In this document: positions 1 through 64,000 of the stretch, piece by piece
Layout of the letters: each line of letters starts with the position of its first letter
How positions within the stretch are numbered: the first letter of the stretch is position 1
DNA from: Somniosus microcephalus
Taxonomy: Eukaryota
Assembly: GCA_052327205.1 (NCBI GenBank)
Contig: CM126225.1
Location: 6,634,001-6,698,000, forward strand
Length of the DNA: 64,000 nucleotides
Reading direction: 5' to 3'
Position numbers and translations under genes: made by a program
The notes under the pieces: generated by a model
Databases searched by the model: none
Seen by the model: the letters and a program-made list of their open reading frames with translations, nothing else
Told to the model about the DNA's origin: nothing

Positions 1-3000
1 AGTCGGTCTGAAATCTCCCCAGGCCTCTCCAGTAGTTTCCTTTGTAGGTGTTGCGGTGTCAATTTGCTGTTCGGGTTATGCTGAGGCTGAGAGTTGCACC
101 AGGTGCTATTTTCTGTTCAAATACTATAACTTAATTGAGTGGATCAACATGGAAACTGCGTGCTGTGATTACCTTGGCCTTAATGCATTTAAAATGCGGA
201 AAATTACTCAACAAGACCGGAACAGCAAGGGGTTGAAAAGAAATACAGTCCTACGCAACCTGGGGATCAGTTTAAAAATTAAAATGCAAATTTACAATGT
301 GCCTTTAAGCCGTCGACGAATTATTGACTGAGTAAAGCGTGTTAGTAACATACTGTAAAGCCTTATTGTACTATTAATTATGCGTCTGAATCCCACTCGC
401 GGATTTATATTGTAACTGTTATTATTATTTTATAGCAAAGAAATGTATTGTATATAGAAATTGTTTGGGAAGTAACTGATACCTGTGAATCGCAATGTAC
501 GATCTCGTTTTAATTCTTGCTTTGTTTTGTGCAAGTTCAGTTTTAAAAGCAGTCAAAATCTCAACTCAATTTAAGGCCTCCATCTTTATTTACTTTGTCG
601 CGCGTTATCAGGTTCTTTGTATGAAGCTGGCGTTATTTCAATGCAGCAAAGATGGCGGAAGCATTGTTGTCATAGCGTTTAGTGTTTTCCTGAGATTTTT
701 GTCATCAGTTAAAAATTGAAATTCAGTGTGCTTGGAAGTCAAATAATCTTCTGAAACTGGACATATCAACTGGGCTGTGCATGGAGCACATCAATGATAT
801 ATTGCATATATTTTTTAAAATTAAAAAACTGCTCAATTATATTGCACTCTACGGAATTAAATGTCGGCCAGCATTGAGTGTCCTGTCAGAGATCAGCTCA
901 ACTACTCCTAGGTAAGAAAGAAATCAGGAGAGTCCCCACATCCACGGAGGGTGTTTATAGGTAAATTACAACAGCCCCTTAAGCCAAGTCTATTTGTCAG
1001 GTTAAACTAAACGTTGTCAATTAACAATCTCCCAGTCTGTGGTTTGGGTGCATACTCCTGATTTCGTCCAGGTGCTGTTAATAACTGCCATCACTGCATC
1101 CACACAGAGTTCAATTTAAAAAGACGTGTTAAAAGTTATGAAATACATAACTTATCTCTTGCTAATTGAGAGTTAATTTAACTTGTGAGCTGCTCCCAGT
1201 CTATCTAGCGGGACAAGGGACACGCCAAACCCTTTTACAATACCTTGCCTCAAATTCAAAGTGTAACGTGTGCTTAACATGTCCCAGATTTCCATAACAA
1301 TACAAACAGTTGTATACTCCATTGTCACTTGATGTTTAGTACAGTCTCCTCGTTTGTGTCACTTGATTGTGTGGGTAAACACTCAATAAAGGCAGTGCTA
1401 GATAGAAAGAGCAACGCACCAATTCAGCATTTATATTTAGACCCCAACGACACACAAAAACAGACACAAGCAAGGAACCAGCCACTTGAACTGTTAGGGA
1501 TTGCGATGATTTCACAAAGGGCTTGCCGACTTTAATGTAGTTGAAGTGGCTTTGCTTTGCAATGTTTCATGTTTTTGTGTGTGAGAGTAAGTGGAGGAAA
1601 TCCGCTATGGCGGAACCGAGTTAATTATAACTTCCTACGAGTTATTGCATCCTGGTGTTTACCCGCTTCTTTCCTCCTGTGTAGCGGCTCAGGGTGGGGT
1701 GGGGGTGAATAATAGATATATTTTTAATGTTCTCCTAAAAAACACAGAAGTATAGCTTATTGATCACCTGTTACACAATAGTCAATTTCTAAAAGAATCG
1801 GTAAAGCGATACTAAAAACCGTTTGATATTCATCACACCTCTCCTAGATTGTGTTAGAAACAGACCACAACCAGGGCACCATCGGAATCATAGATACCTA
1901 CCAGGAAATAGCATTTAGGGTACCTCGGATTACTAATTAGCATGTCAATTCAATTTGTTTGCCCCTGTGGCTCCTTTATTCCCAACTTACTGAGGAGCGA
2001 GGTCCCATAAAATAATGCTGCAATACCTCTGCAGCGCTGTGTGATGTAATTTTCCTTTGGCGCCATAATCTAGCTCCATGACAACAAAGAGAGCTTAAGT
2101 AAATATCACATGGTGCCACCCAACTCATTTTATTTATATTCAGTATTTGGAATTTATAGTTGTATCTTAGATTGTTTTGATATATGAGCCAACCGCTGAA
2201 AGACCGTCGCTCGGATGTTTAGATTCCTGTTCACTGGATGTCACGCTCAGAACCAATAATATATCAACAGCCCCAACTAAATATTGCTGGCCACCAATGC
2301 AGTGTTTGTACCCAAACCCTAAACTCGAGCACTGCCTGAGAGTTCATTTAAAGGAATATTCATCTGTATATATTGATGTTTCTATATATGTATGCGTAAA
2401 ACTAGCTATCCTTGCAATGTTACCCCCATATATGCACACATACATACCTATATCCATAAATATATAGATACGCACGTATGTCTATATAGATCACCTCAGA
2501 TTAGTAGTTAGCAGGTCAGTTCAATGTGTTTGCCTCTGTGCATACATATAATTATATAGATACACACACATATCGGCATTAGAATTATATAGATATCTAT
2601 GTAATTTTGTAAACAGTTATCCGTGTATATAATTATAATATATAATATATATGCTCATAAAATCATATAGCTATATGGACATATTATGTCGGTTTTTTCT
2701 TTGATAACATAACCGCTATTTTATGTTGATGTTGTACTTGATATAACTGCAGTTTTAAGTTTTTTTCTTAAGCACGCCTTGTATTTGAAAATGCTCATTT
2801 GTTTTTGCCTAGGTGGGTTGTTTATACTCGGGACTTTTACAGCGGTTCCTAATGCAACTGTGGAGTGGCCTTCAGAACAGGAACCTTCCGTTGTTTTGAT
2901 CTTTAAAAGGGTCACTTCAACGTGTTTGTAATTTACCCTGCCGTAAGGGGCTTGTCCTATAAATTGCTCAAGGTATTATTTTGTACTGAGGGATCTTTGT

Positions 3001-3014
3001 GCTGGAGACAAAAA

Positions 3015-3125
3015 GGCTCCTTTATGGCCTAAATAAAGTCACCTTGCCGCAGATGAGAGAGCTGCCTATGTTCCTGCTCCAATTGTCGTGTAATTGTTTG
3101 TCTTCCTTAGGTTCATGGTTTTACC
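3015..3125 (-). promoter_or_regulatory. Intronic cluster of Cdx/posterior-Hox-type sites
   Basis: + strand TTTATGG (3021), AATAAA, TCGTGTAATTG and GGTTTTAC within ~110 bp of the donor; typical of conserved Hox intron elements. Confidence 0.45.
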
Positions 3126-3128
3126 CAC

Positions 3129-3852
3129 CTTTTGTTTCCTTCTCGGAAAGGGTCTTATCCGCGCCAGGAAACTGTAAGGAGGATGTCTCTTGTACAAAGG
3201 CACTTTCTCTTCCCCCTGTGCTCTTTCCCGGCTCTCCGCGGCCCGGATCTTTTGAGGTGCTCACTTTTATGTCTTTTTCACCTGGTTTGGAGGAGGCCGA
3301 CGTGGCGAAGGAAGAAGTGAAGGGAATGCTGGACTGAATCGAGCACGGAGCAGTGACTGGCTGCGGCTGGTTGTAATCCGTCGCTTTGTCTGATGGATAG
3401 TTCGGTTCAGAACGGAAGTAGCTGGGCACGGGGACCCTGCCACTGTCACTTGTGCACATTTCAGAAATCACCCTCGAGTACACTGAACCATCAGGGTGCG
3501 TCTTCGCATGCTTATCCCCGTCTAATAAACAGTAGTTGGCTTCTTCCTTGACGCTGGACGCGAAGGAGTAAGTGCTTAGCTGCTGAAGTCGGCCTGTGTG
3601 GCTGGATGGTGACGGGGTTGCCCATCCTGCCATGCCTGGCACGTACTGATGTGGAACCAAACCTAGACCTTGTTGGTGGTTCATCTCCCCTTGTTTACGA
3701 TGTGCTAAGTCAACTTGCCAATGCTGCACCCCGTAGCCCCGGTCCGGTCTGGAGGACAAATAACCCCCAAGACAGCAAGGCTCAGCCCGGCTGGAGCAAA
3801 TTAAAGACTTCACTGAAAACGAGCTTGAAGCAGAATTCTCAGAACATGACAT
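3129..3852 (-). CDS. HoxB10: Hox paralog group 10 gene, coding exon 1 (probably HoxB10); homeobox exon 2 not in window
   Basis: ORF MSCSENSASSSFSVKSLI...NHQ...YVP...W...SF...VKEE...VPVPSYFR matches Hox10 exon-1 motifs (HoxA10 MSCSESPAANSFLVDSLI; HoxD10 IKEE, VPVPGYFR; from memory). It ends at a phase-1 donor AAAG|GTGGGT (GT at 3128-3127). B-cluster assignment is inferred from the lack of intact Hox11/12 upstream and a non-HoxC10-like N-terminus. Confidence 0.85.
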
Positions 3853-4020
3853 AGCTGCAGCTTAATTTGCTGAGGAGGGGGGGGGGGGGGAAGGAAAAAA
3901 AAGGTTCCTTATCAAACTGACATTTCTCTTGGACTCATCAGAAGGCGGCTGTAGACAACTTCCTCCCAGCCGGCCAATCAGAATGCCGGCAGCCACTGCA
4001 GGCTCCGCCCACAGCACAAG
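3853..4020 (-). promoter_or_regulatory. Hox10 proximal promoter/5'UTR with CCAAT box and short uORF
   Basis: GGCCAATCAG (NF-Y type, CCAAT 3974-3978); upstream ATG TCA GTT TGA at 3923-3912; poly-C tract before the main ATG. Confidence 0.6.
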
Positions 4021-7000
4021 GGATTTGAAATGAGAAGAAAATTGATGCATTTGTGGGGCTCAGCAACACCTAGTTATTGTGACAAATACACGCTTGTTAA
4101 TTCTGCTTTTATTAACCAACTCGGAGGGGAATCCTCTCGTTCTCTACACAGGCACACTTACCAGTTCAACTCAAACAACGTGCTTAACAGTTTTTTCTGG
4201 CAAAGTAAAACAGAACAAGATTATAATTTTTCCGACAGTATGGCGACAACAGGAACGCTGGAGGAGCTCTGTGCATTTTTCAAGTTCTGTTTTGTGGTAA
4301 TTCAGAGAAAATAAGGAAATAAGAGCAAACTTGAAAGTAACACTGGAAATTCACTAGTGGAAATAATATATTAGCTTTCAGGAGGAATAATGCCGGCACC
4401 TCGAGGTGATAGATAAAAACATATATATATTATATATATATATATAATTTATTGGAACGGCTACATGTTAATTTATGGTTTCAATAATGTCATACAGTTA
4501 TGTGACATTAACAGGCTCCCATCGGATCGGGCATAGAATTAGGAGTTACTCTTACGTGAAGCTGAATATATATTTTACACACACGCACAAACATGAGTTT
4601 GAAAGCAAACTTTAAGCTTATTTTAATTGGTAATGGCGGCATTTAACATATAAAATTAGTACTGGGTGTGGGAACCCTGCAGTTTCCAAATCCATATAAG
4701 TATGGATATCATGTCATACAATACTGGATGTAACAATACAGTGTAAATGACTTGTACCAAATAATAAATATTTAACTTCTCTCACTCTCTCGTTTTCCTG
4801 TGCTGGGTTAAAGTAGAACAGTGGGACTCAGGGTTCGGAGATAACCGCATTTTCCCCATCACCCGGACACATATTTTAATCCGTTCAACTAGCTATTAAG
4901 AACAAGAGTTACATTTTAGTTATTTATTTTAACTGTTCGCAGTTTTTCGAACCTGTTGTTACCTTGTAATTTTCAACAACAAAAAAAGGTAAGAACTTCA
5001 CTTTACTGCTTCGATTTTATATCCCCGAGACTTTCCCCCTTGCCTATTTACATTTGTTATCCAAGTCTTTAAGTCCCTTATTTGCTATTTTAAAGATGAA
5101 TAATTTAATATTTATGATTTACATAATTAAAACCTGCTATATTTATTTATGTTTTGAACTTTATTATGCTTCATCGATTTAGAGAGCTGAATACACAGAT
5201 AAATAAATAAAGAAGCAGATTAATGAATCGATAATTGTACTAATCCAGCTGCGGATATTATCTATGATATAAAGCGCGCACACACACATCTGTCTGAAAC
5301 AAAGAGATCTCAGTACATGTGTGCATTAAGAGACCAATCGTTCTGCAGTTTATACATAAGCATTAAATCTGATTTTATGCACCCCTAAAGTTTTCAAGTT
5401 TGGGCTAAACTTGTTTTTCCCCCCAGAGCGAGATATTTTCGATCTGTCAAATTCACGCACAGTTGAAAAAATCTTTATTAACAAAAGATAAAGTTTGAAC
5501 TTTGAAATACTACCCCCCCGCGAGGCCTCACCCTCCCAACTGTAAATATTTTAAGAACCAAAAAAGATCTAAATCCCGACGATGACAGATAGGGGCATTT
5601 TTATTGACAACTGACTAACTAACTACAGATTTGTCCTTTTCAACCTCAATTAAATCGGCTTTCATGACTAAAGTTAAAACTGTTCAGTCCGCACATATTT
5701 GAATCCACTGCAAGCAGTGCCGACGAATCAGCAACGTGTGTTGGAAATCCGGCCGGAACTCAATATGCTCTGCAGTTATTGAATTAGGGTGTAGACAGGA
5801 TTCGATTCGACGCCTCTCACACCGCTTGCCGCCCCTATCCACCCCGAGAAATATATCATCTAAAATGAAATGAAAACGCCTTTGTGTGCATAACTGGACT
5901 TAGTTACAATTCATAAGCGGGTAATATTTCACAGAGGCAATAGGAGATTGTAGCATGTTATTGCCACGTGGACGGGACACGCGTGGTGGGGGGGGGGGGG
6001 CACTTTTTCTACCCCGAACTGCAGCAATAATTCTACAGAAATGACTGAGAGGCTGCTTGTATAAGCGGAGAATAAGCGGAGGGATTATCCCGTCCCTTGC
6101 TTGTAACGAGACCCTGGAGTACAGTATTTTGGGAGAGAGACGAGATTAAAGGGATGAGAGGGATATTATATGTACCAAGGCCTTATAGAGTGCAGTGTCT
6201 GAGTAAAGCACATCAAACTTAGCGGCTAATTCCCAGCAAGACACGTTAATAGTGGATATTACCACCCCATACAAAGCAAATAAACAGAGAATATAAATGC
6301 AGGAGTCAGAACTATATACAATATACAATAATTAGAGTATATATATATATATAATATATACACACACTCGCAAATCTCTGAATAGAGATAATGTTGCATG
6401 TCGATACAGTCTGAAACCTCATTTACATTCTATTCCTTATCTAAGCACACGGGCACAACATTGCATAACTGTTTCGATAGACACAGATTCCGGCTACATT
6501 TTGTCACCTATATTGCCTGTAAATACGACATACGCTCTCGCGTAATGTCGGACAAGTCTGTTCGAGGCTGAAATTGTTTATTGAGGATATACTGCTGCAA
6601 AACTGCGGATTTAGATCCACTTTTTAACTGTTTGTAGACACTAGCCCACAGTTTAATTGTGAGGCATAAAATAATGATTAAAAACACAGTGAGATTTGGC
6701 ATATTCTTTAGCGAGCTTGTGAAAAGAGTTCCACCCAAAAATGAGATTACCCAAATTGATAAGGGATATAATTATAAACATTTCTCATGCTTCATTCCAC
6801 CTCCACAGTACGCATCAATCTGTTGGTATCTTTAATTTAAAAACACGATGGTTTACACACGAATTTGAGTGTAATCCTTGCACAAAGGCCTTGGTAAACA
6901 GTGTATCCGTCTAATTGTGATATATGCGCTGCTGAACAGATAGGGTTTACCGATCAGTGCAATATATATGAGCTTATTTTTTTTTAAATAACAAAATTCA

Positions 7001-9065
7001 TTTTGTACCCCCTTCCATGAAAAAAGCCCTTGGGGATTTTAAAGTATTAAAGTAACACACACCATACACTACATCATAAAGGACACCTTTGTACAGAGTT
7101 TTTTGTGTGTTATGTGATTCGTGCGGGTTTTTCTTTAACCCGAATTAACGTTGAAATTTACGATGGAGGCCACGCTTCCCACAAACCTTCAGAAATGCAC
7201 AGTTCACAATCCAAGGGGCTCCTGATAAGAATTACTGCGCCGAGTAAAAAAAACATTGAGGCTGCTTTGAGTGCGGAACCGTCTCTGATGCTGGTGGCTG
7301 CTCGGTGAAAGCCAGCCATATATAATTCCAAGATATTTAAATCAGATTTATACAATAAAGGTGACAGCAACAGCCCCAGGAACCCGGCACGGCCATTGTT
7401 TAGGGAAGAATTGCAATCACAACGGTGCATTTAAGTGAAGAAATCTTTTTGAAAGGGTCACGTTATTTTTTTCCAGATTCGAAACACAGTTCATTAATGG
7501 CTCCTTAACAGAATATCACTCAGTGGGGGGAGGGGTGGGGGGGGGGGGAGGGAAGGAGTTGCTTATTGCGAGCAGGACACATACCACAAAATGGCGTCAA
7601 GACTCTACCCTGGAGAAATTCATGCAATTGATTTTTGGAAACTTACACAAAAATATTGATTTCTGTTCCATGATGCTACAATAATAAGATGGGTACCAAA
7701 AATGGTTAACCAGTGATACTCTCTTAACTATAACTCAAAGTTAGTTGGAAACTAATACTGTAGGCTTTATAGTTCCCTAGTTTAGTATTGTAAAACTAAA
7801 TACCGTAACTTTTGAATCCAAACTGGTTAAACCTGAAGATCTCACCATTCAGTCCACACTAGTCCTTATGGCTTTATTCCGTCTCTCTCTTTCTCACGCT
7901 CACTCTTTCGTTCGCTTTCGTTCAAATGTACAAGCGAAGGAAAGTTTAAAATACTGAGCGGCCACGCAAAGAACAGCTTCATATAATGACTCGATATATC
8001 GGTGAGATTGGCATGTGTCTATATTATCGAAAGTAAAATAGCAACAACATCATGCATTTGTACAGCTCTTTTAACATAGATAAAGGGTCCTAATCGCTTC
8101 AGTGAATGTGACGCTATCTACTCAGTTCCTTGGATATATATAGGCGCATATAATAACATTAACATTGAAATGTTAACATTTTTGAGGCTTTCTCTATTCC
8201 ATTAATTCTAGGTTTCTTCTTGGCAAGTTTGCACAAATGGGTAACAAGGAAATTCGCCCGTTTTATTTCACAAAACTGACCGTTAGAATAGAAAGTCACA
8301 TCAGTGTAATAACAGCTCGAGTCGGTGAGTAGTGGTCACTGAGAGAGGGACAACACAGATACTGATCTGTTATTAAGCGACAGCTTGCGGTCTGTTTTTA
8401 CACACACCCATATATTTAATATCAACACAGTTAAAACACAATGAAAACTAGCTATTCATTTGTAATAACTCCACTGTATTTCCTCACTGGAATCAGGTAC
8501 ATTTTACCAGCTATGGACTCGGAGCGCCCGCCTATTATAAGTTATACTTTTCTAACTTAAAATATAATGTTGAGGGAGAGATACATTTAATTCCAGCACT
8601 TTCAATCAATTTTTCTGGGACATTTCTGCATCTTTGATATAGTTTCGCTGCAACTTAATCAATGATCGGCCTCCCACACAGACTCCTTTGGAACAGATCT
8701 AAAGCTCGATCGCTAGGCGTTCAAAATAAGTTTAAAATTGCAGGAGGCGCTGTCCCCGTTATTAAGTTCCAAAAGTGGATCCTGCCCTTTGCTTGTTTTA
8801 GTTTATTGTTATTATCAGAATCTCACATAGGATACAGCGCGGTGAATGGACGGAGAGTGACGCCAGGAAACGAAACAGCTATGAAAGACACCACAGAATC
8901 CTCCAAGAGTCTACCTTCCGTCAGAACAATTCCCTGGAAACACATCGGCTTGCGGCTAACCGCAGCTATAAGAATCGAATATCAAACCTCATGCAGCCAG
9001 TAAGCATTTCAATCCGTGGTCATTGTGTCTTTATCGACAGCATGAATCACCAAGAACGCAGCTCT

Positions 9066-9197
9066 TTATCTATCTATCTATCGATCTATCTATCTATCTA
9101 TCTATTATCTATCTTTCTTTCTATCTATCTATCCGTGTCTGTCTATCTGTCGGCTTATTTATCTATATCTATCTATCTATCTATCTATATCTGTCTA

Positions 9198-9237
<40 letters not shown>

Positions 9238-9415
9238 ATCAGTTTCTTTCTATCTATCTATCCGTGTCGGTCTATCATTCGGTCTATCTATCTATATCTA
9301 TCTAGGTATCTCTCTCTCTCCATCTATCTATCTATCTATCTGTCTGTATATCTATCTATCTATTTATCATCTATCTATCTATCTATCTATATATCTACTA
9401 TCTATCTATCTGTCT
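9066..9415. repeat. (TATC)n microsatellite
   Basis: Imperfect TATC tandem array. Confidence 0.95.
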
Positions 9416-10571
9416 GTTTGCCTCCGTTCTCCAAGTTGAAGATGATGTCATCATTTCCCCTCTCAGCCCATGGTCTCCCCTTTCACTCGTTACTTCACAG
9501 GATCACAAAATTGTGGAGCCCTTTACTTTCCTTCTGCTTACCATCCATCCTTCAAAATGCGGGCATGTAATATCCAAATTTTCTATCAAAAAACCATCGT
9601 TATATGTTCACCTCTTTTTCCGAATCTTTTCAAGATCCATCTCTTTTTCTTCTGCATCTAGATTTCTAAATTAAACTCAAATCCAGCCATTCATGTATCC
9701 ACGCGAATTCCCTCAAGGTGCAGGTGATGTCTCAGCATCTTCCTTTCTGCAGACTTAAAAACTCCTCCAGACTCTTTCAGAAGTAGAACAAAGCTGCTTC
9801 GCATAATCCTCTACAATAATAAACTGAAACTCTAAACCCGCAAAAACAAGGCCTGGGCCGTCTGCCTTAGTTTAACAATAGGGCTGTAACAGACTAAAGT
9901 TGATAGTAACAATATTTATATTATTATAACAGTACGAAGCTCTAAACTTCCCCCTCTTTCCTGAATTCATTAATGTTCCAAGTTGGATTATAACCGAATT
10001 TTTCAATTATTGATGCTTTAAAAAAAATCCTGGGGTTGAAAAATAACATCTCATAACGAAATACAGAGCCTAATATTTGAAATCGAATAAAATTTGGCAG
10101 TTAATGTGGCGATCCTTTAAAATAACACATTTTCAGTAAATTACACTTTGTTAACTTACCATCAGCACCAGCCTAGATTCCGCGCCGTCTATTATAAAAC
10201 AGACACGGAACCGTCCACTACAATCAACATTTCTGACTTATTATTGGTTCAAATAAATCCATCCAATGGCCCGTGGTTGGTGCTTGCGGGCTGTACAGTG
10301 TTACCTTTGTACAGTTATTCCTCTCTGATCTTGTGCCTCGGTTGGGAATGTGCCGAGACTATTCCAAGAAGTAAACTTTTATGAGTTCGCGTGTTTACGC
10401 CCGCGAGGATACAGCCTCGCTTGTTCTTTTTTAGTTAATCCACATCGATGACATTCTGATCTCCAGTCTGCGTCAACCCTTTCACTCACGCTTACCGCCG
10501 CGTGAAGCTCAAGTTATTTCGGATACATTCTAAAAAGATCACAATTCGACCTTCTAGCTTCAGTATTTACT

Positions 10572-10903
10572 NNNNNNNNNNNNNNNNNNNNNNNNNNNNN
10601 NNNNNNNNNNNNNNNNNNNNNNNNNNNNNNNNNNNNNNNNNNNNNNNNNNNNNNNNNNNNNNNNNNNNNNNNNNNNNNNNNNNNNNNNNNNNNNNNNNNN
10701 NNNNNNNNNNNNNNNNNNNNNNNNNNNNNNNNNNNNNNNNNNNNNNNNNNNNNNNNNNNNNNNNNNNNNNNNNNNNNNNNNNNNNNNNNNNNNNNNNNNN
10801 NNNNNNNNNNNNNNNNNNNNNNNNNNNNNNNNNNNNNNNNNNNNNNNNNNNNNNNNNNNNNNNNNNNNNNNNNNNNNNNNNNNNNNNNNNNNNNNNNNNN
10901 NNN
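10572..10903. other. Assembly gap
   Basis: Run of N. Confidence 0.99.
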
Positions 10904-10947
10904 TTCCAATTAAAATGCTTTATTGGCATGAAAGTTTACAGAGAACC

Positions 10948-11690
10948 ATCTCTATCTCTATCTATCTCTCTCTCTCTCTATCTATCTATCCCTCTCTCTC
11001 TATCTCTATCTATCTATATCTATCTCTCTATCTCTATCTCTCTGTCTATCTATCTATCTATCCATCTATCTATCTCTCTATCTCTTTATCTCTCTCTCTC
11101 TATCTCTCTATCTATCACCCCCTCTTTCTCTCTCTCTATATCTCTCTATCTCTATCTCTCTATCTCTATCTATCTATCTATCCATCTATCTATCTCTCTA
11201 TCTCTTTATCTCTCTCTCTCTATCTCTCTATCTATCACCCCCTCTTNNNNNNNNNNNNNNNNNNNNNNNNNNNNNNNNNNNNNNNNNNNNNNNNNNNNNN
11301 NNNNNNNNNNNNNNNNNNNNNNNNNNNNNNNNNNNNNNNNNNNNNNNNNNNNNNNNNNNNNNNNNNNNNNNNNNNNNNNNNNNNNNNNNNNNNNNNNNNN
11401 NNNNNNNNNNNNNNNNNNNNNNNNNNNNNNNNNNNNNNNNNNNNNNNNNNNNNNNNNNNNNNNNNNNNNNNNNNNNNNNNNNNNNNNNNNNNNNNNNNNN
11501 NNNNNNNNNNNNNNNNNNNNNNNNNNNNNNNNNNNNNNNNNNNNNNNNNNNNNNNNNNNNNNNNNNNNNNNNNNNNNNNNNNNNNNNNNNTCTATCTATC
11601 TATATCTATCTCTCTATCTCTATCTCTCTATCTCTCTGTCTATCTATCTATCTATCTATTTATCTATCTCTCTATCTCTCTATCTGTCTC
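10948..11690. repeat. (TC)n/(TATC)n compound microsatellite containing an N gap (11247-11590)
   Basis: Simple repeat on both sides of the N run. Confidence 0.95.
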
Positions 11691-14600
11691 AACCAAACTG
11701 ACCATTTATCGTGTTCAGTTGGAGATCGCCAACCACCACCAACATTGCAAGAAGGTACCATCCCTTTACAAAACACTCAAATCAAACAGCAAACAGGACC
11801 ACCAGAATTTCACTTATTCGGCGCTTAGTTTATTTCCTAGCGGGTGTAATTTAAAAGATGTTCTCTTTCTTTCTCGCGGCTCTCCACGCACTGACTTTGA
11901 CTTTGGCGGCCCCTGTTGCGGACATTCAGTCACTCGAACAGTCACATTTTGATCTATTTTCTAAATGTAAAAAACAATCGCTTGTGGGTTTTTTCCAAAA
12001 AGGAATAGCACAATGGAAAACTGCATTTTGATATCTCAGCAAATAACTTATTGTCACGTCACATAGATACAGAATTATGTAGCCAACGTAACTGCAGCGT
12101 GTTTCCGTTTGTAATAGAGGAAGAATTATATAATCGGGACACCTGTAGGTCAGATGATAATTATTGGCTTCTTTTCAGTAATGAAAGCGAATCACATTTA
12201 GCGACGTTTGAGACCTTAAAACCACATGTAAACGATTTAAAATTAAAGCTTGATTTTAATTACTATTATTGTTGTTAATGCTGCATGAAAATTACAGATT
12301 TGCATTTCAGTTGAAGCTTAAATAATGTTTAAATGCATTTTTTTAATCGCCTCGATTGTCAGTTTGATCAGGTCGAAAAGACTTAAGTATAAATATAGAG
12401 AAATGCGTCTACAATTACACATCAACCCCAGCTTTAAATCCTTACCAGCAGCAGTATTTTACCTCGGCAAAGCTTGCGGAGGAGGCCCGCCGCGCAGAAT
12501 GAAACGAATGTCACGGTTTATTCTTTGTTTCAACTGATTCCAAGCTCGCGTTTTAGATTGTTTTATCTAAATATAAATGATTTGCCATTTCCTCCCCAAC
12601 ATCCCGCCGACTTTGATTTTCGGTTTGCATCAAGGTTGCGAATAACAACCCGAACTTGGAATAACAATAGGATCTGTCGCTCAACATACCCGGAACCGTA
12701 GGAATCTTATGAGTATTTGCTAAACTTTAATAAATTATAAATGGTTTTCTAATGAATCCTTGGCGTTGTCAACACATCTTTGCACTAAACAACTTTAAAA
12801 AAAAACAGCAGGCAACTCGTCCAGAACCTAAAGTACAACTATTTCAACGAACAAAAACAAACGTATAACTTTTCTCAAGGAAACTATATTTGGTCCTGCT
12901 CTAAAGTTATTAAACGCTGTTACATTGTTCGAGCACTTACACTGCCGCTCATGGGATGGTGGGTTGCTCCACAAGCTGGGAGCATTTTCTTAAGCGTTTA
13001 CTAAGGATTTTCCTATGGGGTTTCGCAAGAAATGGTGCAATCATATGTTTCTCAGACGCGCAGTACTTCTCTCCATTTTCCCCTTCCAACTTAGCCATCG
13101 GAATAATGCAATTTATAAACGGGGCATTCCAGGTTGAATAGCTTATGTTGATTTCATAAAATAAACCCGATGTTTACTTACAGAATAAAGTGTTTAAGAA
13201 TCTGTGTATCCCTGTTAATATTGCATTAATCTCTGTTAACACACACTCACATGTTGGGCTAATCTTTGCAAACGTCGAGCAGGCACACCACAGCGGTGCA
13301 ATAACAGACAAGGAGTTTGCACTGACTCTGCGAAGTATGCATCCATTTAGAGGGCCAAAGGTTTATTGATATTAATATTTGGGAGTAATAGGTCTTCGAA
13401 AATTGGAAATTCTGGTACCAATTGTCTTACCATCGAAACATTCTTTTCTCCGTATATGTTTATACAGCACTGGGCGAACTGGAAAATACAAACCGCCGCT
13501 GCAATAATTCAGATTGCCACTTGAGGTCGCTGTTGCTCCACTAATGGGCCTAAGAGGACCTTGGCCTTTATGTGACTGTCTTGAGATTGAATTCAAGGCT
13601 AAAAAAAGCGCAATTTTTCCGTAGTTCTTTTTGCAGCATTAAGGTGCACTAACAAAGTTAAACATCATAGTGCATGTCACAGTCTAAAATATTATAAAAT
13701 TTAACTTCAGCGATTTAGGTGTAATGGTATACACAAATGAAACAGCCAACAGATTAGGCTAATAATTACTTTTAACTAATACAGTTCACATTTAAGTCTT
13801 TTCATGGCTCTACCGTGTTTCCTAAAATTTGCCTTGCATCGATTTAGAATAGAGATAGATGGCGATCGCTATACTGAAAATATTGTCTCTTTATATATTT
13901 TAGAGTAACAGACGAGTTATTTTTTAAACTCTGGGGTGAAAGGTTGTCTGCGAACTGTTCAACAATTGCTGGGCCTTCTTATCAGGGGGGCATGATTGAT
14001 GTTGGTATTCATACAGTTTTGAGTTACAGCATAAGCAGGTCGGAATATATATGCCACTTTGAAAGATCATTGTGCATTAAACTGTCTACCATTCTTTACT
14101 GCTTTTCCAATTAGTCACTTCCAACTCTCAGACTAGCCTTCCTGTTGCTTTAAGGTAGTGACCAACAAAACAAAAAACATTTTTCTTAAGTCTGCACGTT
14201 TTTCCTTGATTAACATCTACGAAACAGTTAGATTATCATGAAGATTAAACCGAGTAACACGCAGCATTGACATAATTATCAATTTAGCTTGAAATGATTT
14301 ATCCTTTTAAGGGAAAATAACGCTGGTAATGGTATCAGCAACACTAACTTCATACGTTCTTTTGAACGAAAACGTTATTGTAAACTTGAAATCGCGACTG
14401 AAGCAAGAGATATTTCTTGCAGAGGGAGTCGTCTGCAATTCAAGGTCAGACCGAGAGTCGAGCGTTTTCAAAGTCAGCAACTTTCTTGACACCTTTTTTC
14501 AGCATCAGAATAAATAGAACTCCCGCCACACTGAACAAAACACCACATTCTGGAATCAAACCAAATGATCAGTCTCTAAAACAAATAAATTAAAAACTGA

Positions 14601-15691
14601 ACGAAGTATTTGCAAAGGCAAAGTTTGTTGCAACAATTCAAAATAATCCAAATCCCAGGGATCAGAAACAAACAGTAGAGCACACAGAAAACTGCTGGTA
14701 AACTCAACAATTGAATAGACAAAGGAGTGTCATTTATAAACACAACACAGATTAACGGTGAATTGCGCATTAATCCGAAACTAAACTTGTAGCAGGATAT
14801 CTGAACCCAGCTGGTTATGGAAACGGGAATTTAAAATAATGAACATAGGTATGTTATATTCAGGTGTTCCCAAACCACCTCAATGAGACGGAAGAAAGAC
14901 GCCAAAATCAACACAAATCAGGCGACATTTGCTCGAATATTTTACTGCTTTAACTACATCGATGTGAGACTGCGGGACCAAAACTCAACGTGAGGGTAAA
15001 TGCTAAACGGGAGGGCCCCGGGAATTATATTACTGCACTAGAATTCTGCAAATCCAATGAAGGCGCTCGACCCCGAGATAAGGCAGGGGGGCTCCGATTT
15101 TCGGAGGGAGCTGTTTTTACATGTGGTTTGATGTCTGCCATTAGCTCGCCTGATGTGTTATTCTTGAACTGGCGTGCAACAACCTTCCGTTTCGATTTAG
15201 TACCATGATGTATAAATAAGGCCGAAAACATTCCGTTCAAGAATCCCGCCATTGCCAGAAGGAGCCTCCGACCACCAGGAAGATGGAAACACTCACCTGT
15301 CAGACTCTTACTGTCTCTTTCGGGGTCCCCCCCACCACCACCAAAAGTCTCATTCGTTGCTTCAGTCCCTCAATGACCATGGGCCGTAGAATCTGTGCTC
15401 GTTCCCTCTCCCCGTTCGTATGCGCGCTGAAGATTTTATAGCACACTGCTCAATATTACTGCTATTAGGGCTGGACGTTGATTGCGCCATCCTGCGCATT
15501 ATGCAGATTGTCCGCCGTTACAGTTTAGCTTTTGAAAAGAACCCTTCGGTTTACTTAGGAGGCTGTTGTATTTATGTGAAGTCTGTGCTGTGCGTAATTA
15601 CCAGCTCGTTTGGCCAGTCGGATTTATGCCAAGAGAGGCTCATTTCAAAATGAATCGTTAACATGGTATTAAAGATCAGTGAAATATAACT

Positions 15692-15705
15692 GTCGCCATG
15701 GCAAC
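15692..15705. promoter_or_regulatory. RFX X-box motif
   Basis: GTCGCCATGGCAAC fits GTNRCC(N0-3)RGYAAC; further GTTGC/GCAAC half-sites follow within ~100 bp. Confidence 0.55.
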
Positions 15706-15971
15706 GGTTGTTGCCTGTTATTGGCGCAACATGGCAAGGTTACAGAACATTGCCGACTGCGTCAGGCTCTGGAGGGGCCATGAGCCAGGCAGCTAGTTGC
15801 TAAATAGATTCACTTTCTGTCGACAGGGGGGGGGGGAACAGCGCCAAGTTTGAACCTCTCTTATGTTTTGTTTGAGCTTTGAGTTTGCTGGGAGCTATTA
15901 ACAGATCGTGAAACTGATCCGTTTGCGGAGCGAAGTTTGGAAGTTTGAGCTGTTAGTGGAATGTGTTTGTC

Positions 15972-16014
15972 TTGACCCCGGGGTCAAAGGTGACCTTGAC
16001 CTGACGGAAGTTCA
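15972..16014. promoter_or_regulatory. Composite nuclear-receptor response element
   Basis: TTGACCCCGGGGTCAAAGGTGACCTTGACCTGACGGAAGTTCA: six RGKTSA-type half-sites in 43 bp. Confidence 0.5.
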
Positions 16015-17414
16015 AAGACAGTGCTCATTAGGCCAGAAGGAGAGAAAAAGACGGCCAGGCACTTAAAGCATCTGCGTTTTCTGGGAAAGAGGCAGAGAGA
16101 AAGAGAGGGGTGATAAAAAAGCGAGAAAGGAAAGAATGAAGGGGAGACAGGGAGATAAAGAAAAGCAAGTCGTAGAGAGGAAGAAGGAGACAGTAAAGAG
16201 GTAAAAGGGGGACAAACAGACACATCCAATGAATCGGGCAGCATCTGTTATGAGAAAGAATGTCGTCATTTTGGGTAAAAATCATTAGGATTTATAAATT
16301 TCTGCTTTAATTAGAAATGTTCAGCCACTGCAGCCTGTTAAAAACTGAAACAGGCAGCGAGGGAGAAAAGGGCGAAGAGATAGACAGACCGAGGCAGAGG
16401 AATGAAGATGGAAAGTGGAAGGCGGAGAAAGGGGTGGAAAAGATGGGAAAGGAAGAGAGAGACTGGGGAGAGAGAGAGAGATAGAGGGAACAGAAGAAGG
16501 AGACAATAACAGATCGGAGAGACAAAAAACAGAACTGCCAGCAAAAGGCTTGTGCCTCTTATCCTATCAGAGCGGTTGTAGAGAAAGAGTCGAAATCTTA
16601 TTTCATCGACACACATGCAGCAACACGAATGGGAGGTGGTGGAGACATGAGCTTATCCGAGAATTGAAACTACAAATGATAGTCAAAGAGCGAGCGATCG
16701 AAAAATCGAGCCAAAGAAGAAATGAAGAAATGACAGGATAGACCGTAGAAAATGTGTCTTAATTTTAAAAAAAACCCTCAGTGTAAACAGTCGGACCCAT
16801 TCCCTCACTGTGAGATGCACATCTGGACAAACAGCCTGAATATTTTTCACCAGATAAAGTCCTGGCCTCTCCTAGTTCTACTGTATGTATGCAGGAAGTT
16901 GAAAATAACGAATTGGTCCCCGGCCCGTACGGAAAGCAAGTCTGGCTTTAAACATTGTGCAGGTTGTGTCACGGGCTCAACATGGCCGCTCGGGTTCCTG
17001 TGCTGGGACTACATAAATACAGGTCCCCCACCCTCGAGTGAGATTGTGACTGCTTGGCCTTTGTCCATTCAGTAAGTTTTAATTAAAAGAATAAATAAGA
17101 TAAATGCAAATATCCGTTAAACTCAACAAGGCGAGAGAGAGAGAGAAGTCTTGTTCTACCCGATATACACCAACGTCACAATTCGCGTCATGATTTCAAG
17201 TTGGTATTTGTTTTTTTCTCTCCATTTTTTGATTTCAGTCGAACTTCTCTTCCGTTAGAGACAGAGTGCTGGATCTACAGGCAGAGAGGTAAAAGGACAG
17301 AGTGCGGCGGAGAAATAAACACAGACAGGCACAGAGAGGGGCAAAGAGACACACAGAGGGAGAGAGAGAGACAGAGAATGCGACAGGGAATCTATCAGAA
17401 TGTAGGCGATGAAT

Positions 17415-17725
17415 GTGGGCACATGCTGGATCCGTACTGGGTACAAATTGGGTACATGTTAGGTGCACAGCATAGAAATGCTGAGTACATGCGGAATACA
17501 TGGTGGAGACGTGGTGAGAACAGGCTAGGTATATACCATGTATATGCTGGATACGTGCTGGATCCTGTTAGCTCAATATTAGGTACATAATGGAAACATG
17601 TTAGGGGCATGGAGGTTGCATACTGGCTACATGCTTAGTACATGTTGGATACATGCTCGAAATATCATGTATATATGTTAGGTACAACTTTGCACATATT
17701 GGGTACATGTAATTGCCTGCATGGT
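17415..17725. repeat. Degenerate ~11-bp tandem repeat (GGRTACATGYT)
   Basis: Recurring ggatacatgct/ggtacatgtt units. Confidence 0.75.
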
Positions 17726-18675
17726 GTTTCCACATGTACGTTGATGGCACCAGCTCTACCTCACCACCACCTCTCCCCACCCCTCCACTCTCTTTAAATT
17801 GTCAGACTGCTGACATCCAGTACTGGATGAGCAGAAATTTTCTCCAACTAAATATCGGGAAGACTGACGCCATTGTCTTTGGTCCCTGCTGCAAACTCCA
17901 TTCCCTAGCCACCAACTCCATCCCTCTCCCTAGCATATGTCTGAGGTGGAACCAGTCTGTTCACAACCTTGGTGTCATATTGGAGCCAAGATGAGCTTCC
18001 GTCCACATATCCCTGTCATCACAACGGCCGCCTACTTCCACCTCCATAACATCGCCCGTCTCCACCCTTGCCTCAGCTCATCTGCTGCTGAAACCCTCAT
18101 CCATGCCTTTGTTACCTCCAGACTGGACTATTCCAACGCACTCCTGGCTGGCCTCCCACATTCTACCTACATAAACTTGAGGTCATCCAAAACTCGGCTG
18201 CCCGTGTCCTAACTCGCACCAAGTCCCATTCACCCATCACCCCTGTGCTCGCTGACCTACATTGGCCCCTGGTTAAGCAGCGCCTGGATTTCAAAATTCT
18301 CATCCTTGTTTTCAAATCCCTCCATGGCCTCGCCTCTCCCTATATCTGTAATCTCCTCCAGCCCGACAACCTCCTGAGGTCTCTGCGCTCCTCCAATTCT
18401 GCCCTCTTGCCCAACCCTGATTTTAATTGCTCCACCATTGGTGGCCGTACCTTCAGCTGCCTGGGCCCTGAGCTCTGGAATTCCCTCCCTAAACCTCTCC
18501 ACCTCTCTCTCCTCCTTTAAGACGCTCCTTAAAACTACTCTGACCAAGCTTTTGGTCATCTACCCTACTCCTCATGTGGTTCGGTGTCAAATTTTGTTTG
18601 ATAACACTCCTGTGAAGCACCTTGGGACGTTTTACTACGTTAAAGGCGCTATATAAATACAAGTTGTTGTTGTTG
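17726..18675 (+). mobile_element. L2-clade LINE, 5'-truncated
   Basis: FHMYVD (YADD-like), NFLQLNIGKT, LIHAFVTSRLDYSNALLAGLP, LHWP..RLDFKIL; tail AAAGGCGCTATATAAAT plus (GTT)n. Confidence 0.9.
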
Positions 18676-19119
18676 CATGCTGAGTATGTCTGGCTCAGGA
18701 TAAGCGCAGAAGTACTTTGCTAAATTCTAAACTGTTTCGATAGTGATTTGCTTCGCTTGGATCGGGGGTGGGGAGCACATGATTTGGCCAGTTTGTACCT
18801 CACTTAATAAACGGGTTCTCTTTAATAATTCGAAGCATTATTTTTGCTTTTAATAGAATGCAAAATCTATGAAATCGCGTCGACCCTTAAGTGGAATTAA
18901 ATACTAACAGGGTTGCCATTCTGGGTTCTGGACAGATAAAACCGGCCTGTCAATTCTGGGAGACTCAGTTTGAAGGATGTATTTTGTGAGAATGACGTGT
19001 GATGATCGGGCGCATATTGTTCCAGTGTGCTGTAAACTACCAACTACATTGGAGGAAAATAATTGTCGATATTGTTGATATTGCCATGTCTTAATTTACT
19101 TGAGTACCAATTCTCTAAC

Positions 19120-19586
19120 ATTCTCGGACTTCAAGGGTTAAGTTACGAGGAGAGATTACACTAATTAGGGTTGTATTCCCTTGAATTTAGATGGTCGAGG
19201 GTGATCTGATCGAAGTTTTCAGGATATTAAGGGGAACAGATAGGGTAGATAGAGAGAAACTATTTCCGCTGGTTGGTGATTCTAGGACCAGGGGGCAGAG
19301 TCTAAAAATTAGAGCCAGACCTTTCAGGAGTGAAGTTAGGAAACACTTCTACACACAAAGGGTGGTAGAAGTTTGGAACTTTCTTCTGCAAACGGCAATT
19401 AATGCTGGATCAATTGTTAATTTTAAATCTGAGATTGATAGATTTTTGTTAACCACAGATATTAAGGGATATGGGGCAAAGGTGGGTATATGGAGTTAGG
19501 TCACAGATCAGCCATGATCTCATTGAACGGTGGAGCAGATTCGAGGGGCTGAATGGCCTCCTCCTGTTCCTATGTTCCTATGTTCT
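19120..19586 (+). mobile_element. CR1-clade LINE 3' fragment
   Basis: GDLIEVFRILRG..RTRG..RKHFYTQRVVEVWN; tail (TTCCTATG)n. Confidence 0.9.
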
Positions 19587-21387
19587 CTGGCCCACAGCTT
19601 CGTGGCGCTTGCTTAACAAGGCGGAGGCATCGTGGGGCTCGGAACTCGATCTGTACGAAACATTCAAAGCAGTAAAGATAATCGAGGCTGGGTTCAACCC
19701 GAATTCTTACATCGTGTGTACCGGTCCCGGGGGGCAGCCAGATCCGGGTTCGGTCAGACCAGGCCTGGATTACCGAGGCTAGCCTTTCCTTCAATGTCTG
19801 TCACACAAAGGAATTAATTTGTGTCTTTTAATCAGATTTCACACCTCCCCTTGGCATCCCAAACTCTGGCTGTTTTGCGAGGGGTGTTGTCATCGCCGTT
19901 TATTGCGGGGCTGTGATTCTGGTTTCAGTCTGAACTTTATCTTGATTGTTAGGCAATTAAAAAATACTTTTTATAAAAAAGCATAAAACTGCGAAATGGT
20001 AAAGGGAAATATTTCTGCTGCAGGGATTTACAGCTAAGAACATGTATTTATCAGGAACGAATATAGTATTGCGAAAATCTGCATGATGATTTAATTTAGA
20101 TCAATGGATCAGAAACACTCACTGAAACAGCATCAAAGGTTGAGATATTTTAATTTTTAGTGGAAATATTCAGGCAAGCCCTTTTTAGAAAACTGAATTA
20201 GCAAGCATTGTAGATTGAACATGCTAACAAGTTATTGCAGAAAACTTGCAACTGAATAGTTAACATTATTATACCTGCATTGCTAATTATTACATATTAT
20301 TCCGAAATAAGGGTTCTGAAGGCGCCACCGCGCTGAATCCACAAGGCTGTTTTCATAATGGAAATCTATCTTACTAGATAAATTATAACAGAAAATAATT
20401 CTAAGGCAAAGATTAATAATTAAGAAACTGCTCGCTTGAAATATCTGTTGACAGCGATCTGTGAGACTGTGAATCATTTCAGGTCCTTGGCTCCCCATCA
20501 GTTGGGCCGGGAGGTACTGGCACATTCCTCTTCTTGATGTAATAATCTGTTTGTGTCACTCGGTGTACCCGTTGTGCCCTGTTTTTATGACTGAAACCAA
20601 GCATAATAAAGATGTTAATGTGAAAAATGTGATTAAAACGCCAGCAACTCCATGAATGTTTAACCGGAAAGTGCACAAAGAACTTTATATGACCTTACAT
20701 GGCTTGTTGCCCGCCTCCATCTTTTAACTAAATGGGCACCATTTCAGCTTAGTAGGGCGAATCATCGACAGGTAGAGAGAATCGTATATGTACCCTCAAG
20801 AAATTAAAATAATCTTTAAATTAAAAATGTAATACATTGATCCGTGGATTTATAACATTTAAAACAAAACCCTATTAGGCGTCATTTATTGCTGAGAGGC
20901 TTTGCATGCAGGTAATCCATTTGGCTGCCCTGGAGCCGGAACCTGAGCCTTACCTGTTCATTCCTTGATGTACCTATATGTCTAGGTGTAATTAATTATC
21001 ACCACCAGATACATTTTTCAACATATGATGCATAATTTGTCAACGATTCCGAGATGTTACATGTACAGCAGACCCCTGTTTGCTGCATTACGGCGGGATT
21101 CAGATATGTTTCTCAGGGCGAGACTGACTTAAAATAACTGAAGATACCATTATTAAGTGTATCATCACTGACTGCGCTCTTGCTTATAACTTCATTGCTA
21201 CTAATCCAGTAGGTAGTGATTTGCGTCTCAGGACGTCAATGTGAATTAGGTGATATCACGATTGCCTAATGCATGCACACTTAGTCTGTTCTGTTCATTT
21301 AAAAAAGATGTGCTTTTGGAACTTGCAGCTTTGATAATGTGTTCCCGCAAGTATTCTTAAAGCTTTATCAGTATTGTCCTTGAACTA

Positions 21388-23012
21388 GAATTACATCGAA
21401 TCTACAGCACAAAAACAAGCCATTTGGCACAAATGGTCCATGTAGGTGGTTACGCTCCACACGAGCCTCCTCCAACTCTAACCATCTCTTCCCACCCTGC
21501 CCCCATACCTCTCCCCTATTCCCTTCTCCCTCATGTATGCATCTGCCCTTAAATTCATCAATACTACCTGGTTCAACCATTCCATGTGGCAGCGAGTTCC
21601 ACATTCTCACCACTCTCTGCGTAAAGATATTCCTCCTAAATTCTTTATTTGATCTATTAATGGCTATCTTGTATTTATGCCCCCTTAACTCACTGGTATA
21701 AACGGTTTCTCCACCCTATTGAACCCTTTCATAATTTTCGAGACCTCTATCTGGTCTCCTCTTATATATATAAATAAATGATTTTGACTCAAAATTTGGA
21801 GGTACAGTGTCGACACTCTCAAATGATTGCAAATTGGGGCTACAGCTAATAATGGGTTAAAGCCATTCTCGTTTCCAGAGAAAAGAGACCCAGGCTGCTT
21901 AATCTTACCTGGTAGTTGCATACCCTCAATTTTAGTAACATCCTTGTAAATCTTTTTTCCACTTTCTCCAGTTATTATTATTTTGGTAGTATGCAAGTCA
22001 GATCTGCACATTCAAAGTTTAGTCTAGCCAAGGTTCTAAATAGATGTAATATGATCTCCCTGCTTTGTATTTTATTCCTCTACAAATCCACCCCAATCTT
22101 TATGGTGCTAGCAACTTGTATTGCTACTTTTAGTGATGTATGTAACTATATTCCCAAATCTCTTTACCAATCTACCCCATGTAGTTCCTTAACTTCCAAG
22201 GAATAGGTGGCCTCCTTATTCCTCCTACAAAAACGAACCACCTCACACTTCGCTATATTGAATTTTAATTGCTGTTTATCCACTTACTGTGCAAGCCTGT
22301 TTATGTCTTCCTTTATTTTGGTGCAGCCTTGCACATTATTAACAATAGCCCCCAATTTGGAATCATCTGAGAGTGTCGACACTGTAACCCCAACTACTGA
22401 GTCAAAATCATTTATATATATGGTGAAAAACAGTTGTCCCAGCACAGATTGTTGTAGGACACCACTTCCTACTTTCTGCTAGTCTGAGAAAGTTTATTTA
22501 ACTCCTACCCTCTGTTTTCCATTTTGCAGACATCTTTCAGTCCATTCTGCTGCCTGGCTCCTGATTCCACACAGCCTGACACCTTCTCAAAAGCCTTCTG
22601 AAAGCCCGAGTATACCGCATCCACTTCATCGCCCTTGTCTATTCTTTCTGTTATTTTTCCAAAGAATTCAATAAGGGTTGGTTAAACACGACCCTCCTTC
22701 TAGAAATCAATGCTGACTATTTTTCATTATATTCTCGTATTTGATTCTAGTATTATTCCTACTACTTACGTTAAGCTAACCAGTCTATAGTTCCCTGGAT
22801 TAGTTATATCTCCCTTTTTGCAGATAAGAATTACATTTGTTGCACGCCATTCTATTGGCACTGTTCCTTTTCTATTGATTTAAAAAAAAAATATATATAT
22901 AAGTAGCTCTGCTATCTTCTCCTATCTACCTAGTTTATTTGAGTATCTGTGGGTGCAATCCATCTGGACCCGGGGTCTTGCCCTCCTTAAGTTTGTCTAG
23001 TTTGTCTATTAT
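21388..23012 (-). mobile_element. Degenerate CR1 LINE fragments (RT and 3' end)
   Basis: MVRMWNSLP; reverse-complement NYRLVSL, DFQKAF and xDDSKLG remnants. Confidence 0.8.
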
Positions 23013-24747
23013 CTCCTTTCTCGCCAATTTAACTGTTGTAATAACATTGACTTTTGCTGAACTGCCATTGCACGATAGACCTGTGCTTTGGAGTATTTTG
23101 TAAAATATGTACGGCCTCTACTCTCAGACAATTGTGTTTGATTATGAATAACACAAAGTGCAACCACTTGCAATAGTTGTACAAAACTCGACATGGAGCC
23201 ACATGGGCAAGCGCTTGCCCATAAAAATATTGCAACTCTCCAAACCCTGTAAAGTTAATTTCAGAGAGATTGCGAGATGGCGGAGCGGGAGTCGAGTTTT
23301 ATCTATAAGTTCCCAATTCTGGTAAACATTTAGTTGCGTCAAATTAGTTTAGAACTTTTCACTGATAACTATATTTTAAAAATGGTAAAAGATGCTATGA
23401 AACTGAACAGTTTAAAAGCAAAGTTCTTAACAATTGTTAGTTAGAAATATCTTCAAACCTTCACTTTTATCAAAAGGATGAAGAGCAGATAGAATTGTTC
23501 TTGCCCAGTGGGTTTATCTTGTGCCGACGCTGTACATGTTTCCATTATGTCCTGGAACTCAAATGAAAGATTTTGTTTATCAAACAATTAAGATTTGAAG
23601 TTAGCACGTAATTTGGGATGTAATTTGGGATGTAATGTAAAGTATTTCTTAGCGCAATATTTTTCCCTAAGGATTGCATGCAACAATGCATATTACTAAA
23701 TGAATCTTCCTTCATTTTTCAGTACTCCCATATTTTGAGAACTAAGATATTCAATTCTACAACCCAGCATTCTCACCAAACCCATTTTCTGCTAACATTG
23801 ATGGGTTTTATATTCTTGTTATCCTGTGACAAGAACACCGTGCTTAGATTGAAATGAGGATTACATTAATTGAAATGGTTTAAATCTCGACTGACAATGT
23901 ATTAAGTGACATTTAAACATTGCTGCACACGATTTAATGGAGAAAGCGAGGATCATTGTGTCATGCTAACTTGTTTTAGTCAAATAAATACTGAAAGGGA
24001 CCAATGTAATATATGGCGTCCGTTGTAAATATGCAATATCAGGAAGGTGCAGCAATCGTTATAAATGTCTACGCTTCTGTGTATCTTTTCTTTATAGTCT
24101 AAATGATGTTTAAAGCGCGCCATGGGCACTTAAATCGGTTGTATTGAAAATTAAAGCTTGAAGGTCCTTTCAGCGATAAAGAGAAAATTATAAACTCTGC
24201 ACACTTTCTGCCAAAGGCTGGTGTTGCACTGTGCGTTTGCAAAGCTAGTTCTGGTCTGTAATACAAATTCACCTACAATATTCATCTTTGAGGGTCAGTT
24301 TATTTATACTGGCGAGACATTTCGATGTTATATGCAAGTTTAATGTGGATTTCGAAGGGATGGCGAGTGCCTTCATCCCTCGGATTGTATGTTGCCCTCA
24401 ATTTAATGGATTTTAAAACTCGAGTGAATAACTGCAGTTGGATTTGCAGGGCCAGCGCTTAAAGTTACTAGGAACCAAACGGCCTTCGACATCTGGTCTC
24501 ATCTGGAAGCCGAGCTGATTTTTCCAAGTTAAAAACTCAGCTCCACAAGTGAAGAATTTAGCACCAGCATAAATGCTAATGAAAACCCAGTAAAATGTGT
24601 CCCAGAATAAGAGCGGTGGCCACTTTAAGGGGTCGGGTATACAACAGCCCGATAGAGTCGGGGTCTCTAGTGAAGTGTGTTCGATTCTATTGACATTAAG
24701 TGAAATGCAACATTTTTTTTCCAGTCCGAAACTGAATTTGTCTACCG

Positions 24748-24945
24748 CTTTTTTTCACTCACCAAACAATGATAAGAATTTCGCCCTAACGCGCCAGATA
24801 AACTTCAGATTCCTGGATTAAAAGCTATTGGCCTTTTCTTTGTTTGTGTGGAGTTGGAAGCTCTCTCTCGCTCTCTAGCACCAAATTTGATGTTTGCTAC
24901 AAGAGGCACCCCTGCCTCTGTCTCTTTTTTTCTTCAGCCAGTTGT
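24748..24945 (-). pseudogene. Hox11-like pseudogene, homeobox (exon 2) remnant; candidate psi-HoxB11
   Basis: After acceptor-like CTAACAG (AG 24947-24946): AGA AAA AAA (g) AGA [RKKR] .. TGC c(t)CT TGT AGC AAA CAT CAA ATT TGG .. CTA GAG .. GAG AGA GAG .. TTC .. AAC .. AAC AAA GAA AAG [NKEK] .. TCC AGG AAT CTG AAG .. CGT TAG .. GCG AAA TTC .. GAA AAA AAG [EKK]. Collinear with the Hox11 homeodomain, with frameshifts and stops. Confidence 0.75.
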
Positions 24946-25344
24946 CTGTTAGCACATAAAATTTGCACAGACAGGCAATAAAGTGTCTGGCTGCTGTGTA
25001 CGCTCCCTATACAACGGCTTGGGGAAAAAACCCGCTGATTTTAAAGGCTGCCACAGCACAACCGTGGGATTGATATTTTAGCTTCTACCCGCATTAGAAT
25101 GTATAGTCTCTATATATTTTTGGAAATGCTGACATTTTTTTTTCGTTGGTGGATAGAGATTTTAGAAGAACTCTAAAAACAATCAACACCACTGTGAAAA
25201 CAAATCTGTAAATTGTACTTGATCGTGGATGTTTGGTGTGAAGTTTTCAAAGTTTAAAGCACCATTAATTAATTTTAATTGTAAATATTCTGCATGGGTA
25301 AAAATCCAGGGTTTTAAAATACAGGATGGATTGGGAAAAAAAAT

Positions 25345-25941
25345 CAGTGTCTTGTTGGAATTTCGTTGCCTCTGCTCGCGCTCTGGGCTTTTTATGACCG
25401 TATCTGGGGCGACTGGCTGCAACTGAGTGAACTTCTCTTGTTATTCCTGTCGCGAAATTGTTTTCCCTCCTGCAGTTTCTAACCTTGAAACGGTTCCAGT
25501 CCTAAACTCTATTCCCTGGACGCATTCCCCTGTGGAACTTGTCGCTCATTCTAGAGCGGATGTTAATTCGAGTGATTGTTTAACGTGTTGAATATTCGAA
25601 TAAGAATCTAATTCTATTGACTGGTTTCTTGTTTGCTGCTGGCATGTTGTTGGCGAACCTTATAGAAACCAGTTTAATTTTTTGGGGGGTGGGGGCAAGG
25701 TTTAATTAATTAACACATAAAGCTGCATCGCCAACATACATAGACAAGCAGCACCTATTAAAAACGGCACCATCTAAAGTCAGAAAGATCTGTCTATTGC
25801 AGTGCAGGCGTCTCAGTACTTCACGAAATCCCAGGTTAGACCCGCCTTTGGACAAAATTGACATTCTTAAAATTCACACGCAATTGCTCTTCATATATGT
25901 ACCTAAGGGTAAATAAATTACCTCCTCTCGTCTTTCAACAT
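25345..25941 (-). pseudogene. Hox11-like pseudogene, exon 1 remnant; candidate psi-HoxB11
   Basis: CACC ATG TTG AAA GAC GAG AGG (MxxDER), YLPxGTY, SILSK, SNL, REV, AID, KFHRGMRPGNRV* (cf. NFYSTVGRNGVL) and LETAGG (cf. FETAYG), in Hox11 order with broadly similar spacing; donor not located. Confidence 0.7.
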
Positions 25942-25965
25942 GGTGAACCACATGGCGTACGATGT

Positions 25966-25977
25966 GATCACGTGATC
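25966..25977. promoter_or_regulatory. Palindromic E-box GATCACGTGATC just upstream of the psi-Hox11 ATG
   Basis: Perfect 12-bp palindrome with a CACGTG core (USF/TFE class), 25 bp from the relic ATG. Confidence 0.45.
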
Positions 25978-28900
25978 GCACCAAGAATGCACCATTACTT
26001 GTACCATACACTTCAGAGGCCAACATTGGTTCAAAGGCGGTGGGAAGTCTGCAGTGTTTTAAATGCATCTTTTATTATTGTGTCTGTTGTGGTGTCGATT
26101 CGCAGTGGTAGCCATCGAGCTGCAGAACACAGATATCTCGTGTGAAAATACTGATGATGATTTCGCCGCTCATCTCTTGGAATTAACAAGTAAAAATGTT
26201 GAATTTTATTGTAAGGGCCTGTTGTAGCGACTGTTTATTTTAATAAACACAATCTTGGCCTACTCCTACTCCTATTTCTCCTGTTCTTATGTCAGAATCC
26301 TGTCTAATCGCCAAATAGCTATTTTAAAACATCCCATAATTATTTATTTGACTAACTTGTTTCCCAAACTACCACGCATTTTTTATTGATCGTAATAATT
26401 GATTCAAAATGTCCTTTCAAGGTGACTTGCGCAATATATCCTCCCAAGGTACAGTAGTTAATTAGTACCAGTCTGCCTGTTTTACAATAATTTTAATTGC
26501 AATTCTATTGAGACGTCTTAAATCTAACCAAAAATGAGCACACCGTGTTCCAGTCAGAGCATGCAAGTATTGCCCTGTGATTGTCACCGTTCTGCCAATC
26601 AAGCATGTGGAATGTGGCACAAATCTCGTTATTTGTTTTCTTTTGAAATTGAAGTCAAAACTGCAACAAATTCTTTGGAAAAAGGATTAACCCGAGTAAC
26701 TTATTTAAACCTTTCACTCTGTACATTGGTTGTGAATTTTTTTTTTTTTACTTTAGGGACGCGTTTTATTCCCCGCGGTATAAGAATACAAAATATTGGA
26801 GGAAATATTACATCATGCTTGGCCGGCCCGCACACATTAGCATCGAGGCTTTCGCTGACGCCAGCGCTTTCTCTTCAGAGTTCGTTCATAAATCCATGCA
26901 GTTCGCTGGATCCGAGAAAAATAATTGATGAAAGTACAAAAAGAAACAGAGAAGTTGGTCATTCATTCATCTCTATGTTGATGCTGCAGCATAGTTTTTA
27001 AACTGGCTTTCCAGGGTTTATGGGAGGGTTCATTTCAGGATCGTGGATTAAACCCAAGCATTGTGAAATGAACAAATATGTTCGTTTGCAATCAACATAG
27101 GAATAGCAGGATACTTAGTGCCAATGAAACTACTGCATCGCTGCAGGACAATGGTCTTGGAACGTGGCTGAGCTGAGCTCTCCAGCAGCTTTGAAAATAA
27201 TTCCCTATCGAAAGCAATGAATAGAAATATTCATTCGTTTTCAATAAGAGCGCTGACTAATGCACAAAATGTTCAGCACTCGGCCAAGGTATAAGACTCT
27301 CAGAAGCGCTGTTCATACACAGTAATTTTTGTGAGCATTTTAAACTTTTAGCCGATGCTCTGAAGAACGACACTCGGTGTCTACACACCAACATCCAAAC
27401 AGATTATTTAACTAGCCAGCAAATAAACTGCCGCTTTCCCGTCTCGTTTCTCCGTGCACTTGTAGTACCCACTCCGCGAAGACTAATGGTTAGCAGTAAA
27501 CAAATTCAGCCCTCAAACGGATGCTGGCTCAAAGATAGACGAACCGACCACTTCCCCCTGTTTTACTGACAGGCAAACATGTTCCTCATTCCAACTTTCT
27601 CCTCATAAACTCCTGTCCGAAAGGATGTCTACAGACATTCTCGAAATTAAATATCTCAAGCATTTTTTCACCGGCTTACTCTTTAAACGTTAACATATAT
27701 CTTCCTTTTGCAAAAAAATCTGTAACTATTTATAAATAATCCCTTTCGGGATGTCTAACAAAAATTGAAAGTTGGTAACTTTTCTATTTTTAGTGAAACT
27801 TTTAAAATGTAAACTATGTTGCAGTTACGTACGGTTTGACATTGAAATAGCAAACAGAAGTATTCCACTTAAATATACAAACATCAGATTAATTCTAAAA
27901 TGATAGTATTCGTGCACATATCTCAATAAAAACCTTTAGCACGTGGGTTTAGGAATACACTGATTTTTTTGTTAATCTAACCATAACACAAGGGACAATA
28001 TCTGTTTTGCAATATTTTTTGTGATAGAAAATACGAAATTCAAGAGCGAGGTTAAGGAGACTGGTTGTCTGGGATAAAAACGGAAGATTCCGGAAAGACA
28101 CAGCGGGTCAATTAACAGCGGCGGAGACAATGGGCAAGTAAGCCGTTGGTAAACACCTGAAAGCCTCGCCGGTTTTACTGTTAGCAGGTTGAGTGATTTG
28201 CTGAGCATTTTAGTGCATTTTATTTTAATTTCAAATTTCTAACATTGCACGAATTAAATATTTAAAAACTCTGGCTTTGTATAAACATAATTAAATAACT
28301 TTGAATACAGACAAAACAAGTGAGTTTACAGCGTTATTTCCAAAGCCGGATTAATGTGACAGGCTGATTTTTGCCTGTTTAACCGTTGCCCAGGCTTTAC
28401 AAACACACAAGTAACCTGACTCCCGCAAATGTTCATCACCTTTACTGTGTCGTAATATTGTAGCAGGTATAGAGAGGAAATAGGGAGCATTGCACCAGAT
28501 AAGGTTCCTCCTCCCCTTAAAGGAACTGCAAATTGAACATTAATTATTTTTCCTGTAAATGCACCCCATGATCAGCGTGTAAATATCTAGTCCCACTCTG
28601 CGTGTTTCCGACAGGATCGCATTTTTCAAGTGTCGTTTTACAATGAAGTTCTACAAGTTTTGTATAAAATAAAAACATTTCGTCTATAAAACAAATTTCA
28701 GCGATTTTTCCCCTTTTATCGCCGATTCCTGTCCTGTAGGCACAATTAGCGCCCATCTGATTTTTAATAATTTCACTCGTTCAGTACAAATGAGTTACTT
28801 CAACCGCAAACAGGTCTACTCGGGTTGGGGGAAACTGAATCAGGAAACAAAATGATTACAGACTGGTTCCACAATTAATGCAAGATAAACTGTGTCTCGC

Positions 28901-30479
28901 CCAGTCCAAGAAGCGTGAAGGAATTGGTCTGAATGGTAAACCAATACATACCGTTTTAAATCCAAGTTTGGAGGATCACGCCGTTCGTAACAACCGCTTT
29001 ACATTCAATGTCAAAACGGCACACACAAAATGATCAATGATGGAGAATAAAGAAGGCAAAATTGTTTTAACAAAAATGTAAATCGTTATAAATGATTTTC
29101 TTTTATTTTTTAACGAGAGGTCAAGGTGAAAAGCTAAGGTCCAGAGTGCACCGCACCACAAAGGCTCCTCCAAACAGTTAAACAAAAGAGGAGGAAGTCA
29201 ATTAGAAAATAATGATTAGGTGACGCTAATATTGCGATTTAAAGTCCTGAAAACGGTAGAAAGGTAAAACTGAGGGAGGTAAGAAGGCGCACGGTTCTGG
29301 GAAAGAAGGATCCGCAGTGGGAACCTGTGAATGAGTGTTGAGGATGCAGGGAGGGGGGGTGGTTTATGGAACCACACACTTGGAGCTTACAAGGAACAAG
29401 CCCGAGAAGTTCATAGCTGCAATGGTCATAGCAGAGAGACAGACAGACAAAGACCGAAAGGGTATGATGAATACATTACTTACTCTTAATAGGTTTACAT
29501 ACTGGAGGCAACTTAGGAGAAAAGAGCCGATGTGATTCATTTTACACCGTGCAGGGTTGAACTTGTACCTGTAATAACAACACCAAGAAGTGGAAAGCGT
29601 CAGCACTCGCGCAATGTGTGTGCATAATATTAACTCGTGCAGTGCTCGAGTTTCGAGGTCCTCGTTTTCATTGGTTGCAAAAGTCTCATTTTACACCTTA
29701 AAAGGTTCCTACACTGTTTCCGGATTTCAGTTGCAATCGGGACAAAGTCACATAACCATAAATTGTCAATATTTCTGTGTATTTTTCCACTGAGTTTGTA
29801 TCATAGCAACAGCTCTGTAGATTGTGACACTTTCACCTTTCCTATACACAGAGACATGCACAATATATCTTTCCACACAAATATAAACTCTCTCTCACAC
29901 AAGTATACCGCAGCCTTTACTACACACACATTCTCGCTCTCACACAAAAGCTGTAAAGGTCAAAATAATTAAACTATTAAACGGATATTTGCTAGAAATA
30001 TTCAATAGGGAATATAACACTATCCGGCCATCCAATTCTTGTAACATTCCCGATGACAGAGGAGTTTGTAGTTAGTACGGCGGAGCTGCTTGCCAAGTTA
30101 ACGGGACTTTAACACTGACAAATTATTTGGGACTGATGGGATCGAACCTGTGGATTTTGACGCCAACAAGAGAGGAATTTGCGTCGCAAGGCTATCGTCA
30201 TGAGCGAATCACTGGGCACTGCTGAGGTTTTGTCGGACTGAAAGCAGCATATTTATTGCCTAGGTTTTAAAAGGGTAACATATCTGATCGAGGTAACGAC
30301 AAACTCATTAGCCTAATATCAATAATAGCTAAAATCATGGAAACTATTCTAATGGAAAGGCTGGAGGTCACGTTTATGTAGCATCTTATCACCTGGAGAT
30401 GTCTCAAAGCACTTCACACAGTGATTTATATTGAAGTGCAGTGACTTGTTATTTACACGAATAACTTAATAAGAGTGGT

Positions 30480-30930
30480 CGGGGGCATAAAGGGTTAAAT
30501 TAAGGGGACAGGTTGCATATACATGGCTTGTATTCTCTTGAGTTTAAAAGATTGCGGGGTGTACTAATCAAGGTATTTAAAATGATTAAGGGATTCGATA
30601 GCGTTGATAAATTATTTCCTCCGGTAGGGGAATCCAGAACAAGCGGACACAATCCTTAAATTGGAGCTAGACCATTTAGGTGTGAAATCAGGAAGCATTT
30701 TTTCGCACAAAGTGTAGTGGAAATTGGAACTCTCTCCCCCAAAAGATTGTGGAAGCTGGGGGTCAACTGAAATTTTCAAGACTGGGATCGATAGATTTTT
30801 CTTGGGTAAGGGTATTAGGGGAAATGGAACGAAGGCGGGTAAATTGAGTTAAGGTACAGATCAGCCATGATCTAATTTGAATGTCGGAACAAGCTCGATG
30901 GGCTGAACGGCCTGCTACTGTTGCTATGTT
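30480..30930 (+). mobile_element. CR1 LINE 3' fragment, flanked by older CR1 RT remnants (~30270-31370)
   Basis: Same family as 19120-19586 (gtacagatcagccatgatct..gggctgaacggcct). Confidence 0.8.
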
Positions 30931-31559
30931 GAAAGAGCCAGCATTGAGTTAGGAGGTGGAGAATTTTACAAACCCTTTGGAATAATTTGAAGATTGGACA
31001 GACAAAATAGTGAGATTCTAGGATATTATTCATTTGGAACTTTCAGAACTTAAACTAAAAAATACAAGGATCCAGGGTAGAACTGAATAAGATGTTGGTT
31101 ATGAAATAGGAAACCGGATACTGGGTTGAACTGGGGGAAATTAGAGCTGTCCCACTAGGGTTAATGCTGAGATCTCTGTGTTTCCCCCGGTCTACACTAA
31201 TTACCTGGATATCAGAAATGATCAGGTTTGCTGAAATCGATTTGCAGAAATATTAAAATCTGTTATGCAGCCGAGCAGACAAATGCGAAATTAACTTGAT
31301 AAATGTAACGTACATATCGTAGGTATACAACGTTTGCAACCGAACTATCAGAACGAGAAATAGGCAATCTTTATACAACCACCTTTGTGTTAATGTGGAA
31401 AGGATTCTGCTGAAATGCAAAATCAACAGTATTGGTGGTCCAAGATCTGAGTCTCCTTCTAATATGAGGTTTCAGACACATTCTGCTGTGGACTGACTCC
31501 AGTATAACTTCATTTTGAATAGGTTCGTGCCTTGAATATCTCTTAATATCTCTCAATGT

Positions 31560-31775
31560 CTCTCACTCTCTCCTGCTTTCTATCCTATCACTGACCTTCC
31601 CTTTTGTTCTTTCATCCCCTCCCCCTTTTCCCAACCCCCAAACTTGCTTTCCATTTCCTGCTTTTTTTCCAGTTCTGACGAAAGTTCATCGACCTGAAAC
31701 GTTAACTCTGTTTCTCTCTCCACGGATGCTGCCTGGCCTGCTGAGTTTTTCCAGCGTTTCCTGTTGTTATTTCAG
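31560..31775 (+). mobile_element. Penelope-like element 3' tail (pLTR remnant)
   Basis: Near-identical to the tail following the GIY-YIG ORF at 58020-58120. Confidence 0.8.
31671..31707 (+). ncRNA. Minimal hammerhead-ribozyme-like motif (PLE type)
   Basis: AGTT-CTGACGA-(weak stem II)-GAAA-CGTT-AACT. Confidence 0.45.
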
Positions 31776-32129
31776 GTTCGTGTATAAACAGGAATCGCGT
31801 GACGCAATGTACAGTCTCACAGTGTGTATTGAATCCCCAATACAAAGCCAGAACAGATTAGATACAACTACAAAGTAAGTAAAACTCTTGTCTTGCACAT
31901 ATGTATTACACTTCGTTTTACAATGCGGCTACAGAGCTTCCGAATGCGTAATCTGCGCATGCCTGTGCACAATGGTCTATATGTATGTGCCTGTGTCATA
32001 ACGTGTAATTCCATTTTCTGTGAATGCGTGGGCTGTCTAAATCAGTTTCATTGTAACTTCAGTCTGTAGAACTGATTCAAACTGAGACATGTACCAGTCT
32101 CAGACCATATATGTAGTGTAATTGCAGCC

Positions 32130-32545
32130 TTAGAAATTGACCTGAGAGTGATAGCAAACTTATCACCCTCGAAGTCTAGACAGTATGGCAAGTCAATGTA
32201 AATAAGAGAATGGACTGCTGGGATATATACTCAGAAGAAAGGCTTTAGAAGTTATGTTGAGTCCTTACAATGTACAGGCCAGACCCCACTTGGAGTACAG
32301 TGTTCTGTTCAGGTCACCGCGTCACAAAAGCATATACATGGCGCAGGGCAGAGCAACATAAACAACCCGAAGCATAAAGGGGATGAGCTGTGAGAGAAGA
32401 CTGGAGAAACTCAAGTTCTATAATCTAGAACGAAGTTAAAGGGAGACCTCATGGAGGTATAAAATATATTAAGTGGTATCGATTAGGTAAACTAGGGACA
32501 TTACTTCCATATAATCCAGGAAGTGAGAACCAGAGGATATGCATT
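32130..32545 (+). mobile_element. Old CR1 RT fragment
   Basis: agaccccacttggagtacagtgttctgttcaggtcaccg resembles RPHLEYCVQFWSP. Confidence 0.7.
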
Positions 32546-32942
32546 GCAATTTAATTTTTTGAAAAAATTAAAACAGATATTTGGAAGAACAGCTTTACTC
32601 AAAGTTTACATGTTTGCATGTATGGAGACTAGCCTATTGGATGCTCTAATGGGAAGGATTCGTTTCGATGTTTTTCTCTCGCCCTTGACTTACATTATGG
32701 CCTTATATCCTTCCACTCTGCCTCACACAGAGACATACAAACATAGACTCTTCACACACACGTAAACCTAAACCAAAAGCGTTCAAATGTGATCAAATGT
32801 TATTTTTACATCGGCAAAGGCTGCTATAAAGATATTTCCTAAATTAGTGCAAACAGCTGATTCGATAAGAGTGAACTCTTGTTATTCCTGTAATAAGTTG
32901 CGGCACGCTTTCTCATGAAATGACCTCGAACTGGATCTAACT

Positions 32943-34151
32943 ACGAGCGTTTTCTAAAGTGGTGGAGTTATTTTGAAACTCGTTGGTGTCTGATTGAATC
33001 GCTGATTTTGAATGACAATATCCGAAGTATTTCCTATTTCCTTTGCAGCCGTTCTAAGGTCGGGTTTCACCTCTCGTGAGCGTTTTGCTGAAACACGGCT
33101 GTGATAAACCCAAACGGCAGAAGGCCTGATTCCCTCATACAAATACACCGCACCTTCACATTCACAGCCGTCCACACAAGTCCAAGCTAAACTCTTCGAG
33201 TTTTAATGTTTAAGGAATATTGAACTAAAGTTATCTTTGTACCAGGGAAACTTTGAAGATGCTACAGCCGCATTGAAATGGAGTTGGTGTTTTCAGCTTG
33301 TATTTTATGTTTAGATTTCCGGAAGATGAAATATTGGATGAGGAGATTGGCCTGCATGCCCTGGTAGTCTAGTTGTGAAACAGCAACTGCAAAATACAGA
33401 ACATTCTCACAGATTTCTGTTAGTCTCAAGGTACGGAATTCCAGCATCACACTTCCCAGGCAGAGGAACCTCCAGTGTGAGATTCAGCCTTGACAGGTTA
33501 GAAATATTTTATTTTAGTTAAAATTCTCGAACGTTAGCCGTGCTTATATCACAGCACGAGTCTTTAAAACTCCTTAAATTTGAATCCGAATATCGACCTA
33601 TTCTCCATGAAACTGCAAGTTCGAAACAGGTTGCTGTTTGGGTACAAGTGTAAGTTCATTACCCGTATATAAAACGTATGGTATATGTCAATATGATAAA
33701 TTTGCAATAAGTGTACTTGTATTATCAGTGCAGAAATGTTGTGAATAATTGTCCTGCTTTCTATAGAGTTAATCGCCTGATTGTTTTTAAACAGTGGATT
33801 GTTGAAATATATTCATTATGGAGCTGCTGAGCCTATTTTCATAAATGCACTAACATTAAAACGATGACGATTGAGGTATGTTTTATTTGCATTGATCTGA
33901 TTATTGTTCATGTCTACGTGATCTTTGCTTCCGCAGATAAAGCACATAGTGCTCAATCAATATAAGCAAACCAGCAGTACCTGCGAATTTGTTTTACGAA
34001 TTTTCAGAACAGAACCGATAAACAATGATCAATTATGATGTTATCAATTTTGGGGATTGGACGAAGGGAGAAGAGGAGAGAAGAGCAGGGTGCCCCATGA
34101 CATTAAAATTAACAATTATAATGGCGCTGTGGAAATACTCTGAATCTTCAT
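32943..34151 (-). pseudogene. Hox12-like pseudogene remnant (both exons); candidate psi-HoxB12
   Basis: ATG at 34151: MKIQSISTAPL*LLILMSWGTLLFS..LRP(N), cf. HoxD12 MCERSLYRAG..LLNLQSPDSFYFSNLRPN. Exon-2-like segment ~33125-32943: CAG|GC CTT CTG CCG (cf. GLPW), RSRE-VKPD+6 codons+EIGN (cf. RSRKKRKPY+6 codons+ELEN), CGA TTC AAT CAG..CAA CGA GTT..AAA ATA (cf. RLNLSDQQVKI). Confidence 0.5.
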
Positions 34152-34211
34152 CTCACTCTGATCAATAATGTCATAAAGTAATCGCTGGTCCCATGTTATG
34201 AAGTTCATTGA

Positions 34212-34246
34212 ACGGCAGAGGGCGCGCGGGTGTCGCCACCTGCAGA
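34212..34246. promoter_or_regulatory. Two oppositely oriented CTCF-like motifs
   Basis: + ACGGCAGAGGGCGC (34212-34225); - TCTGCAGGTGGCGA (34246-34233). Confidence 0.45.
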
Positions 34247-34384
34247 GTGCGAGACAGGGGGTATCGGTATGAAACCTACACTGTTGCTCAGTTGAAAAAT
34301 TGATATACATTTCCGACCCTAAAATTCAGATCTTATAATATAAGTGTAATTTAAAATCGAGCAGTTTAATACAACTGCGATAAA

Positions 34385-34510
34385 ACGTCTCCCTACATTA
34401 CAATAGTAATTTTAATAGACGGCACTTCAAAAATATATTTCATTGGGTGTCAAGCGTTTTTGGACCTCCTGAAGTTGTGGAAGGCGCTATATAAATGCAC
34501 ATTCTTTCTT
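34385..34510 (+). mobile_element. Deu-SINE 3' tail remnant
   Basis: ctacattacaa..cttcaaaa..aaggcgctatataaatgca..ctttc. Confidence 0.75.
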
Positions 34511-35689
34511 TCCGTCTTTCCTTAACGCAACTGCACATATTTTCAGCTACATTTATTCATAATCGCGTCTGTAAATTAAGGCTCGAAGCCTCAAAATAAT
34601 AGCCCTGGTGTTGAAATATTAACCTGAAATATACTTTTCCTAAACAGAACCAATTGTCTACAATTTAAACGGCGTGGTTTGGGAAATATGTTTGCAACCA
34701 TTGAGCCGTGCATAAACTTCATCTGTTATTAATAAAACCTACGAAAATTATGTTTTTCTGATAATGTTTAGAGTTTACAGGTGGCTACCCTTAAAATAAT
34801 ACCCCTTCTCCAATTACATCGACTTTGTATCAGTTGTATGTGAATCGCTAGCTGAGTACCAGCCTTGGAGGCTGGTTATTCAGGGTTTTTGTGCATGTAG
34901 ATGTATCCAGAGGAGACCTTATTTGGACTCCTCAGTGGCGGGATCATTAACTTCTTGTAGGGAAAGGGAAGTCGGCTAATTAAGGCGCCAAAGAAAAACA
35001 ATTTTCCTTTCAAAAGCTACCTTTGATGATTACCAAAATTATATTCTCACAGGTTAATTTCTCATCGTGTCAGTTGCCTCCTTCTTTCAAATCTCCCCAA
35101 TACCTCACCCAGCCCTATCTGGTCTTTGTCCAGCCCTAGACCCGAGTTTGTTTCCTCCGATCCTCTCACTCTGGCCTCTTTTGGTTCCTTGTCCTTCTAT
35201 TCCATCATTATGACAGGTGTTAGCCCCACACTGAAACTCCCTACCTCAATTCCTCCACTTTTCTAATCTTCTCGTCCTCAAAAGCCTCCTTAAGACGTTT
35301 TTCAACCATGTTTTTTGACACCTCTTCTGTGACCCCTGGAGGTCAGTTTCTTCGTTGTCCGGTGCCTTCAGGTATTTACTGCATTAAAACGTTATAGAAC
35401 CGCCAATTGCTGTTTGGGGGTGGGGGTGGAGACTGGATCGATTTAATCTGTTCAAATCTAATTATGCAACACTTTAATCTGTACTAAATTACTCCCTATA
35501 ATTCCGTTAAAGTAGTGAGAAATTCCTTACAAATATTTATTTAATTGGGAAGGCCTCCAAGGCAACCCACTGAGCATTTGGATTGCAGGAGAGATTCTAA
35601 AAGCACACAACACGTGTGACAAACAGTTGTACAAATGCACTCCCGGAAAGAGCGTCAAATGAAGATCATAAGTATTTCTCTAACTACTC

Positions 35690-36520
35690 AATGATAACAA
35701 ACATATCACAGTAAGCCCTGTTACAGTAAAACACTGTTCTGACGAAACCTATCAAATTAAACTCCTGTTATTGTGATACTAGTTATAATGACCTATGTTA
35801 GAAGTAATCCACGTTGGAGCCAAGCTCTGTAAAAGTTAGACACTGTTTAATGAGTCGTATCTTAGTGAACCCGGTTATAATCAAATGTGTGATAATGAAA
35901 CCTTATTGTAATTATCACTGTTATAATGAAACCTCGTAATATTGAACCTGTGGACCCCTGTCCTAATGAAACCATGTTATAATCAACATATTGTGAAATA
36001 TGGCAATGATCACTATTATATTGAAACACAGTTTTAGTGAAACTCTGATATAGTGAAGATCTGTTTAATGAAACATTTACAGCAATTTTTTGCTATAACA
36101 AACCTTGTCATTATGAAATAAAAATTATATTCACCTCTGTTATAGTGAACATCTTTTATAATCAACAGTGTTACAGTGAAATGCTGTTATAATGAACAGT
36201 CTTATAATGAATGTTTACTTCCACGAGTCCTGTTAGAGTGAAATTCCTTTAAAGAAAAACCATGTTATAATCTAAAACAAAAACAGAAAATGCTGGAAAC
36301 GCTCAGCAAGCCAGACAGCATCTGCGGGAGAACAGAGGAATTTCAAATGTCAAAATCCAGATCCAGATTTCCAGTATGTGCATTTTATTTGCTTTCTGTT
36401 ACAATCAATTGCGTTTCAGTGAAACTGAATTATAATTATAATAATAAAGTTTGTTATAACAATCTGTTATAACGAGCCCTGTTATCGTGAAATCTTGCCA
36501 TAATGAAATCTTCATTTGCA
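35690..36520. repeat. Highly degenerate ~16-bp tandem array (CTGTTATAATGAAAC-like)
   Basis: Dozens of diverged gttataatgaaac/gttacagtgaaa units; interrupted by a Penelope tail remnant at ~36272-36395. Confidence 0.7.
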
Positions 36521-37414
36521 ATAATAAAATAATTTTTTAAGTTTCCCCATGTAACTTTCTCCAAAGAAAAAGTTGTTTGAAAAATATTTTGCTGCATGTA
36601 CAGTTAACCTGAGAGCCCATTATACAATGGACCGTTTGTTATAATGTACTACAGTGCTGCCATAAAAACTATCACGGAAGAAGTCTGGCCCGGAGATCAC
36701 AGCACAGAGCCACAAAGTGAAAAGGGAAAGAAAAATATCTTAAGGCCTTTACTATTTATCAGGAATCCAATCTGTAGTAAGGGATATTATTACATTCTTT
36801 ACTTGTTGGCATATGCTTGCAGAAACATATTTTACATCAAGGGATACGTTTGTGTGTTCATGTTTTCAGCAACCCAATTAACGAATAGGGCAAAGGTTAT
36901 TTTAAATCATTGCGATGTCGTTTTTGAAAAAGACTCGGACTGATTGGTAAGAGGCGGTAAACAGAAAGTTATTGTAGAAGAACGTAATGGAAGGGCTGGA
37001 ACAAAACATGCTCGCTCTTAATCTGTAAAGTTGAATTTCTCAGGTGTCCAAACGCATTAGGGGCCAGCAACCGCCTCTTCCATCCCACCTTGTGTGAGGC
37101 TAGCTGCTGTGCCTCTTCCTCAGCAATATAGGAAGATAGGGACAGGAGAAGGACATTCAGCCCCTCGAGCTGGACCCGCCATTCATTGATCTGTATCAGA
37201 TGCAAAGAGGCCCTTTCGATAAAACTTCGCCAAGTTATGCTTGGCCTTGCACAATTCCCTTTTCTTGCCATTTCAGTACTTGGCATGGTAGTTTGTAATT
37301 TTGCAACCTTAGCACATGTACTAGCCAAATGAAATCCTTTCGCTTGGCAATTACTTTTCTTTTTATAATGCAGTGGAGTAAATTGTATATTTAATGAACA
37401 GTTATATTTTACTG

Positions 37415-37605
37415 AAAGAAAAGCAGAAAATGCTGGAAACACTCAGCAGGTCAGGCAGCTTCTATGGAAAGAGAAACAGAGTTAACGTTTCAGGTCGGTG
37501 ACCTTTCATCAGAATTGCACAGATGCTGCCTGATCTGTTCAGCGCTTCCAGCATCTGCTGTTTTTATTTAAGATTTCCTGCATCCGCAGTATTTTGTTTT
37601 TGTTT
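37415..37605. mobile_element. Inverted (fold-back) Penelope pLTR remnant with hammerhead motif on - strand (37480-37516)
   Basis: Reverse copy of the PLE tail directly followed by a forward partial copy; reverse complement reads CTGATGA-A-AGGTC-ACC-GACCT-GAAA-CGTT-AACT. Confidence 0.75.
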
Positions 37606-37624
37606 TCGTTATATTTTACTCCCT

Positions 37625-38545
37625 CGTCTGATAATGGTAGGAAGGATGTTTGGGCAATAGAGAGGGTACAGCACAGATTCACTGGGGCGCTGCCTGGTAT
37701 GAGGGGAAATGAATACCAAGAAAGACTTGAGCAATTGGGGCTGGATTCGTTAGAGGAGATAAGAGGAAATTTGATAGATTTTATTTTATTCATTCATGGG
37801 ATGTGGACGTCATCCACAAGGCCAGCATTTATTGCCCATCCCTAATTGCCCTCGAGAAGGTGGTGGTGAGCTGCCTTCTTGAATACAATTGAGTGGCTCG
37901 CTGGGCCATTTCAGAGGGCAGTTAAGAGCCAACCACACTGCTTTGGGTCTGGAGTCACATATAGGCCAGACCAGGTAAGGACGGCAGATTTCCTTCCCTA
38001 AAGGACATTAGTGAACCAGATGGGTTTTTACGACAATTCAGTAGTTTCATGGTCACCATTATAGATACTAGCTTTTTATTCCAGATATAGTCAATTATTT
38101 AAATTTAAATTTCCCAGCTGCCGTGGTGGGATTTGAACTCATGTCTCTGGATCATTAGTCTTTAAAATTAAGACGGGATTGCACAGGGTATACAGAAAAA
38201 GATGGTTTCTAGTGGCTGATGGGTCTAAAACGAGGGGACATAGATATATAAGATTAAATGTAAGCGATTTAGGACAGAACGCTGGGGAAAATGTTTTACA
38301 CAGAGGGTTCTGTGCCTGTGGAATGCTCTACAGGGGTTACTGATTTTACTAATTGATTCAAATACCATGTCAACATAGGTTAGGCAGATGGTTGAACGCA
38401 GAGAGGGGTGGGCAGTGCACAATGGGATGCAAGAACAGGTGGGCACATGAGATTAGGAGTATACGTCACGTGGAAGATGAACATCAATACAGACTAGTTG
38501 GGCCTAATCACACGTGTCTGTGTGTTCTATGTAATTCAATGTAAA
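37625..38545 (+). mobile_element. CR1 3' fragment split by a SINE insertion
   Basis: AIERVQHRFT..YQERLEQLGL..RGNLI, resuming at ~38165 with FTQRVLCLWNAL. Confidence 0.75.
37783..38160 (-). mobile_element. tRNA-derived SINE, second family (possibly Meta-domain type)
   Basis: Reverse-complement B-box GAGTTCAAATCCC; core GTCCTTTAGGGAAGGAAATCTGCCGTCCTTACCTGG; tail shared with the LINE at 44105-45750. Family label from memory. Confidence 0.75.
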
Positions 38546-38704
38546 AGTAACACGTGGCAAGGCCCGAGCTATACTTTGAGCTGCGACTTACACTCTGCTC
38601 ACTAGACGGAAGCTCTACACACGGGACGAGGCCATTCGGCCCATTGAGCCTGCTCCATCGTCTTGTAAACCACCGTCACATTTTATCGTTTTTTAAAACC
38701 CCAA

Positions 38705-39245
38705 TTAAGAGGAAGGTACGGCCATCAATGGTGGGCCAAGGAGACTGGAGATATACGAGAGGCCAGAATTGAAGGGACGCAGAGTGTTTAGAAGGTTGTA
38801 GGGCTGGAGGACGTTACAGAGATAGGGAGGGGCGAGGCCATGGAGGGATTTGAACATAAGGATGAACATTTTTCATTTGAGGCGTTGCTGGACTGGGACT
38901 TGGAGAGGGGCAGAGGAGATTTACCAGAGTTATACCAGGGATGAGGGACTTCAGTTATGTGAAGACACTAGAGCAGAGAAGGTTAATGAGAGATTTAATA
39001 GAGGTGTTCAACATTATGAAGATTTATGACAGAGTGAATAATACGAAATTGTTTCAATTGGTGGTGGGTTGGTAATCAGAGAATACAGATTTAAGATAAT
39101 TGGCAAAAGAACCAGAGGGGAGATGAGGAGAATACTTTTTACACAGCGAGTTATGATGATCTGGAGTACATTGCCTGAAAGGGCGGTGGAAGCAGATTCA
39201 ATAAAAACTTTCAAAAGGGAATTGGATAAATACTAGAAAAGGAAA
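38705..39245. mobile_element. L2 fragment (-, ~38705-38900) abutting a CR1 fragment (+, ~38900-39245, resuming at 39915-40035)
   Basis: gagatagggaggggcgaggccatggagggatttg (L2, reverse); ggcaaaagaaccagaggggagatgagg..cagcgagtt (CR1). Confidence 0.75.
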
Positions 39246-39259
39246 GGAAAAGAAAAGAA

Positions 39260-39910
39260 AGAACTTCCATTCATTCAGCGCTTTTCAGGACATCCCAAAG
39301 TGCTTCACAGCCAATGAAATACTTTTGAAGTGTAGACGTTGTTGTAATGTAGGAAACGCAGCAGTAAATTTGCGCACAGCAAGCACCCACATCCAAAATA
39401 CAACACCTCGGACAGTGCAGCACGTCCTCAGTGCTGCCCCTCTGACAGTGCAGCACTCCCTCAGTACTGCCCCTCTGACAGTGCAGCACTCCCTCAGTAC
39501 TGCCCCTCCGACAGTGCAGCACTCCCTCAGTACTGCCCCTCCGACAGTGCAGCACTCCCTCAGTACTGCCCCTCCGACAGTGCAGCACTCCCTCAGTACT
39601 ACCCCTCCGACAGTGCAGCGCTCCCTCAGTACTGCCCCTCCGACAGTGCAGCACTCCCTCATTACTGCCCCTCCGACAGTGCAACGCTCCCTCAGTACTG
39701 CCCCTCCGACAGTGCAGCACTCCCTCAGTACTGCCCCTCCGACAGTGCAGCGCTCCCTCAGTACTGCCCCTCCAACAGTGCAGCGCTCCTCAGTACTGCC
39801 CCTCTGACAGTGCAGCGCTCCCTCAGTACTGCACAAGATTATCAGCCGAGATTTTGTGCTCAAGTCTCTGACGTGGAACCTGAATCTACAGTCTTCTGGC
39901 CCAGAGGTGA
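39260..39910 (-). mobile_element. Deu-SINE (SacSINE1-like) with internal tandem expansion
   Basis: SINE tail at 39260-39400 and head at 39835-39910 flank the minisatellite. Confidence 0.8.
39411..39831. repeat. 33-bp minisatellite, ~13 copies (GACAGTGCAGCACTCCCTCAGTACTGCCCCTCC)
   Basis: Near-perfect head-to-tail repeats; 11-aa periodicity in the ORF track. Confidence 0.95.
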
Positions 39911-40059
39911 AGCTTGCTGGGCTATGGGAAAAGGAGGTGGGGTAGGATTAATTTGATAGCTGTTTCAAAGAGTGGCCTCAAGCACCTGTTCGGAATGGCC
40001 TCCTTCTGTGATGTAAGGTTCTATGATGCTATGAGTGGACTACCTGAATACTTATTGAC

Positions 40060-40410
40060 ACGTTGGCTCAGTGGTAGTTCTCTCGCCTCTGAGAAAGATT
40101 GTGGGTTCAAGGACGTGAACGCATAATCTAGGTGGATATTACATTGCAGTACAAAGGGAATGTTGTCTTGTAGAGGAGACTGAGGCCCGATCTGCGAGCT
40201 CAAGTGGAGCTAAAAGATCCTATGGTACTATTTGAAGACGAACAAGGAGCCCTCTCAACATCTTGATCAAACTGGTCGTTTATCGCATTTGCTGTTTGTA
40301 TACAAAGCAACAGTGACTCCTCTTCATAGTTCATTGGTCGTGAAGCAGTTTGGGAGGTCCGGAAGTCGCTACGCATAGGCACTGCATCGATTTCAGTTCT
40401 TTCTTTCTAT
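40060..40410 (+). mobile_element. Degenerate Deu-SINE
   Basis: A-box TGGCTCAGTGG, B-box GGGTTCAAG, aaaagatcctatggtactatttgaag. Confidence 0.75.
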
Positions 40411-40949
40411 ACACCGTTTTGCACTCGGTTGCAGTTATACTCAAACCAGTGAAAAGAAAGTTAGGACGGTACCTTAAGGGGGTCTCGCCCTTTTGGTTTA
40501 GTGAATTCCTGGATCTGAGTCCTAAGTTATAGATCCACGTCGGTGCAAATCTACTTTCCATTGATGCCAAAGTGGCGCCAATCTAACCTTGAGATGTTGA
40601 TTTTCTGCATTGCATGTGTCTTATGGAACTCCATGCTTTTGAGTGAAAAACCTCTAAACTCCAGATATTAGCTACTTGTGGCTAACCCCACCCCCAATTC
40701 TGAAAGACACATTAAAATAATTGCCACATAACCATAAACATTAAAGTAGACATGTCTGCATAATTGTGAGTTTCCCTCAGCCATCTCTGGTCACTGTGTT
40801 GTTGTGTCTTACACCTGCTACTTAGTGGCAGATTGAGAGAATGTGGAATGTGGTTATGTGGAACCTTCCCTGCGAATCCATCATGAAATTCCGCTCTATT
40901 TATTATAGATGGAATTGAGCTCATGATTCTCCATTCTCAGCAGGAAATT

Positions 40950-41083
40950 CCAACAGGGGGCGCTCTAACCAAAACTGTCCGTTCCCAGCCTGCCTCTAGC
41001 AGGTGACCTGGCAGAGGCATCAGCAATATGCTGATATTTCCTTTGAAACGTTTAGCAAATTAATACAGCCCACCAGAAGGCAC
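40950..41083 (+). promoter_or_regulatory. Tandem CTCF-like motifs
   Basis: CCAACAGGGGGCGC (40950-40963) and CCACCAGAAGGCAC (41070-41083); weaker CTAGCAGGTGACC between them. Confidence 0.55.
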
Positions 41084-41451
41084 CTCACCTTTAATCATTT
41101 ATTACTGATGAAGTGCTAGAGCTGAACTACCAAAAACATGATCTAGCTGTGTCATGATAGATTTTGGCGTGAAGTTAAGAGGAAGTAAAATAATTCTAAA
41201 ATCAATTCCAAAATAAAGTGACATCTTTATTAATAATTATTGTTTTTCCTGTTCAAACTTTACCCGAAAAACGAATCAAAGACATGAGGACCACTTTCTT
41301 TTATCTCTACTAATTGTTGTTATAGAGAAAAAGTGAATTACACCAGTCCTACAACAACCCTAAAGGCACAACATAAAAGTTAAGTTATAAATTACTTATA
41401 GGAATAAGCTTTAATTATTTATTTATAAAGTTCCCGCAAAATATTTCCTCA

Positions 41452-41737
41452 TTTTTTTATTTATTCGCAGGATGTGGGCATTACTGGCAAGGTCAGCATT
41501 TATTGCCCTAATTGGCATTTCAGAGGGCAGCTAAGAGTCAACCACATTGCTGGGGTCTGCAGTCACATATAGGCCCAGACAGGGTAAGGACGGCAGATTA
41601 CCTTCCCTAAAGGATATTGGTGAACCAGATAGGTTTATTAAGACAATCGGTCGTTTCATGGTCACCATGATTGATACTAGCTTTTTTTAAATTCCAGAAC
41701 TGAATTTAAACATCCCACAGCCGTGGTGGGATTTGAG
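41452..41737 (-). mobile_element. tRNA-derived SINE, second family
   Basis: Same core and tail as 37783-38160. Confidence 0.8.
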
Positions 41738-41743
41738 CGAACA

Positions 41744-42167
41744 GTGTTAGCTGTGGCTCAGTTGGTAACACCTCTTGCTTCTGAATTAGAAGGTTGTGGG
41801 TTCAAGTCCCACTTCAGCGTATAAATCTATGCTGACACTCTAGTGGAGCGCTGCACTGTCAGGTGTCCTGTCTTTTGGAAGAGACGCTAAACAGAAGCCC
41901 GTCGGCTCTGTCAGGTGGATCTAAAAGATCCCATGGCACTATTTCGAAGAAGAGCAGGGGAGTTATCTCTGGTGTCCTGTTCAATATTTATCCCTCAATC
42001 AACATAACAAAAACGAATTATCTGGTCATTATCACATTGCTGTTTGTGGCTGCCGCGTTTCCCACATTACAACAGTGACTACACTGCAAAAGTACTTCAT
42101 TGCCTGTAAGCGCTTTGAGACCTCCAGCGGTCGTGAAAGGCACTATATAAATGCAAGTCTTTCTTTC
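41744..42167 (+). mobile_element. Near full-length Deu-SINE (SacSINE1-like)
   Basis: A-box TGGCTCAGTTGG, B-box GGTTCAAGTCC, Deu-like AAAGATCCCATGGCACTATTTCGAAGAAGAGCAGGGG, L2-type tail. Confidence 0.9.
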
Positions 42168-43234
42168 TCGTGTCTCGCGGGATCATTAGGTCCAGGCCTC
42201 TGCACTAGTCCAGTAACATAACACCGTGCTACCGTCACCCGTATTTGGCTCCAGCCTTGTAATGGCCCCCATAAGTTATGTGTGGTAGAATGCGAATGAA
42301 CAAGATTAAACTCCCAGCTCTGAGCCATTACCAGCAGCCAAAACATCGCAAGACTTTCACATTTATGCCAGAAAATTGTGCGCAACATTTCGCTAAATGG
42401 TAGAGTCTGACTTATTAGACAAACATAAAATATCACACTTTTTCAATTTGGTCGACGACGATTAAACCACAGCTAGTATTTATGACTTCCATTAATGGCA
42501 ATAATGGAATCCAGCCAGTTTATGTAGTTGAAGTAATAAATCATTATAGCTATAATATTCAGTCCTTACTGATCTTAAGCCATTTCATGCAAATACACCC
42601 TTGCCAGTGGAGGGAAGAATCCCAAAGTTATGAATTAATGAGCTTTTCCGTGGATGGCGCATTAAATGTTTAATAACATCAAACCCAATGCCACATGCTG
42701 CACACGTGTAATTAATGCATCCTGGTTTATTAGGATCATCTCGAAATATTAAAATTTCTTTTAAATACTTGGAAACCCATAAAGAAAGTCATGTTAAATG
42801 GAAGCATGAATTATTTATAAGCGGTTGATATATTTTAGCAATCGCCATTTCCAAATGAACGCCTCCTGTCGTCTAATTCCTGCAAAACGCTCCTGATATT
42901 GAAATACCTGTGCATGTTGACGGGTTCTTTTTAAAGTTGCAAACAGCAGAGTTTCTCAAAATCCAAATTAAAAGAAAACCGCAAAGACTGGGAATCTGAA
43001 ATAAAAGAGAGCAAATGTTGGAAATTCACAGCGGGGTGATTAGGTTACAGAGGTTAACATTTCTCTACCAGATGCTGTGTCCTCGCTGTGTATTTCCAGC
43101 ACGTTCTGTTGTTTATTAAAGTTTTGCAAAATTAGACTTTTTATTGCAACAAACGACTAGATGAACGAAGTTAAAAATAACTATTTAACGTGTTCGAATT
43201 GAAGGGATCGTTACTTGCTGCAAGATGCAAAGTA

Positions 43235-43545
43235 ATTGGCGGAAGGTTCGAGAACCAGAGGACACAGATTGAAGGTGATTGGCAAAAGAACCAAAGGCGA
43301 CATGAGGAAAAACGTTTTTACGCAGCGAGTGGTTAGGATCTGGAATGCACTGCCTGAAAGGGTGGTGAAGGCAGACTCAATCGTGGCTTTCATAAGGGAA
43401 TTAGATAAGTACCTGAAGGAAACAAATTGCAGGGCTCCGGGGAAAGGGCGGGGGAATGGGACTAGCTGAAGTGCTCTTGCAGAGAGCCGGCGTGAGCTCG
43501 ACGGGCTGAATGGCCTCCTGTGCTGTAACCATTCTATGATTCTAT
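43235..43545 (+). mobile_element. CR1 LINE 3' fragment
   Basis: RTRGHRLKV..FTQRVVRIWNALP; tail (ATTCTATG)n. Confidence 0.9.
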
Positions 43546-44104
43546 AATAGACTCTCATAAAGAACAGATTGCTTTAAAAATGTATTGAAATATGGTTTTA
43601 CAGGAAGGCCCAGCATGAAGAAACACGTGACCGTGCTGGACAACCCATCACTTTAATTAAAGGCTTCAATTAATTGAAAATTTATTTGAGAAAAGTTACA
43701 ATCGTAACTTGGCCTTGAAATTACGATGTGGGATGATAGGTCAATGCTGCAGAGAAAGCGCTCTTCATTCCCCATGTAACGGAGGTGTTGCTCTGTTTGA
43801 AATGTTGGTCATCGTCCAACGGAGAGAAGGATTTCAGCTGTAGGCCAGCCTGTTATCCTCCACCAGAATTACAAGGTCATTGTCTTAAAGGAGGCATTAT
43901 TCCTAGAATATTTCGCTCTTATTCTTCAACTGTTTCTTCATATTTCCCATAATTCCTATTTGCAGCTAAATTGTAAACGCCTTCTTTTTCTGTGTGTAGT
44001 GACATGTTTTTGAACGGAATTAACATTTCGCTGACAATGCAGATCAGAGAAAATCCACGTGAATTATTTACCATTATACTGCACCTAGCGACCAGAGCAA
44101 TTAT

Positions 44105-45750
44105 TCTTCCTGAGGTCCCCACCATCACAGAAGCCAGTCTTCAGCCAATTTGATTCACTCCACGTGATATCAAGAAACGGCTGAACGCACTGGACACATC
44201 ATAGGCTATAGTCCCCACAACATCCCGTCTGTCCTGCTGAAGGCTTGTGCTCCAGAACTAGCTGCGCCTCTAGCCAAGCTGTTCCAGTACAGCTATAACA
44301 CTTGCATCTATCCGACAATATGGAAAACTGCCCTGGTATGTCCTGTCCACAAATAGCAGGATAAATCAAATCCAGCCAATTACCGCCCCATCAGTCTACT
44401 CTCAATCATCAGCAGAGTGATGGAAGGTGTCATCGACAGTGCTATCAAGTGGCACTTACTCAGCAATAACTTACTCACTGATGTCCAGTTTGGGTTCCAC
44501 CAGGACCACTCGGCTCCAGACCTCATTACAGCCTTGGTCCAAACATGGACAAAAAAGCTGAATTCCAGAGGTGAGGTGAGAGTGACTGCCCTTGACATCA
44601 AGGCAGCATTTGACTGAGTGTGGCATTAAGGAGCCCTAGTAAAACTGAAGTCAATGGAAATCGGGGAGAAAACTCTCCATAGGCTGGAGTCATACCTAGC
44701 ACAAAGGAAGATAGTTGTGGTGGTTGAAGGTCAATCATCACAGCCCCAGGACATCGCTGCAGGAGTTTCTCAGGGCACAGTCCTAGGCCCAACCATCTTC
44801 CGCTGCTTCATCAATGAACTTCCCTCCAACATAAGGTCAGAAGTGGGGATGTTCGCTGATGACTGCAGTGTTCAGTGCCATTCACAACTCCTCAGATAAT
44901 GCAGCAGTCCATGCCAGCAGCAGCAAGACCTGGACGACATTCAGGCTTGGGCTGATAAGTGGCAGGTAACATTTGCACCACACAAGTGCCAGGCAATGTC
45001 TATCTCCAACAAGCGAGCGTCTAACCACCACCCCTTGACATTCAATGGCATTACCATCACCGAATCCCCCACCATCAATATCCTGGGGGTCACCATTGGC
45101 CAGAAACTTAATTGGACCAGTCACATAAATACTGTGGCAACAAGAGCAGGTCAGAGGCTGGGTATTCTGCGGCGAGTGTCTCACCTCCTGACCCCCAAAG
45201 CCTTTCCACCGTCTACAAGGCATAAGTCAGGAGTGTGATGGAATACTCTCCACTTGCCTGGATGAGTGCAGCTCCAACAACACTCAAGAAGCTCGACACC
45301 ATCCAAGACAAAGCAGCCCGCTTGATTGGCACCCCATCCACCACCTTAAACATTAAGTCCCTCCACCACCAGCGTACAGTGGCTGCAGTGTGTACCATCT
45401 ACAAGATGTACTGCTGCAACTCACCAAGGCTTCTTTGGCAGCACCTTCCAAATCCGCGACCTCTTCCACCTAGAAGGACAAGGGCAGTAGGCGCATGGGA
45501 ACACCACCACCTCCAAGTTCCCCTCCAAGTCACACGCCATCCTGCCTTAGAAGTATATCAGCCGTTCCTTCATCGTTGCTGGGTCAAAATCCTGGAACTC
45601 CTCCCTAACAGCACTATGGGAGCACCTTCACCACACGGACTGCAGCGGTTCAAGAAGGCAGCTCACCACCACCTTCTTAAGGGCAACTAGGGATGGGCAA
45701 TAAATGTTGGTCTTGCAGTGATGCCCACAAACCAATTAATAAAAAAAAGA
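44105..45750 (+). mobile_element. 5'-truncated, stop-disrupted non-LTR retrotransposon (CR1/L2/Jockey group) RT region and 3' end
   Basis: NYRPISLLS, QFGF, LDIKAAFD*VWH, GVSQGTVLGP, MFADDC, MEYSPLAW; A-rich tail. Confidence 0.92.
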
Positions 45751-45949
45751 ACGCAAGACAATCCAACCACAGGTATCGCTTTTTTCTAGACTTGGAGAGA
45801 GATGAGGTTTCATAACGCATCATTTTCTTGCGATGGGACGTGTACTAATCTGCAGAGTTTTTCTGGTGGATTCACTGAGTAAACTTACCCACTGGACCCG
45901 CCCCACCTCCTCCCCTTAACCAGGAAGAACCAAAATCATTGTTTGTTTT

Positions 45950-46280
45950 CATAAAGTAAATAAGGAGAAACTGTTTCCACATGTAGAGGGTTGGTAACCA
46001 AAGGATACAGATTTAAAATAATTGGCACAAGAACCTGAGATGAGATGAGGACTTTATTATTGTTATAATCTGGAACGCATTGCCTGAAAAGATGGTGGAA
46101 GTAATTTCAACAGTAACTTTCAAAAGGGAATTGGTTAAACACTTGAAAGGGAGAAAGTTACAGGGCTCTGGGGAAAGAGCAGGGGAGTGGGACTAATTGG
46201 AGAGCTCTTTCAAAGAGCCGGCTCTGGCACGATGGGTCGAATGGCCTCCTTCTATGCTGTATGAATCCATGATCCTATGA
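45950..46280 (+). mobile_element. CR1 LINE 3' fragment
   Basis: Same family as 43235-43545. Confidence 0.85.
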
Positions 46281-46715
46281 TTTCATCGGGCTTTTCTTGC
46301 TGTTTCTGTGAAACCATTAACCATAGCTGTCTTGAAACAGAACTCCTGGAACGTACTAACAATTATAGAATAGAACAATCTAAACATTAATATCAGCTTC
46401 AGATAACGCAGGTCTCTCTTCGAAAGAACACAGAGAAGCGTTCTAAATATTCTCGAATTGTACTCGAGTTTTCAATGTCTGATTTAGGGACGACAGTTCC
46501 TCTTTGTAACATTCAAAATTGGAACGTTTTACTTCAAGGCCACATGGAGGGAAAAGCAGAGGTCACTGGGGTGTGGAACTTGCCATGTGATGCTAAGATT
46601 GGTCAGAAACCCAATTCACCATCTATGATCTACAATACAACTAGAGGCTTGTTCTCTTCTTCTCTGTCTCTCAGGATAAAAATAGATTGATGGGTAGATG
46701 GATAGATAGATAGAT

Positions 46716-46996
46716 AACAACAATAACAACAACTTGCATTTAGAAAGCGTCTTTAACGTAGTAAAACGTCCCACGGTGCTTCGCAGGAGCGTTATCAGAC
46801 ACAATTTGACACCGAAATGCATAAGGCGATATTAGGACAGGTGTCCAAAAGCTTGGTCAAAGAGGTAAGTTTTAAGGAGTGTCTTAAAGCGGGAGGGAGA
46901 GGTAGAGAGGCGGAGAAGTTTAGGGAGTGAATTCCAGACCTTAAGGCCTAGGCAGCTGAAGGCACGGCCACCAATGATGGAGCGATGGAAATCTGG
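46716..46996 (-). mobile_element. L2 LINE 3' end
   Basis: GGRAFSCLGLKVWNSLP..FKTLLKTYLF; (CAA)n tail on + strand. Confidence 0.88.
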
Positions 46997-47277
46997 AGAC
47001 AGACAAAGAAACAGATGGGCACACACTAACACACGTAAGGGAAATAAATAAGACATAGCAAGATACAAAATACAATAATTTCAAACCAATCATGATAAGC
47101 TAATGTTTCTCACAGAGGAACCTCCAGATCAGAATATGTCGGTGTGTATGTGCAGTTATATGTTTCAATATATTAGAATGCTATCGATATATAACGTTTA
47201 CGTTAAGGTAAATCTATATTTGCGATAAAGTAACGCAGCCTCTCATATATTATGTTGTGAACTGTTGTCTTATTTCA

Positions 47278-47505
47278 GTTATCCGTGGTGTCCTGGCCAT
47301 TATTCATCCTTCAATAAACATCACTAAAACAGATGATCTGGTCATTATCGCATTGCTGTTTGTGGGAGTTTGCTGTGCGCGAATTGGCTGCCGCGTTTCC
47401 CACATTACAACAGTGACTACACTTCAAAAGTACTTCATTGACTGTAAAGCACTTTGAGACGTCCGGTGGTCGTGAAAGGCGCTATATAAATGCAAGTCTT
47501 TCTTT
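47278..47505 (+). mobile_element. Deu-SINE 3' half
   Basis: ggtgtcctggcc..cacattacaacagtgactacacttc..aaaggcgctatataaatgcaag. Confidence 0.88.
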
Positions 47506-48376
47506 CATGAAATATTTTTGACAATTAAACGTACATATCTTAGCATATTCTGTGGACATGCCCTGACCTGTTAATATGTGTCAAGTCAATGTTATAACAT
47601 AGTTGTCTACGTTAAATATGTCATATGATGTGAAAGTTAACAAGCTGTGCGAAAAATGGGGATCCTCGTTTTTATCCAAATGCTTTTGATTTTATATCCT
47701 GCAGTTAAGTTTTGCTTTATAAAAATAATTTTCATTCTTTATTATAAATGACCTAGATAAATATTGTTCTTTAAGTTGAATGTCACCTGCACATGATCTT
47801 TTTTATGCTAAAATGACACAATTGCTTCTTAGAATTAATTATACTTGCCGAATTCACTTCTATCCGGTCTTCACACTGCGCCCATTATATACCGTCTACT
47901 CTCACTCTAGTTCTGAAATGAAACCCTCAGTATGTAAATAAATTAGCCAAGGTTGGTATCACTTTTAAAAACAATTAAAAAAACTAAGTGAAACAATTGA
48001 ACAATTTGAAACGTGGTACAATAATTGCGATGTATTTCTGGATTCTAACACAGAAGCAGTAAATAATTCCACAACTTAATTCAGAAATCATGATACAAAA
48101 TTGAAAGTACGAACAACACGTTATTATTCTGAAATAAGTTAACAAAATGTAATTAAAATGGCAGCTTTGGGCATTGGGAAATAATAGGACAGATACTCTG
48201 CTCATGAAACAGTATCACCTATTTTCCGCAAGTCGAGCTCGGTGAAACAGATCAGAATGGATCTACTCAATCCTCCTTGAATGGGTTGGATTAAATTTAA
48301 TTTGTTATATTTGTTGATACGGAACGCCTACTGTACGTCATTTTGAGAAGCTGCATTTTGAATCTGTACTCATAAA

Positions 48377-49390
48377 ATTGGAAGAAAGAAAGAAAGATAG
48401 AAAGAAAGATAGAAAGATAGAAAGAAAGATAGAAAGAAAGATAGAAACGACTCCGTGGCCAGCTGAATGTATTTGGAGGAATGAGCTGCAATGGGGCGAA
48501 TATATATTTCTGACTGAACATTGGTGTGCTGTACTATCACGGTGAATTATTAATTATAAGTTATAAAGGCTGAAATTAATACAACATTTATTAATCGGAA
48601 ACTTTATAGCTGATCCTGAAAATTGCTATTTATTTGCTCAATGTATTTGTTCAGCTGATATATAGAATAGTTGAAATTGTATTTATTATATCTGGTATTT
48701 CTAACTTCTTCATTGCTGATTTTTAGCTTTTTGTTGCAAGAACTTTATTACTTTATTTTTGGACTTTGGCGAACAGCTGCGAGCTGGGCTATATTAAAAG
48801 TATAAATAATCATAGCTTTATGGTCATTATTATAAAGTATAACCCGGCATGGAAAGCAATTTAGATATAAAATTAATGTCAAAGTGAAAACCATACTGAA
48901 CATGATTCTATTACTTACACACAGAGAAATATACCACATAAATGTGCACTTACATAACAGAGGCGCACCATTGGTACATGGATGTACATAAAGGACCATA
49001 TTCACGGAAACTGAAATGTGCATAGAATAGTGATCACAATTGTTGAGCACGGATAGATTATATTCCAACATTAACATCAAATTATAAAATGATACTGCGT
49101 TTTAGTATATGTGCGCTGCTTATTAAGACATCAGATTTCACAGTCACCTGTTGGAAGTCAAGTAATAGCACCATGAACCGTGGTAAGATTGATAGCTATT
49201 TTAGAGAATAAGAAACGAAAAACTAACAATGTCACTCGGAAATAAGGACTTGAGCGTAAAGTCTGTGAGAAAAATATATTCGCCCCATTGCAACTCATTC
49301 CTCCAATTACATTCAACTGGCCACGAGGTCGTTTCTTTTCTTAAACTTTTCTTTCTTTCATTCATTCTTTCTTTCTTTCTTTCTTCCAAT
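48377..49390. repeat. Long inverted repeat: arms 48377-48517 and 49262-49390, ~745-bp spacer
   Basis: Each arm is ATTGG + (GAAA/GATA)n + a 74-bp unique core; about 8 mismatches between cores by eye. Confidence 0.9.
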
Positions 49391-52300
49391 GTAGTTCCCT
49401 TTTTATAGCTGTTCTTATTATTTACTATTTGACAGTCTCTGGTGTTTCTGCAAACTATCAATTTATATATCTTTTATCTTTTACTTCCCGAATAGATTCA
49501 CTGATCCACACATATTACGATTGAAAACAAGGCGCACTGAAATACACACAGTCCCACAGACACAGTCAGTGAACGGGTGCTCCTGTGCAGATACCGTGCA
49601 AGTGAGTCTGTGTAAGAAGGCATGGTTGTTTTATTGACAAATATATATTTAAGTTGCAAATTGCTTCATCTTGAATCTTTACCGATATTTCTACAAAAAC
49701 GGACTCGTCCTATCGGCTGATTAATCTAATTACCTTAAGTTTCAGTTATTACCCTGAACCGGCGGGGGATTGGAGGGGGTGGGGGGGGGGGGGGGGGGGG
49801 GCGGCGGGGGCCGCAGATTGCGCGCACCGTCCCCAATTCCAAATTGCCGACTGTATAGAAAGTATGCTTGATTAACTCGGAAACGACAGAAATGTCTTAT
49901 CAATTCAAAGTGGAATACTGAAAGAAATCATATCTTCTAGCTTTAGTCTACAAATGACACTGGTTACATGTTTCAGTTCTAATCGCATATACCAACACAT
50001 TTCAAACAGCTGTAAGCTTGTCGCTTAGATATTCTAGGCAAGTGCCTCGTGGGGGAGGGGCACTATCGCAAACACTGCTGTTTATTTTCCTCACGCCACA
50101 TTCAGATTTAAGACATGGGTCAACATCTATTGCTAACCAAAGGAGATCTTGCCCATCATTTCCCTTAATCCTGATAAATACGGAGCTGTATCATCAATCG
50201 ATTTGGATGCCCACAGACTGCTTATAAATTAATGTGTGATACATTTGGTCTCCGGCTCATTGATTCTGTCTTGCTGCAGCTAAATCTAAATTGAACCACT
50301 TTGTCTTATCATATTTTTTTTTACAAGACGTTGTTAGTGAAACAGACATGGCCGACATGTGTTGCTTGTGATCATTAATGTGCTGAGCAATTCATAATTG
50401 AGGGATTATTTTATGCTTGGTTTAAGATTATAAATACAAGCTGTTTTTTCTGGATAGGGGTTTATATGTGTCTGGAGTCAATAGGACGCGATTAAGTACA
50501 TTCAGTGCAATGGGAACAGGAGAGAACCAGAGACGTTAAAATTCTATATCTATTTGTAGGTAATACCTGTAACAAAATGTACCCAATACACGTCTTAGAT
50601 GCTTCCAAAATTAACTTTGATGGCATATTAGAACGGAATCCACCAAGTGATAAATAAATGGTGCAATTGGAGCATAACATCACTAGTAGAACTATTCAGG
50701 AAGAGCATCTTTTTAAAAGTAATCGGATAAGTATTTGAAAGGGAAAGATAAAAAGATACCAGGAAAGGGCATGGGGGTGAAATTATAGTGAAGGGTGCCA
50801 GTCAATGGGTAGAACATTACTGGCTGTAATTCCTAGGATTGTATGAAATCTACCACCCGTAGCACTAGCTTCTAGTGTTATGGAAATATTTCCCCAATAA
50901 GTTGATCATGAATATCCGTATGACGTTCATATAAAATATTCCAAAATTATTATGTTCTGTCAAAATTTTAGTAGTCTTTTGAACTTTGCAAAATTAGATT
51001 TAGTCGATTGATTACATTGGAAGAATTTCTTTTCATTGAAATTAATTCTTTATTTTCAAATATAAATCTTTGAATTATCCTTTGTTCCTCATGTAGCCCG
51101 GGGAATGCGAATATATAACATTTGTTGAGTATGTACTTCTTTTCAAAAGTCTTCACATCTGGAGAGTACTAAAGCAGAATAAAGTTCTTTGTAACTTAGA
51201 GTCTACTTAAATAACTTGGATAAATCTCTCTCATTTACAGACTATTTGTACATAGGGATTTGTTACATATTTGTATATGTGAGTGTATATTCGTGTATGT
51301 GAGTATATGAGCTTACCTGCATCGGTGAAAATTAGTGCACCAATACATGAGTGAGAAATAGATGCGTGTGAATAGGCGTGTTAAAGTGTGTCAATGCGCG
51401 TGTAATAATATGTTCCCTATTTCCTCCTTCTTTTCAAATTCTCTGCGTATAACGTATATACTTGACATTTCTGGAACTAAAATATCTTTTTATTTATCCT
51501 ATAACTCTTATATCCTATACATTCTTATTCTCCACACCACCTGTTATATAAGGTGGAATAGCTAAGATTGTTTCCCTATCGCTCCTAAAGCTAGCAATGA
51601 ATTTACTACCGTACACATTGTCCGGTTATCAATGTTATTTTAATCTACAGAGATCTAACAATCTCTTGGTAAGATTTTATTATTGTTATAATTGCTCTCA
51701 GATGTGTCTCTTACACAGTGCTTATATATTTGAATCTCTTTGTTGTGGTCCAGTGACATTGTCTACAACAGGATGCTCCGGGCTGTGAACAAATATTGAT
51801 TTCTGTTACCAATAACATCCGGTTGACGACACTCAAGTTATGACGTAATATCCGGTCTGTGTTAATTTAGTTTCCTATTGCGATGGCAATTTATTTCACA
51901 GATTTGTAATTTTCCTCAATATCCTGATATTTCTCTTGGCTTTTGCTTTGTGTTCTACCAATTTAAATATACAATTCGGTGCGTTTCTCAGACACTGTCT
52001 GGAATCTTGCAACAAACCTTTCACTCTTCGGCCTTACTCGCCTTAGTAAGTGACATGCATAATATTTTGTTTTCTATCATGTGTGACCAAGTTTACAACC
52101 GTCGGCATGTACTGTGCATAATCTAGAATAAAAACACATTCTAACAGAAGGTTACGTTCAACTTATTATTGATAAATTCTTTCCCTGTTTTCATAGTCTG
52201 ATTACAGAATCCCAAGGCAATATTTTGGCAAGATTTTATATGAATCAAGTTGTACTGGAGTAAGCTGTTGTTTGAAATGTAAAGAATATGGGTCCTTGTG

Positions 52301-52851
52301 TGTTTCTCTTGTATAATCAATCTCTCTCTCTCGGGAGGTTTTCAGAGTTAGGCAGATATACAATGTTTGTACTTCTTTTTACAAATTTACAAAGTGGAAC
52401 AATAACATTCAAACCAACAAAAACATTAGCAATCATTAAAAAAGTTCGCAAAATGCACAAATACATATGTATACATTTTAATTATAGATGATTAAAATGG
52501 ATCTAAAGAATTCGCTTTGGTTCCCTATGTGTCACATCTTGTTCGCTTCTCAATCAGGCTCAAGATTGTTTTCATAGTGTAACATCCCAGATATATCACA
52601 GATAGCTATATATGAAATATAAATTAATGTAAATTGTATGTAAAATTCTATCTGTATGCATATGCAATGTAAGTAAAATACTAGAAAAATATTGTTAGAG
52701 AAATAGACTGAAAAACTACAGCATTCTGAGCCGACCGAAAGACTAATCGTATTGCAGTTCATCCGTGAAGGGCAATGGTTCCCCGGTAGTCATTAATTAA
52801 ATATTTATTGATTTGTTTCCCTCATTTTGAGCAGAAAATATCTATGGCTGT

Positions 52852-53541
52852 TAAGAACGTAAGAAATCGGAGCAGGAATGGGCCATTTGGCCCCTCGAGC
52901 CTGCTCCGCCATTCAATAAGATCATGGCTGATCTTGGGCTCAAAGCCACTCCCCAGCCCGCTCCCCTTACCCTTCACTCCCTTATCTTGCAAAAATTTGT
53001 CTATCTCCACTTTAAATGTATTTAATGTCCCAGCCTCCACAGCTCTCTGGGGCAGAGAATTCCACAGATTTACGACCCTCTGAGAGAAGAAGTTCCTCCT
53101 CATCTCAGTTCTAAAAGGGTGACCCTTTATTCTGAGACTGTGCCCCCAGTTCTAGATTTCCCCACGAGGGGAAACATCCTCTCTGCATCTACCTTGTCGA
53201 GCCCCCTCAGTATCTTATATGTTTCGATAAGATCACCTCTCATTCTTCGAAATTCCAATGAGTATAGGTCCAGCCTGCTCAACCTTTCCTCATGTCAAAC
53301 CCCTCATCTCTGGAATTAACCTAGTGAATCGTCTCTGAACTGCCTCCAATGCAAGTATATCCTTCCTTAAATAAGGAGACCAAAACTGTACGCAATACTC
53401 AAGGTGTGGTCTCACCAATACCCTGTACAGTTGTAGCAGAACTTCCCTGCTTTTATACTCCAACCCCCTTGAAACAAAGGCCAACATTCCATTTGCCTTT
53501 TTGATTACTTGCTGTACCTGCATGCTAATATTTTGTGTTTC
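52852..53541 (-). mobile_element. CR1 LINE 3' fragment
   Basis: KKANGMLAF..LVRPHLEYCVQFWSP..LEAVQRRFTRLIP; RRNFFSQRVVNLWNSLP. Confidence 0.92.
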
Positions 53542-53599
53542 AAGAGGGGCTATATGTAAAAACTGCACGAATGCAGCGCCGGACTAGACTATTTCACTT

Positions 53600-53740
53600 C
53601 CTGCATTATCACTCATGCATCGAGACAGTAATCAATGCACCGAATCATTAATTATTGCACTGGGTTACTAATTAATGCATCGAGTTCCTAAGCAATGAAA
53701 AGAGTTACTAAATCAGTGCATCGAGCCATCAATCAATTCA
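53600..53740. repeat. Degenerate 20-bp tandem repeat (TAATCAATGCATCGAGTTAC-like), ~6-7 copies
   Basis: Periodic taatcaatgca/taattaatgcatcgag units. Confidence 0.75.
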
Positions 53741-53877
53741 TTTTTAAAAGTGTTCTCTAAAGATGTGCGACGCTTGCAAGAGTTGAGGCAACTAGTTAAA
53801 AATTGCAGCATTCTGCAATCTATATTGCTTTTGTTACTAACGTTACGAAAGAGCAGGAAACCATTTGTACGTTTTGT

Positions 53878-54785
53878 TCTTTGGCTGCATCTTGGTTCAG
53901 TGGTAGCACTCTCATTCCAGAGTCAGAGAATCGTGGTCTCTCGCCCCACTTCAGGGATTTGAGCACATCATCTAGGCTGACACGTCACAACAGTACTGAA
54001 GGAAAGCTGCACTGTTCGAGGTGTAGTCTTTGGGATGAGACATCTGGCTCGGTCTGCTTGCTCAGAGGAATGCAAAATATTTCATGGCTCTATTCAAAGA
54101 AGAGCAAGGGAGTTTTCCCGATGTGCTGCCCAAACAACAACCCTCAACCAACATCACTAAAACACAGTAACTGCTCATTTATTTCATAACTGTTTGTGGG
54201 ACCTTGCTATGCGCATATTTGCTGCAGCGTTTGTCTACATGACATCCATGACATACTTCAGAATAATGAATTGATTGCGGTGCTTTGGAATGTCCGGAGG
54301 ACGTGAATGGTGCTCTATAAATGCAATTTATTTATTCAATAGAAAGACTTGCATTTGTACAGCGCTTTTTCACGTGACGTCCAAAAGCGCTTTACAGCCA
54401 ATGAAGTACTTTTTTGAAGTATAATCACTGTTGCAATGTAGGAAATCGGACAGCATGTTTACGCACAGCAAGCTCTCACAAACAGCAATGTGATAATGGC
54501 CAGATAATCTGTTTCAGTGATGAATATTGGCCCCAGGACACGGGGAGAACTCCCCTGCTCTTCTTCGAAATAGTGCCACGGGATCCTTTACGTCCATCTG
54601 AGAGAGCAGACAGGGCCTCGGTTTAACATCGTGTCCAAAAGACGACACCTCCAACAGTGCAGCACTCCCTTAGCATAGAACTGGAGTGTCAGTCTCAATT
54701 TTGGTGCTTAAGCCTCTGGAGTGAGACTTGAACTCACAACCATGACATGACACAGAGGCGAGGGTGCTACCAACTGAGCCACGAC
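53878..54785. mobile_element. Two Deu-SINEs tail-to-tail (+ 53878-54332; - 54342-54785)
   Basis: tRNA heads at the outer ends, L2-type tails meeting at ~54335. Confidence 0.85.
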
Positions 54786-57359
54786 TGAAGCTCAAATCAC
54801 AATATTGAGTAATCACTTCAACGCTGAAGTGATGAATAGAGTTATCATCGACAGCCTTTTTGGTGATCACAAAAGATTTTGGAACCCACAAAACGAAGCG
54901 CAGAATCCCTTTCTTCAATGAGTACTTGCCGATTTCTAAAATCAGAATCAACAACGAACAATCACTGTGCAATCAGTTTCATGGAGAAACAAAATTGTAA
55001 TTAATTAGTTCTCAAGGCCACCAGAAAGAATTTAACAATGCACTTTGATGTATTAAGCAACCAATGCAACGTTTTCTGTGCTATGTTCCATGCTAAAACA
55101 TAAATCCATTGCTCTATTGATATGTTATTCTCCTCACGATTTTGTCACAATAAATTAAAATATTTTTACTGCCTAATACCACTCACACAGAGGAATGTGT
55201 GCTGATTGTCAATAGCTGCTGGGACCAACCATTTAACTATCGATTCCAGATTAGTTTATTATCTTCAATAAAGAAAACTCTAATCCAATGAGATGCTAGA
55301 CCTCACAGAATAAAAACGGCTATTGAAACAAACTCCACTAACCTTTACAGCAAAAAGATTGGATCAGATAATTACAGATAGCCAGATAATAGCAAGCATA
55401 CTTAAATCTGCTCTAGATGTTAATACTTGTAATTGGAAACGGGTAAACGGAGCACTCGTCTGTAACAAGCTTCATTACTTGAAAATATCACCCACTTATG
55501 GAAGGAAACTTTCATCTTTTCTTCCAGTGAGTTTTTTTTTTGGCCGTTTAGAGCATATTCTTCAGGCCCATTACTTGGTAGCTTGTTGCTCAGTAACAAC
55601 AGGGAACAGGGACCTGGATTCTCATTGTATGGTGAGTGGCACAAAAGTAGCACTTGGTGCCAAAGTTTGAGATCTTCATGGAAACTCCCCACCCCAACGT
55701 GGTAACAGCCAAACTCTCAAAGCAATATGGCGCCTGTTGTCATTCCACTAGTAAAAGTCTTTGATCCGCGTTACGGTGCCTGTATGTTAAACTGGTGAAA
55801 TACCCAAGACTTTACTGACAGTAAATTTATAAAAGCAACACCTGGAAATCCTTGTACGCTTGAATTAATTGCCCATGCCTACTTGAATTGTAATGGCATT
55901 CTGTATGCGTTTTGTATTCCATTGAGAGATGATAATACTGGGGAAGGAATTATTTCTAGGTCGGGCTTCTGATGTCAGCATCAAGCACTTTCTGCTTCGA
56001 TAGATGATTGTTAGATGCTGCAACAATGTTAGATCCCCCAACCTCTAAAGTGCCTCGCTACTGAACCAGTGTGACATGCCCCACACCAATCATCCAGTGG
56101 ACATTTTTAAGTAATGCAAATTTATATATTGTGCAATAAAAATAGTACAAATACGAGCATTTAGAAGCGCATCCAGTACCTACAAATTCATATTTTGTCA
56201 TAAGTTGCTACACTGCCACTTTCATGCCGTTTCGGATAGGCATCCGTGTGAAAATATCAGTATAGTTGGTGTCAAATCGTAATCAAACCACCGCAATAAG
56301 AATGCATTTACATTGCTGTGGGAGGCAATGTCCGCTGTACACTGGCTAAATCAGGGTAAATCTGGAGTCAGGGTCAAAGCAACTGTTGGGAACAAGTTCT
56401 GCACGTCCGTATATCCTGGGCAGGAGGGTTCGAATTCCAGTCATTCAGGAGCCGAGTAATGTAAGTGTGGGCGTAACCCAAACTGCTGCAACCACCCTCA
56501 AACTGTAGCTGCAGTGTAAACCCAACATAAAGCCAAGCAGCCTGCGATTTCCAGGAGCAAGTCCACGTCAGTTCAGTTTACAGTGGCTACAGCATAACTC
56601 TATCCTAGTACAAAGCCCCATTTGAAAAGTGTCCAGGCGCTCCATTGGTCCAGTAGGAGCTTTAAAACATCGGATTCCTTTCAATGCTAAGAGAGAATGT
56701 TAACCTCGTCTTTCCTAATGTTAAAAATTAAGTGCCCAGGTAACTAAGCTCAACACTTGCGCTCAGGCGCACACATGCAGATATCCTTTGTGTCAAACCT
56801 TCCTGTGGCCTGAAGGAATCCGCAGTTCGCAGCGTATCTGTAGTTTGCTGTTTTGGATCATGCATCACACATACTGATCTGGATGCAAAGAATAGTTATA
56901 ACTGTGAACTACATTCTGTTCTCAGGTGGAAATATCTGCATTCTCGAGCAAAATAAAGGATTACAAGTTTACGCAGAAGGTCTAAAAATGCACTTGAGCA
57001 GTTTCAACCCTCCATGACACTGTCCCGGAGTGAGATGGCCTCCCCAAGGAGGATCCTGCACCACTTGGCCTCAGTGCCTTCCAGACTTGACTCCAGGGTT
57101 ATGCTGCCACTTTTGGGTCAATGAGTAACCAAAACCAACGCACAATAAGTAGCAAAATAAAACCAGCCTTATACGGCTGCTACTGGTGGCTACGTAATTG
57201 ATTCCAACCTAGCAATACGTGATTGTGACTCTAATTTAAACTCTGGTAGCCAGGACAGAGATCTAAGCATGATAGCTGATAATCATTCATGGAGCTTCGC
57301 TGCAGGTCTATACGTTGGACTCTTTTCAGAGCAGAGACCAGGGATCTGCTTTCCTGAAA

Positions 57360-58122
57360 CATCCCCTTTCAGCATTCTGAAGGGACCGCTCCCTCCGCGA
57401 CACCCTGGTCCACTCCTCAATCACCCCCAACAGCCCTTCTCCTTCGCCTGGCACCTTCCCGTGCAAGCGCAGGAGATGCAACACATGCCCTTTTACCTCC
57501 TCCCTTCCCACTGTCCAGGGCCCCAAACACCCCTTCCAGGCGAAACAGCAATTTATTTGTACTTCTTGCAATTTAATATACTGTATTCGCTGCTCACGAT
57601 GTGGTCTCGTCTACATTGGGGAGACCAAACGCAGATTGGGCGGCCGCTTTGTGGAACACCTCCGTTCAGTCTGTAAGGGTGACCCTGAGCTTCCAGTCAC
57701 CTGTCACTTTAATTCTCCGCTTCACTCCCACTCTGATCTCTCTGTCCTCGGCCTACTACATTGTTCCAATGAAGCTCAACGTAAGCTTGAGGAACAGCAC
57801 CTCATCTTTCGATTGGGCACTTTACAGCCTTCCGGACTCAATATCGAGTTCAACAATTTCAGATAATAATCCCTGCCCCCATTTTTCATGCAGTATGATT
57901 TTGCCATTTCCATTTGCAACATTTTCACAGTATGTTCTTTCAATTCCTTCCTCCCCTCCTAACCACCCCCCCCCCGTCTCTGCACCTGCTTAATATCTGT
58001 TACATTTCAAGCTTTTTCCAGTTCTGATGAAGGGTCCCAGACCTGAAACGTTAACTCTGTTTCTCTCTCCACGGATGCTGCCTGGCCTGCTGAGTATTTC
58101 CAGCATTTTCTGTTGTTATTGC
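57360..58122 (+). mobile_element. Penelope-like retroelement 3' fragment with GIY-YIG endonuclease and pLTR tail
   Basis: Stop-free frame 57381-57866: RDRSLRDTLVHS..PCKRRRCNTC..NLIYCIRCSRCGLVYIGETKRRL..RFVEH..CHFN..EQHLIFRLGTLQPSGLN. Confidence 0.92.
58020..58056 (+). ncRNA. Minimal type-I hammerhead ribozyme motif (PLE type)
   Basis: Stem I AGTT/AACT, core CTGATGA, stem II (A)GGGTC-CCA-GACCT, GAAA, palindromic ACGT stem III, predicted cleavage after GUU (58052). Confidence 0.6.
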
Positions 58123-58384
58123 AGTGTATAAGATGTCCAAGTGGCCCAGAAAACCCTGTGAACATTTTCTAACCCCGGGTTGAAACTGTGTTTGAGCAAC
58201 CATCCATAAAGCTGCCATTCCATGGTCTTTAAATAAGATGAGATTTCAAATGGAGTGCAGTTTCTGCTGTGGGACCATGCCCACTAGCAACTGGATTGAG
58301 ATTGATTGAACTTATTTTGATCCAATAAAGAATTATAAATCCCACGAAGAATTATAAATCCAATAAAGAATTAGAAATCCAATA

Positions 58385-58645
58385 ATGATTTCAGGAGAAA
58401 CTTATTTACTTAGAGAGTGGTGAGATTATGAAACCTGCTACCACATGAAGTAGTTGAGGCGACTAGCATAGATGAATTTAAGGGGCAGCTAGGTAAGTAC
58501 ATGAGAGAGAAAGGAATAGAAGGATATGTTGATGGGGTGAGATGAAGTGGGGTGGGAGGAGGTTCGTGTGGAGCATAAACACCGGCACGGACCAGGTGGG
58601 CTGAATGGCCTGTTTCTGTGTTGTAAATTCTATGTAATTTTATGT
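58385..58645 (+). mobile_element. CR1 LINE 3' end
   Basis: Same tail family as the - strand fragment starting at 21388. Confidence 0.8.
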
Positions 58646-59534
58646 ATAGTGTTAAAGTCAAGCAATGCGAAAGGCACTTCCAAGGAATGTCACAGCATCC
58701 ATTCTGAAGTCAGATGAGGACCTGACACTGAGCTATACTGCCACAATAGAAATACTGTGAAGCAGAAATCACTTCACAGGCAACGCAAACTTAACAGTAT
58801 AATCTCGCCCTAAGACGCCTGAGGACAAGGTTCCGTCAAACCAATCAACTAATAAACTGTCCTGCAAAGAAATTGTTTGTGAAACCGCGTTAAAATATGT
58901 CTGTGGTTGATTTTATCCAAGTTAGAGGAATAAATTAGAGTTCCCAGCAACGATTGCAATCCTTGCTAGCCACAAGTATAAAATAATTTACATTGGAATA
59001 AGAAAAGCCTTTTCTCCCTCGTCATTCTCTCTTAACTTTTCCTTCCATCCTTTGTGTATTCTCTTTTCTCCCTTTCTCTAGCTCTTTACCTGTTTTCTCA
59101 CCATATCCTCTGGCATTCTCCTTTTCCCCTAATCTTTCTCGGTATCTCTCTTTATTCTTAATCCCTACATCCCTTCTCTTCTAACTCTGTCCACATCTCT
59201 TCTATAGGCTCGACGCTTTTCCCCCTCCCCACACTGTTCTGCACTCTCTCCTTGGGTCTTGTTCCTTCTCGCTCTCCAAGGTAGCATGAAATTTCAAACG
59301 TTTCTATTGTTCCATGTGTCTGCAAAATATCCGTGCACTCGGCTATAAACGCACACCAACTATGAGGCTTGTAGAGGTAGCTAGAGAATAGTAACAGGAC
59401 TATCGTAACTGATCGAGATTTTTAGATGTGTAACTTTTACAGTTTCGTTTTTATACTTTTATTCTACATGAATCATCCTGTTATTTAACCTGTTTTGGTC
59501 ATCGTATTATGTGATATTTTATCTGATTTTTAAA

Positions 59535-59985
59535 AATTAATTCACAGGATGTGCGCGTCGCTGGCAAGGCCGGCATTTATCACTCATCCTTAATTGCCCT
59601 TGGGAAGGTGGTGGTGAGCCACCTTCTTGAACCACTGCACTCTGTGTGGCGAAGGTACTCCCACAGTGACTTTGTCGTAGTGGCTTGGTACAACTGAATG
59701 GCTTGCTAGGCCATTTCAGAGGACAGTTAAGAGTCAACCACATTGCTGTGAGTCTGGAGTCACATATAGGCCAGACGGGGTAAGGATGGCAGATTTCCTT
59801 CCCTAAACGACATTAGTGAGCCAGATGGGCTTTTAGGACAATCCAGCAGTTTCATGTTCACCATTACTGATACTAGCTTTTATATTCCAGATTCATTTAA
59901 TTAACTGAATTTAAATTCCCCACCTACTGTTAGTCCAGGCCCCTGGATGACTTGTCCAGTAAAATAACCACAATGCTACCGTTTA
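59535..59985 (-). mobile_element. tRNA-derived SINE, second family, with extended LINE-derived tail
   Basis: Core as at 37783; 59545-59668 matches the reverse complement of the LINE 3' end at ~45612-45730. Confidence 0.85.
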
Positions 59986-60029
59986 CCGTTATAATGTTAC
60001 TTGCGTTTATATAACGGCTTATCAATACA

Positions 60030-61295
60030 ATGACGAATTTATATAGCGCCTTTATTACGTCCCAAGACGCTTCACAGAGGTGTAACTCAAATGAAACGGA
60101 CGCAGAACCAAAGAAGGATAGATTAGGAGCGGTGTTCAAAAGCGTGGTCAGAGGAGTGGGTTTTATGGAGGGTCTTAAAGGAGGAGAGGGAGTTGAAGAG
60201 GTGGAAAGGTTTAGGGAGGGAATTCTAGAGTGCGGAGCCTAGGCAGCTGAAGGCACACATGTCAGTGGTGGGAGGGATACACAAGAGGCCAGAGTTAGAG
60301 GAACGGAGCGTTGGGGGAGTGGGATTGTAGGGGTGGGGGAGAATACAGAGATAGGGAGGGCGTGGCTGTGAAGGGATTGAAACACTAGATTGAGAATTTA
60401 GAATTTGAGGCATTGGAGGACGCAAGACACTGAAGGCAGAGTTGATGGGTTAGTTGGACTTGCTGTAGGATAGCATAGGGGTAACCGAGTTTTGGAGAGA
60501 CCAACCAGGAGAGCAATGGAATTGCCGTTTGGAGGTGACAGAGGCATGTGGGAGAGTTTTAGAGGTGGCTAGACTGAGGAAGGGATGGAGCCTAACGGTG
60601 TTATGGAATTGGGTAGGCATTGTTGTGGAGAGCGTATCAGGTTGGAAGCGCAGCTCAGGGTCAAATAGGACGCCAGGATTTCGAGACAGTGGCCAGGGAG
60701 AGGGATGGAATGGTGGCAAGGATATGAAGTTCTTGACAGATTGATGAGAGCAATGGCTTCAGTTTTCCCAAAGTTCAACTGGATATTATCCAAGATTCCA
60801 CGTTGGACAAACAGTCTGACGACAAAAAGGCAGTGGAGGGGTCGAGGGAAGTAGTGGAGAAGTAATGCTGGGTGTTCTCAGTGTACAGGTGGACGCTCAA
60901 CCCATGTCTGCAGATGATGTCGCCAAGGGACAGCCAGCAGATGTGGAAGAGAGAGGGCAAGGATAGATACTTGGGGCAATGGTGCGGGGCTGGGAAGACA
61001 AGTCATTGCTAGAGATGCCCTGGCTTTCGTCAGGTAGGTAAGACTGGAACCAAAGGAAGGCAGTCCTATTGAGTTAGACAGCAGAGGAACGGCTTTAAAG
61101 GAGGATGTTGTGGTAAACCATGTCAAAGGCTGCTGATTTTGAGGAGGATGAAGAGGGATGGTGCACCACAGTCACAGGGGTGTCGTTTGTGACTTTGGAT
61201 AGGGCAGTTTCAGTACTATGGCAGGGCAGAAACCTGATTGAAGAAATCGAAAGTGGGAGTTACATGAAAGATGGCATGGATTTGGGAGGCGACAT
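60030..61295 (-). mobile_element. Degenerate L2 LINE
   Basis: LGDIICRHGLSVHLYTENTQHY, IQLNFGKTEA and an L2 tail. Confidence 0.8.
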
Positions 61296-63524
61296 CAAAA
61301 TGTTACAAAGAGCTTCCCGCAATGGTTTACTTTTGGAGGGTAGCGCCTTGTGGATGTTTGCGGTTGTTGCGTTTTACTCTGTGGTGCTCATGTTTGCACT
61401 CAACGCATTTCACTTCCCTTTGAATGCCAGCCAGCCATTTCACCAGATTTTAAAACAGGAGGGTTACAGCAAACAATCATAGCGAGATCAGATGAAATGC
61501 CACGCCCAGGTTCGAGAATGGTTAATTTTGATTATTATACACCTCATATTATAACCGCTACATCTCTGTTGTTCAGATCGCTGGAACTGCCCTGTCTTGG
61601 GTCGACTCTTACCTACCCGACCGCAGTAAACTGTTGAGAGTCTATAATATTAAAAATTACAGAGGGTCATTGGGAAGGAGTGGGTTGGATGGGGTGAACA
61701 GTCTCTTATTCCACAATGTCCTGCGTTCTTATCGACACCACCAACGTTATTTCCAACTGACTGTCATCATTTATATGACAACCTTCTTGTTACACTAATT
61801 TAATTCTTCCGTGTGAATACTTCAATTTTTATAAAAATACAATGACTCTACTTAACGCATTTCTGACTATATAATTACATTACGGTTTTGTATAGCCATC
61901 TCAGTTGTAACTAGATTGGAGCCGGAACTGTTGTTATTTCGCTGGGCCGAGACGTTGGTCAAATGAAATATCAACGATTTAAGATATGAGGTTCTTAAGG
62001 TCGGGATTTGAAGAGGGGATTTCGCCCAAAAATGAGGCCATTTTTCTCATCAACTTAGTCAACGTGAAGGATGCAATAACTGATTAGCATGCACGGTGGA
62101 TACCACAATACTAAGTAATGAGACAGTTTTTATCACGTAGCTGTCACTTTTGTTGGGTTGTTATAAACTGCACTAGCGTACATTACACCACACTGGGTGA
62201 CTGCATTAATTTAGTCCATGCTATAATTTATTTGAACAGGATTAAAAGCTGCAGTGCGCTCCCTGCCAACATTTTGTGCATTCAAGGTCGAGGTGACGGT
62301 CTGCTCAGGCACTGAGCCACATCCTGGGTAAACAACAATAAGAATAACTGACTAGAAAGTGAATACAAATTGTAAAGTATACATCAGATGACAAACATCT
62401 CTTTACTTTTGTACTGAAATAGATTCCGGCATAAAAAAGAAACCTGGTCAAGTTGTAAATCTGAAATAAGACAAAAACAGAGTTGTGCATTTAAACCATC
62501 TAATGTTCCATTCTCGTGCAAGCCCTTGCAGGAATTGTGTAGCATAAATGATGTAAGGCACCAAATTCAATGCAGAAAATGGGCACGTAAACAGAAATTT
62601 ACAGATCACTTCGTTTGTAAAGCGACCTTGCAGCTCCTGCAGCATCTGTACCGGCGGCGCTTTTAGTGCTCACCACTTGGCTAATGAAGGGGATATTGCC
62701 GTGTATTTCCATAACGCATGCGTGATGTTTAAAAAAATCACAAATATAACATAACTATGACAAAGTGGCAATTCAAAACAGCTTAATTTGATTTTTTTAA
62801 TACAAAATTCATAAAAATGCTAATTGAAATTATTTTCCCCAACTAATAAAATGCCACCCGAGTTTAAAACGGCTACAGCTAGGCAGCCGTGTAAGATGGT
62901 AAATATCTCCATTTGCGACGGGTAGTCACTCACTTGTGAGGTATTTGGTCTGATGAACGAGTTGCACCCCGAAATGTCATCCTGTTTTTCCCCCTCTCTT
63001 TTCTGGTGCTGGTAGACCTGCTGTGTATTCCCAACGTTTTCTATTTCAATTTGTTCAGCCTTGTTAGTGGATCATCTCCTGACCCCCAAAGCCACCATCT
63101 ACAAGGCGCATCAGGAGCGTGGAACACTCGCCAGTTGCCTGGATGGGGGAAGCCGCAAAAACGTTCAAGAAGCTTGACACCTTCCAGGGAAGAGCAGTGA
63201 TTGGGTATCGTTGCCGCTAGGCTCAATACCCATCACCCTCTCGGTGTATGTACTATCTATACTGCAGTAACTCATCAAGTTTACTTAGACATCCCCTCAA
63301 GAAGGGCAAGAAGAGAAACTTGATGGTAACACCATCACCTGCAAGGCACACATCATCCTGACCTGCACACTCACTGTTCCGGACCGCAAAACGTTCATTG
63401 CCTCTTGAGATTTATAGGGGCAAAAAATGAAAACATATTTCCCACCCTCAGGGTAAGTGAGCTATATCTTCATACTGCAAGGATGGATCGAATGGCCTTC
63501 TCTTACTTTCTAGATGAGATTAAC

Positions 63525-64000
63525 AACAACAACAACTTGCATTTATATAGCGCCTTTAACGTAGTAGAACGACCCAAGGTGCTTCACAAAAGAGTTATCA
63601 AACAAAATTTGACACCGAGTCCCATAGGGGATATTAGGGCAGGTTGGTCAAATATGTAGGTTTTAAGGAGCGTCTTAAAGGAGGTGAGAGAGGCAGAGAG
63701 GTGGAGAGGTTTAGGGAGGGAATTCCAGGGCTTAGGGCCTCAGCAGCTGAAGGCACGGCCGCCAATGGTGGAGCGATTAAAATCGGTGAGGCGCAAGAGG
63801 CCGGAATTGGAGGAGTGCAGAGATCTCGGAGGGTTGCAGGATTGGAAGAAATTACAAAGATAGGGAGGGGTGAGGCCATGGAGGGATTTGAAAACAACGA
63901 TGAGAATTTTAAAATCGAGGCTTAACCGGGAGCCAATGTAGGTCAGCGAGCACAGGGGTGATGGGTGAATGGGACTTGGTGCAAGTTAGGTTACAGGCAG
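63525..64000 (-). mobile_element. L2 LINE 3' fragment (runs off the window)
   Basis: Reverse complement closely matches 18215-18675. Confidence 0.9.

Follow-up and report, generated by a model that had tools for sequence, protein, structure and literature searches.

Hox pseudogenes with accumulated repeats have already been described, and the kind of locus reported here is not new. For the caecilian psi-Hoxd12 and the coelacanth psi-Hoxd13, the sections of the reports used here (PMC3091776, PMC4470032) describe decay in place with repeats concentrated in an enlarged pseudogene interval, the same mechanism that an earlier note had proposed for the DNA studied here. Those two pseudogenes can be aligned to intact orthologues, whereas the shark remnant described below aligns to paralogues only and has just a part of the homeobox left. 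In the elephant shark HoxA14 and HoxB14 are pseudogenes (PMC3707753), likewise unitary and in place in a chondrichthyan cluster; our remnant differs from them in lying inside the cluster and in being far more eroded (28–36 bits), and its gene is not listed in the part of that paper used here, which names the two Hox14 pseudogenes only.

The window, i.e. the whole 64,000-nt stretch of Somniosus microcephalus DNA that was analysed, is the HoxB10–HoxB13 spacer of the HoxB cluster, which lies on the minus strand; the HoxB10 homeobox is 2.2 kb to the left of the window and the HoxB13 homeobox 12 kb to the right. To our knowledge, HoxB11 and HoxB12 are absent from all jawed vertebrates, and no description of a HoxB11 relic was found in our literature search. 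In amniotes, according to the part of 10.1101/2024.07.20.604409 used here, the two genes are known by absence only; in comparison with the mouse Hoxb9–Hoxb13 spacer treated there, the shark spacer retains HoxB10 and, 21 kb upstream of it on the Hox strand, a homeobox remnant, which argues for decay over deletion for at least one gene. Our main reading, to which we assign a probability of about 60%, is that the spacer keeps one broken posterior homeobox, likely of a HoxB11 gene that died in place, and that the presumed Hox12 relic has a score of chance level. The features concerned are:

3129–3852, minus strand: HoxB10 exon 1, intact (open frame, GT donor, tblastn)
15975–16027, minus strand: paralogous noncoding element (HoxA/HoxD matches, HMM of the A and D copies)
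17728–18680, 19126–19586, 21386–21762 and 21861–23016, no strand: repeat fragments between the remnant and the 16.0 kb element
24747–24949, minus strand: decayed posterior Hox homeobox, likely HoxB11 (profile searches against shuffles and genomic controls)
27507–27589, minus strand: faint Hox12-like stretch (best PG12 match of the window, not significant)
32900–34151, minus strand: the earlier note's presumed Hox12 relic, unsupported (background-level scores)

The Hox10 exon had been called intact, and it is: the frame is open from the ATG at 3852 up to a GT donor past 3129, and in tblastn against paralogues of the same genome it matched exon 1 of HoxA10 (E 8e-28) and of HoxD10 (E 5e-26). When the window was scanned for motifs and searched by tblastn, using 30 Hox exon frames of the same genome, no other Hox exon passed, and the weak Hox-like matches fell on both strands; Rfam gave 0 matches.

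Signal of the homeobox remnant

The earlier note gave no relic coordinates, and we took its Hox11 relic to span 24.8–26.9 kb. As a homeobox remnant this relic stood. In an nhmmer search against PG11 the remnant scored 12.2 bits (E=0.0018), matched in 0/200 shuffles, while the best match among 20 genomic control windows of 60 kb had 8.8 bits. Its in-register core is 24833–24949, with an acceptor-like AG at 24946 in phase; stops at 24877, 24820 and 24757 disable the frame, and helix 3 is unrecognisable and fails to align in register. It has one match genome-wide, i.e. it is single copy. By homology, broken frame, cluster strand, collinear place and single copy it fits an in-place (unitary) Hox pseudogene. 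As contigs from three other organisms (C, D and E) run across it, with divergence of 3.7% (X13) and 6.2% (X15), the remnant is not an assembly artefact; no additional conservation was found in these contigs.

With decay-aware profiles for PG9–14 the best score of the remnant was 36.0 bits, obtained with the PG10 model. Family-wise, this score was reached in 0/83 and 0/193 shuffles (0/276 together; Gumbel P=5.6e-4) and in 0/20 genomic control windows. The same profiles gave 66 bits for the HoxA14 pseudogene of the same genome, which served as a method control. Three blocks of the remnant share one register with no net indel and sum to 38.9 bits against a control best of 18.2 bits over 2,395,200 positions, the blocks having been picked post hoc.

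One could argue that the 24.9 kb match arose by chance in purine-rich unique DNA, and that Hox11 and Hox12 left no trace except regulatory elements. Just ∼60% of the aligned letters agree, two paralogue groups are required to describe the match, and exon 1 is absent; moreover, high scores are commoner in genomic DNA than in shuffled sequence: a control window came to 35.3 bits, within 1 bit of the remnant, and at decay setting d=0.6 one of 20 genomic windows outscored it. Against chance, five local, composition-preserving shuffle schemes gave 0/4000 each, six of seven single PG10/PG11 sequences rank the remnant as their top site, its first codon positions agree with PG10 better than its third positions, and it is on the correct strand and the correct side of the paralogous element. 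We regard a chance origin as very improbable.

Traces of the rest of a Hox11 gene stayed at background level. For Hox11 coding exon 1, 185/298 blocks were equal or better, and the ATG-like site near 26.9 kb, equalled or beaten by 12/298 blocks, fails too. Exon-1 and promoter profiles for PG9–14 found nothing convincing in the window: the top PG12 matches were at 7.5 kb (a G-run) and 49.8 kb, and a PG11 promoter match of 30.0 bits at 16.9 kb, exceeding all 8 shuffles, was on the wrong strand. Genome-wide, exon 1 of the DUF3528 type (PF12045) was found in A11, D11 and C11, plus one sub-threshold match elsewhere, with none at the remnant. A site at 15.9 kb, considered as a Hox11 promoter (13/200 shuffles), was dropped; it adjoins the A/D element located 3′ of Hox11.

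Paralogue group of the remnant

Judged from its residues, the remnant appears to be of mixed identity, with a PG10-like arm, a PG11-like helix 2 and PG12–14 disfavoured. At residues 20–28 it agrees with D11, C11 and A11 in 19/27, 18/27 and 15/27 positions, with PG10 in 8–12/27 and with PG12 in 7/27. The PG11 helix-2 signature YINKEK is present in register as HTNKEK, while the PG10 signature YLTRERR is missing (8–12/27, −2.5 bits). Box-only scores were 27.6 bits for PG11, 24.3 for PG9, 23.5 for PG10 and 15.8 for PG12. The arm, on the other hand, agrees in register with PG10 in 15–17/24 positions and with PG11 in 2–4/24; it contains the PG10 NWL arm (at −8 to −6) and KHQ, whereas PG11 has a short arm without W at −7 (W in 0/143 PG11-signature boxes). 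By itself the PG11 signal is modest: the PG11 profile alone was equalled at the remnant in 2/83 and 7/193 shuffles (family-wise 13/83) and in 2/20 genomic windows, it weakened at higher decay settings (35/100 at d=0.8), and in its ungapped form placed the remnant 21st.

Such a mixture might come from a Hox10-type gene, or from a Hox10/Hox11 chimera, the product of unequal crossing-over or gene conversion among adjacent genes; a chimera would have a PG10 arm followed by a PG11-type helix 2, and the 3′ flank of Hox11 would remain behind it. An arm worth +15.0 bits for PG10 and residues 20–28 worth +13.0 bits for PG11 do stand in one register, each signal being rare by itself (5 and 32 in 2.4 million positions), and the PG10 model scores highest. 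However, a hybrid PG10/PG11 profile improves on PG10 by just 3.6 bits, the arm is no nearer to HoxB10 (15/24) than to HoxA10 (17/24), and no trace of Hox10 exon 1 was found upstream of the remnant. With 26 nt from its acceptor-like site to the box, the remnant compares, by our reading, with roughly 50 nt for PG10 and 14 nt for PG11. We consider a Hox10-type or chimeric origin rather unlikely, though deserving of attention, and retain HoxB11 as the likely source.

The presumed Hox12 relic

The Hox12 relic was claimed without coordinates as well; for our tests its end was set to the ATG at position 34151, where the note's interval stops, and its box to about 33.08 kb. At 33.0–34.15 kb a PG12 box was matched as well in 120/298 blocks, exon 1 in 197/298, the promoter in 53/298 and a joint Hox12 chain in 519/1136 bins; in the best registers the region has 60/171 and 20/60 identities to HoxD12. 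Hox matches of this grade appear on both strands, the very observation that the earlier note had named as speaking against its proposal, and the Hox12 relic is not supported. That note also held that the joint order of Hox12 and Hox11 relics and Hox10 was less likely by chance than one relic by itself; this argument needs two real relics and falls, since only one passes.

Could Hox11 and Hox12 both have decayed in place, with Hox12 at 33–34 kb or at 27.5 kb? The best PG12 match in the window, 27589–27507, is ungapped over 83 nt, on the Hox strand and upstream of the homeobox remnant; it was reached by 3 (d=0.6), 5 and 11 of 100 shuffles at three settings, or by 0–2/100 within the expected strand and zone, four decay settings having been tried. 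A 32-nt match to the HoxD12–D11 interval is present at 32.2 kb (E=0.17). Yet the 33–34.15 kb region scores at background, the 27.5 kb match was equalled in 4/20 genomic windows and outscored by one at 64.9 kb on the opposite strand, and its spacing to the remnant is 2.65 kb against 8.1 kb in HoxD. Decay of both genes in place seems to us quite unlikely. For Hox12, clean deletion and decay past recognition would leave the same picture.

In other posterior intervals, the HOTAIR/HoxD11 32-nt element was not located, the 11–12 interval giving no D–C match; a remnant of HoxA12 was looked for in vain from A13 to A11, and nothing clear of a HoxB14 remnant was found within 26 kb past B13.

Noncoding element, repeats and RNA in the spacer

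The earlier note had suggested aligning the paralogous intervals of the same genome. This yielded a noncoding element common to HoxA, HoxD and HoxB near the remnant, located at 16.0 kb here and not found in HoxC. It was first seen by masked blastn as an A–D match (E=0.04) with a further D–B match; an HMM built from the A and D copies only finds it with 20.1 bits (E=1.4e-5, 0/200 shuffles, best control 8.7 bits). Its HoxA paralogue follows the HoxA11 box on the 3′ side at 2.65 kb, and its HoxD paralogue follows the HoxD11 box at 1.89 kb, the HoxD12 box being 10.0 kb from the element in HoxD. In our window it sits between the remnant and HoxB10, with the remnant 5′ of it as Hox11 is in A and D; the distance speaks against HoxB11, at 8.7 kb (5.4 kb unmasked) compared with 1.9 kb for HoxD11 and 2.65 kb for HoxA11.

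The element contains AGGTCA-type half-sites, which we take to be putative nuclear-receptor sites; the regulatory regions RVIII/RIX between Hoxd11 and Hoxd10 presumably carry nuclear-receptor sites, and AGGTCA-type half-sites are seen in the HoxD paralogue of the element too. This paralogue likewise lies between D11 and D10, where RVIII/RIX are placed in the part of PMC3091776 used here. That the element is the RIX counterpart is a lead; our literature search found no HoxA or HoxB paralogue of RVIII/RIX.

Repeats make up at least 26% (26.1%) of the spacer against 0.6% of the HoxA interval and 0.6% of the HoxD interval. The spacer exceeds these intervals by 46–48 kb, and detected repeats cover about 19 kb, with 53 kb of spacer unmasked; between the remnant and the element 3287/8723 bases are masked. 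The earlier proposal of in-place decay with expansion of transposable elements thus stands for one gene, given a remnant on the Hox strand, an A/D element in order and this repeat load. After the vertebrate genome duplications, HoxB11 may have become redundant with HoxA11, HoxC11 and HoxD11, and its frame would have been lost; slow drift of the coding DNA would have followed while repeats invaded a relaxed interval, the 16.0 kb element being retained probably through action on HoxB10. Today the spacer would keep HoxB10 apart from HoxB13 as transcribed, regulatory DNA, and would not be a source of protein.

If this is true, HoxB11 outlasted the genome duplications and then decayed in place. The remnant and the element could serve as mapping anchors for a spacer whose length or CTCF content has been proposed to delay mouse Hoxb13, and growth of a spacer by decay and repeat invasion, with regulatory elements and transcription outliving the gene, becomes testable.

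Spliced sense-strand joints around the remnant were seen in three likely-RNA runs (X13, X9 and X14) from two other organisms (C and D). The RNA, apparently noncoding, and two nearby motifs have the following parts:

26812–29570, minus strand: upstream exon (contigs and joints in X13, X9, X14; GT donor at 26811)
25922–26119, minus strand: second exon (joints in three runs; AG and GT flanks)
23505–23557, minus strand: third exon, 53 nt (donor GC here, GT in organism C)
20700–20794, minus strand: start of a fourth exon, at 20794 (loose end in X9 and X14)
34200–34250, no strand: two CTCF-like motifs in opposite orientation (one mismatch each)

The joints 26116/26812 and 23557/25922 are present in all three runs, and the loose end has a unique map position at 20767–20793. 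There is a weak hint that the upstream exon has its 5′ end at about 29.6–29.8 kb. Raw RNA of organism A gave 14 (X20) and 76 (X21) partial reads, nearly all in one short repeat, from 24% and 31% of reads, respectively, with tissue unrecorded and without a positive control.

A broader view would see here a skeleton of lost genes, made of a HoxB11 fossil that may be a Hox10/11 chimera, a regulatory element on its 3′ side, a Hox12 box, fainter, near 27.5 kb, and a lncRNA, where the spliced sense-strand lncRNA, derived from the dead unit, would still aid collinear HoxB10 activation or HoxB13 insulation. We find this whole picture, the role in the cluster included, doubtful, and keep to one remnant, likely of HoxB11. 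The motifs at 34.2 kb resemble the CTCF consensus, and we take them as candidate sites. The homeobox remnant itself falls in the intron that follows the second exon of the RNA.

The HoxB10–HoxB13 spacer and the other Hox clusters

A homeodomain search placed the window within a minus-strand Hox cluster of the 6.4-Gb genome, flanked by a box of paralogue group (PG) 10 at 2.2 kb on the left side and one of PG13 at 12 kb on the right. Three further Hox clusters were found in this search, on C5, C4 and C33; by gene sets and sequences they are HoxA, which includes a Hox14 pseudogene, HoxD, which includes Hox14, and HoxC, which is rich in repeats. The A11 exon is 96% identical to the named chimaera HoxA11, and the D12 exon is 81% identical to the named chimaera HoxD12 and 92–97% to named shark HoxD12. 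The window is therefore the HoxB10–HoxB13 spacer of a shark-type genome. The Hox10 exon that the earlier note had described as intact proved to be that of HoxB10:

3852–3129, minus strand: HoxB10 exon 1, intact

HoxC is strongly enlarged by repeats, and a diverged Hox4-like gene (L069, G000:C33:38370718-38372661, plus strand) is situated ∼117 kb past HoxC13 and runs in the opposite direction to the posterior HoxC genes. Between HoxA13 and HoxA11, in the expected place of HoxA12, the Hox strand has a stop-free frame of 210 codons (L042, G000:C5:210271123-210271752); no PG12 signal was found in this frame. Past HoxB13 (L049–L050, window-equivalent 83–97 kb) we saw sub-threshold Hox14-like matches only (23–27 bits) and one 84-nt match to the flank of the HoxA14 pseudogene (E = 3.7).

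A decayed homeobox and its identity

All profiles were made from paralogues of the same genome. Nucleotide searches converged on a single consistent site at 24.75–24.95 kb on the Hox strand, taken here as the Hox11 relic of the earlier note. The site is the top block for A10, C10, D10, A11, C11, D11 and B9 each taken singly (B10 excepted); it is single-copy in the genome, unmasked, and interrupted by stop codons at 24877, 24820 and 24757. With 11 models tried, nhmmer gave 12.2 bits for PG11 (E = 0.0018, 0/200 shuffles) and 9.0 bits for PG10 (2/200 shuffles); the 20 control windows, which covered 600 kb of the genome in forward and in reversed reading, gave at most 8.8 and 5.2 bits, respectively. 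Decay-aware profiles scored 36.0 for PG10, 27.9 for PG11, 24.6 for PG9 and 17–18 for PG12–14. The best-of-six score (PG9–14) was equalled in 0/83 and 0/193 shuffled windows (Gumbel P = 5.6e-4) and in 0/20 genomic windows, while the PG11 decay-aware profile alone was weaker, being equalled in 7/193 shuffles and 2/20 genomic windows. One could suppose a chance match, as the nearest genomic control, a sequence recurring in two windows, reached 35.3 and, at decay setting d = 0.6, one of the 20 genomic windows exceeded the relic; however, none of 4000 replicates of each of five local shuffles equalled the best-of-six score, and we regard this explanation as highly improbable. The site is very probably a genuine homeobox remnant, and to this extent the proposed relic was confirmed. 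No exon 1 or promoter trace of the relic passed in profile searches. The HoxA14 pseudogene (L040, G000:C5:210256778-210256940), similar to HoxD14 exon 2 (E = 7e-10), served as positive control, at 66 bits. The strength that chance matches may have is illustrated by a Hox11-start-like match of 30.0 bits on the wrong strand (16913–16976, plus).

By its residues, the relic is of mixed identity between paralogue groups. A single register with no net indel gives NWL for the arm, SKHQI where helix 1 starts and HTNKEK at helix 2; the three blocks, chosen post hoc, together score 38.9 bits versus a best of 18.2 among 2 395 200 control positions. Residues 12–19 and 29–57 match no group. The arm favors PG10 (+15.0 bits), and all 143 PG11-signature boxes found in the proteins compared lack the W that it carries at −7; residues 20–28 favor PG11 (+13.0 bits). 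We consider a Hox10-type or chimeric origin of the relic rather unlikely.

A masked blastn comparison of HoxA and HoxD revealed two common noncoding elements between Hox13 and Hox9. The first, 3′ of Hox13 and also present 3′ of HoxB13, carries a candidate CTCF-like motif. The second, 3′ of Hox11 in HoxA and HoxD, was detected in the window by an HMM of both copies:

16027–15975, minus strand: paralogous element 3′ of Hox11

It has E = 1.4e-5 (0/200 shuffles; next match in the window, E = 1.9) and 20.1 bits versus 8.7 for the best control, and contains AGGTCA-type half-sites. It lies between the relic and HoxB10, as its paralogues lie between Hox11 and Hox10, and this position speaks for PG11 as the group of the relic. 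Relic and element are 8.7 kb apart, of which 3.3 kb is masked, versus 1.9 and 2.65 kb for the paralogues. PMC3091776 places the HoxD regulatory regions RVIII/RIX in the Hox11–Hox10 interval; that the HoxD paralogue of the element corresponds to them is a lead.

The Hox12 candidate

The earlier note had also proposed a Hox12 relic, taken here to lie at 33.0–34.15 kb. Of 298 blocks, 120 scored as well as this interval with the PG12 box profile, 197 with the exon-1 profile and 53 with the promoter profile, and 519 of 1136 bins matched its joint chain; this candidate was not confirmed. The best PG12 match in the window was found elsewhere:

27589–27507, minus (Hox) strand: best PG12 match, equalled by 3–11/100 shuffles

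That Hox11 and Hox12 both decayed in place could be argued from the strand of this match; however, 4/20 genomic windows equalled its score and an opposite-strand match at 64.9 kb exceeded it, making two relics improbable. A Hox12 relic is thus not demonstrated, and the argument from a joint 12-11-10 order is left with one real relic.

Probable decay in place, repeats and a likely spliced RNA

Masking covered 26.1% (a lower bound) of the 72-kb B10–B13 interval, 15.8% in the half near B10 and 34.3% beyond, with 53 kb unmasked, versus 0.6% of the HoxA and HoxD intervals (25.7 and 23.7 kb); the repeat library came from ∼740 kb of the same genome. The arrangement described in the earlier note is thus confirmed in part, and its proposal of in-place decay with TE expansion is supported in part: the analysis shows one broken homeobox, a retained paralogous element and this repeat load. 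It also shows spliced joints in relatives. We favor, with a probability of about 0.6, a HoxB11 dead in place: redundancy after genome duplication would have led to loss of its frame, slow neutral change would have left part of the box readable, repeats would have invaded the interval and the 16.0 kb element may have been retained for HoxB10. Slow neutral change is established for cartilaginous fishes.

Literature searches, covering mainly the text of non-subscription papers, turned up no published HoxB11 or HoxB12 remnant. The Hox literature was drawn on in part: 10.1101/2024.07.20.604409, PMC7139118, PMC3707753, PMC4470032, PMC3091776, PMC2746220, PMC8293171 and 10.1101/2025.06.08.657570.

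DNA contigs of other organisms (C, E and F) are collinear with 23.1–35.5 kb, and those that span the relic come from C, D and E; divergence was 2.4–7.0% in nine tabulated contig pieces, the relic being no more conserved than its neighbours. Runs X13, X14 and X9, guessed to be RNA (three studies, organisms C and D), have in common two joints corresponding to GT-AG introns on the Hox strand, 26811–26120 and 25921–23558, the second of which holds the relic. A fourth exon, at 20794, is indicated by the mapping of a loose end present in both X9 and X14.

20794–29570, minus strand: spliced sense RNA of at least four exons, apparently noncoding, from the likely-RNA runs

In this genome the third donor reads GC, and once joined the exons hold no frame longer than 81 codons. 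A DNA contig of organism E continues unspliced across the joints. One could speculate that this RNA descended from the dead gene.

CpG observed/expected is 0.6–1.2 in unique spacer DNA at 11.6–16 and 26.6–29 kb versus 0.16–0.4 in several repeat fragments, which suggests that the spacer may stay unmethylated like the rest of the cluster. Presumed CTCF-like motifs, candidates with one mismatch each to the consensus, occur at 34200–34250 (a pair), 40950 and 7584; the pair is in a small CpG-rich patch, the contig of which shows slightly lower divergence in organism D (2.4%).

Follow-up and report, generated by a model that had tools for sequence, protein, structure and literature searches.

A decayed homeobox, very probably of group 11, in the HoxB11 slot of Somniosus microcephalus, with a Hox10-like 5' side

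A worn homeobox in a Hox cluster of Somniosus microcephalus is very probably a genuine fossil of group 11 that occupies the slot of HoxB11. The window analysed is a stretch of 64,000 nucleotides (positions 6634001-6698000 of contig C24, CM126225.1) from a genome of 6.4 Gb, and positions given without a contig are those of the window. Judged by its homology, slot, strand, lesions and retained intron, which all fit, the relic is an unprocessed, in-cluster Hox pseudogene. Its 5' side is likely Hox10-like, with an NWL arm before the homeodomain and an intron start resembling that of HoxB10. We consider it probable that this is a dead HoxB11 with a group-11 core and tail, whose intron start and arm were copied from HoxB10 by ectopic recombination. 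The relic is single-copy in the genome, an Rfam search returned 0 hits, and we regard it as a fossil to which we assign no function today.

Contig C24 carries 11 clustered homeoboxes, of which groups 4-10 and 13 were read directly and groups 1-3 by position only; none of them is an intact group 11 or 12. Intact Hox11 genes were found on three other contigs (C5, C4 and C33), and the HoxA11 and HoxD12 of this genome match named chondrichthyan HoxA11 and HoxD12 proteins at 93-97%. By its complement (groups 1-10 and 13) and by elimination, the A, C and D clusters being elsewhere, the cluster is identified as HoxB. A first, sequence-only reading of this DNA had placed the relic in a HoxB cluster at the HoxB11 position, and the neighbourhood bears this out, with intact Hox11 genes on other contigs and with HoxB13 and HoxB10 as flanks. 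HoxB13 sits 12 kb outside the window, and the 72-kb gap between it and HoxB10 contains the relic. Exon 1 of HoxB10 is intact (3129-3852, minus strand), and its intron, from which the intron start of the relic was likely derived, runs from 3128 to position 6631890 of the contig, a length of 5.2 kb compared with 1.2-1.6 kb in A10 and D10. The HoxC cluster on C33 (38.05-38.26 Mb) is expanded and repeat-rich, with C8-C13 homeoboxes and with exon 1 of C13 not located; its C11 has long proline and histidine runs.

Evidence of position that is independent of the relic's sequence comes from a non-coding element at 15976-16021 (minus strand), paralogous to one that lies 3' of both HoxA11 and HoxD11 (25.5 bits, next best 5.0, over 3606 windows). 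It is the single match in the B interval; the other copies lie 2.4 kb past the A11 stop and 1.7 kb past the D11 stop, and match each other at 13.4 bits. The element fixes the spacer between Hox11 and Hox10. From the end of the relic to the element is 8.7 kb, with the relic on the upstream side, the side on which Hox11 is found in A and D. The order of HoxB13, CTCF-like site, relic, conserved element and HoxB10 parallels the A and D clusters, and a CTCF-like site following Hox13 is common to HoxA, HoxB and HoxD. These sites were called with the CTCF consensus; those in the gap between HoxB13 and HoxB10 are at 40963 and 41083, and at 74264 in window numbering. The spacer element, shared by the three clusters, has nuclear-receptor-like half sites, and the copy described here may be the counterpart, in the B cluster, of the element called 'region IX' at Hoxd11.

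Several other candidates were rejected. A match to the HoxA11 promoter and 5' UTR at 16006-15909 (minus strand, 11-12 bits) overlaps the spacer element, scores -1.3 bits for D11 and has no exon nearby. For a psi-HoxB12 in the interval between HoxB13 and HoxB10, exon 2 gave nothing and exon 1 at best 5.0 bits at 29476-29241 (minus strand), not significant over 289 windows, although this stretch lies about where psi-HoxB12 would sit. A psi-HoxA8 scored 10 bits with the full profile and 1-4 bits without its purine-rich tail. No psi-HoxB14 was found in the 106 kb upstream of HoxB13.

Of the two exons, exon 2 is the one that can be recognised. Scores come from a decay-aware model of our own making, which allows for neutral decay and indels and was built from 2-4 paralogs of this one genome, in which 24 intact Hox genes were modelled as queries and controls. 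Against the Hox11 profile, the decayed homeobox and tail (24708-24945, minus strand) score 23 bits (22.6-23.2 local), a value reached by none of 828 interval windows (maximum 4.6) and by none of 2000 dinucleotide shuffles (maximum 9.9), while the reversed sequence gives -0.5 bits. With a three-gene Hox11 profile, nhmmer made the site the top match of the 72-kb interval between HoxB13 and HoxB10, on the Hox strand (E=0.001). Nucleotide alignments with C11, D11 and A11 cover 24921 to 24708-24748 and score 2379-3308, where unrelated queries reach about 1200-2100, and the match of group 9 and 10 queries is limited to the first 85-90 bases (A10 at 2960). Over 11 other intergenic stretches the highest score of the group-11 profile was 7.4 bits, at psi-HoxA14; as a control of the method, this pseudogene was recovered with a Hox14 query, at 60 bits. 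The sequence-only reading had proposed shuffled and reversed controls, both of which exon 2 exceeds by far, together with frameshift-aware protein alignment. In the latter, made with plain BLOSUM62, the Hox11 signal does not rise above background for either exon (33-35 at exon 2, compared with 38-47 elsewhere).

All the letters reported in that reading are present in their places in both putative exons, those of exon 2 being SKHQIW (24898-24881), NKEK (24844-24833), SRNLK (24817-24803) and EKK (24756-24742), all on the minus strand. The relic extends some 40 bases beyond the end first proposed; its last part, which reaches 24708, aligns with the FTGNPLL-like tail of Hox11. A likely splice acceptor, putatively used, was read from the sequence at 24946-24952 (minus strand); its phase, 1, is that of all 24 modelled intact Hox genes. 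Within exon 2, 88 of 133 invariant sites are retained. The exon is frameshifted, with 8 gap events, stops in all three frames and helix 3 gone, which upholds the description of a fossil, that is, a dead gene; as read, the relic cannot encode a homeodomain now. A trend towards C>T lesions did not hold up, since the 45 changes at the 133 invariant sites include 5 of type C>T and 4 of type G>A, which is no excess.

The paralog group was judged piece by piece. At the diagnostic loop and helix 2, which include NKEK and SRNLK (24785-24870, minus strand), the group-11 sequence (VYINKEKRLQLSRML) is recognised at 10.9 bits, reached by none of 1616 windows, and the group-10 homeodomain core (MYLTRERRLEIS) fails at -5.5 bits (rank 916/1616); groups 9, 12 and 13 give -5.3, -0.2 and 0.6 bits. 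Helix 1 does not separate the groups (7.1 bits for group 11, 8.7 for group 10). The recognition helix region (24735-24810, minus strand) is erased, with no WFQNRR left (-2.4 bits, a score equalled or exceeded in 419 of 1828 windows). The tail, aligned with the Hox11 C-terminus from EKK to GNPLL (24708-24756, minus strand), is weak alone and does not tell group 11 (3.0 bits, 12/1828) from group 10 (2.3 bits, 14/1828). Over the whole of exon 2, the other profiles reach 16-17 bits for group 10, 5-7 for group 9, 1-4 for group 13 and about 0 for group 12. Of 1950 simulations that started from genes of other groups, 1672 were detected, and just one of these reached the group-11 margin of 7.3 bits, compared with 325 of 398 from Hox11 genes. 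The initial assignment to group 11 holds for the homeobox core, which on these scores is of that group, and for the tail by alignment.

A decayed tandem duplicate of HoxB10, with the likeness to Hox11 due to chance, would account for the 16-17 bits of group 10 on exon 2, for an nhmmer match of group 10 at the same site (E=0.0075) and for BLOSUM alignments in which group 10 scores highest (45-51 for A10, B10 and C10). This is nevertheless very improbable, given the opposite scores of the two groups at the loop and helix 2, the position of the relic upstream of the Hox11-Hox10 spacer element, and the group-10 simulations, of which 0 of 562 detected reach the group-11 margin.

In front of the core, the codons NWL (24935-24943, minus strand) form a tryptophan arm of Hox9/Hox10 type, whose distance to the cysteine codon is one base less than in group 10. 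The arm scores 5.8 bits (1 of 6491 windows), and for a longer arm the count is 0 of 6486. NWL before the homeodomain is absent from all 92 Hox11 proteins among the homologs, a set in which cyclostome proteins were not identifiable, and from all 58 group-11 representatives, 3 of which carry an unrelated W. Since the arm is present, the relic is not classed as pure Hox11. The group-10 advantage at the arm arose in 0 of 1000 simulations started from the intron end of each of three Hox11 genes. A joined profile of groups 10 and 11 scores 29.4-31.8 bits locally with breaks up to the end of helix 1, compared with 23.6 for pure group 11; among the 13 breaks tried, the gain of 6-8 bits lasts to the end of helix 1 and is gone past NKEK.

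Further upstream, a likely splice donor (25484/25483) opens a HoxB10-like intron start (25383-25487, minus strand; 18.9 bits, 0/387). The query, consisting of the first 110 bases of the HoxB10 intron, matched at 25487-25383 with the AG/GT donor in register, and the relic was its best of 5686 windows (18.2 bits; next 6.1). Reciprocally, the best match of the relic piece among about 23,000 Hox-locus windows was the B10 donor (17.2 bits; next 10.7). When 24 intron starts were compared with the relic region, that of B10 alone matched it (9.6 bits, with no other above 1.8), and those of A10, C10, D10, A11, C11 and D11 gave no match there. The B10 match is post hoc, because it was found by tiling (79 tiles; best 8.7 bits in tiling). 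Intron starts of B8, C8, C10, C11 and C12 reached 16-22 bits elsewhere in the interval, presumably owing to simple repeats. The B10 exon-1 tail showed no match beside the donor (rank 152-162 of 387; C10 0 and 37, D10 10 and 8), and neither the B10 intron end (17% of null) nor the B10 upstream tiles matched at the relic. Measured from this donor to the acceptor, the intron, at first described as short, comes to about 538 bases, and LETAGG (25482-25465, minus strand), first taken for a coding motif, can be read just inside the HoxB10-like intron start, behind the donor. A double TTTTAT motif occurs 60-130 bases into the A11, C11 and D11 introns, and at 24982-24940, ahead of the acceptor of the relic, there is a stretch weakly resembling it.

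These Hox10-like features need not have been acquired by the relic: HoxB11 may have kept an ancestral W arm and an intron start shared with B10, or copying may have gone from B11 to B10, and in either case the relic would not be recombinant. The B10 intron start matches those of A10 and D10 only weakly (1.5 and 3.2 bits), which would fit such a reading, and cyclostome Hox11 proteins could not be picked from unnamed matches. We regard this reading as quite improbable, however, given that it requires three separate losses, that the NWL arm is missing from every one of the 92 and 58 Hox11 proteins, and that the intron starts of A11, C11 and D11 score -6 to -10 bits against that of B10. The intron also bears on whether the relic might have arisen by retroposition from the mRNA of another Hox11 gene, or might not be a feature in the first place. 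Exon 1 is illegible, and a tblastn-type genome search did not have the relic in its list. Both possibilities are largely refuted and can hardly be credited: the sequence includes an intron-like part, its slot and strand are as expected, the shuffles never reached the score of exon 2, and joining the exon-1 tail to exon 2, as in a spliced copy, lowers the score (24.1 vs 25.6 bits; rank 561/1622).

The presumed exon 1 region (25484-26030, minus strand) is not assignable to a group and leans weakly to group 10. Letters read there, all on the minus strand, include a start context with MLKDER (25945-25927), the stretch YLPLGTY (25915-25895), REV (25825-25817), AID (25800-25792) and the 39-base stretch singled out in the sequence-only reading (25540-25502); an M..FLV.S-like stretch (26026-25966) also leans weakly to group 10. 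That reading had considered both exons still legible as Hox11, a view that exon 1 does not support, being at chance level in whole-exon, core and motif tests. Pfam PF12045 (DUF3528, Hox11 exon 1) matched the three intact genes and nothing at the relic, and nhmmer with Hox11 exon 1 had no match there. Glocal alignment ranked the site 60/298 for A11 and 269/298 for D11, the exon-1 profile ranked it 78-99 of 298, and 12 parameter sets gave ranks of 176-261 of 536 windows and 101-232 of 300 shuffles; single Hox11 exon-1 motifs were likewise at chance level. With group 10, the upstream region plus exon 1 ranked 4-5 of 304, compared with 9/304 for group 9 and 32-39 of 304 for group 11, and the lean of exon 1 to group 10 over group 11 was not significant, including when anchored. 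The power of these tests is limited, as simulations at d=0.6 score as low as the real sequence in 2% (A11) and 33% (D11) of 60 runs each, so the low score leaves room for a very worn Hox11 exon 1.

A plain psi-HoxB11, with both exons derived from Hox11 and the Hox10-like pieces arising by chance, would fit the group-11 core, the slot and the strand, and the simulations show that a worn exon 1 can drop to chance level. A Hox11 promoter-like piece (26018-25783; 0.44% of windows) and an intron-like motif (24982-24940; 0.22%) even stand in the correct order, but once the search region is counted they too are at chance level (ranks 45-69 of 338). Moreover, two separate coincidences, both towards group 10, would be required, and we consider this reading unlikely. 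As features of the relic, a Hox11 promoter, intron motif and 3' UTR were each rejected at chance level.

In the recombinant origin that we favour, HoxB11 would have survived the genome duplications as a gene. The tandem genes B11 and B10 would then have mispaired, leading either to gene conversion or to unequal crossing-over followed by loss of the extra copy, with the template switching within or close to helix 1, a stretch almost the same in groups 10 and 11. The hybrid may have been redundant or harmful, and would subsequently have decayed through point changes and small indels. Unequal crossing-over predicts a second Hox11 homeobox or a second spacer element; because none was seen in the stretches searched, conversion fits better, with later deletion being possible.

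The decay of the relic (d about 0.4-0.5, range 0.25-0.7) can be compared with that of psi-HoxA14 in the same genome (0.25, range 0.15-0.4), next to which it appears about twice as worn, with overlapping ranges. The loss is old, and likely older than that of A14 here. The relic had been said at first to bear on the timing of the loss; decay gives wear relative to psi-HoxA14 and no date, and does not place the loss before or after the bony-fish split. Dating by fourfold sites was rejected, as these are near saturation between duplicate clusters (p=0.65 over 653 sites). Between the piece of the B10 intron and the copy of it in the relic, divergence is about 0.6 over both branches. The psi-HoxA14 itself has a split homeobox (60 bits against D14) on C5 at about 210256800-210256990 and 210261300-210261400, with an exon-1 trace (11.9 bits) about 2.5 kb upstream, and HoxD14 on C4 (245662624-245660900) has an intact-looking, intron-split homeobox.

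The relic lies in a block (22719-30489) that is repeat-poor, according to an incomplete repeat mask derived from the analysed loci, and that retains CpG. Its CpG observed/expected ratio is 0.73, like that of intact cluster DNA (0.75-0.85), and the flank upstream of HoxB13 is at 0.44. With this mask the block shows one repeat piece, 40 bases long (26256-26295), which belongs to a highly abundant repeat and lies a short way upstream of the relic. Sharks have a low mutation rate, which for one species is given as 7e-10 per base and generation (PMC10587355). Slow change of shark DNA together with this repeat-poor, CpG-retaining block is likely to be why the relic can still be read.

Relatives were compared in 4 of 24 listed sequencing runs; among the indexed runs, none of RNA was listed as containing the region. 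Contigs of organism B span all 3701 bases of the compared region with 11 differences, and a single contig of organism E covers 23620-27300 with 233 differences and 34 gap letters. In organism C, with 55% of the run read, 23620-24811 is covered, and among the differences listed 11/183 fall in the end of exon 2 and 33/1039 in the flank (p=0.08). Parts are covered in organism F, where 3 differences in 256 bases were counted in the contig that includes the B10-like piece, compared with 32/1065 elsewhere (p=0.13). The gaps in the coverage of C and F are not a sign of absence. It is possible, though we regard it as rather doubtful, that HoxB11 was not deleted straight after the duplications but destroyed through recombination with HoxB10, that it lived as a hybrid whose fossil persists across sharks and chimaeras, and that it possibly died after cartilaginous and bony fishes had split.

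To our knowledge, the gnathostome HoxB clusters described so far are without groups 11 and 12, and HoxB11 is a gap in the published gnathostome Hox charts examined, so far as their available portions go. The literature covered on HoxB11, HoxB12 and shark Hox pseudogenes, which was partial (few subscription journals and no supplements), contained no report of the relic. In-cluster Hox pseudogenes known from the accessible text of earlier papers are those of A14, B14, D12, D13 and D14 (PMC3707753, PMC7875771, PMC4470032, PMC7269910, PMC2746220; see also PMC8423624, PMC3038165, PMC3091776, bioRxiv 2025.06.08.657570). A physical remnant indicates that the B cluster once had a HoxB11, which decayed where it stood, and following its sequence through the chondrichthyans offers a way of dating the loss. 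To judge by the B10-like front, recombination of a Hox gene with its neighbour may be one cause of loss. If the hybrid is real, caution is needed with Hox phylogenies that assume independent evolution of tandem paralogs, and if HoxB11 died after the split of cartilaginous and bony fishes, one gene is added to the Hox set of crown gnathostomes.

The Lepore and anti-Lepore globin fusions are likewise hybrids of two tandem paralogs joined within a stretch of high identity; unlike them, the relic is ancient, fixed and dead, and its mechanism is inferred. Closest in setting are psi-HoxA14 and psi-HoxB14 of the elephant shark, which in the available text are also unprocessed Hox pseudogenes in their own slots of a chondrichthyan cluster (PMC3707753), the former being recovered in the present genome too by the method used for the relic. 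Group 14, however, has intact orthologs elsewhere in those clusters, such as HoxA14 in lungfish (PMC7875771), whereas the accessible sources describe no intact HoxB11; the relic also appears about twice as decayed as psi-HoxA14, and looks mosaic. The psi-HoxD12 of caecilians (PMC3091776) and psi-HoxD13 of the coelacanth (PMC4470032) similarly lie within their clusters, with frameshifts and stops and with repeats accumulating beside them. As far as these sources could be consulted, both were found via living orthologs and are much younger, whereas the relic can be compared with paralogs only. The hoxd14 pseudogenes of bowfin and gar (PMC8423624) are, like the relic, dead Hox genes long kept in place, but bowfin hoxd14 is transcribed and retains WFQNQR, by the available account, whereas the relic lacks helix 3 and is known from its sequence alone. 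The same interval is represented in amniotes, whose HoxB clusters are without b10, b11 and b12, by the spacer between Hoxb9 and Hoxb13, where the accessible text describes CTCF sites left 'as if' deletion had removed Hox genes (bioRxiv 10.1101/2024.07.20.604409). In the shark interval, by contrast, a coding remnant survives, which points to decay in place and not to a clean deletion.
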